A stretch of 64,000 nucleotides of DNA from Dehalococcoidia bacterium (GTDB lineage: Bacteria; Chloroflexota; Dehalococcoidia; SM23-28-2; RBG-16-64-32), in contig CAXXTF010000001.1 of the NCBI GenBank assembly GCA_963665775.2, positions 736,001 through 800,000 on the forward strand. The letters run 5' to 3'. The position numbers were made by a program, and so were the translations under genes. The notes beneath the pieces were generated by a model, which worked only from the letters and a program-made list of their open reading frames with translations, ran no database searches and was not told the origin of the DNA. Shown here piece by piece: positions 1 through 64,000 of this stretch (its first letter is position 1; the number at the start of each line of letters is the position of its first letter).

Positions 1-1500
1 GCCGATTTCGAGGCGCGGGTATATTCACGAGTCACCGCCGCCTTCGGGACAGAATCGTCGCCCGGGGTTGACTCCGACCCCCGCATCACCATCCTGCACG
101 CCAGCATCTCCGGTGCCGGCGGCTACGTGAGCCTGTCCGACGGATTCCCTGTGGCCGCCGCCCCCCGCAGCAACGAGCGCGAGATGATCTATCTGGACGC
201 CACCCTCCTCTACCTGGACTCGCTTTTCGGCAGCACGGAGCGAGCCCTGTACAACGCCGTCGCGGCCCACGAGCTTCAGCACCTCGTGCACGCCAACGCC
301 GATCCCGGCGAAGAAGCTTGGGTGAACGAGGGGCTGTCGGAGGTGGCCTCCGAGCTGGTGGCGATGACGGCGGGGGCCAACACATCCGGCCTGCAATCGT
401 TCCTGGCCTCCCCGGATACCCAGCTGAACTACTGGCCGGCCGGTGGCGATACAGGCGTCCATTACGCCGCCTCGCAGCTCTTCTTTCGCTATCTTCTGGA
501 CCACTTTGGGGGCAGGGAGAACGCCTCCCAGCTCTTGCGCATTCAGGAGGACGGCATCGCCGGGGTGGAGGCCTACCTCGTCCCCTTCGATGCCACTTTC
601 CTGGACGCGTTCGCCAACTGGCTCGTCGCCAACTACCTGGACGAGGAGGACGGCCCCTATTCCCACGCCGATACCAGGGCTCGGGTGACCACAACGACCA
701 CGGTCCGGCGTCTGGGGCAGGGCAGCGATTCTGTCCACCAGTTCGCCGCTGACTATCTAGAGGTGGAGCCACCGGATGGCGAGGGCATATTCACCTTCCA
801 GGGGGTGGGCCAGGGGTCCATCGGCGTTCCTCCCCGCGATGGACCCTTCTGGTGGTCCAACCGGGGCGACGGTATCGACAGCCGTCTGACGCGGGAGTTC
901 GATCTGGGGGGCTTAGAGCAGGCCACCCTCCGTTTCTGGACCTGGTTCGACACCGAGCGCGGTTGGGATTACGCGTACGTGGCCGCTTCCACGGATGGCG
1001 GTCTGACCTGGCAGGCCCTGGGCGGGCGTCATACCACGGAGGATAACCCCGTGGGCCTGGCCTACGGCCCGGGCTTCAGCGGCAGCAGCGGCGAAGATGA
1101 GCCGGTATGGGTGCGGGAAGAGATCGACCTTACACCCTTCGCCGGGCAGAAGCTGCTCCTACGGTTCGAATACGTCACCGACGATGCGACGAACCTGGCC
1201 GGCTTCGCGGTGGACGACATCGAGATCCCGGAGCTCGGCTTCCACGACCCCGCCGACAGCGATCGCGGCTGGACGGCGGCGGGCTTTCGCCGTATCGAGG
1301 GTCCCCTTGAGCAGCGATTCCTCCTGATACTCATCCAGCCGGGCGATCTGCCGATCGTAACCCGCATCCCCGTGGATGCCGGCAATCGGGCGGTGGTGTC
1401 GCTGGACGGGCCAGCCACTATCATCGTAGCCGCCATCACCGAAGGCACTACGGAGGTCGCCCAGTATAGCTGGTCCCTGTCGGCGCCTGCCGGCCCGTGA
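1..1500 (+). CDS. Immune inhibitor A / M6-like secreted zinc metalloprotease, 5'-truncated by the window
   Basis: Frame is open from base 1. HELQH (HExxH) followed by NEGLSE; C-terminal InhA-like module (WFDTERGWDYAYV, LRFEYVTD, GFAVDDIEIPE). Confidence 0.8.
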   Translation, partial: ADFEARVYSRVTAAFGTESSPGVDSDPRITILHASISGAGGYVSLSDGFPVAAAPRSNEREMIYLDATLLYLDSLFGSTERALYNAVAAHELQHLVHANADPGEEAWVNEGLSEVASELVAMTAGANTSGLQSFLASPDTQLNYWPAGGDTGVHYAASQLFFRYLLDHFGGRENASQLLRIQEDGIAGVEAYLVPFDATFLDAFANWLVANYLDEEDGPYSHADTRARVTTTTTVRRLGQGSDSVHQFAADYLEVEPPDGEGIFTFQGVGQGSIGVPPRDGPFWWSNRGDGIDSRLTREFDLGGLEQATLRFWTWFDTERGWDYAYVAASTDGGLTWQALGGRHTTEDNPVGLAYGPGFSGSSGEDEPVWVREEIDLTPFAGQKLLLRFEYVTDDATNLAGFAVDDIEIPELGFHDPADSDRGWTAAGFRRIEGPLEQRFLLILIQPGDLPIVTRIPVDAGNRAVVSLDGPATIIVAAITEGTTEVAQYSWSLSAPAGP

Positions 1501-1534
1501 CCGGCGGCACGACGGTTGGTATTATGGAGGGGCT

Positions 1535-4119
<2,585 letters not shown>

Positions 4120-4136
4120 GGGGATATAATTAGGCC

Positions 4137-4670
4137 ATGCAGCCTGAACTGGCCGACAACACGGAACAGGCGCTGCCCAGGGCGGTAGCGGCGATCAGCC
4201 GCCGTCTGCCCCTGTCCAGTACGTTCGTCAAGTTCCTCATTGTGGGTGGGATTGGCTTTCTGATCAACCAGTTCATGCTGTTCATGCTGTACGACTCGCC
4301 GACCTTCTGGTTCTTGCCCGCCCAGGATACGCGGCTCGATTTTGGCCTGTTCCGCCTTCCAGATATCCGACTGTTGATCTCCTCAGTGCTGGCGGTAGAG
4401 ACGGCGATCATCTTCCAGTTCAATGCGCACGAGCGATGGACATTCCGAGATCGAGAGCGCAAGGGATGGGGCCCCATCCGCTTCCTGAAGTTCAACCTGT
4501 GTGCCTCCGCCAGCCCGATCATCGTTGTTGTCACCGTAAATACCTTGACGCCGCTAGTCGGGATCAGCCCCTATCTCTCCAACACCATCGGCATACTGAT
4601 CGGGTTCATGTGGAACTGGAGCTGGAACACGCTCGTAATCTGGCCCCAACGTCAGTCGGGCCGAACGTAG
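4137..4670 (+). CDS. GtrA-family flippase-like membrane protein
   Basis: KFLIVGGIGFLIN, HERWTFRD and FLKFN motifs; four hydrophobic segments. Confidence 0.85.
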   Translation: MQPELADNTEQALPRAVAAISRRLPLSSTFVKFLIVGGIGFLINQFMLFMLYDSPTFWFLPAQDTRLDFGLFRLPDIRLLISSVLAVETAIIFQFNAHERWTFRDRERKGWGPIRFLKFNLCASASPIIVVVTVNTLTPLVGISPYLSNTIGILIGFMWNWSWNTLVIWPQRQSGRT

Positions 4671-4687
4671 GGGCATATAGGCGGCGC

Positions 4688-5389
4688 CTATATGCCTCTG
4701 ACCCGCAGGCGCAGGCTCACAATGAGGGCCTCAAGCATAATCTTCCACGATAGCTTGGACTTACCGGCCTGCCGATCGATGAACGTGATTGGCACCTCAC
4801 GAAATGTCTTACCGGCGCGGTGGCAGTAGTAACCGATCTCATAGTGGGAGGCGAATCCACGGGACCTGACTATGGTGGGGTCTATACGCTCCAACGTGGA
4901 CCGACGAAAGCACCTGAACCCGCTAGTACAGTCGCGAACGGGCAACCCCAAGAGGAAGCGCACGACCAAGTTCGCCGTCCTGCTGATGAGCCTTCGCCGC
5001 AGGGGCCAACCCTGGGTGGCACCCCCCTTCATATAGCGAGAGCCGATCACCAAGTCCGTTTCCTTCGCGGCCTCTATAAGCCGGGGGATATCCTTTGGAT
5101 TATGAGAATGGTCAGCGTCCATCTGCACTACGTAATCGGCACCCAGACTGAGCGCAACCTTGAATCCGTCCAGGTAGGCGGTAGCGTAGCCCAGCCTTGC
5201 CGGACGCTGGATGAGGTGAACCCGGCCTTCCCCAGCGGCTATCTCGGACACCAGGTAGCCTGTACCATCTGGGGAGTTGTCATCGACCACAACGGCACTA
5301 TAGTCAGGCCCCAAACGTAGGACATCGGCAAGTAAACGAGGGATATTCTCGGCCTCGTTATAGGTCCCGATGACAACTATGCACGACAC
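4688..5389 (-). CDS. Polyprenol monophosphomannose synthase (Ppm1/DPM1-like GT2)
   Basis: TYNEAENI, VDDNSPDGT, QMDADHSH, GSRY, DCTSGFRCF and EVPITFIDR motifs. Confidence 0.9.
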   Translation of the reverse strand: MSCIVVIGTYNEAENIPRLLADVLRLGPDYSAVVVDDNSPDGTGYLVSEIAAGEGRVHLIQRPARLGYATAYLDGFKVALSLGADYVVQMDADHSHNPKDIPRLIEAAKETDLVIGSRYMKGGATQGWPLRRRLISRTANLVVRFLLGLPVRDCTSGFRCFRRSTLERIDPTIVRSRGFASHYEIGYYCHRAGKTFREVPITFIDRQAGKSKLSWKIMLEALIVSLRLRVRGI

Positions 5390-6064
5390 GAGTATACGCA
5401 GTTAGAGAATCGCCACACGCTGTTCAAATACTAGCCCAAGCCGCACCCAATTATCCAGCCCGCCCAAGTTTCCGGTTCTGCCACTAGCGGTCGCTGGCCC
5501 AGATCACGCTCGTAGGCGCACGTATCATAAATCACGACATCGCTACGCGAAGGCTGGAACGCACCATACCAGCCGAGCGAAGAGATGCACGGATCTTGTA
5601 TTGCCGGATGGGGCAGTAGTATTGTGGTCGATAGATTGGTGACGGTTAGCGACTAATGTTCCTACAGTGGGAGATCAAGAGGCTCAATCCCTGGTGGCGC
5701 AGCAGGCTTCGGATGTATCGGCGCTCAAGGATCTCCTTGGACAGATGGTGATGGGGGTGCCGACGGCTATCCCAGAAAATGCGGCGGGCGTTGCCGAAGC
5801 GTAGCGGCCGGCGAGTCTCCAGAATCGCCCAGTTAACGCGACCCTGCCGTGGCCTCGCTTACCCTGTTACGACATTGACGAGCGATCTGTGTGCCACGTG
5901 ATGACCCCTGGTTGTCAAAGCGATAGGCGGCACGTGATGCGACGGCCAGATCCGCCTTTGCCCAACGGTGTCCTGGACATCTCCAACGCCTTGCTCGCTT
6001 CCAAGAGGGCTTAATATCGTGGGCCAGCACAATATGGGGCGAATGATTCTTGGCTGAGCAGGCC

Positions 6065-7528
6065 ATGAGGCACTCCGGTGGTCGACTGACGGGCCCGGCT
6101 GGCGTGGGGCGCGTTAAGTCGTTGATGGCCCACAGGCGGTTGGAGCTGTCCTTGACGTTCGGTATATTTGTGGCGGCTCTGCTCGTTTACCGTTTTCTGG
6201 GTCCGCCTGAGACCCCCTTTAATAACTTCGTCCGACAGGCGCAGCTCTTTCTTGACGGCAGACTGGACCTGCCGGCTGATATTCCCTATCTAGAACTGGC
6301 TGTGAGGGAGGGGAAGTACTACATAATTCCGCCGCCGATGCCAGCGATCCTCATTCTGCCGGGAGTCGCATTGTACGGGCTTGCGCTGAATCAAACCTTG
6401 GCCTCTGCCGTTGTTGGTGCCGTTGGCGCTTCTGTAGTTAGCGTCGTCGCGGGAGGAGTTTCAACAAATCGTTCGGCTCAGATTTGGCTGACCATCTTGT
6501 TCATCTTCGGTACTGTGTACTGGTATGCAGCCGCCAACGGTGGCGTGTGGTTCTTCTCACATACCGTGGCTGTCTTGTTTCTGTTCCTAGCTATCTATGC
6601 GACGCTTGCCCGGCAGAATCCGTTCCTAGCAGGCTTGTTTCTCGGTGCTGCTTATTGGTCTCGATTACCGACCGTCCTAGCCTTGCCATTCTTCATCATA
6701 ATGTTCTCTGATCAATGGCTTCCATCGCAAAGGACGGGATCGCTTGTCTCCAGGATCAACGTAAAGCCTCTGCTTTGGCTGGGCTTTGGCGTCGGAATTT
6801 TTGTGCTACTTAACTTTGTCTACAACTATTTGCGGTTCGACACACCTTTAGATGCGTCGTACTACTTCCGAAAACCAGAGATCTGGGATGAGCCGTGGTT
6901 CAACCACGGGCCGCTTCACATCACATACATTCCGCGCCACCTGCCCATTATCTTTGAGAAGCTTCCCATTATTCAAACGGAAGCTCCCTATATTCTACCT
7001 AGCTGGGGAGGCATGGCGATTTGGGCTACGACTCCAGCCTGCCTCTATGCCCTTTTTGCTGGCATCCGTAGTAGGCCGGTCATCGTTTTTGGGTCAGCGC
7101 TGATTTTAATCACCGTGGCGGTCATTACTTCGAGGGCGATTGCCGGGGCCTGGGACCTGGGATGGGCCCAGCGCAACATACCGTTCAACCTTACGGCCTT
7201 CCCTTTCTTGCTGTTGATCGGCTTGGCCGTGGTCACCGCCATAAGAGATGGGAACAAGCTGGTCCTCGCCTGCTGGTCCGCAATAATACCGATCAGCCTG
7301 GCAGTGTTTTCTCACGGGGCTACAGGCTTTGCCCAGTTCGGTTACCGATTCAGCCTGGATTTTCTCCCCTTCCTTTTCCTGCTGACCGCAGTAGGTATCG
7401 GAGAGAGAATTAGATGGCATCACAAGCTGCTAATCCTCTTGGGTGTGATCGTGAACCTTTGGGGTGTCCTGTGGATCTATCAGTTCCAAGAGCACGAGTT
7501 CCTTGGTTTACAGTGGGTCGGTTGGTGA
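6065..7528 (+). CDS. Multi-pass membrane protein, probable GT-C glycosyltransferase
   Basis: More than 10 hydrophobic segments; YNYLRFDTPL and QFGYRFSLDFLP motifs; lies in a glycosylation cluster. Start codon uncertain. Confidence 0.6.
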   Translation: MRHSGGRLTGPAGVGRVKSLMAHRRLELSLTFGIFVAALLVYRFLGPPETPFNNFVRQAQLFLDGRLDLPADIPYLELAVREGKYYIIPPPMPAILILPGVALYGLALNQTLASAVVGAVGASVVSVVAGGVSTNRSAQIWLTILFIFGTVYWYAAANGGVWFFSHTVAVLFLFLAIYATLARQNPFLAGLFLGAAYWSRLPTVLALPFFIIMFSDQWLPSQRTGSLVSRINVKPLLWLGFGVGIFVLLNFVYNYLRFDTPLDASYYFRKPEIWDEPWFNHGPLHITYIPRHLPIIFEKLPIIQTEAPYILPSWGGMAIWATTPACLYALFAGIRSRPVIVFGSALILITVAVITSRAIAGAWDLGWAQRNIPFNLTAFPFLLLIGLAVVTAIRDGNKLVLACWSAIIPISLAVFSHGATGFAQFGYRFSLDFLPFLFLLTAVGIGERIRWHHKLLILLGVIVNLWGVLWIYQFQEHEFLGLQWVGW

Positions 7529-7793
7529 TGAATGCGGTGACCGACGTTGGGGAACTGCCGGTTGTTTTCCACTGGACGGTGTGCAGTCGCCGCCGCCGTT
7601 CGCTCGCACGATGACGGTCTCTGCGCCGCTTTAAAGTCTTCGGTCACATCGTTCTGCGCTCCTCGCCTGGCGTGTCGAGAAGCGATGATATTCGTCAATA
7701 TCAGGCGGGAAGAGAGGGCGAGAACCTAGGGAGAGCACAGGCAACAGGCGGAGTCGCCGGGCCGCCCGCTGGGCTTCCCCGGCCGGCTGAAGC

Positions 7794-9185
7794 CTAGCTC
7801 CAATCCCAGACGCCAGTCCAATCGAGCCAGAAATACGAATCGCCCAGCCAGCCAGGCACGGATACGGCGGCGAGGTGCGGGTAGAAGTAGAGAAACGTGA
7901 GAGCGACTACCGCCAGGAAGGCGACCGCCACGGTCCGGCCCTGGCGGTGCTGCCAAAGCCTGTATACGGCATACGCCAGGGCCAGGATCAGGAAGGGCAG
8001 CGCTGGCAAGTAGTGGTAGAGGAACATGATTCGGGGCTGGATAGCCCAGGGCAACCATAGACCCAGATACGTCAACACGACGAACAGCAGCGCGAACCGC
8101 TCCTGCGTCAGCTGCCCCGATATATGGAGGTTGCCTGTCGCGGCGTCCAGCCTCGCTCGTACAGTCCGTACCCCCTGCCACAGGGCGAAGGTCAGGGCGG
8201 GAAGGCCGAACCAGAAGATCATGGGGTTCCCCAGGTTGTAGATCTTGGCGCTATCGGAGAGGTGCTGGAACACCGGCCGCGTCAGGATCGGCCAGGTGTT
8301 CCAGGGAGACTGGTACCCATGGGTGGCGTCCAGGCTGGAATGGAACTCGTACGCCAGGCGGTTCAGGGTCCAGACGTCCCCGAGGCTCTGCCCGTTGAGC
8401 AACATGGGGAGGTACGAGAGGAAATAGACGTAGCCGGGAACGAGGATGAAGAACAGGGGCAGGATCAATGAAGATTCCAGGAGAAACTTACGACGCTGGC
8501 CCTTTTTGGTCTGGAGAAAGCGGTAGATGAAATAGAGGCCGATGGGGAACAGGGTCAGGGCTGCCGTCCACTTGGTGGCCGCCGCCGCCCCCAGGAATAT
8601 CCCGGAGAGCAGGAACCGATCGGACACGAGGAAATACACCGCGCCTAGGATGAAGAACAGGACATAGGTATCCGGCGTCCCGATACGCGATTGGGTGAAG
8701 GCTAGGCCCTCAAACGTTAACAGGAAACCGGCGGCGATGCCGACGAATTCGCTGTTAAACAGCCGCCTGCCCAGGAGGTAGATGAAGACGATCGAGCCTA
8801 CGCCGGCCAGGGCACCGAAGAACCGCCAGGCGAACGGGTTGTCGATCTCGCCTGTCACGGACCCCGACGTCACTATCCCGAACAGAGCCATCCCGCCGGC
8901 CATGATCAGCTTCGAGAGGGGCGGATGGGTGTTCTCGCTACCGTAGAATTCCCAGGGACCGGCCTCGTCTGGTATCAGCTCTCGGCCGAGTATCTTCTGC
9001 GCCGTGTCAGGAAAGTAGACCTCATCGAAGAAGAACTCGCCCGGCGTGCCCAGACGCCAGAAGCGGCTGAACATCGCTGTCGCCAGGAGGGCGATCAGCA
9101 GACCGACCAGGAGCATCTGGCGTCTGTCTAGAGTGGTAAGGCGATGGAGGCCTGGGACCCCCTGAGCGCGGTCCAGGATCCTCAC
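7794..9185 (-). CDS. Protein O-mannosyltransferase-like GT-C (PMT/GT39)
   Basis: FFDEVYF, HPPLSKL, AWRFFGAL, ATKW, H.Y.S.W..WP, GNP and FLYHYLPALPF motifs. Confidence 0.85.
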   Translation of the reverse strand: MRILDRAQGVPGLHRLTTLDRRQMLLVGLLIALLATAMFSRFWRLGTPGEFFFDEVYFPDTAQKILGRELIPDEAGPWEFYGSENTHPPLSKLIMAGGMALFGIVTSGSVTGEIDNPFAWRFFGALAGVGSIVFIYLLGRRLFNSEFVGIAAGFLLTFEGLAFTQSRIGTPDTYVLFFILGAVYFLVSDRFLLSGIFLGAAAATKWTAALTLFPIGLYFIYRFLQTKKGQRRKFLLESSLILPLFFILVPGYVYFLSYLPMLLNGQSLGDVWTLNRLAYEFHSSLDATHGYQSPWNTWPILTRPVFQHLSDSAKIYNLGNPMIFWFGLPALTFALWQGVRTVRARLDAATGNLHISGQLTQERFALLFVVLTYLGLWLPWAIQPRIMFLYHYLPALPFLILALAYAVYRLWQHRQGRTVAVAFLAVVALTFLYFYPHLAAVSVPGWLGDSYFWLDWTGVWDWS

Positions 9186-10465
9186 GGCGGAGCGGGCTCC
9201 TCTCGATCGCGTGAAGACAAGAAGAAAGAGACCAGCAGGAGCAGGGGGAAGGCCAGGAAGGTGAGAAGAGAGAGCAAGGCTGTCGTATCCTGTTCTCCTA
9301 TCCAGTCGAAGACGGGATTCACCCTAAGGAAGTTCTCGTTGTAGTAAGAATACACATAGTAGAGGTTGGAGAAGTGGATCATGCTGAGGACGGCAAAACT
9401 GGCCCAGAGGATACGGCTCTTCGTGAGGACGCAGGCAGCTAGAAAGGGGAGAAAGAAGGGGAAGAGATAGCGCTCGTGCATACGGGTCAAGAAGAGGAAG
9501 AAGGCGAGCACGGAGAGGGCGGTGGCCAGGGCAAGCATATCCGGGCCTTGGGCCTTTCGAAACACGATGATGATGGCCAGAATCGATACGGCGAACAGGA
9601 AGATGCCCCAGACCCGATGCGTAACCCCCAGGTACTCTACGTTATCGCGTCCGAAGACATCCAGGCCGAACATGCCCCAGAAGTTGTAGGCCCAGAAGGA
9701 GTCGTACGGGTACACGTCCGCCGCGTCCCCAAGTCGTCCCACCAACTGCCATGGGCCATCTGGAAAGAACGGGAAGATAAGCAGAATCGCCACTGCCAGA
9801 GAGATCGCCGAGGCCCGTATCACCATCGCCAGAGAGAAGTGCTTCAGATACCAGAAGGCGAAGAACGGGAGCGCTGCCACCGCCTGCGGCTTCACGAGGA
9901 AACCGACGGTAAAGGCTAGAGCACCTCGCACGGGATGGTCCCTGCTCACGTAGTAGACGGCCAGCAGCAGGAAGAAGGCGAGGATGCTGTCCACCTGACC
10001 CCATACCGGCCCGATCAGCAGCGTAGCGGGAAAGAGCAGGTACACGGCCGGACCGGCCAGCCGAAGCAGCGGTCGCTGGCCCTCCAGCAATCGGTACAGT
10101 AGGTAAGCGGAGGCCAGATCGGCGAGGATGGCGGGCAGCTTCAGGACGTAATTGAACGTCCCGGCGTCAAACTGCAGGAATCTGTCCAGCGTACCGATAA
10201 ACCACAGGACATACAGGTAGCCCGGCGCGTAATCCGCGAAGAAACCGCCATCATAGAAGTTCCAGGGCCCGCGGTCGGCCAGTTGGATGCTCCAGGCCCG
10301 AAATGAGCCCAGGTCGATGCCAAAGCCGGGCAGGGCAGCCAGGGCCAGGCGCAGGATCAGCCCGGCCAGCAGGACAAACGCGATGGGTCTGACCGTTACG
10401 AGAAAATCTAACTCGACTGCGCCGCCCGGTGTCGCTTGCGCACTTTCCGCTTCTGACCGTGCCAT
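9182..10465 (-). CDS. GT-C glycosyltransferase (GT87/Alg-like)
   Basis: DYAPGYLYVL, KLPAILAD, WGQVDS, KPQ and MHERYLFP motifs; overlaps the PMT start. Confidence 0.8.
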   Translation of the reverse strand: MARSEAESAQATPGGAVELDFLVTVRPIAFVLLAGLILRLALAALPGFGIDLGSFRAWSIQLADRGPWNFYDGGFFADYAPGYLYVLWFIGTLDRFLQFDAGTFNYVLKLPAILADLASAYLLYRLLEGQRPLLRLAGPAVYLLFPATLLIGPVWGQVDSILAFFLLLAVYYVSRDHPVRGALAFTVGFLVKPQAVAALPFFAFWYLKHFSLAMVIRASAISLAVAILLIFPFFPDGPWQLVGRLGDAADVYPYDSFWAYNFWGMFGLDVFGRDNVEYLGVTHRVWGIFLFAVSILAIIIVFRKAQGPDMLALATALSVLAFFLFLTRMHERYLFPFFLPFLAACVLTKSRILWASFAVLSMIHFSNLYYVYSYYNENFLRVNPVFDWIGEQDTTALLSLLTFLAFPLLLLVSFFLSSRDREEPAPP

Positions 10466-10770
10466 CGCCTTCCTACAGCGCTAGCGGCGCGGCCTTCTCC
10501 GGAGGATGTCCAATACGGGGGGATCCCGTAGCGATCGCCTATCTGCCGTCTCCTCAGTCACTAGATAGCTTCAAGGTATGCCCTGTATCTATCTGTTGGT
10601 GGGGCTCTCTCCAATTCTACTTCGGCCTCAGCCTCGGAGCAATCGAAGCCGTCACGGTTGCCGCTCACGGGCGGAACCGACCAGCGGGGCTCAGTTGGGA
10701 GGGCGACCGTTATCCGGGACGAGCGAGGGGGCTCAGATCGGATTACGGCAACTGGTAGGAGATGCCCTCT

Positions 10771-11361
10771 CTACCGGGTAGACAGTGCGTTGACCAGTTG
10801 ATCCGCCTGAACGATCTGCGCCTGCCTGCTTAGGATTTTCTCCATTAGAAAGTCGTGCACGGCCGTGTCACCATCGGTGCAACCGTCCTCGACTACGACT
10901 AGCTCGTAGTCGAGATCGGCGGCAATTCGCACCGTCGAAAGAACGACGCCCGATGTGGCGTAGCCCATCAGAACGAGGGTGGTAATCTCCTTGGCTCGCA
11001 ACACGGTCTGGAGATCGGTCCCTGCGAAGGCTCCCACGTGATGTTTGGTGACGACTACGTCCTCCGGACGAGGGGCTACGGCGGGATCGATCTCCGTGGC
11101 CGCACCGCCGATCAGGAAACGGCCGGACTGCCGGACGCCGCTGAACATCCGGTTGCGAGGACTAACCTCCGGATAGCCTTGCCGGAACCTGACGACAACG
11201 TAGATAACGGGGACCCCCGAGTTTCGTGCAGCGTTTAGAACCCCGGCCACCCGGCTTAGGAAATCCGGCTGGGCCTCTGAGATACCCGGGGTCATCTCCT
11301 GTTGAAGGTCCATGGCGAGGATCGCGGTGTGTTCCCGATCGAGTTTTAGTTCGTCTACCAC
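10771..11361 (-). CDS. Isochorismatase-family (cysteine hydrolase fold) protein
   Basis: TAILAMDLQ, VVVTKHHVGAFAGTDL and GYATSGVVLST motifs. GTG start after GGAAGGGG. Confidence 0.85.
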   Translation of the reverse strand: MVDELKLDREHTAILAMDLQQEMTPGISEAQPDFLSRVAGVLNAARNSGVPVIYVVVRFRQGYPEVSPRNRMFSGVRQSGRFLIGGAATEIDPAVAPRPEDVVVTKHHVGAFAGTDLQTVLRAKEITTLVLMGYATSGVVLSTVRIAADLDYELVVVEDGCTDGDTAVHDFLMEKILSRQAQIVQADQLVNALSTR

Positions 11362-11573
11362 TGTTGCCCCTTCCACGTCTGGAGTCGCTCGTCTGCTCCC
11401 GGTCTCGGGACGTAGACCATGATACACGACTGGACCGGCTCTGTGGGCCGGGTGTGGAGGACGCCACCGCTATGGGATCGTGAGGCGGCTGATAGGATGG
11501 ATGAGGCCCTGAGTAGCCGCTGACCAGAGCGCGTGGCTGTCAACTTGGCTGTCAAACGCCGGCTCGCTTAGCA

Positions 11574-11601
11574 AGGAAACGGCCCGAGAGGGCCGTTTCC
11601 T
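11574..11601 (-). terminator. Hairpin terminator downstream of the tRNA pair
   Basis: AGGAAACGGCCC-GAGA-GGGCCGTTTCCT, a perfect 12-bp stem just 3' of tRNA-Cys. Confidence 0.7.
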
Positions 11602-11613
11602 ACCTAGAAACTT

Positions 11614-11688
11614 TGGAGGCGACGGTGGGATTCGAACCCACGATCAGGGTTTTGCAGACCCCTGCCTTAACCACTTGGCCACGTCGCC
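11614..11688 (-). tRNA. tRNA-Cys (GCA)
   Basis: Reverse complement GGCGACGTGGCCAAGTGG...GTCTGCAAAACC...GGTTCGAATCC...CTCCA folds as a cloverleaf; CCA is encoded. Confidence 0.95.
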
Positions 11689-11695
11689 CCTGTTA

Positions 11696-11782
11696 TGGTG
11701 CCGAGGAGGGGATTTGAACCCCTACGCCCTTACGGGCACCGCCCCCTCAAGACGGCGTGTCTACCTATTCCACCACCTCGGC
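11696..11782 (-). tRNA. tRNA-Leu (GAG)
   Basis: Reverse complement GCCGAGGTGGTGGAATAGGTAGACACGCCGTCTTGAGGGGGCGG..., long variable arm, GGTTCAAATCC, CCA end. Confidence 0.95.
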
Positions 11783-11940
11783 AGCACCCCTATAATACCG
11801 ACTCGTCAGAAGGCGGGGCAAGGATAACCTGCTGCTTGTGATGAGCCAAACGGCCTACTAGCAGCTGCTTTGCCTCGAGCTATTATAGCATGCAGCTACG
11901 CGTATCAGGGTGCGTATCCTTCTGGGTAGGCCGGTGCGAC

Positions 11941-12291
11941 CTAGGTTACGGGAAGCGGCGGCTCGAAGTCAGCGTCCGACAGGTCGCGGCTGATTTCCGT
12001 GGCCTCCAAGCGGAACTCTCCTGCCTCCCCGTCAGCCTGCCCGGCGGCCGCGAAACGCAACCGGATTGCCATCTTCCGCGAGGCGCCACTCCGCCTTGCC
12101 GGCCTGCTCCTGAGCGGAGCCGCCGACGGAGAAACAGATGGCCTCCTGGCCGGCGGTCTGCTGTGTCGAGTGGCCGATGTCCGCGTCTGCGACCGCTTCA
12201 GCGATCGCCTCGCTGAGGGTCTCGGGCTTGATGGGTCGTCGAGGAATGGGAGGGAGACTGCCTCAAGTGTGGGCGTGTTGACAGACGGCAT
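11941..12291 (-). pseudogene. Probable frameshifted remnant of a secreted/lipoprotein-like gene
   Basis: Protein-like text is split over two frames (PETLSEAIAEAVAD...AGQEAICFSV...EDGNP and LRFAAAGQADGEAGEFRLEATEISRDLSDADFEPPLPVT); no good start. Confidence 0.35.
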
Positions 12292-12342
12292 TGGCCCGCC
12301 CCATCTGTAGACGCAGTACAGCGTAAGGTGTTGTCTCTCAGT

Positions 12343-13305
12343 CTAGCTGCGCCGCTCCAGTATGGAGTCGGTGAGGTCAAGAAGGGCCTGACGGTCAGAT
12401 GTGTCCGGCAGAACAGCCAGGGCCTGGCTGGCGCTGAGGCTGAAGCGCCGCGCCATATTGTAGGACTCCTGGGGGATGTCCGAGGAGCGGATGTTCGCCA
12501 CGGCCTGGGCCAAGCCGTCCTCGCTGGGGTCAGCGAAGTACTTCTGTACGGGGTTCGAGCCGGGATGGCGCTCCATGAGAAGGAGCGAAGGCAGGGTGAG
12601 GGTTCCCTGGATGAGGTCGCTGCCCACGGGCTTTCCCATCTCCGCCTCGTCGCCGGTGAAGTCCAGAATATCGTCCACTATCTGGAAGGCCATGCCGAAG
12701 CTGTAGCCGTAGTCGTGCATCGCCTGGATCCACTCCTCCGGCTGGCCACTTACGACAGCGCCGCCCTCGCAGGCGGTGGCGAAGAGGGACGCCGTCTTGC
12801 CGCCGATGCGCTGGAGGTAGTCGCGCACCGTCTGCCGGCTGTCGTAGGCCGTGAGGTCCTGTCTCATCTCGCCCGTGGCCATGACCATGAGGGTCTGGGA
12901 GAAGAGCCGGATGACGCGGATGTTGCCCGTTTGCGCGATTTGGTCGGCGGCGTGAGCGAACATATAGTCGCCCAGCATGACCGTGGTGGAGTTGTGGAAG
13001 GCGCTGTTGGCGGTGGGGCGGCCGCGGCGGGTGGCGGCGTTATCGATCACATCGTCGTGGACCAGGGAGGCGGTGTGCAGCAGCTCTACGGAGGCGGCCA
13101 GTGGCACCAGGAGGTCTAGATCGTACTTCCCGAATCGCCCGGCAAGGAGGGCCATGGCCGGACGCAGGAGCTTGCCTCCACCGGCCAGTACCAGATCCAG
13201 CATCTCGGCCAGGGGTCTGTAGTCGACCTGCTTCAGCGACTCGAAGGTCTGCTCTACACGGGCCAGGTCTGCCTGGACGAGGCCGTAAGGGAGGTCGGTC
13301 TTCAC
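12343..13305 (-). CDS. Polyprenyl diphosphate synthase (HepT/IspB-like)
   Basis: GGKLLRP, HDDVID..RRG and FQIVDDILD aspartate-rich motifs. Confidence 0.93.
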   Translation of the reverse strand: MKTDLPYGLVQADLARVEQTFESLKQVDYRPLAEMLDLVLAGGGKLLRPAMALLAGRFGKYDLDLLVPLAASVELLHTASLVHDDVIDNAATRRGRPTANSAFHNSTTVMLGDYMFAHAADQIAQTGNIRVIRLFSQTLMVMATGEMRQDLTAYDSRQTVRDYLQRIGGKTASLFATACEGGAVVSGQPEEWIQAMHDYGYSFGMAFQIVDDILDFTGDEAEMGKPVGSDLIQGTLTLPSLLLMERHPGSNPVQKYFADPSEDGLAQAVANIRSSDIPQESYNMARRFSLSASQALAVLPDTSDRQALLDLTDSILERRS

Positions 13306-13307
13306 CG

Positions 13308-14135
13308 TTACCCTCCGCCGCCCGGGGATGGCAGCTCGCCGATGTCGCCCAGGGCGAAGAGCCAGGCGGTGGCGAGGGAGGTGCGAGTCGCCACTTCTTC
13401 GAGGCTCTCGCCGCGCAGTTCGGCGATGCGCTTAACGGTCTCCGTCAGGTAGGCGGGCTCATTTCTCTGGCCGCGTTGAGACTGCGGTGGCAGGTAGGGG
13501 GCATCCGTCTCCACCGCCATCCAGCGTAAGGGGATGCCGCCGGCTACGGTGCGGACGCGGTCGGCCGAGGGGTAGGTGCAGGTGCCGGGGATCGAGATCA
13601 TGTAGCCGATCTGGATGTAGCGGAGGGCCAGCATCAGGTCTCCGGCGAAGCAGTGCATGACCCCCAGGGGCCGGTCCTTGGGCCAGTCCGGCAGCGCCTG
13701 CTTCTCATGGGCGGAGAGGATTTCGAACGTCTCTTCGTCCGCCTCGCGGGAGTGGATGACGACGGGCAGGCTGAGGGTTCTGGCCAGCTCTAGCTGTTGC
13801 AGAAACGCCTGGCGCTGCCTGTCCGGTGGCGATAGGTTGCGGTAGTAATCGAGGCCGATCTCGCCGATGGCCACAACCTTGGGCGAGTGAGCCAGCCGCC
13901 GGAGCGCGTCTACAACGGGCCCTGTTATCTGCTGGGCGTCGTGAGGGTGGACGCCGACAGCGGCGTAGACGTTCTCCAGGGAATCAGCCAGCTCCACGGC
14001 GCGGCGGCTGCTCTCGAGATCGGTGCCGATGACCACGAGGGTGGAAACGCCGCTCTGGCGGGCGCGGTCCAGCACCGACTGGCGGTCGCCATCGAACTGA
14101 GGGTCTTGGAGGTGGCAGTGCGAGTCTACGAGCAT
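13308..14135 (-). CDS. tatD: TatD-family hydrolase
   Basis: DSHCHL, GVHPH, GEIGLDY, IHSR, HCF and ETDAPY motifs. Confidence 0.93.
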   Translation of the reverse strand: MLVDSHCHLQDPQFDGDRQSVLDRARQSGVSTLVVIGTDLESSRRAVELADSLENVYAAVGVHPHDAQQITGPVVDALRRLAHSPKVVAIGEIGLDYYRNLSPPDRQRQAFLQQLELARTLSLPVVIHSREADEETFEILSAHEKQALPDWPKDRPLGVMHCFAGDLMLALRYIQIGYMISIPGTCTYPSADRVRTVAGGIPLRWMAVETDAPYLPPQSQRGQRNEPAYLTETVKRIAELRGESLEEVATRTSLATAWLFALGDIGELPSPGGGG

Positions 14136-14136
14136 C

Positions 14137-15819
14137 TTAGAGTCCCAGCCCGGCCTCTTCCTCTTCCACGATGGCTGGTTCCAGCTTTCTGAACAAGGGC
14201 TTCGGTTCCGTCAGGGGTTGCCCGGGATTCGGTAGGCGAAGGCGCCAGCCGGCGGTGTCCACGAGACCTTCCTGTCCCAGGTAGCCGTGCAGAGTTTGGC
14301 AGGTGAAGGGCAGGTAAGGGTACAGGGCGACCTTGAGGGCGCTGATGGCGCCGATGGCGGTGTACAGCACGGTGGCGCAGCGGTCGCGGTCCTCCTTGAT
14401 AAGCCTCCAGGGGGCGTTCTCCTCTACATAACGGTTCGCCTCTCGGGCGGCGGCCATGGCCGCCTCAATACCGCCCCTGAAGTGGCAGAGGGAGATGTTC
14501 TCGCCGGTTTCCGTGATCGCCTGCTCCGCCCGGGCCAGGAGGGCGCGGTCGTCGGGCGTGAGTTCGGCGGGCTGGGGCACGGCGCCATCGAAGTTGCGGT
14601 AGGCGAAGGTGAGGACGCGATTGACCAGGTTGCCCCAGGTGGCGACAAGCTCATCGTTGTTGCGGCGGAGGAAGTCGGCCCAGGTGAAGTCGGAGTCCGC
14701 GGTCTCGGGCATGCTGGCCGATAGGTAGTAGCGCAGGGCGTCTGGGTCGTATCGCGACAGGAAGTCGGGGAGCCAGATCGCCATGCGACGGCTGGTGGAG
14801 GCTTTGCCGCCGCGGATGGTCAGGTACTGGTTAGCGGGGACATCGTAGGGGAGGTTGTACTGCTCGCCGGTGGCCGCGTTGTAGGCCATGATTTGGGCCG
14901 GCCAGATGAGGGCGTGGAAGGGGATGTTGTCCTTGCCGATGAAGTAGTAGCTCCTGGCGGATGGGTCCTGCCAGAACTGGCGCCAGGCGTCCGGCTGACC
15001 AGCCCGCTCGGCCCACTCCTTAGCGGCGGAGAGGTAGCCGATGACGGCCTCGAACCAGACGTAGATGCGTTTGTGCTGCCAGCCCTCGACAGGGACGGAG
15101 ACGCCCCAGTCGATGTCGCGGGTGATGGCGCGGTCCCGCAGGCCCTCGCCCAGGATGCCCAGGGAGAAGTTGAGGACGTTCTTGCGCCAGTGTCCCTTAT
15201 CGGCGGCCAGCCACTGCTTGAGCTTATCGTTGTAGGTGCTCAGCCGCAGGAAGAAGTGCTCCGAGTCCCTGATCTCGGGGGTAGAGCCGTCGAAGCGGCA
15301 GCGCCGGTCCTTCAGGTCCGCCGGGTCGAGGACGTTGCCGCAATTGTCGCACTGATCGCCGCGGGCGTTAGGGTCGCCACAGATGGGGCAGGTTCCCTCC
15401 ACGTAGCGGTCGAGGAGGAAGCGCTGCTCTACCGTGCAGTAGGGTAGGGGCATGCTGTCCTTGTATATGTTGTCCGTCTCCAGGAGGCGCAGGAAGATGT
15501 CGTGAGTGGTTCGGGCGTGGTTCTCCGTGCCTGTGCTGGTGTACAGGTCCCAGGTGATGCCCAACTGCTCCCAGCTCTTCTGGAACTCCTCGTGAAAGCG
15601 GGCCGCCACCTCCGCGGGCGTGACCCCCTCCTGCTCAGCCCGGACCGTAATGGGGGTGCCGTGCTGGTCGCTGCCGGAGACCATGAGGACCTGGTTGCCG
15701 ACGGCGCGGTGATAGCGGGCGAAGATGTCGGCTGGCAGGTAAGCGCCCACGATCTGTCCCGTGTGCAGGGAGCCGTTAGCGTAGGGCCAGGCGACGCCGA
15801 TGAATATCTTTTCGGCCAT
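14137..15819 (-). CDS. metG: Methionyl-tRNA synthetase
   Basis: PYANGSLHTGQ (HIGH-like), zinc knuckles, YVWFEA, GKDNIPFH and KASTS. Confidence 0.97.
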   Translation of the reverse strand: MAEKIFIGVAWPYANGSLHTGQIVGAYLPADIFARYHRAVGNQVLMVSGSDQHGTPITVRAEQEGVTPAEVAARFHEEFQKSWEQLGITWDLYTSTGTENHARTTHDIFLRLLETDNIYKDSMPLPYCTVEQRFLLDRYVEGTCPICGDPNARGDQCDNCGNVLDPADLKDRRCRFDGSTPEIRDSEHFFLRLSTYNDKLKQWLAADKGHWRKNVLNFSLGILGEGLRDRAITRDIDWGVSVPVEGWQHKRIYVWFEAVIGYLSAAKEWAERAGQPDAWRQFWQDPSARSYYFIGKDNIPFHALIWPAQIMAYNAATGEQYNLPYDVPANQYLTIRGGKASTSRRMAIWLPDFLSRYDPDALRYYLSASMPETADSDFTWADFLRRNNDELVATWGNLVNRVLTFAYRNFDGAVPQPAELTPDDRALLARAEQAITETGENISLCHFRGGIEAAMAAAREANRYVEENAPWRLIKEDRDRCATVLYTAIGAISALKVALYPYLPFTCQTLHGYLGQEGLVDTAGWRLRLPNPGQPLTEPKPLFRKLEPAIVEEEEAGLGL

Positions 15820-15866
15820 GAGGGTTCGGTTGGAATTTTAGCATAGGCGGACGTCTCGCTCCCGCA

Positions 15867-16697
15867 CTATTGAGGTCCGTCGGGTGTCGTCTCCACCCAG
15901 AGGCGGTAGACATCGCGGCGCGGCAGGCTCAGGCGGCGGGCCACCTGGCTCACTGCTTGGCGCGGGGAGAGGCCCTCGGCCTTGAGCTGCCGTAGCTCCT
16001 CCCGCACGACCTCTTCAGGTGCGGATGCCAGGGCCGGCAGGGCGCCCTCGACGACCAGGGTGAACTCGCCGCGCGGTTCCAGGAAGTGCTCCAAGGCCTC
16101 GGCGGTGCGGCCGCGGAAGAGCTCTTCGAAGGCCTTGGTGAGCTCGCGGCAGACGGTCAGGCGGCGGTCGCCCCAGACGGCGAGCATGTCGGCGAGAGCC
16201 CGACGCAGCCGGTGCGGCGACTCGAAGGCCACGATGGTGCGCCGTTCGTCCGCCAGGGAGGCCAGGAGACGGCGTCGCTCGGTCGGACGGCGGGGGAGGA
16301 AGCCGAGGAAGGTGAACTGGCGGCTGGACAGACCAGAGACGGCCAGGGCTGCAGTGATGGCCGAGGGGCCGGGTACGGCTATCACAGGATAGCCGGCTTC
16401 GGTGACGGCTACCACCAGCTCGTGGCCGGGGTCGCTGATGCCGGGCATGCCGGCCTCGGAGACCAGGGCCACGTCGCCGCCGGAGAGGGCAGCCAGAATC
16501 CTGGGAGTGCGCTGGCGCATATTGTGTTCGCTATAGCTGATGAGCCGCTTGCGGATGTCGTAGTGGGTCAGCAGCTTTCGGGTCGTGCGGGTGTCCTCGG
16601 CGGCGATAAGGGAGACTTCGCGCAGGGCCCGCAAGGCCCTCAGGGTGACGTCTTCCAGGTTGCCGATAGGGGTGCCGACGAGGTAGAGAGTGGACAT
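15867..16697 (-). CDS. rsmI: 16S rRNA (cytidine-2'-O)-methyltransferase
   Basis: TPIGNLED, AEDTR, SEAGMPGISDPG, FESPHR and CRELTK motifs. Confidence 0.95.
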   Translation of the reverse strand: MSTLYLVGTPIGNLEDVTLRALRALREVSLIAAEDTRTTRKLLTHYDIRKRLISYSEHNMRQRTPRILAALSGGDVALVSEAGMPGISDPGHELVVAVTEAGYPVIAVPGPSAITAALAVSGLSSRQFTFLGFLPRRPTERRRLLASLADERRTIVAFESPHRLRRALADMLAVWGDRRLTVCRELTKAFEELFRGRTAEALEHFLEPRGEFTLVVEGALPALASAPEEVVREELRQLKAEGLSPRQAVSQVARRLSLPRRDVYRLWVETTPDGPQ

Positions 16698-16773
16698 TTT
16701 TGGATAGTACCGCGATCTAGTTTATCCGATGGGGAAGGTACACAGCTCCCGCTTCCAAGAGGGCGCTGAGCCG

Positions 16774-16803
16774 TTGACGAGGGAGCGCCCTTCTTGATAT
16801 ATT
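16774..16803 (+). promoter_or_regulatory. Sigma70-type promoter for the GuaB3 gene
   Basis: TTGACG, 18 nt, then TATATT preceded by TGn (extended -10), 45 nt before the ATG. Confidence 0.45.
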
Positions 16804-16848
16804 ATCTGAAAGTCCCCCGGGTGTTTTCCATGACTGAGGCGAGGTAGT

Positions 16849-17985
16849 ATGAGTCTATCTATCGGCAGGGAACTCCGGCCTGCCTACGGGTTCGACGAAG
16901 TGGCCATCGTCCCTGGTTCCGTTACTGTCAACCCGGAGCTCACCGATGTCCATCTTAGCATCCGCGAGTTCAACTTCGACCTGCCAATCGTGGCCGCGGC
17001 GCTGGATGCGGTGGTGGACCCCAGCTTCGCCGCTGCCGTTGGCCGGCGCGGTGGGCTGGCGGTGATGAACCTGGAGGGCGTCCAGACCCGCTACGATGAC
17101 CCCGATGCAGCCATCGCCGAGATCGTCGGTGCGCCTCAACCGGACTCGGCGGCGGTGATCCAGAGACTGTACGCGTCTCCCGTCAAGGAGGAGCTGGTCG
17201 GTCGACGGGTGCGGGCCATCAAGGAGGGCGGTGCCGTCTGCGCCGTCTCCTGCACTCCGGCCAATACCAAGCGATTGGCTCCCATCGCCGTCGATGCGGG
17301 GGCCGATATTCTGGTCGTGCAGTCGACAGTCACCACGGCCCGCCACATCTCGCGCAGCGCCCGCGGCCTGATCTTCGAGGAGCTGTGCGAGAACGTCCGC
17401 GCGCCGGTGCTGGTGGGGAACACTGTAAGCTTCGGCGCCACCAAGGAGCTGATGGAGACGGGGATCGCCGGTGTCCTGGTGGGCGTTGGGCCTGGGGCCA
17501 TCTGCACCTCCCGCGAGGTCTTGGGGGTGGGCCTGCCTCAGGTGACCGCCACCCTGGAGTGTGCGGCCGCTCGAGACCAGTACTACCGGGAGACCGGCCG
17601 CTACGTGCCGATCATCACGGATGGCGGGATGCGTAACGGCGGCGATGTCTGTAAGGCGCTGGCCGCCGGGGCAGACGCCGTCATGTTGGGCTCCGCCTTC
17701 GCGCGGACGGAGGAGGCCCCAGCCAAGGGGTTCTCCTGGGGGATGTCCACGGGCCACGCCGAGCTGCCCCGGGGCACCCGTATTCAGGTCGGCGTGGACA
17801 CGACGCTGGACCGCCTGCTGCTCGGCCCCACGTCCCGTACCGACGGGACGGAGAACCTGGTGGGTGCCATTCGTACCTGTATGGGCGTGTGTGGGGCCCA
17901 GACCATAGGCGAGTTCCACGACACGGAGCTCACCGTCGCGCCCTCGATCAAGACCGAGGGTAAGGTCTACCAGCTCTCGCGCTAA
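16849..17985 (+). CDS. guaB: GuaB3-family IMP dehydrogenase-related protein
   Basis: YGFDEVAIVPG, GVGPGAICTSR, ITDGG and MLGS motifs; no CBS domains. Confidence 0.88.
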   Translation: MSLSIGRELRPAYGFDEVAIVPGSVTVNPELTDVHLSIREFNFDLPIVAAALDAVVDPSFAAAVGRRGGLAVMNLEGVQTRYDDPDAAIAEIVGAPQPDSAAVIQRLYASPVKEELVGRRVRAIKEGGAVCAVSCTPANTKRLAPIAVDAGADILVVQSTVTTARHISRSARGLIFEELCENVRAPVLVGNTVSFGATKELMETGIAGVLVGVGPGAICTSREVLGVGLPQVTATLECAAARDQYYRETGRYVPIITDGGMRNGGDVCKALAAGADAVMLGSAFARTEEAPAKGFSWGMSTGHAELPRGTRIQVGVDTTLDRLLLGPTSRTDGTENLVGAIRTCMGVCGAQTIGEFHDTELTVAPSIKTEGKVYQLSR

Positions 17986-18875
17986 AGCGTCATCTTTAGC
18001 TGTCCCATCGTCTGCTGAGGCTCCCGTGGCTGGTTGAAGCCCCACTTTTCGCGTAGCTCCGCCACCTTGGCCAGCACCTCCTGGGTGTACTGCTTGGGGG
18101 CGTAGGAGCCCCGATAATACTTAGCGTATCGGGCCAGCAGGTGAGGGTAGGCGTCCCGCAGGACGGGCATGAACCACTCTTTGGTCCCAGGTTTCAGGTG
18201 AAGGACGTTGGGCCCAATGAAGCTGGCGCCGTGCTCTCTGGCTGCCTGGAGAACTTCCCCTAAGTGTCCTTCGTCATCGGTGACGCCGGGGATGATGGGG
18301 GCCAGCATGACGCCGCAGGGGACGCCTGCCTCCACCAGCCGCCGCATCGCCTGGAGCCGCTTGATTGGCTTGGCCGTGCCCGGCTCCAGCTTCCGCCAGA
18401 CTTCGTCATCTAGGGTTGGCACACTAAAGCCGATGCCGCAATCAGCTACCCGAACTAGACGTCGCCAGACTTCGATGTCCCTTGTGACCAGGGGCGACTT
18501 AGTTAGCATGTGCACCGGCTGCGCGAAGTCAGCCATCGTCTGCAAGATACGCCGCGTGATGGCGTACTTCGCCTCGGCTTGCTGGTAGGGGTCGCAGGCC
18601 GTGCCGAGGACGATAAGCTCCCGCTGCCAACCCGGGCGACGCAGCTCCTGCCGCAAGACTTCCGGTGCGTTCACCTTCACCACGATGCGCGTGTCGAAGT
18701 CGCGGCCGGAGTCATACCCCAGATACTGGTGGGTGCCGCGAGCAAAGCAGTAGACGCAGGCGTGCTGACAGCCGCGATAAGGGTTGATCGACCATCTAAA
18801 GCCCATGCCCGGCGCCTGGACACGGTTGATGAGTGACTTACACTGGATCTCCTCAAAGATAAGGTTTGACGGCAT
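17982..18875 (-). CDS. Radical SAM protein, SplB-like / Rv2578c family
   Basis: INPYRGCQHACVYCFAR (CxxxCxxC) and TACDPYQ. ATG at 18875 follows GAAGG. Confidence 0.9.
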   Translation of the reverse strand: MPSNLIFEEIQCKSLINRVQAPGMGFRWSINPYRGCQHACVYCFARGTHQYLGYDSGRDFDTRIVVKVNAPEVLRQELRRPGWQRELIVLGTACDPYQQAEAKYAITRRILQTMADFAQPVHMLTKSPLVTRDIEVWRRLVRVADCGIGFSVPTLDDEVWRKLEPGTAKPIKRLQAMRRLVEAGVPCGVMLAPIIPGVTDDEGHLGEVLQAAREHGASFIGPNVLHLKPGTKEWFMPVLRDAYPHLLARYAKYYRGSYAPKQYTQEVLAKVAELREKWGFNQPREPQQTMGQLKMTL

Positions 18876-18900
18876 AGTGTGCGCACCTTCTCTTCCACAA

Positions 18901-18922
18901 GTGTAGTACATACGTACTACAC
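18901..18922. promoter_or_regulatory. Palindromic operator, candidate LexA (SOS) box
   Basis: GTGTAGTAC-ATAC-GTACTACAC, perfect 9-bp arms, 25 nt upstream of the SplB-like gene. Confidence 0.6.
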
Positions 18923-18940
18923 CCTGTCCAGGGGAAGGTG

Positions 18941-19837
18941 TCACTGAGGGCGAATGCAGAGCACCCGGTCCAGGCCCGACAGGTCTGGCTTGACCTCGAT
19001 CCGCGCTGCGGGGAAGGCCTCTCGCGCCAGCCTACCCGCCGACTCGCCCTGCTGGTCGCCGATCTCCACGAAGAGGGCGCCGCCGGCCTTGAGGTAGCCT
19101 GGGGCCTGCCGCAGGAGACGCTCGATAAGTCGCAGGCCGTCGGGTCCGCCGTCCAGCGCCTCCCTGGGCTCGTGCTCGCGGATTTCGGGCGGCAACCTCT
19201 CCCAAACCGCGGTAGGGACGTATGGGAGGTTGGCGGCGATGATGTCGGCCCTTCGACTCGAAGCCCGGCGGTAGCCGGGATTCGGCTCAGGGTGAGCGGA
19301 GAGGGGCTCTAGGAGCTGGCCGGGGAGGAGGCGGATGCGCTGGTCCAGGCCGTGACGGTGGGCGTTACGCTGCGCTAGTGCCAGGGCTTCCGGGGAGACG
19401 TCTGTGGCGATGATCTGCGCTTGGGGGAGCTCATGGGCGACGGCCACGGCGATGGCGCCGCAGCCCACGCCGACATCTATCAGGAGGAAGGGCTCGTTGC
19501 GGAAGCGGTCCCGGGCGAAGGCCGTCACGAGTCCCACCAGCACCTCTGTGTCCGGTCGGGGGATAAGGGCCGCCGGAGTGACCGCGAAGTCCAGGCCGTA
19601 GAACTCCTTGTGGCCCATGAGGTAGGCCGTGGGCTCGTGGGCCAGGCGGCGCTCCAGCAGGGAGCCGTAGGCCTGCTCCGGCGTGGGGAGCAGCGGGTCG
19701 CGCAGCCGCTGATAGAGGTGGACGCGGTCAATATCGAGGGTGTGGGCCAGCAGGAGCTCAGCCTCCAGGTTCGCCTCGTCGCTTCCGGCCTGGGCCAGGA
19801 GGTGCGTGCCGTGACGGAGCGCCTCCTGGACGGTCAC
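18941..19837 (-). CDS. prmC: Release factor glutamine methyltransferase
   Basis: EPTAYLMG..EFYG, LIPRPDTE, DVGVGCGAI, ANLPY and ALDGG motifs; follows prfA. Confidence 0.95.
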   Translation of the reverse strand: MTVQEALRHGTHLLAQAGSDEANLEAELLLAHTLDIDRVHLYQRLRDPLLPTPEQAYGSLLERRLAHEPTAYLMGHKEFYGLDFAVTPAALIPRPDTEVLVGLVTAFARDRFRNEPFLLIDVGVGCGAIAVAVAHELPQAQIIATDVSPEALALAQRNAHRHGLDQRIRLLPGQLLEPLSAHPEPNPGYRRASSRRADIIAANLPYVPTAVWERLPPEIREHEPREALDGGPDGLRLIERLLRQAPGYLKAGGALFVEIGDQQGESAGRLAREAFPAARIEVKPDLSGLDRVLCIRPQ

Positions 19838-20904
19838 GTCAGTTGCGCCTCCAGCAGGCGGGTCTGCTCCTGTTCGGCCAAGGCCTCGATGATATCGTCG
19901 ATATCGCCATCCAGGAGGCCGGGCAGCTTGTGGCGGCTGAGGCCGACGCGGTGGTCGGTCACCCGATCCTGGGGGAAGTTATAGGTGCGGATCTTCTCCG
20001 CGCGGTCGCCGGCGCCTACCTGGGCGCGACGGTTGGAATCGATCTCCTCCCGCTGCTCGCGCTGCTTGATGTCCAGCAGGCGGGAGCGCAGGACGGCCAT
20101 CGCCTTGAGGCGGTTCTTAAGCTGAGAGCGCTCGTCCTGGCAGGCGGCGACAATGCCCGTGGGCAGGTGGGTGATGCGCACGGCGGTGGCGTTCTTCTGG
20201 ACGTTCTGACCACCGTGGCCGCTGGCGTTGAAGATATCGATGCGTAGCTCCTTCTCATCGATGTGAATGTCAACGTCGTCGGCCGCCGGCAGGACAGCCA
20301 CCGTAGCGGTCGAGGTGTGGATGCGGCCGCTGGCCTCGGTCAAGGGGACGCGCTGCACGCGGTGGACACCGCTCTCGTACTTGAGGCGGCTGTAGGCGCC
20401 ACGACCGTGGACCTCGAAGGTGATCTCCTTGAGGCCGCCCAGGTCGCTGGGGTGGGAGTCCAGGACCTCGGTGCCCCAGCCTTGACGCTCAGCGTAGCGG
20501 CTGTAGACGCGGAAGAGATCGGCGGCGAAGAGAGAGGCCTCCGTGCCCCCGGCGGCGGCCCGAATCTCCACGATGACATCCTTGTCGTCGTAGGGGTCCT
20601 TGGGCACCAGGACGCGGTGAAGCTTCTCCTCCAGGCCCTGCACCTGGGCCTCGTCGCTGGCGATCTCCTCACGGGCCAGGGCCACCAGCTCCGCATCGCC
20701 GCCTTCCTCCATGATGCTGCGGGCCTGGGCCAGCGAGTCCTGAAGGCGGCGGTACTCGTTCAGGAGCGTCACGATCCCCTCCAAGGAGGCGTGCTCCCGG
20801 GCCAGGGCCTGTAGCCGATCGAAGTTGGCGGCTACCTCGGGCCGGGCCATCTCGGCCTCGGTCTGGTGATAGCGCTGTTCTATCTCTTTTAGCTTGTCCC
20901 ACAT
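19834..20904 (-). CDS. prfA: Peptide chain release factor 1
   Basis: ESGVHRVQRVPLTE (PxT), GGQ and RTYNFPQDR. Confidence 0.97.
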   Translation of the reverse strand: MWDKLKEIEQRYHQTEAEMARPEVAANFDRLQALAREHASLEGIVTLLNEYRRLQDSLAQARSIMEEGGDAELVALAREEIASDEAQVQGLEEKLHRVLVPKDPYDDKDVIVEIRAAAGGTEASLFAADLFRVYSRYAERQGWGTEVLDSHPSDLGGLKEITFEVHGRGAYSRLKYESGVHRVQRVPLTEASGRIHTSTATVAVLPAADDVDIHIDEKELRIDIFNASGHGGQNVQKNATAVRITHLPTGIVAACQDERSQLKNRLKAMAVLRSRLLDIKQREQREEIDSNRRAQVGAGDRAEKIRTYNFPQDRVTDHRVGLSRHKLPGLLDGDIDDIIEALAEQEQTRLLEAQLT

Positions 20905-21008
20905 GGTATCTCTATCCAGACGCAGATAGGCCCCCAGATACGGGGGCCCGATGTGATTATAGCACGCAAGCCGGATAGCTGGTGGAGTCGGAACTCTCGC
21001 TAGGAGCC

Positions 21009-21209
21009 CTAGTCGTCGCTGCTAGTTCGTTTTCCGCCCGGCTTCAGAGCCTTCGTCATCTCGCTTAGCAGGCTCTCATCAGCCTGGTCGGCATCTTGGA
21101 GAATGCTCTGGAGAGCCGGGTCAGGCTGGTCTGCGATTTCACTGGCCGTTGTCGCCTCTGGCTGACTATCGGCAGTCGTTTCTTCTGAGGGCGCCTGCTC
21201 CTGCGTCAT
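21009..21209 (-). CDS. Small acidic hypothetical protein
   Basis: 66-aa ORF with a GAAGAGG RBS, directly after the upstream gene. Confidence 0.45.
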   Translation of the reverse strand: MTQEQAPSEETTADSQPEATTASEIADQPDPALQSILQDADQADESLLSEMTKALKPGGKRTSSDD

Positions 21210-21219
21210 TTCTACCTCT

Positions 21220-21717
21220 TCAATCTGATGCGCGCTGTAGCATCAGCGCGATTACGAGGGTAAGCGTCTGAATCACTAAGAGTATTATAGCAGCTTTGAT
21301 GTTCCATACCTTTGATTCAAGGAGTGCGCTGTTCAATTCAAATGATTCAATTCTATTAGCGGTGACCCGGCGCTTCGTGAAGTCAGCTGACTGGAACAAG
21401 TATAGGTCTCTGAGGGGCCTTGGCTCGGGATCTCGCCGGAAATTGCGTAACCAGTAGCCGCGGAACGCAAACAGCATCGCAAATGCATAAAAGATGGTGC
21501 CTGCCAAGAGTAATATGAGCGGCCAGCCGTCGAGATCCTCTCGGGACATCGTGGCCTGTAATCCGGCAGCGATCGTCATGACAAGGCTTGCGACTGATAG
21601 AACGGTGCCGGCTTTGGCATCTAATGTATCGACTTGGTGTAGCTGGATATCCAGCCTCTCCTTTACTTCCTCGTAAACGATGTCTAGGCTTGGCGGATGA
21701 GGCAGCTGCTGGATCAT
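21220..21717 (-). CDS. 3-TM membrane protein resembling Pycsar-effector/DUF5706-type domains
   Basis: LDAKAGTVL followed by two TM helices, a loop, then K.W plus a third TM. More AT-rich than its flanks; ATGA-coupled to hisS. Confidence 0.5.
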   Translation of the reverse strand: MIQQLPHPPSLDIVYEEVKERLDIQLHQVDTLDAKAGTVLSVASLVMTIAAGLQATMSREDLDGWPLILLLAGTIFYAFAMLFAFRGYWLRNFRRDPEPRPLRDLYLFQSADFTKRRVTANRIESFELNSALLESKVWNIKAAIILLVIQTLTLVIALMLQRASD

Positions 21718-22982
21718 TTTGGTTCCTCTTGGACGCGCGCGGCCACGTCGGTCATCGGCACCGTCTCCTGGAAGCCGTCGGCCAGGCGGCGCAGCGTGAC
21801 CGTGCCCCCTTGCAGCTCGCGCTGGCCAATGATGGCGGCGTAGGCGACGCCCAGGGCGTCGGCCTGCCGCATCTGGGCCTTGAGGGAGCGCTTGCCGCCG
21901 GCGGCCAGAGTGGCGACGCCCTGTCGCCGCAGGTCGGAGGCGAGGCGAAAGGCCTGCGAACGGGCGGCCGCCGTCTGGAAGGCGACGAAGACCTGGATCT
22001 GTTGGGCCGCCGGGACCGGCTGACCCTGTCGCTTCAGGTTAATGATGACCCGCTCCACGCCGCAGCCGAAGCCGATGCCCGGCGTGGGCCGGCCTCCCAG
22101 CTGCTCGATGAGGCCGTCGTAGCGGCCGCCGCTGCCGATGCTGCTTTGAGCCCCCTCCTCCGACGGCTGGACCTCGAAGACGGTTCGGGAGTAGTAGTCC
22201 AGGCCGCGCACCAGGCGGGGGTTCAGAGCGCAAGGGATGCCTACCTCATCCAGGTAGGAGCGCAGCCGCTGGAAGTGCTCGCTGCAGTCGTCGCACAGGT
22301 AGTCGGTGAAAGGCGGCGCTTCAGCGATGAGCGGCTGGCAGCGTTCCTGCTTGCAGTCCAGCAGCCGTAGCGGGTTGTACTCGTAGCGGCCCTGGCAGTC
22401 GTTACAGACCAGCTTGAGCTTATCGCGGTAGTAGTCGCGCAAGAGCTGGAGGTAGGCGGGCCGGCAGTTGGCGTCGCCGATGGAGTTCAGGTGAAGGGTG
22501 AGACCGGTCAGGCCCAGCTCCTCGAAGAGGCGCCAGAGGAGCTCGATAACCTCGGCGTCCACGGCGGCGTCGGCCTCGCCGATCGCTTCGATACCGAACT
22601 GAGTGTGCTGGCGGTAGCGCCCGGCCTGGGGTCGGTCGTAGCGGAAGATGGGCGACCAGTACCAGAGGCGGACCGGCTGGGGCAGGACGTGCATGCCGTT
22701 CTGGAGATAGGCGCGGCAGATGGGGGCTGTTCCCTCGGGCCGGAGGGCCAGCTCCTGACCTCCCCGGTCCTGAAAGACGTACATCTCCCTCTGGACGATG
22801 TCCGTGGCCTCCCCGACGCTGCGGCTGAACAGGGATGCTTCCTCGAAGACGGGCGTCTCCAGGCGCTTGTAGCCGAAGGCAGCGCAGAGGCGGCTCGCGG
22901 TATCCTGAACGAAGTCCCGGTAGGGTTGATCCTGAGGGAGGACGTCCAGGGTGCCCCTGGGTGCCCGGTACTGTAGCGGCAT
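21714..22982 (-). CDS. hisS: Histidyl-tRNA synthetase
   Basis: PRGT.D, LRPEGTA, RYDRPQAGRYRQ, LVRGLDYY and GGRYD motifs. Confidence 0.97.
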   Translation of the reverse strand: MPLQYRAPRGTLDVLPQDQPYRDFVQDTASRLCAAFGYKRLETPVFEEASLFSRSVGEATDIVQREMYVFQDRGGQELALRPEGTAPICRAYLQNGMHVLPQPVRLWYWSPIFRYDRPQAGRYRQHTQFGIEAIGEADAAVDAEVIELLWRLFEELGLTGLTLHLNSIGDANCRPAYLQLLRDYYRDKLKLVCNDCQGRYEYNPLRLLDCKQERCQPLIAEAPPFTDYLCDDCSEHFQRLRSYLDEVGIPCALNPRLVRGLDYYSRTVFEVQPSEEGAQSSIGSGGRYDGLIEQLGGRPTPGIGFGCGVERVIINLKRQGQPVPAAQQIQVFVAFQTAAARSQAFRLASDLRRQGVATLAAGGKRSLKAQMRQADALGVAYAAIIGQRELQGGTVTLRRLADGFQETVPMTDVAARVQEEPK

Positions 22983-23142
22983 GGGTCTCCTTGTCCTGTA
23001 ACTCGATGCCGAGCATACTAGAAGCTCATAGGTGATGCAAAAGGAGGGAGTGCTAGGACAGTCCCGCCTGAAGACGGGGGCAGCGAATGGAGCTATCGAT
23101 GCCGCAGCCCTCGGGCTGTGGTGGCATTGCTAAGGAGGGATT

Positions 23143-23958
23143 ATGAAGCTGCGTGGTCGTACCGTCATCGTAACTGGGGCCTCCAGCGGAATAGGGCGGG
23201 AGACGGCGCGCGAATTCGCCCGGGCGGGCAGCAACCTGACGCTGGCCGCCCGCAATCGGGAGGCGCTAGAAGAGTTGGCGGAGGCGCTGGCGGGTCTGCC
23301 TGGGCGCCGTCTTGTGGTACGCACTGACGTGAGCGATCCGGAGGCGGTGAACGCCATGGTGGCGCGGACGGCGGAGGAGTTCGGCTCGGTGGATGTGCTG
23401 GTGAACAACGCCGGTGTGGGCCTGGACGCCACTGTGGCCGAGGGGAAGATCGAGAATATGCGGTACCTGCTGGAGGTGAACCTGTTTGGCCCGATCTATG
23501 GGGTGCAGGCCGCGGTTCCCCTCATGAAGCGTCAGGGCTCCGGCTGCATCGTTAACGTCTCCTCGGTGGCAAGCCACATCACTACTCCCTATAACGGCCT
23601 GTATAGCGCCGCTAAGGCTGCCCTGACCGCCATGACCGACGCCCTACGGCAGGAGGTGGAAGGGGCTGGGATCAAGGTCATCAACATATATCCCGGCTTA
23701 ACTCACACCCGTTTTCACGAGAACGCCATCCGCGAGTTGGAGTTGCCAACCCATTCGCGCTTGCTCCGATGGGTGTCTGCCGGCACTGTCGCCATGGCCA
23801 TCGTGCGGGCGGTCCGCCGGGACCGGCGGGAGTCGTACGTTACCTTCGGTGACGCGGTGGGGGTGGCCGTGAAGAACGTGTCGCCGCGGCTGGTGGAGTG
23901 GGGGACTCGCCGCCTGTGGCTCTCTTCGGGGGATCCCACGCCGATCAGTGGGTCGTAG
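23143..23958 (+). CDS. Short-chain dehydrogenase/reductase
   Basis: TGASSGIG, NNAG and YSAAK motifs. Confidence 0.93.
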   Translation: MKLRGRTVIVTGASSGIGRETAREFARAGSNLTLAARNREALEELAEALAGLPGRRLVVRTDVSDPEAVNAMVARTAEEFGSVDVLVNNAGVGLDATVAEGKIENMRYLLEVNLFGPIYGVQAAVPLMKRQGSGCIVNVSSVASHITTPYNGLYSAAKAALTAMTDALRQEVEGAGIKVINIYPGLTHTRFHENAIRELELPTHSRLLRWVSAGTVAMAIVRAVRRDRRESYVTFGDAVGVAVKNVSPRLVEWGTRRLWLSSGDPTPISGS

Positions 23959-23992
23959 ATGGCTGGACAGACGTGCTAAACTTGACGGGAGG

Positions 23993-26185
23993 ATGACGAC
24001 CAAGCAGGCTGAGATTGGTCAGGATCTCCTGACCAAAGTCACTGAGTATCTGCCCGCCCAAGGGGTGGCGCTGGTGCGTGATGCCCTGGAGTTCGCCATT
24101 CAGTGCCACGCCGGCCAGGTACGACGCTCCGGCGACCCGGTTATTACCCACCCCCTGCACGCGGCCACGACAATCTCCACCCTGCAACTGGATGCCGACA
24201 CGATCGCGGCGGCGCTGCTCCACGACGTGCAGGAGGACTGCGACGTCCGGAATGATGCGATCGCAAAGCGGTTTGGCAAAGAGGTGGCCACCCTGGTTGA
24301 GGGTGTTACCAAGCTAGGCCAGATCCCCTGGCAGGCGGCTGAGGTGCGCCCTGGTGCGGAGAGCATCCAGGCGGAGAATCTGCGCAAGATGTTTCTGGCC
24401 ATGGCCCAGGACCTGCGGGTGGTCATCATCAAGCTGGCGGATCGGCTGCACAACATGATGACGATTTGGGCGCTGTCGCCGGAGGATCAGCATCGCATCT
24501 CCAGCGAGACGATGGAGATATTCGCGCCGTTGGCGGCCCGGTTGGGGGTGTGGGAACTCAAGTGGCAGCTGGAGGACCTGGCTTTCCGCTACTTACAGCC
24601 GGAGCCGTACAAGCTGATCGCCCATATGCTGGACGCAAAGCGGGCGGCCCGCGAGTCCTACGTGAGCGGCGTAACGGATATCCTGCGGGCGGAGCTGGCG
24701 GGCCAGGAGCTGAAGGCGGAGGTGCAGGGCCGAGCCAAGCACATCTACAGCATCCATCAGAAGATGGAGAAGTACGCCGCCGAGGGGAAGAGCGTGGATG
24801 AGATCTACGACCTCTTAGCCGTGCGCATCCTGGTCGATACCGTTTCCGATTGCTACGCCGCTCTGGGCATCGTTCACGGTCTCTGGCGGCCCCTGCCCGG
24901 CACCTTCGACGATTACATCGCCAATCCGAAGGAGAGTATGTATCAGGCCCTCCATAGCAGCGTGATGAGCCCTAATGCCCACCCGCTGGAGGTGCAGATC
25001 CGCACCCACGATATGCACCGCACCGCCGAATATGGCATCGCCTCCCACTGGCGCTACAAGGAAGGCTCCTCGCGAGATCTCCATTACGAGGAGCGGCTGG
25101 CCTGGCTACGGCAGTTGCTCGACTGGCAGAGGGAGATCTCCCAGGCCGAGGAGCTGGTGGAGGCGGTTAAGACTGACATCTTTCAGGATCAGGTGTTCGT
25201 GTTCACACCCAAGGGGGAGGTAAAGGACCTGCCTAAGGGGAGCACGCCCCTGGACTTCGCTTATCGGGTCCACACAGACCTGGGCCACTTTTGTGTGGGC
25301 GCGAAGGTGAACGGCCGACTGGTTTCCCTGAGCCATCAGCTCCAAAACGGGGCCGCCGTGGAGGTCTTGACCAGCCGATCGTCTAAGGGGCCCTCAAGGG
25401 ACTGGCTGAACCCCAACCTCGGTTATATCCGCACGAGCCACGCCCGGGCGAAGATCCGGCAGTGGTTCAAGCAGCAGAAGCGGGCAGAGAATATTGTTCG
25501 CGGTAAAGAGATGCTGGAGAAGGAGTTGCACCGCCTGGGTGCCACTCTGCCGCAGGTAGAGGAGCGGATACTCAAGATGTTCCGACGTGATAACCTGGAC
25601 GACTTCTGCCTCCAGGTGGGATATGGGGACATCAGCACGCATCAGATTGCCACGAAGCTGGCACCGCTCCTTCAGGAGGAGGTGAGGACGACCGCGCCGA
25701 CGGAGCCCCCCGCCGGCGCTACCTACACCACGAGCGTGCGCGTCCTGGGCACCGGGGACCTACTGACCCGGCTGTCTCGCTGCTGCAACCCCGTCCCTGG
25801 CGATGCCATCATCGGCTACGTCACCCGTGGCGAGGGCGTGTCCGTCCATCGCCGGGACTGCCGCAATATCCTGTATGAGGATGAGCGCGAGCGGTTGGTG
25901 GAGGTAGAGTGGGGCCGCCGCGGCCACCTCTACCCGGTAGCGGTGCGCATTGAGGCCTGGGACCGGGTAGGGCTCATCCGGGACATCAGCACTATGGTGG
26001 CCGAGGAGCGGGTCAATATGGTGGGGTTGCACACCCAGGCGCGCGACGATGAGGAGATCTCCGTCTTCGTAACCCTGGAGACCACCGGCATCGAGCAGTT
26101 GACGCGGCTCCTCAGCAAGCTGGAGTCGGTGCGAGGGGTGCTATCTGTCGGTCGGCGGCTGGAAGGCTCGCCGGGGAGAGCGTAG
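23993..26185 (+). CDS. relA: Bifunctional (p)ppGpp synthetase/hydrolase (Rel/SpoT)
   Basis: HD hydrolase (LLHDVQED), synthetase (GRAKHIYSI, EVQIRT), TGS and ACT domains. Confidence 0.96.
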   Translation: MTTKQAEIGQDLLTKVTEYLPAQGVALVRDALEFAIQCHAGQVRRSGDPVITHPLHAATTISTLQLDADTIAAALLHDVQEDCDVRNDAIAKRFGKEVATLVEGVTKLGQIPWQAAEVRPGAESIQAENLRKMFLAMAQDLRVVIIKLADRLHNMMTIWALSPEDQHRISSETMEIFAPLAARLGVWELKWQLEDLAFRYLQPEPYKLIAHMLDAKRAARESYVSGVTDILRAELAGQELKAEVQGRAKHIYSIHQKMEKYAAEGKSVDEIYDLLAVRILVDTVSDCYAALGIVHGLWRPLPGTFDDYIANPKESMYQALHSSVMSPNAHPLEVQIRTHDMHRTAEYGIASHWRYKEGSSRDLHYEERLAWLRQLLDWQREISQAEELVEAVKTDIFQDQVFVFTPKGEVKDLPKGSTPLDFAYRVHTDLGHFCVGAKVNGRLVSLSHQLQNGAAVEVLTSRSSKGPSRDWLNPNLGYIRTSHARAKIRQWFKQQKRAENIVRGKEMLEKELHRLGATLPQVEERILKMFRRDNLDDFCLQVGYGDISTHQIATKLAPLLQEEVRTTAPTEPPAGATYTTSVRVLGTGDLLTRLSRCCNPVPGDAIIGYVTRGEGVSVHRRDCRNILYEDERERLVEVEWGRRGHLYPVAVRIEAWDRVGLIRDISTMVAEERVNMVGLHTQARDDEEISVFVTLETTGIEQLTRLLSKLESVRGVLSVGRRLEGSPGRA

Positions 26186-26248
26186 GGCTCCGGCTCCTGG
26201 CATCAGCTTCTAACCGGAGCCTGGCTCTGGTATCATGCGGCCAGTCGC

Positions 26249-27310
26249 ATGCTCTCCAAGGTCAACAGCTGTGCCGTCGTCGGCCTCGACGGCGAGATCG
26301 TCGAGGTGGAGGTGGATATCGCCCAGGGGCTGCCCGCCTTCGCCATCGTTGGTCTGCCGGATACCGCCGTCCAGGAGGCGAAGGAGAGGGTGCGCTCCGC
26401 CATCCGGAACTCCGGCCACACCTTCCCGCAGCAGCGGATCACCGTTAACCTGGCTCCGGCCGACCTGCGGAAAGAGGGGCCCGGCTACGACCTGCCCATC
26501 GCTGTCGGGATACTGGTAGCTTCCGGTCAGGCGCCGCCACCTGAGGAGCAGGCGCTTTTCCTGGGGGAGCTCTCGTTGGACGGTCGGTTGCGGCACACTC
26601 ACGGCATTCTGCCCATGGTCGGCTTGGCCCGCGATCACGGGTTTCAGGCCGCCTATGTGCCGGCGGCTGATATCGAAGAGGCGTGCCTGATCGATGGCCT
26701 AGAGATCTTCCCGGTGGAATCTCTCAATCGCCTGGTCGAGCACCTGCGGGCTGAGGAGCCTATCGCCGCTTTCGTTAGGGATCGGCCACGGGATGCAGAT
26801 GCGGAGGCTCCCCCGGACGGCGTTGACTTCCGGCATATCAGAGGCCAGGAGCACGTGAAGCGGGCGCTGGAGGTGGCGGCCGCCGGCGGGCACAACGTGC
26901 TTATGGTGGGGCCTCCGGGGGCTGGGAAGACGCTGTTGGCCCGGGCCACGCCCACTATCCTGCCCCGGTTGACCGGCGGCGAGGCCCTGGATGTCACGAA
27001 GATATACAGCGTGGCCGGAATGCTGCCTGGGGATACACCTCTCATGAACCACAGGCCCTTCCGGGCGCCACACCACACCATCTCGCATGCCGGCCTGGTG
27101 GGTGGAGGGCGGCAGCCGCGGCCCGGTGAGATCACCCTCAGCCACCGCGGCGTCCTCTTTCTGGACGAGCTGCCGGAGTTCGCACACTCTGTGCTGGAGT
27201 CGATCCGCCAGCCCCTGGAAGATCGGGTTGTCACCGTGAGCCGTGCCCAGGGTAGCGTGACCTTCCCGGCGAACTTTATGCTCCTGGCCGCCATGAACTC
27301 CTGCCCCTGC
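26249..27310 (+). pseudogene. comM: ComM / YifB Mg-chelatase-like ATPase, 5' part interrupted by an integrated element
   Basis: [27 protein letters not shown] and LFLDELPEF motifs. Homology stops at AAMNSCPC after 354 codons, and the sequence beyond is the recombinase. Confidence 0.9.
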
Positions 27311-28868
27311 AAGTCGAGACTACAGAGGGAAACCTATACTCAACGACCGCGCTCGCGTGCTTGCGGCCGTCGCGCAGTTCCGTCTGCACCGTGATGCGTC
27401 TAACGAGCAGACGCACGATTTCTTGACGCTCCTCATCGCGGAGCCCTCCATCCAGGCGGCGGGTTATTTCGGCCAGGAGGTCGGGCGTCACCTCCAGCGC
27501 CTCCTCCGGATCTTCCTCGGGGCCCAAAGCGACAAGCCGCCGCTCTATCTCCGTCCGCTTGGAGGCGATCTCGCCCAAACAGGTTTCCAGTTCTTCTGGG
27601 GTGAGATGCCCCCGAATGCGGAGGTCAAGGGCCCTCTTACGCTGCTGGTCGAGGTCGCGAATTGCAGCGGTAAGCGTGATGGACTCCGCCTCAGCAACGG
27701 CTGCCTGGCCGCCGCCGCAGGATTCGATCGCCAGCTCGTCGAGCAGCTCGCCTGGGCTTCGGAGAAAGCGTTCGATGTCGGACCAGATGAGGGGCTCGAT
27801 GGTATCGCTTTTGACCGACTTCCCGCTGCAAGGTCCCTCTATGGGGCCGCGCTCGACTAGCTGGCCGTTGCAGCGATACCAGGCGGCGCCGTTGCTCGTG
27901 GTTCCACAGTAGTTCAGACCACAGATCCCGCAGCGGATTACGGAGCGTAGTAGGTAGATGCGCTTGCTGTTCTTGGGGATGATCCGGTTGCGATCTAGGG
28001 TTTCCTGCGCGGCGTACCAGATCTCATCGGACACCAGGGCCTCGATAGTGGCAGAGATGACTTCCCGTCCGCCTACCCGGCTGCTACGGCGACCAAATTG
28101 CAGCACGCCGCGATACACAGGATTGACCACCAGGTTGCGAATGCGACCTGGTCGCCATATTCCTTGCGTTCGTTGGCCACGGATGCCCCGGTCGTCTCGC
28201 TCGTACACTGTGGGGACACAGAGGATGTTCAATTCATTCGCAATCCAGCGGCAGCTCTTCCCTTCAACGCCGAGCCAGTGATAGATACGCTTGACCAAGT
28301 CCGCAGTACTCCAGTCCCCCCAGATGAGGGCCTCGTCTGGGATGAGCCGGGCGGTCTGACGTCGCCCATTTACCTGGTATCCTAACGGCACGATTCCGCC
28401 GGTGTAGCGGCCTTCCCGTGCGGCGCGCTCCATGCCCCGAGCTGAGTCCGCGAGGAACTGGCGTCGGACATATCCCGCCATGATGGACTGGAATCCGAAC
28501 ATTGTCCGGTCGCCCAGCGATTCGGCGACCCCGATCAGCTCAATGCCGAGCAGGTCGACGAACAGGTTGTAGGTGGTCAGGAGGTCAATCTCCTCACGGC
28601 CGAGTCGGCTCGCCCGCAGCACGATGATCTTGAGGAACTTCGCGGCCTTTGCGTCGGCGACCAACTGGCTGCCGGCCGGGCGTAGTGCCATTGGTATAGT
28701 CCCGGAGACGCCGTCATCCTCGTAGTAGCGGTAGAGGCGGTAATGGGGGTTCTGGGCGAGATAGCGATCGATGGCCTCCCGCTGCGTCTTGATGGTCTCC
28801 CGGTCGCGCTGGTCATCGCTAGAAACCCGGAGATACGCGGCCGCGAGGGTAGCTTCTTGGTCTGTCAT
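27276..28868 (-). CDS. Large serine recombinase (integrase)
   Basis: [15 protein letters not shown] and SRLGR catalytic domain; recombinase domain (GYQ...NPVYRG); zinc ribbon (CGICG...YRC); coiled coil. Confidence 0.95.
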
Positions 28869-28870
28869 CA

Positions 28871-29029
28871 CTAGGCCTCCCGCCCGGAGGTTAGCGGCTG
28901 GCGAGGGAGCCCAAGGACGATCCGCAGGGCCGCCAGCATCGCGTTCCGGTCAGGTGTGTATGTACGCGTTACTGAGAGCCGGTTATCAAGTGGGGATCTA
29001 GCAGATCGGGAGTACAATGCATCAACCAT
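28871..29029 (-). CDS. 52-aa ORF directly upstream of the recombinase (candidate directionality factor)
   Basis: MVDALYSRSARSPLDNRLSVTRTYTPDRNAMLAALRIVLGLPRQPLTSGREA; its stop lies 2 nt before the recombinase ATG. Confidence 0.45.
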   Translation of the reverse strand: MVDALYSRSARSPLDNRLSVTRTYTPDRNAMLAALRIVLGLPRQPLTSGREA

Positions 29030-29034
29030 GTCTA

Positions 29035-29268
29035 TCAGCTACCAGTGATAGGTATCTCCAAGTCTTGGAGCGCAATGCGGATGGCCTCGATGTTGCCCTT
29101 GGCCTTAGCACGGAGGGAGGGGTCGGACCGTGCGTCGCTTGCGAACGACCAGATTTCCTGAAGCCCGCTCTCCAGTGCTAGCCGCACGGGCTCTGGTGCA
29201 CTGGTAATAGCGATCGGGAACCCGCCTGTGGTGGCGTCACCACGAAAGACTACAACGTAGCTACTCAT
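29035..29268 (-). CDS. Hypothetical protein
   Basis: 77-aa ORF with GGAGGAG/AAGG upstream, co-oriented with the recombinase. Confidence 0.5.
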   Translation of the reverse strand: MSSYVVVFRGDATTGGFPIAITSAPEPVRLALESGLQEIWSFASDARSDPSLRAKAKGNIEAIRIALQDLEIPITGS

Positions 29269-29380
29269 CGCCTTACTCCTCCAGATAGTCGGAAGCCCCG
29301 ATTAGCATCCGGGGCTTCCACTGTATTCCCGCTGGCGCGGGGTGAAAACTTACGGCTCCGCAGCGCTAATGCGCCCGATC

Positions 29381-30313
29381 TTAAGAGGCTGCTTGGATCA
29401 GACGAAGCACGGCTGACGGAGATCGACGGAGACGATAGAGAGCTTGATGCTGACAATTGGTGAGCGGGCGATTTTCGATTCGGGCGAGAATCGCATTCCG
29501 TTGACTGTGCGGAAGATCGCCGATGGCCTGGCGAATAGCGCGTTTGGCCTCGGCCAGCTCGGCCTGGTATTCCAGATCATCCTCGTCGGGCAGTGGTTCA
29601 TCCTGATCGTTGGAAAGGGCCAGCTCCTTGCCATCTCCCGCTCTTCGCCATCCAGGTCCGGCGAGGTCGTCCATCAAGATGTTGGCCAAGGGGGCTCGGC
29701 ACGTAGTAATGAAGTCGGGTATCAACGTATCTTCCGGGATTGCTGCGAATACAACGGGGAGCGCCTGTATCGTGTCCAGTTGCAGTTCACGATTCATTGA
29801 TGTTCCGTGTTGACCGGCCCGTCGGAGCAATTCCGGCTCGACCAGTCGCCAGCGGCGCGGGTGTATCGGTCTCTTGAACCACCGGACTGCTAGTCGCTCA
29901 GCGGCTTCTTCACGCTCGATCTCTGGGTAACGCGAAGATGTGACCCGCGACCAGTCTCCCAGGAACGTGCCGGGCCGGAACGCATCGTCAAAGGCCTTCT
30001 GCATGGCCTCCGACAAGGTGTCGAGGAGGGGCAAGAGGGTATGGCGGAACTTAGCCGCAATCTCATTCATACGGCGGGCCATTTCCGCCACAGGCCGAAA
30101 GTCGATGACCACGTGCCTTAGACCCAGGTGAATTGGAGGGAGGCTAAGAGCTGGGTTAATAGAGCCCGCGAGCTTCACCATGTTAGGACTCCTCAGTAGT
30201 AGCGCTGATGAGTTGATAGCCGAAAGAGCATCGGTCAGCGATCTGCCACATGGTATGGTCGCCCCCGGTCTAATCCGTATCGTCACTTCATTTGTGTCTC
30301 TCAGCATGCTCAC
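29381..30313 (-). CDS. Hypothetical protein with a sigma70 region-4-like C-terminus
   Basis: IRQAIGDLPHSQRNAILAR resembles the L..LP..QR motif of region 4. Start uncertain. Confidence 0.45.
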   Translation of the reverse strand: MSMLRDTNEVTIRIRPGATIPCGRSLTDALSAINSSALLLRSPNMVKLAGSINPALSLPPIHLGLRHVVIDFRPVAEMARRMNEIAAKFRHTLLPLLDTLSEAMQKAFDDAFRPGTFLGDWSRVTSSRYPEIEREEAAERLAVRWFKRPIHPRRWRLVEPELLRRAGQHGTSMNRELQLDTIQALPVVFAAIPEDTLIPDFITTCRAPLANILMDDLAGPGWRRAGDGKELALSNDQDEPLPDEDDLEYQAELAEAKRAIRQAIGDLPHSQRNAILARIENRPLTNCQHQALYRLRRSPSAVLRLIQAAS

Positions 30314-30481
30314 TCGTTCCGCTCAGACGCGGCTCCAGACTATTTGGGGCAGCTGCTAAGACCCTTTACGCCCCATCATATTATACCCGCCCGGGCGATG
30401 TGGTTTCTTACGCGTTCTCGCCGGCCGGAGGCGGCAATTCTGAAATCCGAGACTGCTGATTCAATGAGCGGGAATGAGGGG

Positions 30482-31420
30482 TCACACTTGGAGTGCTCGT
30501 GCCACCATCTGCCAGCCTCGATCCTCCTGTCCCTCCAGCCGTCGCAAGTAGACCGTCGTCACCGCCAGGGAGCTGTGATCCAGGAATTGGCTTACGTCCT
30601 CCACAGATTCACCGGCGTCTCGTCGCAGCTTGGCTGCCGAATGACGGAGGATGTGAACGCCTGCCGGCGGCAGTTCGGCGTGGCGCTTGTAGCGTCGAAG
30701 GTTTCCGTAGAAGCTCCCGCTCGTGATGCCACGGCCTTCAACCGAGTGGCGGGATGGCCAAAGAGATTCGTCGGGGCTCATCGTGTCCAGGCTCTTGCCC
30801 CAGGCCGCAAGGGAGCGCTCGATAGCCTCGAATGCTGGTCGTGGAAGTTCTCTCTTCCCCTGCTTGCCGCCCTTGCCCCGATACGTGTAGAACAGGCCGC
30901 CGGTCTGCAAGATGTCTCCTGCCTTTAGGTTGAGTACCTTGGAGCGTCGTCGCCCGGTCAGCGTTAGGGTCAAGATGATGGCACGGTCGCGGAGGCCGGT
31001 TGGGGAGTCCGGAATTACCTCCAGCAAGCGGCGTATCTCCTCGGCGCTGAGTCCTCTGGGTGGACTAGGTGATGTGCGTGGCCGCTCGATCTCGTCACAC
31101 GGATTCGAGGATACGATCTTCATCCGGATGAGGAATCGGTAGAACGAGCTCAGGCAGGCAAGCCGGGCTCCCACCGTGATCGACGAGGGCTTCTTGCCGG
31201 AGAGCCTCACGCCGTGCGCGAAGACGAACACTTCCTGGCTGGTGATCTCGTTGGGCGGCTTCCCAATCGAGCCGAAGAAGTGCTGCAACATGCGGGAGTA
31301 GCTTTCGACGGTCCGGCGGGAGCCGCTGCGTCGCTCCTTCTCGGCGAGAAAGGCGTAAAAGGCCTGCTGCCAGCCTGGCGTCCGCTCGTCAAAGAGTACA
31401 ATATCGTCAGTCATGCTCAC
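30482..31420 (-). CDS. Tyrosine recombinase (XerC/D-like)
   Basis: N-terminal SAM-like domain (TVESY...LSSFYRFL), RDRAI..TGRR, GKGGK, HILRH and LDHSS..TTVY. No obvious IntI-specific insertion. Confidence 0.93.
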   Translation of the reverse strand: MSMTDDIVLFDERTPGWQQAFYAFLAEKERRSGSRRTVESYSRMLQHFFGSIGKPPNEITSQEVFVFAHGVRLSGKKPSSITVGARLACLSSFYRFLIRMKIVSSNPCDEIERPRTSPSPPRGLSAEEIRRLLEVIPDSPTGLRDRAIILTLTLTGRRRSKVLNLKAGDILQTGGLFYTYRGKGGKQGKRELPRPAFEAIERSLAAWGKSLDTMSPDESLWPSRHSVEGRGITSGSFYGNLRRYKRHAELPPAGVHILRHSAAKLRRDAGESVEDVSQFLDHSSLAVTTVYLRRLEGQEDRGWQMVARALQV

Positions 31421-31456
31421 CTCCTATTCTCAAGTCAGTTAGCATGTTCCCTCTAC

Positions 31457-31482
31457 CGCACACGAAGTCAAGTTAGTGTGCG
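31457..31482. repeat. Putative recombination site 1 (dif-like)
   Basis: CGCACACGAA-GTCAAG-TTAGTGTGCG, 36 nt upstream of the tyrosine recombinase start. Confidence 0.75.
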
Positions 31483-31611
31483 CTTCTATTGCCACTAGTT
31501 GGTCGCTATAATCGCCCCAGGAAACACGCCATATCCAGAAATGCGGCCGGGCTCAGGCATCAACTGGATGCACGCCGTAGCGGGGGCCGCGCCCAGAAGG
31601 AGGCGGTAATC

Positions 31612-31824
31612 ATGGCTAAGGGGGCCACTCTGAAGGTCCCGGCTATTCATTGTCGCGGCTGCTCGAACACCGTAACGAGGACCCTCGAAGCGCTGCCCAC
31701 CGTCCAGGTCACCCAGGCCGATCCAGAGTCGAAGCTGGTGCGTGTGCAGTTCGAAGAGTCAGCCGTTACCCTGGACCGGATCCGGGAGCGCCTGGACGAG
31801 ATCGGCTTCTGCCCAGAGGACTAG
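31612..31824 (+). CDS. Heavy-metal-associated (CopZ-like) chaperone
   Basis: VPAIHCRGC (HCxxC), 70 aa, AAGGAGG RBS. Confidence 0.85.
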   Translation: MAKGATLKVPAIHCRGCSNTVTRTLEALPTVQVTQADPESKLVRVQFEESAVTLDRIRERLDEIGFCPED

Positions 31825-31843
31825 TGCACTAGGTAGCGCAACA

Positions 31844-32746
31844 ATGGCTACATCTCCGCTCGAAGAACCTCGCAAGGCCCTATGGGCCCGCGGGGGCGAG
31901 ACAGGTCAATTCTTGTTCGCGTTGGCCGTAGGGGCAGGCCTGGCCCTCATCAGCTGGTGGGCGGGGATACTGGACACTAACGTGTTTGGCGGCGTCTCGA
32001 GCGAAGCCGTTTCCGCAGGCGGCCCGGGCGCCATGGTGTCAATCGGGGCGGCGTTCGTCATCGGCGCCGCGATGATCGTCCTGCCCTGCGGCTTCCCCTC
32101 GGTGTTCGTGGTGCCCTCAATCCTGGGCTCCCGAAAGGGGCTGGCTCAGCGGAGTGTGCTGAGCGGGCTGTTCCTGCTCGGGAGCGCCCTACCTCTGGTC
32201 GCGGTCGGTGTTGGCCTCGGCTTTGCCGGCGAGGCCGTGCTAGACGCGCTGAGCGAGCAATCGGCGAGGATGAGCTTCTCCGTCGGCCTCTACTCCGCTC
32301 TGGGCATTTTGGCCATCGTCTACGCCCTGGGCGAGCTTGGGCTCTTCAATGTGCCCAGCCTTCTCGGCAGGATCACCGGACCCGACCTGTCTGACCAGGA
32401 GAAGCCCTACCGGCGGGCGCTGGTGCTGGGGGGCACCTTCGGGGGCGGCCTGGGCATCGGCTGCCCCATGCCTACCTACTACATCCTGCTGGGCTGGGTG
32501 GTGGTGGCGGGGGACCCGCTGTACGGGGCGATCCTGCTGGGGGTCTACGGTGTGGGCCGGCTGGTGCCGGCGGTGGCCCTCGGCGCCCTCATTACCGCAG
32601 GGACGGACCGCCGCAAGGTGTCGCACGGGATGACCTCTTTCCGAGAGAGCACGAGCGGTCTGACCAACGGCATCCTCGGAGGCATGGGCTCCTACCTCAT
32701 CGTACTATTCGGCGGCGTCGTCCTCTACCGAACGCTAACGTTGTAG
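31844..32746 (+). CDS. CcdA/DsbD-transmembrane-like protein
   Basis: 6-7 TM segments with LPC and GCP cysteine motifs, plus YGVG. Confidence 0.7.
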   Translation: MATSPLEEPRKALWARGGETGQFLFALAVGAGLALISWWAGILDTNVFGGVSSEAVSAGGPGAMVSIGAAFVIGAAMIVLPCGFPSVFVVPSILGSRKGLAQRSVLSGLFLLGSALPLVAVGVGLGFAGEAVLDALSEQSARMSFSVGLYSALGILAIVYALGELGLFNVPSLLGRITGPDLSDQEKPYRRALVLGGTFGGGLGIGCPMPTYYILLGWVVVAGDPLYGAILLGVYGVGRLVPAVALGALITAGTDRRKVSHGMTSFRESTSGLTNGILGGMGSYLIVLFGGVVLYRTLTL

Positions 32747-32762
32747 TCCCATATGCTAGGAC

Positions 32763-32852
32763 GATGGCAGCCTAAAGTTCGTGAAGGTCGACAACGACGA
32801 GAACGTCGACACCGCCGCTCCCTACGGTATGCGTAGCCTCGTCACACTATGG
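32763..32852 (+). pseudogene. Thioredoxin fragment
   Basis: DGSLKFVKVDNDENVDTAAPYGMRSLVTL matches the thioredoxin K.DVDEN..A..YGIRSIPTL segment. It has no start and no WCxxC. Confidence 0.6.
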
Positions 32853-32866
32853 CGCAATAGTGTCTT
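32841..32866. repeat. Putative recombination site 2
   Basis: GTCACACTAT-GGCGCA-ATAGTGTCTT. Confidence 0.65.
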
Positions 32867-32977
32867 AACCTGGCGTATAATCCCTGATGGACGCAAGGCG
32901 GCTGTGCCTGATCTGCCTGGCGCCTAGCCGGGTGCGAGTCGGTCCCGTGGCACCCCAGGACATCCGGGAATAAAGCG

Positions 32978-34012
32978 TTGCCTACTGCCAAGAACGTTCA
33001 TCTTCCGATGCCGAAGTCTTGGGACGAACTGGAAATTATCGTCTCGGACCTATTCAGCGAGTTTTGGAAGGATCCCTACACGCAAAGAAATGGGCGGTTG
33101 GGTCAGTCCCAGCAGGGGGTCGATATTTTCGGTCAACCAGACCAATCTAGTCGATGGGCCGGTGTACAGGTCAAGCACAAAGAGCCCGGCAGCAATGTCA
33201 CCGAGGAAGAGATACGTGCGGAAATAGCGAAGGCAGATAGCTTTAATCCCGCTCTCGATCGGTTCACAATTGTGACCACAGCTCCGAGCGATTCGGCAAT
33301 CCAAGAGGTGGCCAGGGCGATTACGGAGGAGCGCCGAGCAGTCGGTGATTTCGGTGTTCACGTGTGGGGTTGGGCGGAGGTCGAGCGTCGGCTCGCGGAT
33401 TACCCCCATCTCCTCAAAAAGCACTACTCCGAGTTCTATGAGCATGTCGACGTGGAAAAGGGCCAAGGCCGCGAACTCGAAGCTATGGCTGAGCGCGTGA
33501 GGGAAACCACTGCCAGCCGGGGCCGGGCCAAGGCCTTGGTGCGGATCAAGAACCCTGATTCAGGTCTGGTGGAGAACTGCTATGGTCGCATATCAGGCAT
33601 CATTTGGGAGATGACTAATACCGTGAACAATCAGTTGCAGGTCTGGGACTATCCCATGTACGAAGGAGATGATTTCTTCCTGCACTGGAGTGGTCATGGC
33701 TCAAGACATCACAACTTTCGCACCGAGGCGATTCTCGATGTTGCCACAATGGCGGCTGGTGATGCTGACTATGCCCTTGCAACGGTTGATTACGGCGGCC
33801 GGCCCGCGCGGCTCTCCGCAGGTCAAAGCTACCGCATCACACTGGAGATAGCAGCGGATAATGCCGCGCCGATCACTCGAACGTATCGGTTGTGCTTGAG
33901 TACTGATGCCATTGACTTGGGGACAGACGCTGGAGGGCAGCGCCTTTTCGGAATTGCGGACACAGCCGTCCCTCCCAATGTCGTATTTCAGGATGTCATA
34001 GATACGCTATGA
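32978..34012 (+). CDS. Restriction-endonuclease-like (Mrr/PD-(D/E)XK) N-terminal domain fused to an unknown domain
   Basis: W.ELE, NGRLGQSQQGVDIFG, GVQVK, EI.KA and WGW.EV motifs. Confidence 0.7.
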   Translation: MPTAKNVHLPMPKSWDELEIIVSDLFSEFWKDPYTQRNGRLGQSQQGVDIFGQPDQSSRWAGVQVKHKEPGSNVTEEEIRAEIAKADSFNPALDRFTIVTTAPSDSAIQEVARAITEERRAVGDFGVHVWGWAEVERRLADYPHLLKKHYSEFYEHVDVEKGQGRELEAMAERVRETTASRGRAKALVRIKNPDSGLVENCYGRISGIIWEMTNTVNNQLQVWDYPMYEGDDFFLHWSGHGSRHHNFRTEAILDVATMAAGDADYALATVDYGGRPARLSAGQSYRITLEIAADNAAPITRTYRLCLSTDAIDLGTDAGGQRLFGIADTAVPPNVVFQDVIDTL

Positions 34013-34680
34013 CCTGATATTGATGTGATCGACAGCGCCCTCTTCTACCGCTACGGCATCTGCTTGCCAAACATCTTCCCCTAAGCGCTTTGCTTCGCGA
34101 CTGAGAGTCGGAGCAAAAGCACCAAAATTATCGGCTGTTCACAGGAATGATTTCGGGTAGAGTCCCACAACAGCCAGCATGGAGCCGGCTTTCATCTGCA
34201 ACCCGGATGGCACCCCCTTTGGCGTCGCCGATGACGAATCCGCTAGTGAACCGTGTAGCGCCACGCCGGGCCATTTTCGGGCGTGCGTGTGTGCGTGTCC
34301 TATTTGCGAGTGCGCAGAGGGCTTGACCGGTGTAACCTGATAACTGACAGGGCGCTGATCCCGTCCTTTCGCTACTGTCAGGCCCTCCCGCGCTGCTACT
34401 GACCCACGGCGCAGGAGGGCCAACTTCATCACAGCGAAGCGCAGTCAGCGGCCCAGGCTGCTAGCCACTCTCTGACAGGCGAGGTTTCGCTTAACCTCCG
34501 TCTCCTTGCAGGCGTTATTTCAGGAAAGAGCGGCACATGTCCTGAGGGCGAGTGAGCGTCGCCGCAAAGGGCCTCGCAAACGCCCTCAGTGCCCTGTATA
34601 ATCGGCGACGATTAACTAAGAAATATGAAACCCCCGGCCAAGTTGGCCACAGCCAACATCACGTACCAAGGGAGGGAAAG

Positions 34681-37600
34681 ATGACAGTAGCACCGCCAAG
34701 ATCTCACCTGGGAAGATTAGCCGCTGCCGTGGTAATTATGGGTGCCATCGCGGCTGGCCTCGCCGTATGGCAGGTAGCATTTGCGCATGCGCCGTTCAAC
34801 AACGTTCAACCGAATATTCAAGTGGACTTCAACGCGAGCCCGGGCGTCAGGTCCGCCTCGTCCGGCGGATTAGGCACAGACGTGTACGCTTCGGCGTAGA
34901 AGGGCTCCTCGGTGACCGTCTGTACCGCTAACAACCAGCGGATAGGCACCACCGGGACCCGCCACTTCCAGTATGACGACGGTTTCGATTGGAGTATCTC
35001 CGACCACAGTGGCGCTTCCACGAGCAACAGCGGTAATGATTTCAGTGCCGACGGCCTCCAGCTCTGTACGACTATCACTGACGACGTAGCCACGGGCGGC
35101 CATACCAGGGTCAACCTGTTGTCCGTTGACGATACGGCGGACACGACCACAACACCGTCAGCCGACGTGCGCATTTTCTGGCTGGACATCAACCACGTCC
35201 TCCACACCGGCGAGATTCTGGACGGCGACACGGCCATCAACAAGCCCAGCTCGCACCACCGCATCATCACCGACGGCTGGGACTTCGGGCGCCAAGACAT
35301 CTACTTTAACCCTGATTGGTCATTTTCCTTGAGCATCACGATCCCGGAGATCGTGAGCGCTCAACAGGATGTGGACGGTGATGGCGACCTTGACGACGCC
35401 TTCATCTGCAACCCAGATGGCACCCCCTTTGGCGGCGACAATCAACAGGCGCGGGCAGTGCAGAGTGCTAATGGCGGCGCCGCAGGAACGTTAGAGATCT
35501 GCGTGGACATCCATAGCGACGACGAGGGTACGGACAGAATCAGACTGGAGTTCGACTTCGGTGCCGGTCGTTGTAACGGAACTTGTAGCCCCATACTGGA
35601 CAGCTTTTCCAGCGAATCCATTCGTTCCAACTTCCTGTTCAAGGAGTGGACGCACACGCCGGTGGAGATCGTGCACGTGCAGAGCTTCCCGACCAACACC
35701 GACGGTCAGGTTACCCAACCCAGTCAATGCCGATCTAGAGTTAGAGGTAATCGATAGCCTGATCGACGTTAACGGCGACGGCGTCGTTGACGGCGATGAC
35801 GACGGCGACGTCTGCGGCGTGGCGGTCTTCAGCGGCGAGGTCGACATCAACGCCAGTGGAGACGTCAACAGCGCCGACGACGGCAGCGTGTGTGGAGTGA
35901 CGGTCATCAGCGGTCAGGTTGACATCAACGACGATGGAACCACCGACACCGACGACGACGGTACACTTTTTGGCAGTATGGTCGGACACGACCTGCTGAG
36001 CGTGGACTCAGATGGCGACGGCTTCCTGGACCCAGGGGACACGATCAATAACGACGACAACTGGAACATCATCGGCTCGGCGCACGTGGTGCGGACCAGT
36101 GGCTGGCAGCCGAACTTCGTGGTGGACAGCTGGGAGCTAACGCCGCAGTTCGGGGCCGTCATCACGGTGGTGGCCGGGCCGGCCAGCTGCCAGAACGTGC
36201 TGGCCGACGCCGATTTGCTGGGCGACCCCTTTTTCGCCTTCTTGGATCTGATCGACCAGGATTACGAGGATGCGATCGCCAACGAGCAGTGCATCGCGTT
36301 CATCTCCTCGCGGCCTGGGGAGACCCTGATCAGCCTGAGCTACCACGATGAGGGTGCGGTGGCTGACGGGAACGAGATCAACCAGCCGGACGACTCCGAG
36401 GTGAACGTGGTTGGCCCGCTCATCAAGGAGTGGAGCGAACTGGTGGACTCGGTGATCATCCGGGTGCCGGCGGCCGGCTTCCCGAGCAGCGTGAAGGACG
36501 GCGGCTTCAGCGGCGGGGCGAACAACCACATCGACGACATTGACTGGCAGCACAACAACGACATTCAGGGGACGACGATCACCTCCGATGTGGAGAGGGC
36601 GGTCAAGGTCATCGAGATCTCCCATGGCGAGCACCAGACGGCGTTCGGTCCGGCGGAGGGGATCGGGGTGAAGGTAGACCCGTTCGGAATCGCCCACGTG
36701 GACGTGGACAATGCGGAAGTGGAAGTGACCGTGACGAGCATCAACGGCGGCCTTTCCAAGTGCACCATTGCCACGGTGACCACCTCGCTGGGGTCAAATT
36801 CTACGCTCCTGACCAGTTCTTCGCCTGTCAATGGCCGCACGGGCAGCGTGACAGCGGGGGGCAAGACCCTGGATCACGGTGGCGCCCTGATCACGATCAG
36901 TGCCGGTGGTCCAGGACGTCGCTGTGAAGAGATCGTTGTGATAACGGTCACAGAGAAGTACCCCATCCCGGTGAGCTCCAAGTTCAACGAGGTTGTGTAG
37001 TGGTTCAAGGTGAACTGGACGACCAAGGAGATCTCCAAGCAGCCGCACGTCCGGAAGGCGGGCGAGGAGATCATCCTGGAGCACAAGTGGGGCACGCCGA
37101 GATTCAACATAATCACACAGGACTGGGTGTGCGACCTCGACAGGGGTGGCACGCTGGAGAAGGACACGCTGGTCGTCTACACCGAGTTGAGCGGTCCGGG
37201 CGCCTTGGTTGGAGGTTACGAGAACCTGGGCCAGAGCGACGGAGCCGATTTCATCCCGTCGCTCTTCGGCGGCGACGTGGCCATAGCGGAGGTTACGGTC
37301 GATGGTGACGAGGAAGACGAGGACGATGACCTAATTAACAGCCAGCGTTGCATCTCTCGCGCTCTATACTCCAGCGAAGACCCGGGTGAGGTGGACGTAG
37401 AGGCCGTCCTCTGCCCAGGCGACTGCGACGCAGGCGGCATGACCCAAATCGACCCACCGATGTTGCAGCTCATGGTTGAATCGGCAGTGAACGGTGACGG
37501 GGGCTCGGAGCTACTAGACAAGCACCCGTTCCTGGTCTTCTACGTGAAGATATACAGCGTGGAGGTAAGCCTGGTTCCGGGCGATCTGGTGTTCAGTTCC

Positions 37601-39520
37601 ACCAATAAGGCGAACACGGTGAACGATGGGTTCCAGGTGGACCCGAATGAGGCGAAGTGGAGCCCGACGCCGGACGTATATGAGCCCGGCACTGAGGGCG
37701 ATCTGCCCAGCACCGACGTACGGGACGAGACGCGGATCGTCTCCGACTACTCGCTGGTGCGGGTGAACATCAAGGATTGGGTGCGCACGGCCAACTCCAG
37801 CGGCCGTCCGGACATCTGTCTGGACATGGACGGCGATGGCGGCGGCGACCAGGATGCGGGCATCCCCTACACCAGGACCGCCGACGGCACGGCCGTCACG
37901 ACCCACGCGGGCTGTCCGGACGCTGACGACGAGCTGTTGGCGGGCGGCTACTGGCTGCTGCCTGACGACTGGCAGCGGATGGCCGGGCAGCAGCCTGAGC
38001 TGATACGAGCGGAGTGGGATGTCCTGTGTGGACCCGGTGACACCAGCTGCGGCGGTGCCGGCCTGATCGGCCCCAAGCGGATGGTGGACACCCACGACAG
38101 CAAGGTCAGGTCCTGGGTGCACTACACGACGGTGGTGGCGACATACAAGGTTATCAATGGCGGGATCGACATTAACGGCGACGGCGTGGTAGACGGGGCG
38201 GACGACGGCGTGGTCTGCGGCTTCCGGGTTATCGACGGCAGTGTGGACATCAGCGGCGGTGGAGGCGTCACCTCGTCCGACGACGGGACATTGACGGACT
38301 CCACAACGCAGGTGTACAAGTCGATTCTGTCCAACGGCAAGATCAACATCTGGGATGCCCCGATGCCGCTGGAGAAGGTATCGATCTGGATCGACGGCTC
38401 CGGCAAGCTGTTGGCGGTGGACAAGGATGCGATCTACCCGGCGGGCAACAACCCGTTCTACCAGGTGTTCATCCCGGGGAACGATCTCATACCGGCCCAG
38501 CCTGGCGGCTCTCCTGGCTACGACTGGGACAGCACGATCCAGGGGCCATACGAGTTCTGGCACGCTCTCCAGTGGCTGACGCTGGGGGAGCACGTACAGG
38601 TGTACAGCGATAACCGTGGTCAGGCGATGGCGCTGATCTACGGCGATGACAACCTGAGCTTTACAGACTGCGCCATCGATTCGATCACGGGCACGCCGGT
38701 GTGTGAGCCGGGGGATGTGGTGGGCGACACGACAGTGAGTGCGATCGTCGACTACCCCTACTTCCGCAAGCACCGGGACGTCGAGGGGAACACCGCGACG
38801 ATCACCTGGGAGTGGGCCGGCTACAAGCGGGTAACCGTGGAGCCGGTGGCGGGTGACCCCAACCACACGTACGTGGTGGCCCACCTGCTGGACCGAGACG
38901 GCGAGTGCATAGGAGAGAACCCGACCACAGCCCCCAAGAAGTGGGGAGCCGGGGTGTCTGACGTGAGGCTGGAGCCGGTACACTTCGAGGTTAGCGGTGA
39001 CGGCGTCATCATCGGGGCCGCCCTGGACGGCGGCATCCTTCCCACCCTGAAGCTGGCCGTCGCTCTGGCTGGCGCGGCGGAGGACTTCGGCGGTACGCTG
39101 CCGCGGGCCCACGCCGGCAGTGCGGACGAGTGCCAGGCCTACATCCTGGTGGAACACGGGCGAGATGCCACGGTTCAGGTGTCCATCGGCTTCAACGAGC
39201 CTGAAGGGCTGATCAGGATGTCAATAGAGTTCCCGCAGCAGGAAGTTATCTGGGGCGACATAGATAACGACGGCGATGTGGATGCGGTGGACGCCCTGAA
39301 GATCATGCAGTGGATCGTTGGTCTGCCGGTGGCGACTGATCCGGCGATCGGCGAGGAAGTAACTCTAGTGAATGGAGCGGTAGAGACGCCGGTGATCTGG
39401 GGTGACGTAGACCGAGACGGAGACATCGACTCCGTGGACGCCCTGGAGATCCTGCAGTTCATAGTTGACGGGACGTCGGACACCGATCCGGCGATCGGCG
39501 ACACGGTGACGATCATCTAG
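34681..39520 (+). pseudogene. Giant (~1610 aa reconstructed) secreted surface protein with Ca-binding repeats and a C-terminal dockerin; broken by two TAGs and a +1 frameshift
   Basis: Signal peptide ending AFA. In-frame TAG at 34897-34899 and 36998-37000; frame change near 35713-35722. DINGDG repeats; duplicated dockerin WGD.D.DGD.D.VDAL.I.Q.IV. Confidence 0.8.
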
Positions 39521-39550
39521 GTTGAGCTACAGAAGGAGGGTAAACGGGAG

Positions 39551-40225
39551 ATGATAAAGACATTGGTAGAGCGCAGGGGGTCCTGGCTAGCGTTGCTAGC
39601 CGGGGCCACCCTGCTGGCCCTGGCCGGCTGGCTGGCGGTGACGGGACTGGCCCGGGCGGACGTGAGCTCGCTGGGTATAGGCTCGGCGACGGTAGAGCCC
39701 GGGGACGAGGTGACGCTGAACGTAAGCGCGGTGGCGACTGACCCTGGGGTCGGGGCCTACACGGTGGACGTGGTGTACGACGGCTCGCTGGTGGACGCCA
39801 CGGCGTGCACGTCAGCGGCTGGTGTGTGCAGCATAGACACGGTAGGGATCAACACGGTGCGGCTGACCGGCGGCTTCGCTGCTGGGTCCTCTGGGGATGT
39901 GGGCCTGGGCTCGATCACCTTCAGTGCCGGAGCGACAGAGGGCACGGCGGCGCTGACGGTGAGCATCGTGACGTTGGCTGACCCGGAGGGTGCCGACATC
40001 CTCGTGTCGCCGACAGACGGCAGCATCGCCATCGTGGCGCCTGCGGCGACGCCGACGTCGGAGCCCACGGCAGAGCCGACGCCGACGCCGGGCGGGCTAC
40101 CGCCCACCGGTGGCAGTCCGGCAGGCGGGACTGGTTCGGCGGGCTGGCTGTTGGCCGGGATGATCGGGCTGGGGCTGGCCGCGCTGGGAAGCGGCGCCTG
40201 GGCCGTGGCGCGGATGCGCCGGTAG
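39551..40225 (+). CDS. Cohesin-domain cell-surface anchor with an LPxTG-type sorting signal
   Basis: Signal peptide; cohesin-like beta-sandwich (PGDEVTLNV, GAYTVDVVYD, LGSITF, DGSI); Pro/Thr linker; LPPTG, TM helix, RMRR tail. Confidence 0.8.
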   Translation: MIKTLVERRGSWLALLAGATLLALAGWLAVTGLARADVSSLGIGSATVEPGDEVTLNVSAVATDPGVGAYTVDVVYDGSLVDATACTSAAGVCSIDTVGINTVRLTGGFAAGSSGDVGLGSITFSAGATEGTAALTVSIVTLADPEGADILVSPTDGSIAIVAPAATPTSEPTAEPTPTPGGLPPTGGSPAGGTGSAGWLLAGMIGLGLAALGSGAWAVARMRR

Positions 40226-40262
40226 ATAGCGCCAGCGACAGAGGAAGTTAGGCTTTAGCGAA

Positions 40263-40289
40263 AGGGGCCCCGGTTACCCCGGGGCCCCT
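40263..40289. terminator. GC-rich hairpin after the cohesin gene
   Basis: AGGGGCCCCGG-TTACC-CCGGGGCCCCT. Confidence 0.65.
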
Positions 40290-40376
40290 GGGCATTTGGA
40301 AGCAGCATCCTACTCATGGCTCCTAGAGACTCTGACTGGACAGGATCAACTCTCTGGCTGAAGGGCGTGTCGCCCC

Positions 40377-40402
40377 TGCACACGATCCACACTTAGTGTG
40401 TG
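40377..40402. repeat. Putative recombination site 3
   Basis: TGCACACGAT-CCACAC-TTAGTGTGTG. Confidence 0.75.
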
Positions 40403-40755
40403 TGTCGGCTCCTATTCGTATTCAGATTCGATAAGGTGCCCATCTTCATATGGCTGCTAGGGCTCTAGAGTTCCATCCAGCGGATGTAATCCGCCAGATC
40501 CACCAGCCATAAAACACTTTTCGCCGTTTCGCCGCCTACGCCAGCATTGATCGACTGGGACAGCAAGCAACCAGCCCAGCGGGACGCACCTGAAACTGAC
40601 ATCGCGTGCCCGCGTTCTACATAGCATGATAGGTGCTGTCATCATCCGGAGGCCTTCATGACTGAGGCCACACGCCAGTCGTTCCTCGTCGACCGGATGA
40701 TCCTGGCTGCCATGCTCTACGAAGAAGTGGAGCGTAGTCAGAGGGATCGCAACAA

Positions 40756-42222
40756 TTGAAACTGGGCAAGGACAGCGGGTTCCTGTTCCTAGCGCTGCTG
40801 GCGGTGCTGTTTCTTTGGCTCTTGCTGGACCGTGCTAGGCCCAGGCTGGAGCGGCGGGAAGCCGGGATGGCGAGGCCAGAGCCAGCGCGAGCAGGCCCGG
40901 GAAAGCGCCGGACAAGAGTGCGCAGGCTGGCCCTGGGCCTGGGCACGCTGGTGGCCGCCCTGACAGCCACGGCGGGGACGCTGGCCCTGGTCTCCGCCGT
41001 CGCCAGCCCAGCGGGCGAGCCGGCAGCGGCGCTCTCGCCGACGCTCACCCCCATCCCGACCCGGTCCCCCATCCCGCTAGCGCCCGGTCCGGCGAACGCA
41101 CCGACCCTGGTGACCGCTGGCGGCGACCAGCCGATCGGACCGCAGGCGGCGCCAACCCTGGGAGACATCGCGGAGAACGTGGACCCCTCCACCGAGTTCC
41201 TGGCCCTGAGGGACACTCTGGCCGGACAGATCGAGGCCTACCGAGCGCTCGCTGGCGACATTGAGGTGGCGATAGCGGTGACGGACCTGCAAACCGACCA
41301 GACCATCTCGATTAGCGGGAACGTCGCCCAGCGCACCGGCTGCACGATCAACATGTTCGCCCTGTTCGCGGCCGTGGATGAGTTCCAGGCGGGTCGGGCC
41401 AGCCCTTCGCCCGTCGCCTACAATATCGCCGTCGGCATCGGCCACAGCTATCCACCGCAGGTGAAGCAGCTGCTCGATACGGTGTTCGGCTCGCACTGGA
41501 CGGGCGTTGCGCAGGCCGGCGAGATGATGCGCTCCTGGGGGATGGAGGCGTCCATATTCGATCACCTCCCCTACTATGGGGACGGCAGCCAGAACAACCT
41601 GCTCACCGCCCTGGAGACAAACGCCGTCCTTACGAGGCTCTACCGCGGCGAGATGTTCGAGCCGGAGTGGACAGCTTACACGCTCTCACGTCTACGGGAG
41701 ATCAAGCCGGGGCTCAACTATATGCTGCCTGGTCGGCTGCCCTCGGCCGCCACGGTGGCCCACAAAATCGGCTACTACTGGGATACGGATGGCTGGGTGA
41801 ACAACGATGCCGGGCTCGTGACCTTCACAGGCGCCGACGGTGAGGAGAAATCATACGCCATCACTTACCTTTCACAGCGGGCGCGAACGGAGGCGACCGG
41901 ATACGCCTTCGGGAGCTGGCTCTCGGGCATCGTCTGGGATTGGTTCGACGCCACCTACCGGCTGGAAACGGAGCCCTCGACCCCGCCGCCACCACCACCA
42001 CCACCTGCGCCCCGTCCACCGGCGCCGCTGCCCGCGCCATCCCCGACACTTACTCCGGAGCAGAGCCGATCGACCCCGCCGGCGCCCTCGCCGACGCCAT
42101 CGCCGGCGCCCGAGCCGAGCGCCACACCGACGCTTCCTGCTACGCCGTCGCCAGCGCCGGAGCCCACCCCGGCGGCCACACCCACGCCCCGGCCAGCGCC
42201 GTCCGCAGATCTGGAGCGCTAG
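40756..42222 (+). CDS. Membrane-anchored class A beta-lactamase-fold (serine hydrolase family) protein with Pro-rich linkers
   Basis: IAVTDLQT, GCTIN at the SxxK position, VAHKIG and NDAGLV. Start uncertain. Confidence 0.75.
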   Translation: MKLGKDSGFLFLALLAVLFLWLLLDRARPRLERREAGMARPEPARAGPGKRRTRVRRLALGLGTLVAALTATAGTLALVSAVASPAGEPAAALSPTLTPIPTRSPIPLAPGPANAPTLVTAGGDQPIGPQAAPTLGDIAENVDPSTEFLALRDTLAGQIEAYRALAGDIEVAIAVTDLQTDQTISISGNVAQRTGCTINMFALFAAVDEFQAGRASPSPVAYNIAVGIGHSYPPQVKQLLDTVFGSHWTGVAQAGEMMRSWGMEASIFDHLPYYGDGSQNNLLTALETNAVLTRLYRGEMFEPEWTAYTLSRLREIKPGLNYMLPGRLPSAATVAHKIGYYWDTDGWVNNDAGLVTFTGADGEEKSYAITYLSQRARTEATGYAFGSWLSGIVWDWFDATYRLETEPSTPPPPPPPPAPRPPAPLPAPSPTLTPEQSRSTPPAPSPTPSPAPEPSATPTLPATPSPAPEPTPAATPTPRPAPSADLER

Positions 42223-42308
42223 GCCGGGGGCGACCGCACGCTCGTGATGACCGGCGAGATGTTCTCGAGCGTCAACGTGGCATGACCCTCTAAGAGTGAC
42301 GGCTCAGG

Positions 42309-42334
42309 CGCACACGATGCAGACATGGTGTGCG
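42309..42334. repeat. Putative recombination site 4
   Basis: CGCACACGAT-GCAGAC-ATGGTGTGCG. Confidence 0.75.
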
Positions 42335-42424
42335 TCCATCCCGCCCTCTCGACGCGCCTTGACATATTGCAACGAACCATCAACAATTACCTCACGTCTA
42401 CGCGCGGCAAAGGGGGCGCATAGA

Positions 42425-42676
42425 GTGGCCTCGGGCCTAGAGCTCATCTGGGGATTCGCCTTCATCGGCACAGTCGCAGCCGTCTCAGCATTGCTTCCGA
42501 TCGTCGCCGCCAGCTGGCGCTCCGTCCATGACACTCCTCAGGCGAGAGACCCAACTGTTACACCGGTCCCTGACCCTCTGAAGGTCCCTCAACGCAGCGA
42601 ATCCACGCTGACGTTCACGATTACAACTACCTGTGGCACCCCCACATCCGACGCCTGCATGGCCGACAAGGAGTAA
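42425..42676 (+). CDS. Small membrane-anchored hypothetical protein
   Basis: GTG after AGGGGG; one N-terminal TM; ends 6 nt before the next gene. Confidence 0.4.
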   Translation: MASGLELIWGFAFIGTVAAVSALLPIVAASWRSVHDTPQARDPTVTPVPDPLKVPQRSESTLTFTITTTCGTPTSDACMADKE

Positions 42677-42682
42677 TCGCTG

Positions 42683-43430
42683 ATGCAAGAAGAGGACTAT
42701 ATCAGTGAGGCGAGACGCCTCCAATTCACCGTTCCAACAGACGCGACCCCCGAGCAACGGTTACTCGCCGCCGATATCATCACCTTAGATCACCGCGCGT
42801 ACACATGGCTGAAGCCCGGCACGCGCCAGTGGTCGGGAGTTCTTGCGCTCCTTCACGAAGCCGCGAACATGGGCCTAACAAACAGATCCCTAGAGCCCGC
42901 TCGGAAACTCTACGATCGAGCAGAGGCGACCTACGTTGTCCACCTACAGGCGAATAACAGATTGAGATACATGCTCGGGATCGTAATCGGCGGCCCAGTA
43001 GTGGCATATCTTGCTCTCCTGGTTCTCTGGGATTTGGGGTTCGGTTTCGGCAATGTTTCCAACCTCACCTATGAACTCCTTATCCTATATCCCTTTATTC
43101 GCGGGAATCGGCAGTCTGGCAAGCGTCCTGACGAGAATATCATCGATTGATTTGGGGCAGGAGGTGAGTACTCCGATTCTAATTGCGTCAGCCGCGTTCA
43201 GGCCGTTTGTAGCGATGTTCTTGGCGCTTATCGTCTTCTTCGTATTAGATTCCGAAATTGTCGATATTGAGTTGGGCGGCCTCCCTGGCAAGATAATGAA
43301 GGATGCGGATGGTAAAGTCGTAGGTTTCGATAATAAGACAAACGGATTCTATGTGGTGACCTCGTTCCTGAGTGGCTTCAGTGAGCGCTTTGCAAGAGAC
43401 ATCCTCTCGAGAGTCCCTATCGCTAAATGA
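42683..43430 (+). pseudogene. Multi-TM membrane protein (GFSER-motif type), frameshifted near 43088
   Basis: Frame 1 (...LTYELLIL) continues naturally into frame 2 (IPLFAGIGSLASVLTR...FRP...SGFSERFA); one extra base explains the break. Confidence 0.6.
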
Positions 43431-43631
43431 AAAGGAGCCGCAATCCCAGTGTGCATCTTCAATATTCGTGAACGCGTATGTGCTCGTGCGACGATCGGTA
43501 GGCGCGGTCCAAGTAGGGAGGGGTCGACGTGATGAATAAGCGCACGCTGGCGGGCAAGCCGGTTCCGCTGTTAGCATCGGATTCTGGGTAGGGGCCGGCT
43601 CTGCGTGCGAGCTGGCTAGAAAGGCGCACAC

Positions 43632-44726
43632 ATGAACACGGACAATCGCCAACCGGCTGACGCCGTCTTTGAGGGGGGCGGAGTCACAGGGATCGCCCTG
43701 ATCGGTGCCCTCAGCGTCATGGAGGAGACGTGGACCTGGGAGAACGTGGCGGGGACCTCGGCCGGCGCCATTGTGGCTGTCTTCACGGCCGCCGGCAAGT
43801 CCGCCCAGGATATCGATAAGATCCTCCGCAGCATCAGCCTGAGTGAACTCACCGACACCGGTTGGGAGGAGAAGGTGGACTGGATTCTCTCCCGGCTTTC
43901 GCCCCTCCGCCTCATTCCCGGTGTGGCGATGCTGAGAGAGCACATCTTCAGCGTCATCAAGGACTTCGGTATCTACGAGGGTGACCGATTCATGGAGCTG
44001 GTCACTGAGAATCTCCCGCCCGGCGTGCGCACCTTCGGCGACCTGTTGTACGATCCTGACCTTCCCAAAGATCATCCATATCGCTATAGGCTCCGCGTCG
44101 TGGCCTCCGACATCACCGCTAACCGGATGCTCGTGCTGCCCCAGGACATCCGCCATTTCGATAGAGACCCGGACAAGCTGACCATCGCCGAGGCCCTCCG
44201 GATGAGCATGAGCATCCCGATCTTCTTCGAGCCCTGGAAGCTGACGGACGCTAAGGGAACGGGCCACCTCATTGTGGACGGGGGGGTTCTCAGCAACTAC
44301 CCTATCTGGATGTTTGATGCTCCCATCGGCACGGATCCCACCTGGCCCACATTTGGGTTTGACCTGTACACTCCTGCGAACAAGGCGGATGGCCACCTCC
44401 CCTTTCCGAAGGAAGTAGACGAAGTCAAAAACCTCTTCGACTTCGGCAAGGGTATCTGGGACACAATGTTCTCGGCTATGGACGGCCGTTATATTGCCCA
44501 GCGCCACTGGGCCAGGACCATCGCCATTGACAACTGCAACATCTCCACGGCCCAGTTTGACCTGTCGCGTCAGGACGAAGACCGACTACGGGGGTCAGGC
44601 GTGAGAGCGGCCAGGGATTTCATGGAGGCCTGGGGAGATCCGGTAGAGGGGTTCTCGCGTTGGAAAGCCCAGTACCGTGGCGAGGTGGAGGAGGCCCAGC
44701 GATTTGCCGCCGATCTCTACACCTGA
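43632..44726 (+). CDS. Patatin-like phospholipase
   Basis: FEGGGV, GTSAG and VDGG motifs. Confidence 0.92.
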   Translation: MNTDNRQPADAVFEGGGVTGIALIGALSVMEETWTWENVAGTSAGAIVAVFTAAGKSAQDIDKILRSISLSELTDTGWEEKVDWILSRLSPLRLIPGVAMLREHIFSVIKDFGIYEGDRFMELVTENLPPGVRTFGDLLYDPDLPKDHPYRYRLRVVASDITANRMLVLPQDIRHFDRDPDKLTIAEALRMSMSIPIFFEPWKLTDAKGTGHLIVDGGVLSNYPIWMFDAPIGTDPTWPTFGFDLYTPANKADGHLPFPKEVDEVKNLFDFGKGIWDTMFSAMDGRYIAQRHWARTIAIDNCNISTAQFDLSRQDEDRLRGSGVRAARDFMEAWGDPVEGFSRWKAQYRGEVEEAQRFAADLYT

Positions 44727-44824
44727 CCGCTGCACGTGTGCCGCTATGACAGGCTGAAGAATAGCCCATAGGGACAGGGGGTGACCCCTAATGGGCTAGA
44801 GTGGTCCGGACAAGGAGGCAGAAG

Positions 44825-46000
44825 ATGGCTGGGAGTGTTCCCAAGAATTTCACTCCTGAACAGTGGAAATCTATATTCGTGGCGCTGAACGAGCAAGGTG
44901 TGTCATATGGACTGCCTGCGCAGCGAGTTGACAGTCTCGTATTGGGGAGCTGGAACCTGCGGCAGTTCGGTAACATACAGCTCGACGACAAGAATCGCCC
45001 GAGGGAGCCCGAGGCGTTCCGGTTAATGGCCTCCGTGTTGATGCACTTCGATTTGGTGGCGATCCAGGAGATCAAGGACGATCTGGACAGCCTCCGGCTT
45101 CTGCACCGCTTCTTGCCGGAATACGACCTGGTGGTGTCGGATGTGACGGGAAACTACGAACGGTTGGGGTTCTTTTCTAAGTTCGAGAGGGTGAGGAGGA
45201 CGAATCTGGCGGCGGAGATAGACGTGCCGATGGTCCAGATGCGGTCGATAATCCAGGAGAACTGGGAAGAATTCCAGGATGAGCTAGAGCGGTACGGGCA
45301 AGAGGTGACGGCGGGAAGGAAGTCCCGGATAGAGCTGCCGGCATTCTTGGGGTTCGCCCGGGCCCCGTACTGCGTGAGCTTCGAGGCGGGATGGCGGCAT
45401 GCCCCCCTTCACTTCCTGGCGTACAACGCGCACATCTATTACGGCGAAAAGCACACCGATCGGACCAACGAATTCGTGGCCCTGCTGAACTGGCTGTTTC
45501 GACGATGGGGCTACGCGGAGACGATCTTCTCGCCCAACTTCATCGTGTTTGGGGATATGAATACGGAGGTGGTGGCGAGACACGAGACGACGCTCGAGAC
45601 GCTTCGTGAGCACATACTGAAGCAGGCGAAAGCGTCGCGACGGCGCGCCCTGTCGCGGGCGCGCAAGGAGGGAGATTCACGGCTACTCGATGCGATCAAG
45701 AAGCAGCGCGCTCTCTTTCCATTTCTCACCGGACTGGAGGACATGCCTCCGCCGTCGATCGGGTCGAACCTCACCGGGACGGAGCGGTTCGATCAAATCT
45801 TTCTGCTGATGCGATCGAGAGGCTCGGATACACCGACGGTAGCGGAGTACGGCGTGTTCGACATCCCGTCGCTCGTGAAGAGCGCGCTGAAGGGGTACAG
45901 GCTAACAGACAAGACGCGGACGGATCGAATTCGCCAGCAGATTTCCGATCATATACCGATCTGGATACGGCTCAGGCTACCGGACCCGCTCACGGTGTAG
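44825..46000 (+). CDS. Endonuclease/exonuclease/phosphatase (DNase I-like) protein
   Basis: SWNLRQF, AIQEI, HIYYG, GDMN, FDQI and SDH motifs; AAGGAGG RBS. Confidence 0.85.
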   Translation: MAGSVPKNFTPEQWKSIFVALNEQGVSYGLPAQRVDSLVLGSWNLRQFGNIQLDDKNRPREPEAFRLMASVLMHFDLVAIQEIKDDLDSLRLLHRFLPEYDLVVSDVTGNYERLGFFSKFERVRRTNLAAEIDVPMVQMRSIIQENWEEFQDELERYGQEVTAGRKSRIELPAFLGFARAPYCVSFEAGWRHAPLHFLAYNAHIYYGEKHTDRTNEFVALLNWLFRRWGYAETIFSPNFIVFGDMNTEVVARHETTLETLREHILKQAKASRRRALSRARKEGDSRLLDAIKKQRALFPFLTGLEDMPPPSIGSNLTGTERFDQIFLLMRSRGSDTPTVAEYGVFDIPSLVKSALKGYRLTDKTRTDRIRQQISDHIPIWIRLRLPDPLTV

Positions 46001-46055
46001 GAATCGCGTTCGTTAGGGCGCCCTGCGGGGCTCTTTGCCAGCCCAGCCCATGTCT

Positions 46056-46081
46056 AGCACACGATCGACACATAGTGTGGT
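46056..46081. repeat. Putative recombination site 5
   Basis: AGCACACGAT-CGACAC-ATAGTGTGGT. Confidence 0.75.
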
Positions 46082-46384
46082 CACCGTGCTGGCCCCTAAT
46101 AGGCCGCATTGTACCGTCGATCCTCAAGCCCCGTATTTAGCCAGAGTACGTCCAGGCCGTATACGGCTGGGCCACTATTACTGGCCGTTTTCATGCCCCG
46201 TGACTTGACCTCGGACGTTGCGCCCTCTGTTTGCCGGAGCGGGACAAATAGCTTTCAGCTATTTCGTGTATAATCACTGCATATAGTAATTATGTGGTCG
46301 ATAGTCACAGGCGCGGCGCCATCGGTCAGTAGGGCAGCCGAGGTCTCCTGACTATAATCGGCCCTAGGCAGGACAGCGTGCAAG

Positions 46385-48949
46385 ATGGTCGTGGACAGCA
46401 ACACAGCTAAGATCACGCTAACAGAAAAAAAGAGCGACGGTAAGGTCGTTCCGTCCTTCTGCCACCTATGCGTCTATGGTCAGTGCTCCACACTGGTGCA
46501 CGTAGTGGACGGCGTGGCGGTGAAGGTGGAGGGGAACCCAGAGGCACCTCATAACCAGGGGAGGCTCTGCGCCAGGGGCAACGCCAACCTGATGGAGCTG
46601 TACGACCCCTACCGGGTCAAGGTGCCCTTGAAGCGGACCAATCCGGAGAAGGGCCTGGATGTGGACCCCAAGTTCGTAGAGATCTCCTGGGAAGAGGCGC
46701 TGGAGATAGTGGCCGAGAAGCTCAGGGCCGTAAAGGAGGAGGACTCCCGGCAGTTCCACTCCAGTGGGGGAATGGCCGACCAGGGGCTGGCTCGAGGCGA
46801 ATTTCAAGCGTTTTTCGGTGGCGCCCCGATGCAAAAGTTCGGCGGGGTCGCTGCCTGTGGCAGCTCAGAGCACGCCGTTTCGGCCTGGGCCCATAACGCG
46901 CACGTATCTGGATATGACCCCGACTACGTGGAGCTGCTTGCGCTCCAGGGCACCAATGCCGGCTTCGGGACCTGGATTGGAGCCGCCGCTGGGGGTGGGG
47001 TTAGCCGAATTGCCGATGCCCGGGCCGAGCGTGGTGCCAGGATCGTTAGTATTGATCCCCGCTGCGGCGAGGGGAGCAACAAGGCGAACGAGTGGATCCC
47101 CATCCTACCAGGCACGGACCTGGCCTTTAACCTGGCCGTACTACACGTCATCCTTCACGAGCTGAACCGATTCGACGTGGAGTTCATCAAGCTTCACACT
47201 AATGGGCCCTACCTCATCCAGTCCAACGGCTACTACCTGAAGGACGCCGAGGGCAAGCCGCTGGTATGGGACGCCGCCGCTCAGGTCGCTAGACCCTTCG
47301 ATGCCCCGGAGATCAAGGACTTTGTCCTGGAGGGTACCTACGAGGTAGACGGGGAGGCCTGCAATCCCGCCTTCCACCTGCTGAAGGAACGGATGCTCCC
47401 TTATACCCCGGAGTGGGCCGAGCAGATCAGCACCGTGCCCGCTGCCCAGATCAGACGCTTTGCCGCCGATTTCGTGAAAGCGGCGAGGATCGGTACCAGC
47501 ATCAAGATAGACGGTGTCGAGTTTCCGTTCCGGCCGGCCGCCATGATCGGCTATCACGGCTCCCAGCGCCATTACAACGGCCCCTTTACCACTATGTCAC
47601 TGCGCCTGATAAACGCCATGGTTGGCAATTTCGATGTGCCGGGTGGCAACAAGGGATGGGCTCGCGAACCGCTGATTAATTACGACACCCCCGCTCCCTC
47701 GGACGGGATGCTGGAGTTTATCCCGCGATCCGCAATCAAGTTTCCTCCGGACCCTGACCTCAAGCAGTTCTACCCGCTGGCCGTAGACACACACATTGTC
47801 TGGTTGAACTATATTCAGACAGATCCCGAGATGCAGGAGCGGTTCAAGGTCCCGTACACCCTAAAGGTGCTCTGTCTGGGGGGTACTAACCCCTTCGCCA
47901 ATCAGGGCGATCCCCACCAGACTGAGGGGGTCATGAGGGCCATCGACTTCATCTTCACGATATCCATTCATATCGACGACCCAGCACTCTTCGCCGATGT
48001 GGTACTTCCGGAGGACTGCGCAGCGGAGCGGCTGGAGGCCCGGCAGTACTCCGCCATGTTCCAGATTGGGGTGGAGATGATGCTGCTGCGGCAACCTGTT
48101 GTGCCGCGTCTATACGATACCAAGCACCCCGACGAGATGGCGATGGAACTTGCCGATAAGCTGGGCATGCTCTATGGCGAGGATGGCTACATCGACTACA
48201 TGAACAGTGTCCTCCCCCGACGTGGAAACCCTGTCAGGCTGGACATCAATAGAAAGCCAACGCTGGAGGAGCTCGTGGACACTAGGCTCAAAGCCTGGGG
48301 CGGCGAGGACAAGGGGCTGGGATGGTTCAGCGAGCGGGGACTCCTGGCTAACAAACTGCCTGTCGAAAAAGACTACCATTGGGCCCCCCTATCTGGGCGG
48401 CGCTTTCCTATCTACTTCGAGCCGGTCAAGGAGTTGGGTGACGTTCTGAAGAGCCGGGTCAAAGAAGAATACGGGTGGGACTGGGACACCTCGTGGTACG
48501 ATGCGTTACCTCGCTGGGAGCCCTGCCCGGAGCATCGCGATGAGCTGTGGCCGCCTGGCTTCGATCTGTACCTGATCAACTACAAAACGCCCTACAACAC
48601 CAATAGCCAGACCGCGGGGAACCCCTGGCTAGCCGAGGTGTACGAGGCTGATCCATACTTCCTGCGGGCCTGGATGAACGAGGAGACGGGGAAGAGGATG
48701 GGGCTGCGTGATGGCGAAAAGGTATGGATTGAGTCTACAGTCAACAAGGTGGATGCACGAGTAAAGCTCAGCGAGACGGTCCATCCTCGGGTGGTTGCGA
48801 TCGGTGGGGCTCAAGGCAGCCATGCGACCAACCCGTTCGCCAAGAAGGGGATCAGCTACGCCAGCTTACTACCGCAACAACCGGAGAATATCAATCCCAT
48901 GCTCTGTAACCTTGAGTGGTGCACCCGCATAAAGGTTACTAAGGCGTAA
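46385..48949 (+). CDS. Molybdopterin (DMSO-reductase family) oxidoreductase catalytic subunit
   Basis: CHLC....C...LCARG 4Fe-4S motif, PLKRTNP, ISWEEAL, IDPR, PGTDLA and ADVVLP; no Tat signal. Confidence 0.92.
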   Translation: MVVDSNTAKITLTEKKSDGKVVPSFCHLCVYGQCSTLVHVVDGVAVKVEGNPEAPHNQGRLCARGNANLMELYDPYRVKVPLKRTNPEKGLDVDPKFVEISWEEALEIVAEKLRAVKEEDSRQFHSSGGMADQGLARGEFQAFFGGAPMQKFGGVAACGSSEHAVSAWAHNAHVSGYDPDYVELLALQGTNAGFGTWIGAAAGGGVSRIADARAERGARIVSIDPRCGEGSNKANEWIPILPGTDLAFNLAVLHVILHELNRFDVEFIKLHTNGPYLIQSNGYYLKDAEGKPLVWDAAAQVARPFDAPEIKDFVLEGTYEVDGEACNPAFHLLKERMLPYTPEWAEQISTVPAAQIRRFAADFVKAARIGTSIKIDGVEFPFRPAAMIGYHGSQRHYNGPFTTMSLRLINAMVGNFDVPGGNKGWAREPLINYDTPAPSDGMLEFIPRSAIKFPPDPDLKQFYPLAVDTHIVWLNYIQTDPEMQERFKVPYTLKVLCLGGTNPFANQGDPHQTEGVMRAIDFIFTISIHIDDPALFADVVLPEDCAAERLEARQYSAMFQIGVEMMLLRQPVVPRLYDTKHPDEMAMELADKLGMLYGEDGYIDYMNSVLPRRGNPVRLDINRKPTLEELVDTRLKAWGGEDKGLGWFSERGLLANKLPVEKDYHWAPLSGRRFPIYFEPVKELGDVLKSRVKEEYGWDWDTSWYDALPRWEPCPEHRDELWPPGFDLYLINYKTPYNTNSQTAGNPWLAEVYEADPYFLRAWMNEETGKRMGLRDGEKVWIESTVNKVDARVKLSETVHPRVVAIGGAQGSHATNPFAKKGISYASLLPQQPENINPMLCNLEWCTRIKVTKA

Positions 48950-49467
48950 GTAATCGAAACCCCTGGCTAAATACTGGCCAGCGTACGATAGCTTCCCGTT
49001 GCCGACCTCTGGGAGAAGCCGGGGGATGTCGGGATCCCGTCTGAGGCTGCGGGAATGGCCGCCGCAGAGGCAGAGGCCCATGCCATAGCCCATATGTGCA
49101 CTTCTGCGCGGCCCGGATTTAGTGAATGGTTCGACGCAGGCTGGGTTCCTATTTGCGAGGCCAAAGACCTGACGGAGCAGGGCTGGCTAGTGGCATCTGA
49201 TATGCACAAATCGGCTCACCTTGGTATGGGGGTGCCTGGCTCCCAACAGGAGGCTGCTTCATCCTTAGCGGCACCCGTCATGCCCGTCTACGCAGGTATC
49301 TAGGTGCATAGTATTGCGACCTTGTCCCGAAATACAATGTAGCGGAAGCCGCTCACTCAGTCGTAAACGCAAGGAGGTCCCCATGGCCAGCATGTTCATC
49401 CGTCGTCAGGGCTGATACTGAGAAGATAGGTCCGTCGCAACGACTACCCAGAAAGAGAGAGATTCAG

Positions 49468-49872
49468 ATGCAGGATCAAATCCCAAGGCCGCTGCCTCAA
49501 CCCAATCTCGATACACAGCCCTATTGGGACGCAGCCAAGCAGGGCAAGCTGGTCGTCCAATACTGTCCCCAGACCGGAAAGTATCAGCATCCTCCGAAGC
49601 CGTCAATGGCGGGATGCAGATTTGACTTCGAGTGGAAGGAGGTGAAGGGCATCGGTAAGATATACTCCTTCACTATCGTAGGTCCTCCTGCGCATCCGGC
49701 CTTCGAGCCGCCGTACGCGGTCATTTTAGTTGAAATCGATGACGCGCCCGGGGTACGCATAATCGCAAACATCAAGGGCGTCGAACCGGAGAAGCTGGAG
49801 ATCGGGATGCCGGTCAAGGTCCAGTTCGAGACCGTGGAGGACATAACTCTGCCCTATTTCGTCCCGGCGTAG
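49468..49872 (+). CDS. Zn-ribbon/OB-fold (DUF35/ChsH2-like) protein
   Basis: PYWDAAKQGKLVVQ.C, G.IYSFT, PY and IGMPV.V.F motifs. Confidence 0.85.
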   Translation: MQDQIPRPLPQPNLDTQPYWDAAKQGKLVVQYCPQTGKYQHPPKPSMAGCRFDFEWKEVKGIGKIYSFTIVGPPAHPAFEPPYAVILVEIDDAPGVRIIANIKGVEPEKLEIGMPVKVQFETVEDITLPYFVPA

Positions 49873-50491
49873 AGAAGCGAGACCGCTAAAAGTGCTGTTG
49901 CCCAGGATACGAGCGAGGGGCCTCGATCAGTCGAATGATGGTGGGCGAGGTGCTGAAGCTAGATGCGCTCGGGCTTGACTTTGCTGTAGCCATAAATGGA
50001 TATGGATGATGTAAGGCCGTTGAGTAATCGGGCCAATCAGAGTTGCCCTGCCACGAGTGACGACTGACGTCGATTGCGGAAGGCATGTGAAGTGTGGACT
50101 TAACCGTCGCCCATTAATGTAGCTCATCATGCTATCATGGTCTCGAACATGGGTGCTTATCGTGAGGACCTACCAGCATCTGAGAGCAACAGCCACCAAA
50201 TGTGCGCGGCCTTACGCAAGTCGAACTTGTCAATAACGGAATTCGAATGGCCCTATAGCGCCTCACTTGGCTTGGCCAAAACATCGGCGGCCCTGCCCAG
50301 CTCAACGACGGATCCTGACCACGTCGCACCACAGCTCGAACGATTTCCACTCCGCGGGCTATCCATGGGTTTCAAAACATGGTGGAGTAATTTCCAATGG
50401 TTGGAAATCAATCGCGGCCTCTGATGATGGGCGTCATGTGGATGACTGAGCAGGGCCGCGAATATGAGCAGAAGGACGACGGCGGCCCCAT

Positions 50492-51666
50492 TGTAGGGGG
50501 GCAAAATGTCATCCGTATCTGAAACAGGTCAAGCAGCCAGCCATTCGTACTCGTGATGTAGTCCGCCCAGCACCGGCCGGGCAACGATCCGCCCGACCCG
50601 CGGCGGGCTAGCCCGTGCAGGTGGCCCGGTAGGAGTCTCAAGATCCAGAGTGCGATGAGGTCGCCCGTTGTTGTAGTGGACCTCGTACTCCCCCAGCACG
50701 GCACGAAGATGCTTCTCATTGATGATGATCAGGTGATCTAGGCACTCTCTGCGGAGTGTGCGTATCACGCGTTCGGCGATGGCGTTCGCCTTGGGAGCTC
50801 GGATCGGGGTGAGAATGACTTTGATACCCAGCCGGGCCGCCCTTGGGTTGAAGCTCCCGCCATAGCAGCAGTCGCGATCACGGATGAGGTGCTTCGGCTG
50901 CTTACCCCAGGGTGTGGCCTCGATGAGCTGTCGCCATATCCACTCTGCATTAGGGTGAGCAGTCACGTTCAGGTGAACCAACCGGCGCCGGCTATGAGAG
51001 ATGAAAAGGAACACGTAAAGAGTCTTAAGGGCCAGCGTCTGAACGGTGAAGGAGTCAGTGGCCCAGATATGGGGCGCGTGGTTCTTGAGGAAGGTTCGCC
51101 AGGACTGAGATGGCGGGCCGCGCCATCTTGATCGGCGGTAGCGCCGCACCGTTCGAGAGCTGATGTCAAAGCCGAGCTTGCGGAGTTCGCCCACGATGCG
51201 CACGCTGCCCCAGCGGGGATTCTCGCGGGCCAGGCGTCGGATGAGGTCGCGGACCTGCATCGGGATGCGTGATCGGCCCAGAGATCTGTTGGACCGGTAC
51301 TTCTAGATCCAATACCGTCGCCAGGCGGTGCGTTGCCAGCGGATGACCGTCTCCGGCTGGACGAGAATCACCGCCGATTGCCAGCGAGACCAGAGCCTAG
51401 AGAGGAACGACCAGAACAGGCGGTCAGCGGGTTCCAGCCTGGGTCGACGCGGTTGGCGGGAAAGGACGGCGAGTTGCTGTCGGAGGGCAATATTCTCCAG
51501 GACGAGGTGTCGCTGAGATCTAAGGGTGACGGGCAGGGCAGAGCAGAGGAGCAGAAAGTATGTGATCAATGGCAGGCCTCCGTGGAGAAATATTGCCTCC
51601 ACGTTGGCCAAATCAGATCTGTGCGTCAACCTCCTCTAGATACGGATGACATTTTGCCCCCCTACA
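50492..51666 (-). mobile_element. Insertion sequence (rve/integrase-core transposase, IS3/IS481-like)
   Basis: Perfect 29-bp terminal inverted repeats TGTAGGGGGGCAAAATGTCATCCGTATCT; no TSD evident. Confidence 0.9.
50529..51629 (-). pseudogene. IS transposase with an internal TAG at 51303-51305
   Basis: LENIALRQQL...WRRYWI*KYRS...RENPRWG...RDRD...ANAIAER...LGGLHHEY, all in one frame. Confidence 0.85.
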
Positions 51667-51904
51667 GTACCTTGAGCCGGAGTGAAGACCGTTGACATTA
51701 GGGTGGTGACTGGAAAGACAGGTTCGACAGGCGCCCTTCGTCCTCGATCACAGCAAGTTCGAACATGCCTTCGGCAATCATGCAACACCTCTTCGGGAAG
51801 CTGTCCGAGATATCGTGGGTTGGTACCGAGAGCATCCGTAATAGCGCTGATCGCGGCACAATTGGCCTGGGAATCGTGACCTTGAACCGCCCCCATAAAT
51901 GCTT

Positions 51905-52142
51905 CCACCGCACGCTGACAGAGCAGATGAAGCTGGTGGTGTACGAGACTCCCACGGAGCTACGACAGGCGGTGGCGGCCTTCGTCGATTGCTACAACCA
52001 CCGCCGCTACCACGAGGGGATCGGCAACTTCACTCCTCCCGGAGATCTCTACTACAGACGCCGGTGCGAGATACTAGGCGGAAGCGAGAGAGCCGCCCAA
52101 GTGTCCATTAGAAAACGGGCCGACAAGTCCGAAAGTCGCTGA
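51905..52142 (+). pseudogene. Remnant of another integrase-core transposase
   Basis: HRTL...AFVDCYNHRRYHEGIGNFTP C-terminal motif only. Confidence 0.6.
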
Positions 52143-52203
52143 AGATTTACAGTCGGCTTCCCGTGGGTGACGCCTGCACCAATCGCCACCGCGCCTTGCA
52201 CTC

Positions 52204-54330
52204 TTAGCTGGCTTCAGAGTTGACCGGGAGCCAGACTTGAAAGCAGGTTTTGCCATGGTTAGGGATCACTTTAATATCCCCCCGGTGTTTGTTGACAACA
52301 ATGTTGTAGCTGATATCCAGGCCCAATCCAGTGCCCAGCCCGGGGGGCTTCGTCGTAAAGAAGGGGTCGAAAATCCTGGATTGAATCTCGGCCGGAATCC
52401 CGGGGCCATCGTCCTCGATTTCGATCACCACTTGTTGCCCGTCCTGGCGTGTTCGGATGGTAATTTCTCCCTGCCCTTCAAGCGCATCAGCCGCATTGTC
52501 AATTATGTTTGTCCAAACCTGGTTTAGCTCGCTGCCATTGGCCTGAATCTTGGGCAGGTGAGGCGCATACTCCTTCCGCACGCCGATGCCGGTTTTGAGC
52601 TTGTGGGCTAAGACAAGCAGGGTGTTATCCAACCCCTCGTGCACATCGACAGCCTGCACCGGGGCCCTATCCAGGTACGAGTAAGACTTGAGCGCTTTGA
52701 CGATCTCAGAGATCCGTCCTGCACCCTGGCCGACTTCTGTGAGTACGCTGTGTACCGCGTACGTCGCGACCAGCCCGCCAATGACTGCCGAGAGCTGGTC
52801 GGGGGCAAACTCGTCGGCCAGCGTTATCAGCCCGGCGGTATCGTAATTCAGATTAACTAGCGCAGGCGCGAGTTTCCAGGCGTCTGCCATCCCGCGCTCC
52901 TCCAACCAAGTTTCCAGCTCGCGCTCGCGGTCGCTACGGGCGAGCGCGTTCAACTCCGGGGGTCTCGCCGCCTGTTCCAGGGCTCGGTGCGTCAGACGCT
53001 GCAACGCCCTCTGCTGTGCTGGCGTCAGGGCCAACCGGCTCAACTGCGAATGTGACTGCCCAAACTGTGCAATGGCAGCCTCCAACTGTCTCGCGCCACT
53101 CATCACCGCCGCCGCCGGATTATTTAGCTCGTGAGCCACGCCGGCGGTGAGCGTACCCAGTTGGGCCATTTTTTCACTTTGGCGAAGCATGGTCTCACTC
53201 TCCCGCAGCTCCCTCGTCCGCTCTACCACTTTCCGCTCTAAATCTGCATAGGAGTCCTTAAGGGTGCCCGTCATGGTGTTGAATTGCTCTGCCAGATCCT
53301 GTATTTCGTCGCCGGTCTTGGCAGAGATGGTGTGGTCGAAATCACCTCCGGCAATTCGCTGGGCCCCGCGAGTGAGATCTTTGACAGGTTTCAGAATCCG
53401 GCCCACGACGAAGAAGATCAGGACACCGGACGCACCGCCTCCCACCGCTAAGAGAACCAGCAGCAACGTGCCGTAGTCTCGAACAGGTCCGGCCACATTT
53501 TCCCATCGCTCCTGAGTGACGAGTCCCCAGTCCGTCCCCGGCACCGGAGCGAAGCCGGAGATGACCTTCCTCCCTGCTGAGTCTTCCATGAACAATGCAC
53601 CCGTTTCTTTGTGTATCACTCGCATTACCGGTGCCGTGCCAAATAAATCTGCCCCTATCTGGGAGGTGTCGCGGTGGTAGCTGACGCGTCCGTCACCATC
53701 CACTAAGTAGGCGAAGCCGTCGCCGCCCGACGTCAGCTCCAGTATCTGGGAATACGTCTCTCCCAGTGGGGAAAACCTTAGCGTAGATAGTCCTGCCAGT
53801 ACTCCCTCGAACTCATTGGCGCTTCCCACAATAGGAACACCTATGAGGATCAAGTCTTCGCCAGAACGCGGATCCAGGAGCACGTTGGAGAAGGCCGGCC
53901 GAAGCGTCATTTGCACCGTCTCGAATACTGATGGTGCAAGGAAGTCCGCACCTTGCGGCTCGCTGGCAAGGGAAGGTGGCCAGAGTGTGACGCCTTCGCT
54001 GTCGTAGACAGCGACCCCCGCGTCGAAGGCACGGAACTGGTTCTCACGTCGTTCCAGTGCAACGCTGAGGCGGGCTGGCTCCAGAGACTCAACATCGTCG
54101 TCGGCGGCGGCGCTTTGCAGCACTCGATTGTGCTGACTCAGGGCCTCGGAGAGTCGAGCGGCGGTTATCCTCGCGAGCTCACTATCCCGTCCCTGGACGA
54201 CCCGCTCGGCATCGCGGGAGACCTGCTGGTAGGCATAGAGGGCGATGATTGCGACGGCCACTAGCACAATGGTGGTGGGGATTAGGGCAGTCAAGACGGT
54301 CTTCGCCCGGAGGCTCCTGAACAAGAACAC
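52204..54330 (-). CDS. Cache-HAMP sensor histidine kinase
   Basis: TM-dCache-TM-HAMP (DEIQDLAEQFNTM), AHELNNP, NQVWTNIIDNA and GTGLGL. Confidence 0.92.
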   Translation of the reverse strand: MFLFRSLRAKTVLTALIPTTIVLVAVAIIALYAYQQVSRDAERVVQGRDSELARITAARLSEALSQHNRVLQSAAADDDVESLEPARLSVALERRENQFRAFDAGVAVYDSEGVTLWPPSLASEPQGADFLAPSVFETVQMTLRPAFSNVLLDPRSGEDLILIGVPIVGSANEFEGVLAGLSTLRFSPLGETYSQILELTSGGDGFAYLVDGDGRVSYHRDTSQIGADLFGTAPVMRVIHKETGALFMEDSAGRKVISGFAPVPGTDWGLVTQERWENVAGPVRDYGTLLLVLLAVGGGASGVLIFFVVGRILKPVKDLTRGAQRIAGGDFDHTISAKTGDEIQDLAEQFNTMTGTLKDSYADLERKVVERTRELRESETMLRQSEKMAQLGTLTAGVAHELNNPAAAVMSGARQLEAAIAQFGQSHSQLSRLALTPAQQRALQRLTHRALEQAARPPELNALARSDRERELETWLEERGMADAWKLAPALVNLNYDTAGLITLADEFAPDQLSAVIGGLVATYAVHSVLTEVGQGAGRISEIVKALKSYSYLDRAPVQAVDVHEGLDNTLLVLAHKLKTGIGVRKEYAPHLPKIQANGSELNQVWTNIIDNAADALEGQGEITIRTRQDGQQVVIEIEDDGPGIPAEIQSRIFDPFFTTKPPGLGTGLGLDISYNIVVNKHRGDIKVIPNHGKTCFQVWLPVNSEAS

Positions 54331-54341
54331 GACCCCGCCCC

Positions 54342-55370
54342 CTACCCAGAGGTCTCCTCCAGAGCCTTCTTGATTTTCTCGTACTCCCCCGGCGTCACCC
54401 AGGTTTCCCACCGGTCTTCGTAGGTCTGCAGGTAGTAGATCGCCGCCTCTTCCCAACCTGCGACTTCGTTCTTCGCGGCCCAGGCCAGCGTCTCGTTGAT
54501 GGGCTCCAGGCCGACGTTCGCCTTCTTCAGCATCTCCACTACGTCTGGGGCTTTCATTTGCAAGCCCGAGTGAGCGAGCTTTTCTATCGGGAGGGTCTTA
54601 TAGGCGCAGGCCCTTTTAATGGGTCGGAGGCTCTTGTCCACGCTGGCCGCCGTGACGTTCTCCCAGCATGCCACTGTGTGGATCGGCTCTATCAGGACGT
54701 GCCAGTCGTAGGTCGCTATCAGGGCGTTCGGCGCCCAGTAATAACCGAAGACCGGATGGCTTCTCTCTTGGGCCCTCGCCAGCGCCGCCTCCAGGGCGTC
54801 ATTGGAGGCGGGCGAGGCGAGGTTGTAGTACCTGGTCAGCCCATAGGCCTCTAGCTTTACCTCATTGATCTGGGCGCACTGCGTGCCGATGGTGCAGCTG
54901 TAGAAGACGCCCTTGGAGGGATCCTGCGGGTCCTGGAACAGCTGCCAGTGGTCCTCCAGATCAAACACCGTCTCGATGTTGTACTCCTCCGCCACCCACT
55001 TGGGGATGATGAAGAACTGAGGGCCAGCCTCGAAGGTCGTGCCCAGGTTGACGATAGTCCCCTTCTGTATCTGCTCGTCGTACCAATCAGGGATATTCTG
55101 CTGCCATCCCTCCAGGTTCAGGTCAACCTCGCCCCTCGGGAGGGCCTGCTGCAGCACAGGTGTGGTCTCCACTACCGTCTCCACGGGATAGCCATATCCA
55201 TTCTCAATGATGAACTCAACGATGGCATTGTTCAGCCAATGAGAATCGGTCCCCTCCCAAACGTGGAGGTTGATGACCGGCTTTTCGTCGTCACCACACC
55301 CTGCCGTACTTAGGGCCAACAACAGTAGAACGATGACACCACCCAGGATTCTGCCGCGCGTTGTCCTCAT
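54342..55370 (-). CDS. Glycine-betaine (ProX/OpuAC)-type substrate-binding lipoprotein
   Basis: Lipobox TAGC; GYGYPVE, EGW and GYYWAP motifs. No ABC permease or ATPase adjacent. Confidence 0.85.
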   Translation of the reverse strand: MRTTRGRILGGVIVLLLLALSTAGCGDDEKPVINLHVWEGTDSHWLNNAIVEFIIENGYGYPVETVVETTPVLQQALPRGEVDLNLEGWQQNIPDWYDEQIQKGTIVNLGTTFEAGPQFFIIPKWVAEEYNIETVFDLEDHWQLFQDPQDPSKGVFYSCTIGTQCAQINEVKLEAYGLTRYYNLASPASNDALEAALARAQERSHPVFGYYWAPNALIATYDWHVLIEPIHTVACWENVTAASVDKSLRPIKRACAYKTLPIEKLAHSGLQMKAPDVVEMLKKANVGLEPINETLAWAAKNEVAGWEEAAIYYLQTYEDRWETWVTPGEYEKIKKALEETSG

Positions 55371-55537
55371 TGGCCCCTCCCCTCCTGAATGACGTACGCC
55401 CGGTCGCCGGGACTACCCTCTGCGAACAGCTCCTCCCCCGCGGATAGCCGCACTTCCTCGACCACCTGACACAGATGCTCCAAGTCCGTATCGGACAGGC
55501 CGGCGAAGAGCGGCACCTTCCTCAACAATTCGTGCAT
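55367..55537 (-). pseudogene. Truncated cNMP-binding domain (56 aa)
   Basis: MHELLRKVPLFAGLSDTDLEHL...LFAEGSPGDRAYVIQEG; TGATG overlap upstream and ATGA overlap downstream. Confidence 0.8.
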
Positions 55538-57220
55538 CAGACGGTCTTCAGGTATTGGTGTACAAAGCTGACCACCATGCCGCCTTCACCCACTGCCGCA
55601 GCAACTCGGGTGATCGCCCCCTGTCGAACGTCACCGCCGGCGAAAATCCCCGGCACGCTGGTCTCTAGCAAGTACGGGTCCCGCTTCAGCATCCAGCTCC
55701 GAGCCATGTGACCATCGCGGGTCAAGGTCAGGTCCTGCCCCGTGCGGATGAACCCGGCCAGGTTTCGTTCCACCACGCCCGCCACGAAGGCGGTATGCGG
55801 AACGGCCCCAATGAGGCAGAACATGGCCGCGACCGGTATGGTCTTAGTTTCGCCTGAGTCGTTGTTCCTTATCGTAATATCCTCGAGCCGGTCTTCGCCA
55901 CCCACTTTAATCACCTCTGTCAGCAGCAGCACCTCAATGTTTTCCGTCGTGTTGATCTGTTCGACCAGATATTGCGACATGGCCGCACCGGCAGAGTCGC
56001 GCTTGTCTATTGCGCTACCGCGCACTAGCAGTGTTACCTTGCTCGCGTATCGCGAGAGGAACATCGCGGCCTGTCCAGCCGAGTTGGCCCCTCCCACTAC
56101 AGCTACGGGCTGGCCCTCGTAATGCACGGCTTCGGCTATCGGAGCTCCGTAGTACACCCCAGCCCCAGTAACCGCCTCTATGCCGGGCACGTCAAGCCTG
56201 AGAACTGAAACGCCGGTCGCGATCAGTAGCGCATGGCAACTCAACCTAGTTCCATCGCTCAGTGTGACAAAACGATACGAACCTTCCACACTCACCCGAG
56301 TCACCTCTTGCGCGATCAAGATCTCGGCCCCGAAGCGCTCTGCTTGGATGGTGGCCCGCCGGGCCAGATCGGCCCCGCTCAACCCCTTGGGAAACCCTAG
56401 ATAGTTCTCGATCAACGCGCTGGTGCCGGCCTGCCCACCGGCGGCCTCCCGCTCGACCATGACGATGCGTAACCCCTCGGACGCGCCATAGACGGCGGCC
56501 CCCAGTCCAGCGGGGCCGGCGCCGACGATAATTAGGTCATAGAACGGCTGGGCAGCCTGAGTTCGTAAGCCTATCTTCTCGGCCAGCGCGCGGTTGTGCG
56601 GCTCGACCAAGGTAGTGCCATCGGGGAAAAACACCACCGGAAGCCGATGCGCTTCCTTGCTCACCGCCCCCACTAAGTCCTTAGCCGGCGCATCGCATTC
56701 AAGGTCCAACCACTGGTAGGGGACTTGGTTCCGGGCCAGGAAGTCTTTAGTGTTGTGGCAGCTGGCCGACCACAGCGTGCCTGCCACGCGAATGCCGTCG
56801 TACGGCACCGGCACGGTCGCCGCCCAATCGCTCAGCAGATCGTCCAACACCGGGTACAGGTTCTGCTCAGGTGGATCCCAAGGCTTCATAAGGTAGTGAT
56901 CCAGCCCAAGCGTATTGATGCTGGCAATCGCGGCCTCGGTGTCCGCATAGGCGGTGAGCAGCACCTTGCGCGCTTCGGGGTAGAGCTTGAGCGCCTCGGC
57001 CAGAAACTCCGTCCCGCTCATGCCCGGCATGCGCTGGTCGACCAGGAACAAGGCCACCGGAGCGTTGCGTTGCTTGAGCTGCCGCACTGTCTCGAGCGCC
57101 TCCGCACCCGAGCCGGCTTTGATAATGCGATAGTCGGCGCCATACTGCTGCTGCAAGTCTCGCTCGACCGCGTTCCTGACGTGCGGCTCGTCATCGACCG
57201 TGAGAATGATCGGCTCGGCC
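55537..57220 (-). pseudogene. Receiver domain-thioredoxin reductase fusion; start codon separated by the transposon
   Basis: AEPIILTVDD..DQRMP..LLTAY..KPW receiver; GAGPAG, IENYLGFP and GGANSAGQAA motifs. The missing ATG lies at 61298-61296. Confidence 0.88.
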
Positions 57221-57304
57221 GGCTTTGCACATAAAAGGCGTCCTGCACAAATAATTCTTAATGGGAACGGCGGCCTTGGACAAAAACTCTGCGACGGGTA
57301 GTAT

Positions 57305-58066
57305 TTGTGCGTGTACGCTCCCTACAAGGATCGACCCCTCAACGGCCGGGAACTAGAGAGGCTGCGCCTCACCCTGAGTAGTTTCAGGGACGGGAGCGGC
57401 CAGGTAACCTTAAAGGCTGGCGGGTCAATGCCTGGGTTCCGTGATTACGAGCGGGCATTAGCTGCTGTGCTTGAGGGCACCACGCCCGAGGATAAGGGGA
57501 TATTTGATGTCTTGATCCAGGCAGAGGGCAAGCCATTCGGTATCTCCTGCAAGATGACTGCGATGCAACCACCCAAGAACCTGTCCAGCTTCATGGAGCT
57601 TTCAAACGCAGCCGCTACGTTCAGGAAGCATCTTCTTGCTCTCCAGATCAATTGGGCCACTGATCCGACGCTCGCCGGACCCGCCATCGTGGACCTTGTA
57701 TCGGGTTGGCAAACGGCGGTTGCGGACTCAATAGACATTGCTGGCAGCCGATATAGCGTGCTCGCTCACGACGCGAAATGGCGAAAGTTTCAAGTCCTTT
57801 GCTTCCCGATCAACCTAAAGATCGCCGATCCGAAGGGTGCCGTAGATTGGCTCTTTGAAGGGGCTTCGCTCAACGGCTACATTGACGACGGAGGACGACG
57901 CCACCGGCTCTGGCAGTGCTACATGAATTCCGGTGGGCAGTTGAAATACTTCCCGCTACTGTCTTGGGCCGACTGGGTAACCGAAACGTTCTGTCTAGAG
58001 GTTGCTCCCATCATGTCTCCCCTTGCCAAGGCTCAGAATTACTTCAAGGCTCTCTGGCCTAAATAG
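57305..58066 (+). CDS. Putative type II restriction endonuclease (PD-(D/E)XK-like)
   Basis: DYER...IFDV...GISCK pattern; convergent with a DNA methylase. Confidence 0.6.
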   Translation: MCVYAPYKDRPLNGRELERLRLTLSSFRDGSGQVTLKAGGSMPGFRDYERALAAVLEGTTPEDKGIFDVLIQAEGKPFGISCKMTAMQPPKNLSSFMELSNAAATFRKHLLALQINWATDPTLAGPAIVDLVSGWQTAVADSIDIAGSRYSVLAHDAKWRKFQVLCFPINLKIADPKGAVDWLFEGASLNGYIDDGGRRHRLWQCYMNSGGQLKYFPLLSWADWVTETFCLEVAPIMSPLAKAQNYFKALWPK

Positions 58067-58071
58067 CTTGC

Positions 58072-58887
58072 CTACGGCTTCACCCAAAGGACTTCAAGCC
58101 GAACTGCCTGTTTCTCTACCTTGGGTGGTTTCATAGCGACGCGGCTCCATCCGCTGAGCATATCGTCGTATATCTCGTTGCCGTAGCCGCTCACCACCAC
58201 GGGGCCGGGGTGCGCGAGAAGTGCCTTCAGTAGCAATATGTGGGCGTCGTCGTCCATCTCATCGCTGTACATGTGTTGAGTTCGGACGCAGTGCGGATAG
58301 GGTGGGTCGGCGTAAATTAGGCAATCCTCCGCAGCATGTCGCTCAATAACCTCAAGAGCATCACGATTCTCAATCTCGGCGTCTTTCAGCCGATCAGCTA
58401 GCCTTCGTAGCTGTTCAGGAACCTTATTCCATCGGTGAGACATTCCCCCTGCCCGCTGACTCGGGCCACGGTTCTTCCAGCCGGTTTTCTTAGCGAGGTC
58501 GCTTCCATGAGCCTGCCAGCAACGCACCACGAACCGACGGGCGTTCTCAACGGCGTCGGCCGTGATGATGTGCGATAGGTCGTATTCGTCTCGGGACCAT
58601 GGCGTAGCTTCCAACTTCCAACATAGTTCCTCGGTCTGATCCCGAAGGACCAAGAAAAGGTTGGTTGCCTGGCTGTTCCTATCGTTTATGACTTCGTGGG
58701 GGACTCTCGGCTTTGAGAAGAACACCGCACCCGAGCCGAAGAACGGCTCGACGTAATGATAGTGTGGCCGGAATAGCTCGATGATCCGGTCGGCAAGGCT
58801 CCATTTCGATCCTGGATACCGGATGGCAGCAGCGTGGGTGCCCCCACGGCGTTCACTGGATGGCATTAGCGGTGCTTCGATTATCAT
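58072..58887 (-). CDS. Dam-like (D12 class) DNA adenine methyltransferase
   Basis: YPGSK, EPFFGSG, EVIND and YADPPY motifs. Confidence 0.9.
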   Translation of the reverse strand: MIIEAPLMPSSERRGGTHAAAIRYPGSKWSLADRIIELFRPHYHYVEPFFGSGAVFFSKPRVPHEVINDRNSQATNLFLVLRDQTEELCWKLEATPWSRDEYDLSHIITADAVENARRFVVRCWQAHGSDLAKKTGWKNRGPSQRAGGMSHRWNKVPEQLRRLADRLKDAEIENRDALEVIERHAAEDCLIYADPPYPHCVRTQHMYSDEMDDDAHILLLKALLAHPGPVVVSGYGNEIYDDMLSGWSRVAMKPPKVEKQAVRLEVLWVKP

Positions 58888-58893
58888 GCCAGT

Positions 58894-59769
58894 CTATGCC
58901 TCACCTTGTGGAAGTTGCCTCTGGTCGCCTCTCTCGGGAAGGAAATTGCTGCTTGAGACAACAGGTCGGCCCAGTTGCCTCTCAAAGTTCTCCCTCGCGT
59001 CACCAGCAATTTTGCCTCCAGCATGAGCAGTTTCTTTATTTTCACTAAATCCTTGTGAGTCTCTCGCACGGGCCAGCTCGGCAGTAGATGTTTCACCTAG
59101 CATGGTCAAGACCAACTCCATGTCGGTCATATGGTCTCTAAGATTGTGCCCCTTGGCCAGACCTTTCACCTCTTTGTGCGTTTTGATGGCGATATTGAAC
59201 GTCTCCTGGGAAATCACGTTGGTTAATACTGCGTATTCCTTGCCCTCTGTCACCCTACGACTGGCCCACTCGCTGGTTAGTTCCTTGCGACTTAGAACAG
59301 TCCGGATACGCGCTTTTATCCAGTCGTCTGAATGTCCTTGAATTTGGTAGTCGAGTATTGCCCTCTGGATGCCGAGTTCTGGATTCTGGAATTCCTGAAT
59401 CCTCTCAAACGCTACCTTGGCGAGCCATCTCTTGAATGGCTCCGCTCTGGGCGACCCGATAGACTGGATGATGCGGAACATTGTTTCGGCATTTGCTGCA
59501 TCAGTTGGGTACTCCTTGCCGTCTGGACCGGTCATTTTCAGTTGTCCGATATTTTCGGACAACTGACCGGAGCCCTCTTTTGTCAGCTTGCGCTTGAGGG
59601 CTGACCAATACCTGGAGGGCCTGTCGGTTTCAACGATTGCGCCGACCACATCGCTAATGGAGAAAAACCATTCCCCTTCCTCGAAAACCTTCCGGATTGG
59701 CTTTCCTTTGAACTCGTTGATTCCCATTTCACCAGGGAACGAGATCATCTCTTCGCCTTTCTTTGCCAT
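58894..59769 (-). CDS. BRO-N domain (antirepressor-like) protein
   Basis: WFFSISDVV, YW..LKRKL, DGK.Y.TD, PRAEPFKRWLA and NLRDHM motifs. Confidence 0.88.
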   Translation of the reverse strand: MAKKGEEMISFPGEMGINEFKGKPIRKVFEEGEWFFSISDVVGAIVETDRPSRYWSALKRKLTKEGSGQLSENIGQLKMTGPDGKEYPTDAANAETMFRIIQSIGSPRAEPFKRWLAKVAFERIQEFQNPELGIQRAILDYQIQGHSDDWIKARIRTVLSRKELTSEWASRRVTEGKEYAVLTNVISQETFNIAIKTHKEVKGLAKGHNLRDHMTDMELVLTMLGETSTAELARARDSQGFSENKETAHAGGKIAGDARENFERQLGRPVVSSSNFLPERGDQRQLPQGEA

Positions 59770-59778
59770 GCTTGCCTC

Positions 59779-59925
59779 CTAGCCGGTCTTGGTTGCTTTG
59801 CGAGGAGTGTTCCAATAAGGACTCTTGCACTTCGGGCATACCTTCGGCTCCTGGCCTAATGCCCTGGGTGCCCACTTATGCTCACATCGCTCACAGGCAT
59901 ACCCTTTCATCGCAATAATGGCCAT
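59779..59925 (-). CDS. 48-aa zinc-ribbon protein
   Basis: MAIIAMKGYACERCEHKW...VCPKCKSPYWNTPRK (two CxxC pairs). Confidence 0.75.
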   Translation of the reverse strand: MAIIAMKGYACERCEHKWAPRALGQEPKVCPKCKSPYWNTPRKATKTG

Positions 59926-60030
59926 TCTGCACCCCTAGTAGTAATCCCTTTGTAGTATATGCTCACAAGGTTGACATTGCAAGCCCTTGGTGGTAATATA
60001 CTGCTAGGTAAGTTAAGGGGGGAAGCAGAC

Positions 60031-61263
60031 ATGGACGCTAGGCAGCAAAGAGGATTGGAGATAGCGGCTAAGAGCAGGATACGTAGACAGGATGATACCT
60101 GGTTGGTGCCGTCTCAAGCCAAGGACGGCGAGAGGTACACCGTTATACCTGGGCTCCGATGTTCGTGCCCCGATCATGAAACCCGCCAAGTGAAGTGCAA
60201 GCACCTGTGGGCGGTCGAGTATGTCATGGAGCGCGAGACTGACGAGAACGGAATGGTTACGGAGACTGAAGCGGTCCGGGTGACCAAGGTCACGCGCAAG
60301 ACTTACCCTCAGAACTGGACGGCTTACAATGCAGCGCAATCCGAGGAAAAGACTCGGTTCGGCGTCCTGTTGGCTGATCTCTGTAGGGGTATCCAGCAGC
60401 CTATCCACGAAGGCAGAGGCCGTCCAGCACTCCCGCTGGCAGACATGCTCTTTGCTTCGGCCTACAAGGTTTACACCGGCTTCTCTTCCCGACGTTTTAC
60501 CAGCGACCTTCGGGACGCTAAACCTGAGGGCCTGGTCGCCAGCACTCCTCACTTCAACTCGGTCACAAACTACCTTTCCAATCCCGATATGACACCGATC
60601 CTCAAGCACTTGGTCACCGTAAGCAGCCTCCCGCTCAAAGCCGTGGAGACTCAATTCGCCATTGACTCTAGCGGTTTCACCACGTCCCGCTTCATCCGCT
60701 GGTACAACAAAAAGTACGGGCGAGACATCGACAACCGCGAGTGGGTCAAGGTGCATCTGATGTGCGGAGTCAACACGCATATTGTCACCAGCGTCGATGT
60801 GAGCGGATGGGAAGCTCACGATACCACCTACTTCGTGCCTCTCTTGGAGCAGACCGCCAGGAACTTTCACATGTCCGAAATCTCGGCGGACAAGGCGTAC
60901 CTGAGCCACAAGAACTTGGCAGCGGTCGAGACCATTGACGCAACGCCGTTCGTTCCGTTCAAGAGCAATACGCTCCCGACCACGGAAAACTCGGCGTGGG
61001 GCCGCATGTACCATTACTTTATGCTTAACCGGGAAGCGTTTATGACTCATTACCACCGTCGTTCCAATGTGGAGACGGTGTTCTCGATGTGCAAGGCAAA
61101 ATTCGGAGATTCGGTCCGCAGCAAGAGCGACAGCGGCATGGTCAACGAAGTCCTCTGTAAGGTTCTATGCCATAATATCTGCGTGCTGATCCAAGCGATT
61201 CACGAGTTTGGAGTCGAACCTAATTTTTGTGCACAACTCGGTCTTGCACAGAAAGTAGCCTGA
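60031..61263 (+). CDS. Transposase with an N-terminal SWIM zinc finger and a DDE domain
   Basis: CSCPD...CKH; AIDSSGF, ADKAY and RSNVETVF; TTGACA-17-TAATAT promoter upstream. Confidence 0.9.
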   Translation: MDARQQRGLEIAAKSRIRRQDDTWLVPSQAKDGERYTVIPGLRCSCPDHETRQVKCKHLWAVEYVMERETDENGMVTETEAVRVTKVTRKTYPQNWTAYNAAQSEEKTRFGVLLADLCRGIQQPIHEGRGRPALPLADMLFASAYKVYTGFSSRRFTSDLRDAKPEGLVASTPHFNSVTNYLSNPDMTPILKHLVTVSSLPLKAVETQFAIDSSGFTTSRFIRWYNKKYGRDIDNREWVKVHLMCGVNTHIVTSVDVSGWEAHDTTYFVPLLEQTARNFHMSEISADKAYLSHKNLAAVETIDATPFVPFKSNTLPTTENSAWGRMYHYFMLNREAFMTHYHRRSNVETVFSMCKAKFGDSVRSKSDSGMVNEVLCKVLCHNICVLIQAIHEFGVEPNFCAQLGLAQKVA

Positions 61264-61601
61264 AAACGGGGTTTATTGTGCAAAGCCGGCTCGGCCATAT
61301 CCTATGCCTCACACCAAACTAATTTGCGCGTTCCTGAGCGGCTCCTGCGTTCAGCCACGAAATGATGCACACCCGACCGGTATGGACGGCACAACCACGG
61401 CGAAAGAGGGCTCGCGGGATTGCTCCATTGCGGTGGGCGCCATCTGGGCTGGTGATGGCGAAGAGGATTATCCCCCTGCCGGAAGAGAGCGTCAAGTTAC
61501 TGACCCGACCAGTTCAGAAGCGGAGGGTTCCCACTATCTATGTTCGCTCCGGCGCTTTGACGGGCTTTCTTTGGGACATGAAGTGACCTACGGCGGCAAG
61601 C

Positions 61602-62210
61602 CTACGCTGCGGCTTGGGGTGCCTTCGGTCCCGTGTCGATGGCGAAGGGTGGGTAACGGCCGACGAGTGAAGCATGGTAAGTGAGAAGCCTCGCCTCCCA
61701 GGGCAGCACGCCACATTGGAAATTGTAGAGCCCTTGAGGGTAGCGTTCCCGGATCAGGATCATGACGGCTGCGATAAGCCAGATCACAGCGGACGCGATG
61801 CCGATGATGGCGAGAACGAAAGCACTTGGGATGCTATAGACGAGGCGCAGGAGTGCCGAGCCGACGGTGGGAGTGCCTTCGGTCTTCACCTCGAAACGGA
61901 CGATCTCCTCGGGCCCTCCACTGGGGAAGCGGTCCGTGAGGAAGGCGAGGTAGGCGTAGAGGGCGATCAACCATCTGAGCCAGCCCGTCATCTTCGGCCC
62001 ATCTTCCTCCATGAATCTTTCGGAGCCCTTCCGGGATATGAAAATCGCGGCTAGGACCGGTAGGATTAGGTAGACGAGACCAAATAGCAGGCCAACGACA
62101 TTGCCGACAATGGATAAGATAATCAGAACAAGGACACGGAGAAAGACTTGCGGCCGCTGGAACTTCTCGGGTCGGTCAATGCCAAACGTGACAGGATAGT
62201 CGGCTGCCAT
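61602..62210 (-). CDS. DUF4389-like membrane protein
   Basis: YPVTF, AYLAFLTDRFP, ERYPQGLYNF and GRYPPF motifs; GAAGGAGG RBS. Confidence 0.8.
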   Translation of the reverse strand: MAADYPVTFGIDRPEKFQRPQVFLRVLVLIILSIVGNVVGLLFGLVYLILPVLAAIFISRKGSERFMEEDGPKMTGWLRWLIALYAYLAFLTDRFPSGGPEEIVRFEVKTEGTPTVGSALLRLVYSIPSAFVLAIIGIASAVIWLIAAVMILIRERYPQGLYNFQCGVLPWEARLLTYHASLVGRYPPFAIDTGPKAPQAAA

Positions 62211-62385
62211 GATTCCTCCTTCGCGGTCATGAGACCTAGCCGTAGTGCCCGTCATACTAGGTACGACAGGGTATTCTTTATCGAGGGCTCCTGCTCCAGC
62301 TCTCTATTACCGCTATTCTAGCACTGCAGACCCGGTGTTCGCCCTCTCGTATAATGGACGCGATTTAGCGGAAGGAAGTCTGACT

Positions 62386-62619
62386 ATGCGCATACCGTTC
62401 GGTCAAGGCCGCGCCGCGGCAATCGCGGGCATTATCATCATGGCGCTGATGATCGAGGGCGCGATCGCGGTAGTGATCGATGATGCTTGGCTATGGGGGC
62501 TTCTTGCACTCTTCATCGTCTGTCTATTCTCAGGGCGTAGAGGTCGACTCCCGTGGCAGGAACGGTGGTGGTGGAAAGAATTCTTCGGTACGAAGGAGTC
62601 CAATAGCTCCGACAAATAG
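62386..62619 (+). CDS. Small 2-TM membrane protein
   Basis: ATG after GGAAGGA, with TATAAT upstream; two hydrophobic helices. Confidence 0.55.
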   Translation: MRIPFGQGRAAAIAGIIIMALMIEGAIAVVIDDAWLWGLLALFIVCLFSGRRGRLPWQERWWWKEFFGTKESNSSDK

Positions 62620-62753
62620 TGGTGCAGATCGCTAAGTACCGAGCGGGCGATGATGCGGCCCGTTTGTGGCGGAGCGGCGCGCGGCGAAGGCGACTTTGGT
62701 ACTGGCTGTGAGGGGAGTCAACTTGGGGCAGCACCTAGGACGAGGTAGGGACA

Positions 62754-63275
62754 GTGGAACAGTCGAGTGAAGAAGCGCGGCTCAGAGTACGGGATGCCGT
62801 GTTGGACGAGTTAGACGAGATTTCAGCGCTCTTGGTGGCAGCATATAGTGAGTACGCCAGTTCCCTTCCCCAGAAAAGGTGGGAAGCATACGCCAGCAAC
62901 ATTGCCGACGTTCGGGGGCGTCTCGGAGAATCTGAGCTCATAGTCGCCGAGCAGAATGGCGAGATTGTCGGCGCCGTAACTCTCTATCCAGATCGCTCGC
63001 AATCGATGGTTGAGGGATGGCCATCCGGATATTCGGGTGTGCGGTTACTGGGAGTTCACCCGGAGGCACGAGGTAAGGGCGTGGCCCGTGAATTGATGTT
63101 CGAATGCATCCGGCGGTCCCGAGAGTGGGGAGTTCGCTACATCGGGTTGCACACGACAGAGCTAATGTCGATTGCGAGAGGCATGTATGAGCGGATGGGA
63201 TTTGAGCGCGTGCCGGAGTTTGATGCGAAGCCGGCCCCGGAGGTGCTGGTGATGGCCTACCGGCTCCACCTGTGA
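62754..63275 (+). CDS. GNAT-family N-acetyltransferase
   Basis: LGVHPEARGKGVA and MYERMGF motifs. Confidence 0.92.
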   Translation: MEQSSEEARLRVRDAVLDELDEISALLVAAYSEYASSLPQKRWEAYASNIADVRGRLGESELIVAEQNGEIVGAVTLYPDRSQSMVEGWPSGYSGVRLLGVHPEARGKGVARELMFECIRRSREWGVRYIGLHTTELMSIARGMYERMGFERVPEFDAKPAPEVLVMAYRLHL

Positions 63276-63497
63276 GTCTCTTTGGGACCCCATCCGCATC
63301 TTGGCTGGATGGCAGGACATGGCGTACACATCGCAGCATGACAGAGCCGGAAGGCGATCGAGAAGCTCTTGAGTGGCATGGTGGCTGGTCAATAGCACGG
63401 GGGAAGATGTGAGCGCTATGACTTAGACCGTATCCGCCACGAACTATCTTGCACGGGTGTTCTACGAAGATAGGTACAGACTGAGAGTAGCGCAACT

Positions 63498-63737
63498 ATG
63501 GCAACGGGCACAATCAAGACTCTGATAAGCGACCGAGGCTTCGGATTCATTGTTCCAAAGGAAGCGGAAGCCGACGCCAAAGATCTCTTCTTCCACCGCT
63601 CCGATGTGCAGGGCGTGACCTACGAAGATCTGCGGGTTGGGCAGGAAGTAGATTACGACCTGGGAAGTGACGAGCGTCGCGGGACGCCCAAAGCCACCAA
63701 CGTGCGGTCCTTTCGAGTACATAGGGAAGATGGCTGA
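63498..63737 (+). CDS. Cold-shock domain protein
   Basis: TGTIK..DRGFGFI (RNP1), DLFFH (RNP2) and KATNV. Confidence 0.92.
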   Translation: MATGTIKTLISDRGFGFIVPKEAEADAKDLFFHRSDVQGVTYEDLRVGQEVDYDLGSDERRGTPKATNVRSFRVHREDG

Positions 63738-63773
63738 AACCTTCAAATTGGTCACCGCCCAGGCGGAAGCGTC

Positions 63774-64000
63774 TGTAGGGGGCCAATTGTCCTCCGTATC
63801 TGAAACAGGTTAAGCAGCCAGCCATTCGTACTCGTGATGTAGTCCTCCCAGCACCGGCCGGGCAACGATCCGCCCGATCCGCGGCGGGCTAGCCCGTGCA
63901 GGTGGCCCGGTAGGAGTCTCAAGATCCAGAGTGCGATGAGGTCGCCCGTTGTTGTAGTGGACCTCGTACTCCCCCAGCACGGCACGAAGATGCCTCTCAT
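63774..64000 (-). mobile_element. Second, diverged copy of the IS at 50492 (truncated by the window)
   Basis: IR TGTAGGGGGCCAATTGTCCTCCGTATCT and a near-identical transposase 3' end (stop at 63810-63812). Confidence 0.88.

Follow-up and report, generated by a model that had tools for sequence, protein, structure and literature searches.

Tyrosine recombinases such as those of the Cre/lox, FLP/FRT and XerCD/dif systems give productive recombination only between sites with the same spacer. In cassette exchange with heterospecific lox or FRT sites, sites that differ in their spacers do not cross-react, which allows an in-register swap without deletion. In shufflons (Rci and similar), one tyrosine recombinase gene lies beside an array of several short sites, which are mutually inverted and drive inversions. 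The attC sites of integrons are long imperfect palindromes. The closest known system to the locus described here is formed by the XerCD/pdif modules of Acinetobacter, with pdif/xrs sites on Rep_3 plasmids. In the available passages of PMC11705084, these plasmid Xer sites recombined only with sites on different molecules that have closely related central regions, and the proposed route is exchange by cointegration followed by resolution. Extensive diversity of the Acinetobacter dif modules is reported in the available parts of PMC13141974 and PMC6449649. Integron attC sites recombine as folded single strands, according to the available part of PMC4792948.

The window, i.e. the whole stretch of 64,000 nucleotides that was analysed, comes from an uncultured soil Dehalococcoidia bacterium and comprises the left part of an integrative element inserted in comM (Table 1). 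The comM fragment at 26249-27394 covers only positions 1–171 of the 207 positions of the Mg_chelatase profile, and the sole Mg_chelatase_C match of the genome is located on the other contig (C2:263042-263335), in agreement with an earlier description of the locus as a comM island. The large serine recombinase matches the PHROG integrase family phrog_95 (E 7.6e-80) and has a paralogue with 93% identity at C2:235623-237188; its homologues (36–64% identity) adjoin the tyrosine recombinase in 8 other loci. The 310-aa ORF has no match in Pfam, PHROG or NCBIfam, and no homologue in the fetched loci or the rest of the genome. In full copies of the element, the backbone consists of the large serine recombinase, the Xer-like tyrosine recombinase, a ParB-DNA-methylase fusion and a primase/polymerase-like protein, while the cargo region lies between the tyrosine recombinase and methylase genes and is cut by up to ~11 sites. 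Three backbone proteins (310, 413 and 401 aa) could not be assigned to an informative family with the Pfam, PHROG and NCBIfam profiles; the 401-aa protein has one PHROG match, to a family without known function. Rfam families, tRNA genes and tmRNA genes are absent from 20–55 kb of the window.

Table 1. Features of the integrative element and its cargo array in the window (positions are those of the window).
Feature	Coordinates	Strand	Remarks
comM 5' fragment, truncated Mg-chelatase-like ATPase	26249..27394	+	Pfam ChlI and Mg_chelatase; left junction of element
Large serine recombinase, presumed element integrase	27276..28871	-	Pfam Resolvase, Recombinase, Zn_ribbon_recom
310-aa ORF between both recombinase genes	29381..30313	-	Function not assigned by families
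Xer-like tyrosine recombinase, 312 aa	30482..31420	-	Pfam Phage_integrase and SAM-like N-terminal domain
Site 1, spacer GTCAAG	31457..31482	+	PWM 28.9
Slot 1 cargo, HMA-domain protein and a 334-aa ORF	31489..32746	+	Pfam HMA
Site 2, spacer GGCGCA	32841..32866	+	PWM 26.5; same rank in array B, L013, L015, L019, L036
Slot 2 cargo, 344-aa ORF	32978..34012	+	No family
Site 3, spacer GACCTG, degenerate arms	34001..34026	+	PWM 9.4; overlaps stop codon of preceding ORF
Slot 3 cargo, 6.35 kb, several ORFs	34027..40376	+	
Site 4, spacer CCACAC	40377..40402	+	PWM 30.1; same class and rank in arrays B, E and other genomes
Slot 4 cargo, 488-aa protein	40756..42222	+	Beta-lactamase2 domain (Pfam)
Site 5, spacer GCAGAC	42309..42334	+	PWM 28.0
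Slot 5 cargo, 155-aa ORF, patatin-like phospholipase, weak endonuclease/exonuclease/phosphatase-family match	42683..46000	+	Pfam
Site 6, spacer CGACAC	46056..46081	+	PWM 30.6
Slot 6 cargo, molybdopterin oxidoreductase, 854 aa	46385..48949	+	Pfam
Array truncation point, not at a site	49030..49040	.	Homology to paralogous module stops at 49035

Like the Acinetobacter dif modules, the modules at this locus lie between Xer-type sites in which two arms surround a 6-bp centre (10-6-10 in the 116 sites aligned here), and their flanking sites differ in the central region, so that simple excision is not expected (PMC11705084, in the passages available). Unlike the Acinetobacter modules, a gene for an Xer-like recombinase of a separate family adjoins the first site, and the spacer classes occur in one order across genera. 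The sites are direct, whereas the flanking sites of the alternating Acinetobacter C and D modules are mostly inverted in the available parts of PMC11705084 and PMC13141974. The 10-bp arms contain inner CAC-N-AT and AT-A-GTG motifs, compared with ATAA and TTAT in xrs sites (available passages of PMC11705084). The carrier is not a Rep_3 plasmid but a chromosomal comM element of Dehalococcoidia, with a serine integrase, a ParB-methylase and a primase-like gene. As in integrons, a divergent tyrosine recombinase gene next to the first site is followed by a site-delimited array of unrelated cargo. In contrast to integrons, the recombinase lacks an IntI signature, the 26-bp sites are palindromes of the duplex type without a selected hairpin, and the slots are multi-gene with a fixed class order in which reshuffling is not seen. 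The locus also differs from shufflons, since all sites are direct and the evidence is one of exchange between copies. Engineered lox/FRT exchange is a laboratory design with two site variants; by analogy, the arrangement proposed here would be its natural counterpart, with ~11 variants and the spacer rule assumed. A search on heterospecific sites and cassette exchange returned engineering papers only. In the literature searched, no paper combines Dehalococcoidia, a tyrosine recombinase and a cassette, and the arrangement was not found in print. The sequence-only reading had interpreted the palindromes as recombinase-type sites that bound functionally unrelated modules, starting beside a divergent Xer-like recombinase, and this description is upheld. 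Its further assertion, that the platform is distinct from both integrons and pdif modules, stands for integrons but is weaker for pdif, for which a model of exchange between matching centres is in print (PMC11705084, in the passages available).

The preferred interpretation is that mutually incompatible sites probably stabilise each array, while elements that reside together exchange modules in register. The tyrosine recombinase encoded by the element would bind the arms as a dimer and swap strands across the spacer. If the spacer-identity rule of other tyrosine recombinases applies here, productive recombination would require identical spacers, and the sites inside one array would therefore be inert to each other, without self-deletion. 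Co-resident elements, present as tandem copies or as an incoming circle, would cross over at a site of class X to give a cointegrate or a hybrid, after which a second crossover, at class Y, would swap the X–Y segment in register. The outcome would be a set of numbered slots with exchangeable content. Whether the locus represents, more broadly, a natural addressable cassette-exchange system, with ~11 incompatible ordered spacers, slots shared across genera and a dedicated Xer-like recombinase family, is judged to be evenly balanced.

The window contains six 26-bp sites, each with 10-bp inverted arms and a 6-bp spacer, and all are located downstream of the recombinase start. The strict motif has four exact matches in the window, compared with 0.00 expected from 100 shuffles. 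With up to three mismatches allowed, these four and the site at 32841 are found, corresponding to nine strand-hits against a mean of 0.21, a number that none of the 100 shuffles reaches. An arms-only PWM, applied across the 64 kb at a score of at least 9, adds only the site at 34001 (score 9.4), and finds none in the 27 kb of flanking core DNA, which had previously been noted to lack sites. The five sites reported before are all present where they had been placed and lie, as described, between accepted ORFs. The degenerate candidate at 34001 is genuine, because its GACCTG spacer is a class that holds the same rank in other arrays; this sixth site extends over the stop codon of ORF 32978-34012. 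In the arrays of other genomes, GACCTG is the most frequent spacer (16 of the 60 arms-only sites), and it always ranks after GGCGCA/GATGCA. The reported distance of 36 nt between site 1 (from 31457) and the start codon of the recombinase (ending at 31420) can be read directly off the sequence. The same recombinase-side flank leads into a GTCAAG site at C2:60946 and at C2:241035 as well, and the DNA past the site is unrelated. Several orthologous loci contain the GTCAAG word without a recognisable distal arm and with the next site within 7 nt; in these loci the word may serve as a half-site or belong to the recombinase promoter.

Genome-wide, the arms-only PWM identifies 50 sites with a score of at least 14, versus 8 in a reversed-genome control, and 29 versus 0 at a score of at least 20. 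An additional 23 low-scoring sites have a recurrent spacer (0 in the control), which brings the total to ~73 sites, compared with ~0–8 in the controls. The sites are genuine and belong specifically to these arrays. No covariation is observed at the four outer arm positions of the 116 aligned sites, which suggests that the arms behave as independent half-sites. The single-strand folding energies of the sites range from -3.1 to -12 kcal/mol and are, for four of the six, not distinct from those of shuffled sequences. With mostly shuffle-like folding and outer arms without covariation, an attC-like hairpin function of the sites can be discarded, consistent with the earlier remark that attC hairpins are absent.

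In a search of the PDB, the closest solved structures to the tyrosine recombinase are XerD (E 1.1e-13) and XerA, with IntI4 at E 6.2e-07. The protein remains below the curated equivalog cut-offs for XerD (106 bits versus 330), XerC (99 versus 335) and XerA (104 versus 220). These three models nevertheless outscore the NCBIfam integron-integrase models, which give 49.7 bits (cut-off 265) and 31 bits (cut-off 435) and align with residues 31–204 only. With a score so far below the cut-off, the enzyme is not an integron integrase, in agreement with the previous remark that it lacks the IntI insertion. In an alignment with XerD, the RDR, GKGGK, H-x-x-R-H, DHS and VY motifs, of which the residues are presumably the catalytic ones, are kept, and from these motifs the recombinase looks active. 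The genome also contains a paralogue with 91% identity (C2:240069-240998) and a remnant (C2:60738-60909). Whereas a housekeeping Xer would be expected as a single copy in every relative, close orthologues are confined to 6 of the 40 other relatives searched and are frequently multicopy there.

The assignment of the adjacent recombinase to the array is based on position. A site lies within 110 nt of the recombinase start codon in 11 of the 22 loci with upstream DNA, and within 6 kb in 20 of the 22. The site density amounts to 2.95 per 10 kb on the start-codon side of the gene and to 0.56 on the other side, in line with an enrichment of the motif next to homologues of this recombinase. The motif count is 6–38 in seven genomes with a close orthologue, versus a median of ~2.5 in 34 genomes without one. 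Since the arms and 6-bp spacer are Xer-like and the recombinase best matches XerD and XerA, the sites could also be substrates of the housekeeping Xer of the host, much as pdif sites serve XerCD in Acinetobacter, with the adjacent Xer-like gene resolving element dimers or acting in regulation. Arrays C and E, which have no adjoining recombinase gene, would fit such a dependence on the host. The same holds for three MAGs of one genus, 81–86% complete, in which no close orthologue was found (best E ~1e-20 to 1e-23): they contain 11, 7 and 6 motif matches, versus 0, 2 and 1 in the controls, and carry the canonical spacers CCACAC, GCAGAC and GGGAAC. Moreover, a conserved Xer-like protein of ~317 aa with 27–29% identity is present in all relatives searched but one (e.g. 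G000 C1:734654-735484). Neither cumulative GC skew nor a lone perfect palindrome with a palindromic spacer, at C1:629759, led to a usable assignment of the host dif site. The involvement of the host enzyme is nevertheless considered unlikely, as this recombinase has a site no more than 110 nt from its start in half of the loci with upstream DNA, the sites are five times denser on that side, and motif counts peak in genomes with an orthologue. In addition, the two intact recombinase copies of the genome could serve the other arrays in trans.

The preferred interpretation, exchange in register between co-resident elements, is further supported by the arrangement of the spacers. When arrays are oriented away from the recombinase, the spacer classes follow the order GTCAAG, GGCGCA, GACCTG, CCACAC, GCAGAC, (GGGAAC), GAAGTC, CGACAC, TCAGCC, TAACTC, CCGGCA, an order shared by arrays A, B, C and E of the genome and by arrays beside orthologues in other Dehalococcoidia MAGs. 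The canonical spacers all read on one strand, extending the earlier observation of a shared site orientation to the other arrays. In 25 of the 27 compiled arrays (the two used to set the ranking were left out), 107 site pairs are concordant with this order, 4 are discordant and 3 are tied, while 0 of 10000 shuffles reach 107; the statistics given here overstate independence, because the genomes compared are kin and their arrays share descent. Of the 60 distinct arms-only sites in other genomes, 34 have a spacer identical to one in this genome (~1% expected), although the flanks of spacer-sharing sites are unrelated between genomes. The 234 cargo ORFs in 95 slots yield only 24 homologous pairs between arrays. 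Among the 12 ORF pairs with at least 69% identity, 11 share the left spacer class, and the class of the twelfth is a two-mismatch variant. In these comparisons, the cargo is diverse yet tied to its slot.

The fixed order also bears on an integron-like platform, in which circular cassettes are captured singly at the recombinase-proximal site and then reshuffled within the array. This scheme would account for the layout of divergent recombinase, proximal site and array, and for the variable occupancy of slot 1, which measures 1.36 kb in the window but has almost no content in three orthologous loci, in which a GGCGCA-type site directly follows GTCAAG. In array B the same slot contains a metallo-beta-lactamase-fold protein and shows no similarity to slot 1 of the window. 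The cargo genes of the window are all on one strand, as would be expected of captured cassettes and as had been reported; as a general rule, this co-orientation fails, since both strands encode cargo in array B. Nowhere in the window is a cassette enclosed by two sites with the same spacer. The slots accommodate up to 6 kb and several genes; slot 3, for example, encodes proteins of 479 aa, 836 aa (weak dockerin match) and 224 aa (weak cohesin match). Capture at an attI-like site followed by shuffling, as had been proposed, does not agree with classes that occur in one order in nearly all arrays examined. The suggested comparison of cassettes between arrays thus gives a divided result: content is mostly unrelated between equivalent sites, as expected, but the site order is fixed and shows no shuffling. 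With neither an IntI score near the cut-off nor attC-like hairpins nor shuffling of the order, the system is not an integron, and an integron-like mode of capture is improbable.

Cassette exchange between co-resident elements would leave homology breakpoints at the sites. The genome contains 198 same-spacer pairs, 23 of which have at least one conserved flank of 60 nt; the conservation is one-sided in 22 of these and two-sided in one, so that breakpoints coincide with sites, as the sequence-only reading had anticipated. Site 5 (GCAGAC) is one of three sites with a common left flank, left arm and spacer, followed by right flanks that are all unrelated. Conversely, site 6 (CGACAC) shares its right side with two other sites, while the left flanks are unrelated; homology to C2:218803-221778 (97.8%) starts within its left arm. 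Slot 4 has a duplicate with 97.8% identity at C2:194822-196617, of which the right homology end is the last base of the site-5 spacer, whereas the left end, at 40554, lies 150 nt past site 4 and not at a site. A protein 98% identical to the slot 6 oxidoreductase is found in the CGACAC slot of array C. The array had been taken to reach 49872, but it matches the paralogous module only as far as 49035, where the junction does not coincide with a site; the other two copies of this truncated slot 6 module continue, one of them up to a TAACTC site. Arrays B and E are 32–52% identical over the 400 nt before their CCACAC sites, 88–100% identical (~97%) from there to a GCAGAC-class site 1 kb further on, and 40–56% identical past that site. 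This shared slot apparently results from a one-slot swap. Among public data, seven runs from three studies were found, and four of these, all contig sets, were compared with 30400–50300. None of the joints listed for them falls at a site, and these joints have only 21–52 matching letters on the shorter side, and the contigs break at repeat borders already visible in the genome.

These breakpoints are difficult to reconcile with palindromes that serve as operators, or in some other regulatory role, for a DNA-binding protein encoded by the element, in a mosaic produced by homologous or illegitimate recombination. The sites are mostly intergenic, several precede promoter-like hexamers, and site 1 overlaps the upstream region of the recombinase, all of which would suit a regulatory function. 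However, 22 of the 23 informative pairs lose homology inside the 26 bp, and the shared 1-kb slot has both its ends at sites. A length of 26 bp is very short for RecA-dependent exchange. The spacers are the most conserved part of the sites across genomes, while dimeric regulators usually ignore spacers, and one site class falls within the 3'-terminal part of the methylase gene, another over a stop codon. An operator function is accordingly very improbable. Small REP- or MITE-like repeats spread by a transposase would likewise be short, imperfect, mostly intergenic palindromes in ~73 copies, but the sites are clustered, co-oriented, ordered by variant beside a tyrosine recombinase, absent from the 27 kb of core DNA in the window and devoid of hairpin covariation in their arms, a distribution that argues against this origin and leaves it a practically negligible probability.

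If the proposed exchange in register is correct, module exchange at Xer-type sites would not be peculiar to Acinetobacter plasmids, but would constitute an organised strategy that is widespread in an abundant soil lineage without cultured members and that relies on a recombinase of its own and on conserved "addresses". Related integrative elements would then trade multi-gene modules in register and never lose their own cargo, which would represent a third way to organise gene cassettes, alongside integrons and pdif modules. The fixed order of unlike spacers would offer a simple answer to the question of how dif-type arrays of direct sites stay exchangeable without self-deletion. One small recombinase with ~11 naturally orthogonal sites would, moreover, be attractive for multiplexed cassette exchange, and the sites mark the borders of accessory modules in Dehalococcoidia MAGs to the base pair. 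Homologues of the recombinase form 3605 protein clusters in public data at E <= 1e-40. Three viral-contig loci encode relatives of the tyrosine recombinase, one of them without upstream DNA; the locus with a recombinase of 37% identity has weak sites only, and the locus with a recombinase of 64% identity contains sites with different spacers.

The sites of the window consist of two 10-bp arms around a 6-bp spacer, whose sequence serves here as class name. The strict motif is matched four times (31459, 40379, 42311 and 46058), compared with 0.00 expected from 100 shuffles; allowing up to three mismatches to the consensus adds 32843 and gives nine strand-hits, against a mean of 0.21 in the shuffles. 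An arms-only PWM, with the spacer columns omitted and seed sites taken from the genome by coordinate, retrieves at a score of at least 9 from the whole 64-kb window the five sites of the sequence-only reading and also the one at 34001, which had there been a degenerate candidate, and no others. In the source genome (2.35 Mb, 63% G+C, in two contigs: C1, which carries the window, and C2), 50 sites score at least 14 and 29 at least 20, versus 8 and 0 in the reversed-genome control. A further 23 lower-scoring sites with a recurrent spacer (0 in the control) bring the total to 73. The recurrent spacers, strand-normalised, are CGACAC (8), TAACTC (5), GCAGAC (5), CCGGCA (4), TCAGCC (4), GTCAAG (3), GAAGTC (3), CCACAC (3) and GGCGCA (2). 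The genome sites are grouped in arrays. One lone site with the same arm motif, perfectly symmetric and with the palindromic spacer GACGTC (C1:629759-629784), is intergenic and outside the arrays, and may represent either the host dif or an operator.

A consensus drawn from 116 distinct oriented sites comprises the inner sequence CAC-N-AT, six bases and AT-A-GTG, the distal (right) arm being more conserved than the proximal (left) arm. In these sites, complementarity between the arms at the four outer positions does not exceed that after shuffling arms among sites, and single-strand folding is weak in four of the six window sites; together these observations speak against a hairpin. The site features fit a predicted arrangement in duplex DNA of two half-sites, each bound on its own.

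Read in the direction away from the recombinase, the arrays show their spacers in a fixed order (see table). The same series is present in arrays beside recombinase orthologues of other genomes, with the extra classes ATTGCR ahead of GTCAAG and GGGAAC and CGGAAG past GCAGAC. A class ranking derived from two arrays gives 107 concordant, 4 discordant and 3 tied pairs in the other 25, a concordance reached by 0 of 10000 within-array shuffles, and 34 of 60 distinct arms-only sites of other genomes have a spacer identical to one of the source genome (∼1% expected); since the genomes are related and their arrays have a common ancestry, these figures describe a pattern and are not independent trials. 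The shuffled array of integron type that had been proposed earlier does not fit this order. An IMG/VR contig (L050) with a 64%-identical recombinase has the same arm motif with the spacers GGCCAA, CACCCG and GGCTTG, which hints that spacer sets may vary between exchange groups.

Features of the window and of related loci
Feature	Location	Strand	Remarks
comM, truncated	26249-27394		abutted by serine recombinase
Large serine recombinase	27276-28871		beyond 3' end of tyrosine recombinase gene
310-aa ORF, no family			beyond 3' end of tyrosine recombinase gene
Tyrosine recombinase, SAM-like N-terminal domain	30482-31420	-	domain match
HMA protein and 334-aa ORF	window cargo	+	
344-aa ORF	window cargo	+	
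6.35-kb block	window cargo	+	weak dockerin and cohesin matches
Beta-lactamase2-domain protein	window cargo	+	
Patatin-like protein	window cargo	+	same slot: a separate weak endonuclease/exonuclease/phosphatase-family match
Molybdopterin oxidoreductase	window cargo, slot 6	+	
Molybdopterin oxidoreductase copies	C2:58132-60692, C2:218803-221778, C1:53996-56859, C2:1167243-1172540		copies listed
Array A	window		GTCAAG, GGCGCA, GACCTG, CCACAC, GCAGAC, CGACAC
Array B	C2:241-259 kb		GTCAAG, GGCGCA, GACCTG, CCACAC, GCAGAC, GAAGTC, CGACAC, TCAGCC, TAACTC, CCGGCA
Array C	C2:218-231 kb		CGACAC, TCAGCC, TAACTC, CCGGCA
Array E	C2:981-970 kb	-	CCACAC, GCGGAC, GAAGTC, CGACAC, TCAGCC, TAACTC, CCGGCA
CCGGCA sites	C2:231362-231387, 258991-259016, 970007-970032, 983919-983944		in 3' coding end of ParB-methylase gene

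The best solved relatives of the tyrosine recombinase are XerD (E 1.1e-13) and XerA, and the alignment retains the XerD motifs, which we take to be those bearing the catalytic Arg, Lys, His-x-x-Arg, His and Tyr. The protein's scores fall well short of the curated cut-offs for XerD (106 versus 330 bits), XerC, XerA and integron integrase (49.7 versus 265 bits), the last in line with the earlier remark that it lacks the IntI insertion. In public data its family comprises 3605 clusters (E ≤ 1e-40), which their sources name only XerC, XerD or integrase. Only 6 of the 40 other relatives searched have close orthologues (74–79% identity), frequently more than one each, and a scan of genome contigs gives 24 loci, all from Dehalococcoidia or Chloroflexota MAGs. 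In the window 36 nt separate site 1 from the start codon, as noted from the sequence; among the 22 loci with upstream DNA, a site lies within 110 nt of the start codon in 11 and within 6 kb in 20. Site density in these loci is 2.95 per 10 kb on the upstream side versus 0.56 on the other. Upstream of the orthologues, the GTCAAG word and the preceding arm are conserved and the distal side is variable; slot 1, the first cargo interval between sites, is empty in three loci, where the next site comes at once, and filled in the window. Motif counts (control in parentheses) are 38 (1), 11 (1), 7 (1), 26 (0), 6 (2), 9 (0) and 11 (2) in the seven genomes with a close orthologue, and their median is ∼2.5 in those without one (41 genomes in all). 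Three MAGs of one genus (81–86% complete), in which no orthologue was found, have 11, 7 and 6 matches with canonical spacers.

Comparison of duplicated segments places crossover points inside the 26 bp. The segment 46060-49035 is duplicated at C2:218803-221778 (97.8% identity), with homology starting within the left arm of site 6, and 40554-42331 at C2:196617-194822 (97.8% identity), with homology stopping exactly where the site-5 spacer ends. The clearest case is provided by arrays B and E, which are 32–52% identical ahead of the CCACAC site, 88–100% identical from there to a GCAGAC-class site 1 kb on, and 40–56% identical past it; the two arrays have one slot in common, with both its ends at sites. 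Among the 198 same-spacer pairs of the genome, a 60-nt flank is conserved in 23, on one side only in 22 and on both sides in one. For other genomes, 7 of 16 listed alignments of at least 300 nt have an end no more than 33 nt from a site. Two boundaries lie away from sites: 40554, and 49035, where the window array ends. Just past this cut-off end lies an IS element with an rve_3 transposase (50486-51678), of which the genome holds many full or partial copies (81–96% identity); it may have caused the truncation.

All cargo genes of the window are on the + strand. Of 234 ORFs in 95 compiled slots, only 24 pairs are homologous between arrays (E < 1e-10 and at least 60% cover). The left spacer class is shared by 11 of the 12 pairs with at least 69% identity, the twelfth having a two-mismatch variant of the class, and close module copies thus occupy the same address. 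The shortest slots between the same two classes measure 0.56 kb, the longest over 10 kb. With so few homologous pairs and such variable lengths, the slots are variable loci. In and between the large slot-3 ORFs, repeats of 74–76% identity are observed (35745-35883/38148-38286 and 39245-39354/39392-39501), which, with the weak domain matches, suggests that these ORFs may encode repeat-domain surface proteins. The slot-6 molybdopterin oxidoreductase (46178-48997) has at least five more genome copies (75–98% DNA identity), three of which adjoin array sites or a recombinase remnant.

The adjacent tyrosine recombinase would act on the sites and, by analogy with other tyrosine recombinases, recombination would be restricted to sites with like spacers. 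If only like spacers recombine, the array would therefore be inert to itself, and two elements could trade whatever lies between two classes by forming a cointegrate that is then resolved. Such an exchange is the model put forward for Acinetobacter plasmids; according to that work, interplasmid recombination at Xer sites occurs there only with closely related central regions and the module between flanking Xer sites is not deleted (PMC11705084). The public runs aligned to the array consist of contigs and show no joint at any site, so that no activity is visible in them. The integron-like identity suggested earlier is abandoned, because none of the three defining features tested was found. The likeness to dif modules is in the way of working, but site orientation, carrier and recombinase relation differ: here, unlike in dif modules, an own recombinase family adjoins the array. 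As far as our searches show, the literature searched contains no description of ∼11 unlike spacers in fixed order across genera.

The location of the element in comM, as read from the sequence, is corroborated by the sole Mg_chelatase_C match of the genome, which is on the other contig (C2:263042-263335). The 5' part of comM is beside array A and the C-terminal domain directly past array B (C2:262472-263353), ∼357 kb apart if the C1 end joins the C2 start, with several more site clusters between. Given this joining, the split would point to tandem elements forming one very large composite, or to rearrangement between elements. In 8 other loci, too, the serine and tyrosine recombinases lie side by side. 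At the far end, full arrays have a ParB-N6/N4-methylase gene with a CCGGCA site within its 3' end, followed by a primase/polymerase-like gene. The arms of these sites are identical or near-identical in all four copies, and a crossover there would exchange the protein's C-terminal tail. A remnant of the tyrosine recombinase gene left by deletion (C2:60738-60971) has its GTCAAG site and upstream region intact and is fused with a molybdopterin oxidoreductase copy, at the end of the latter.
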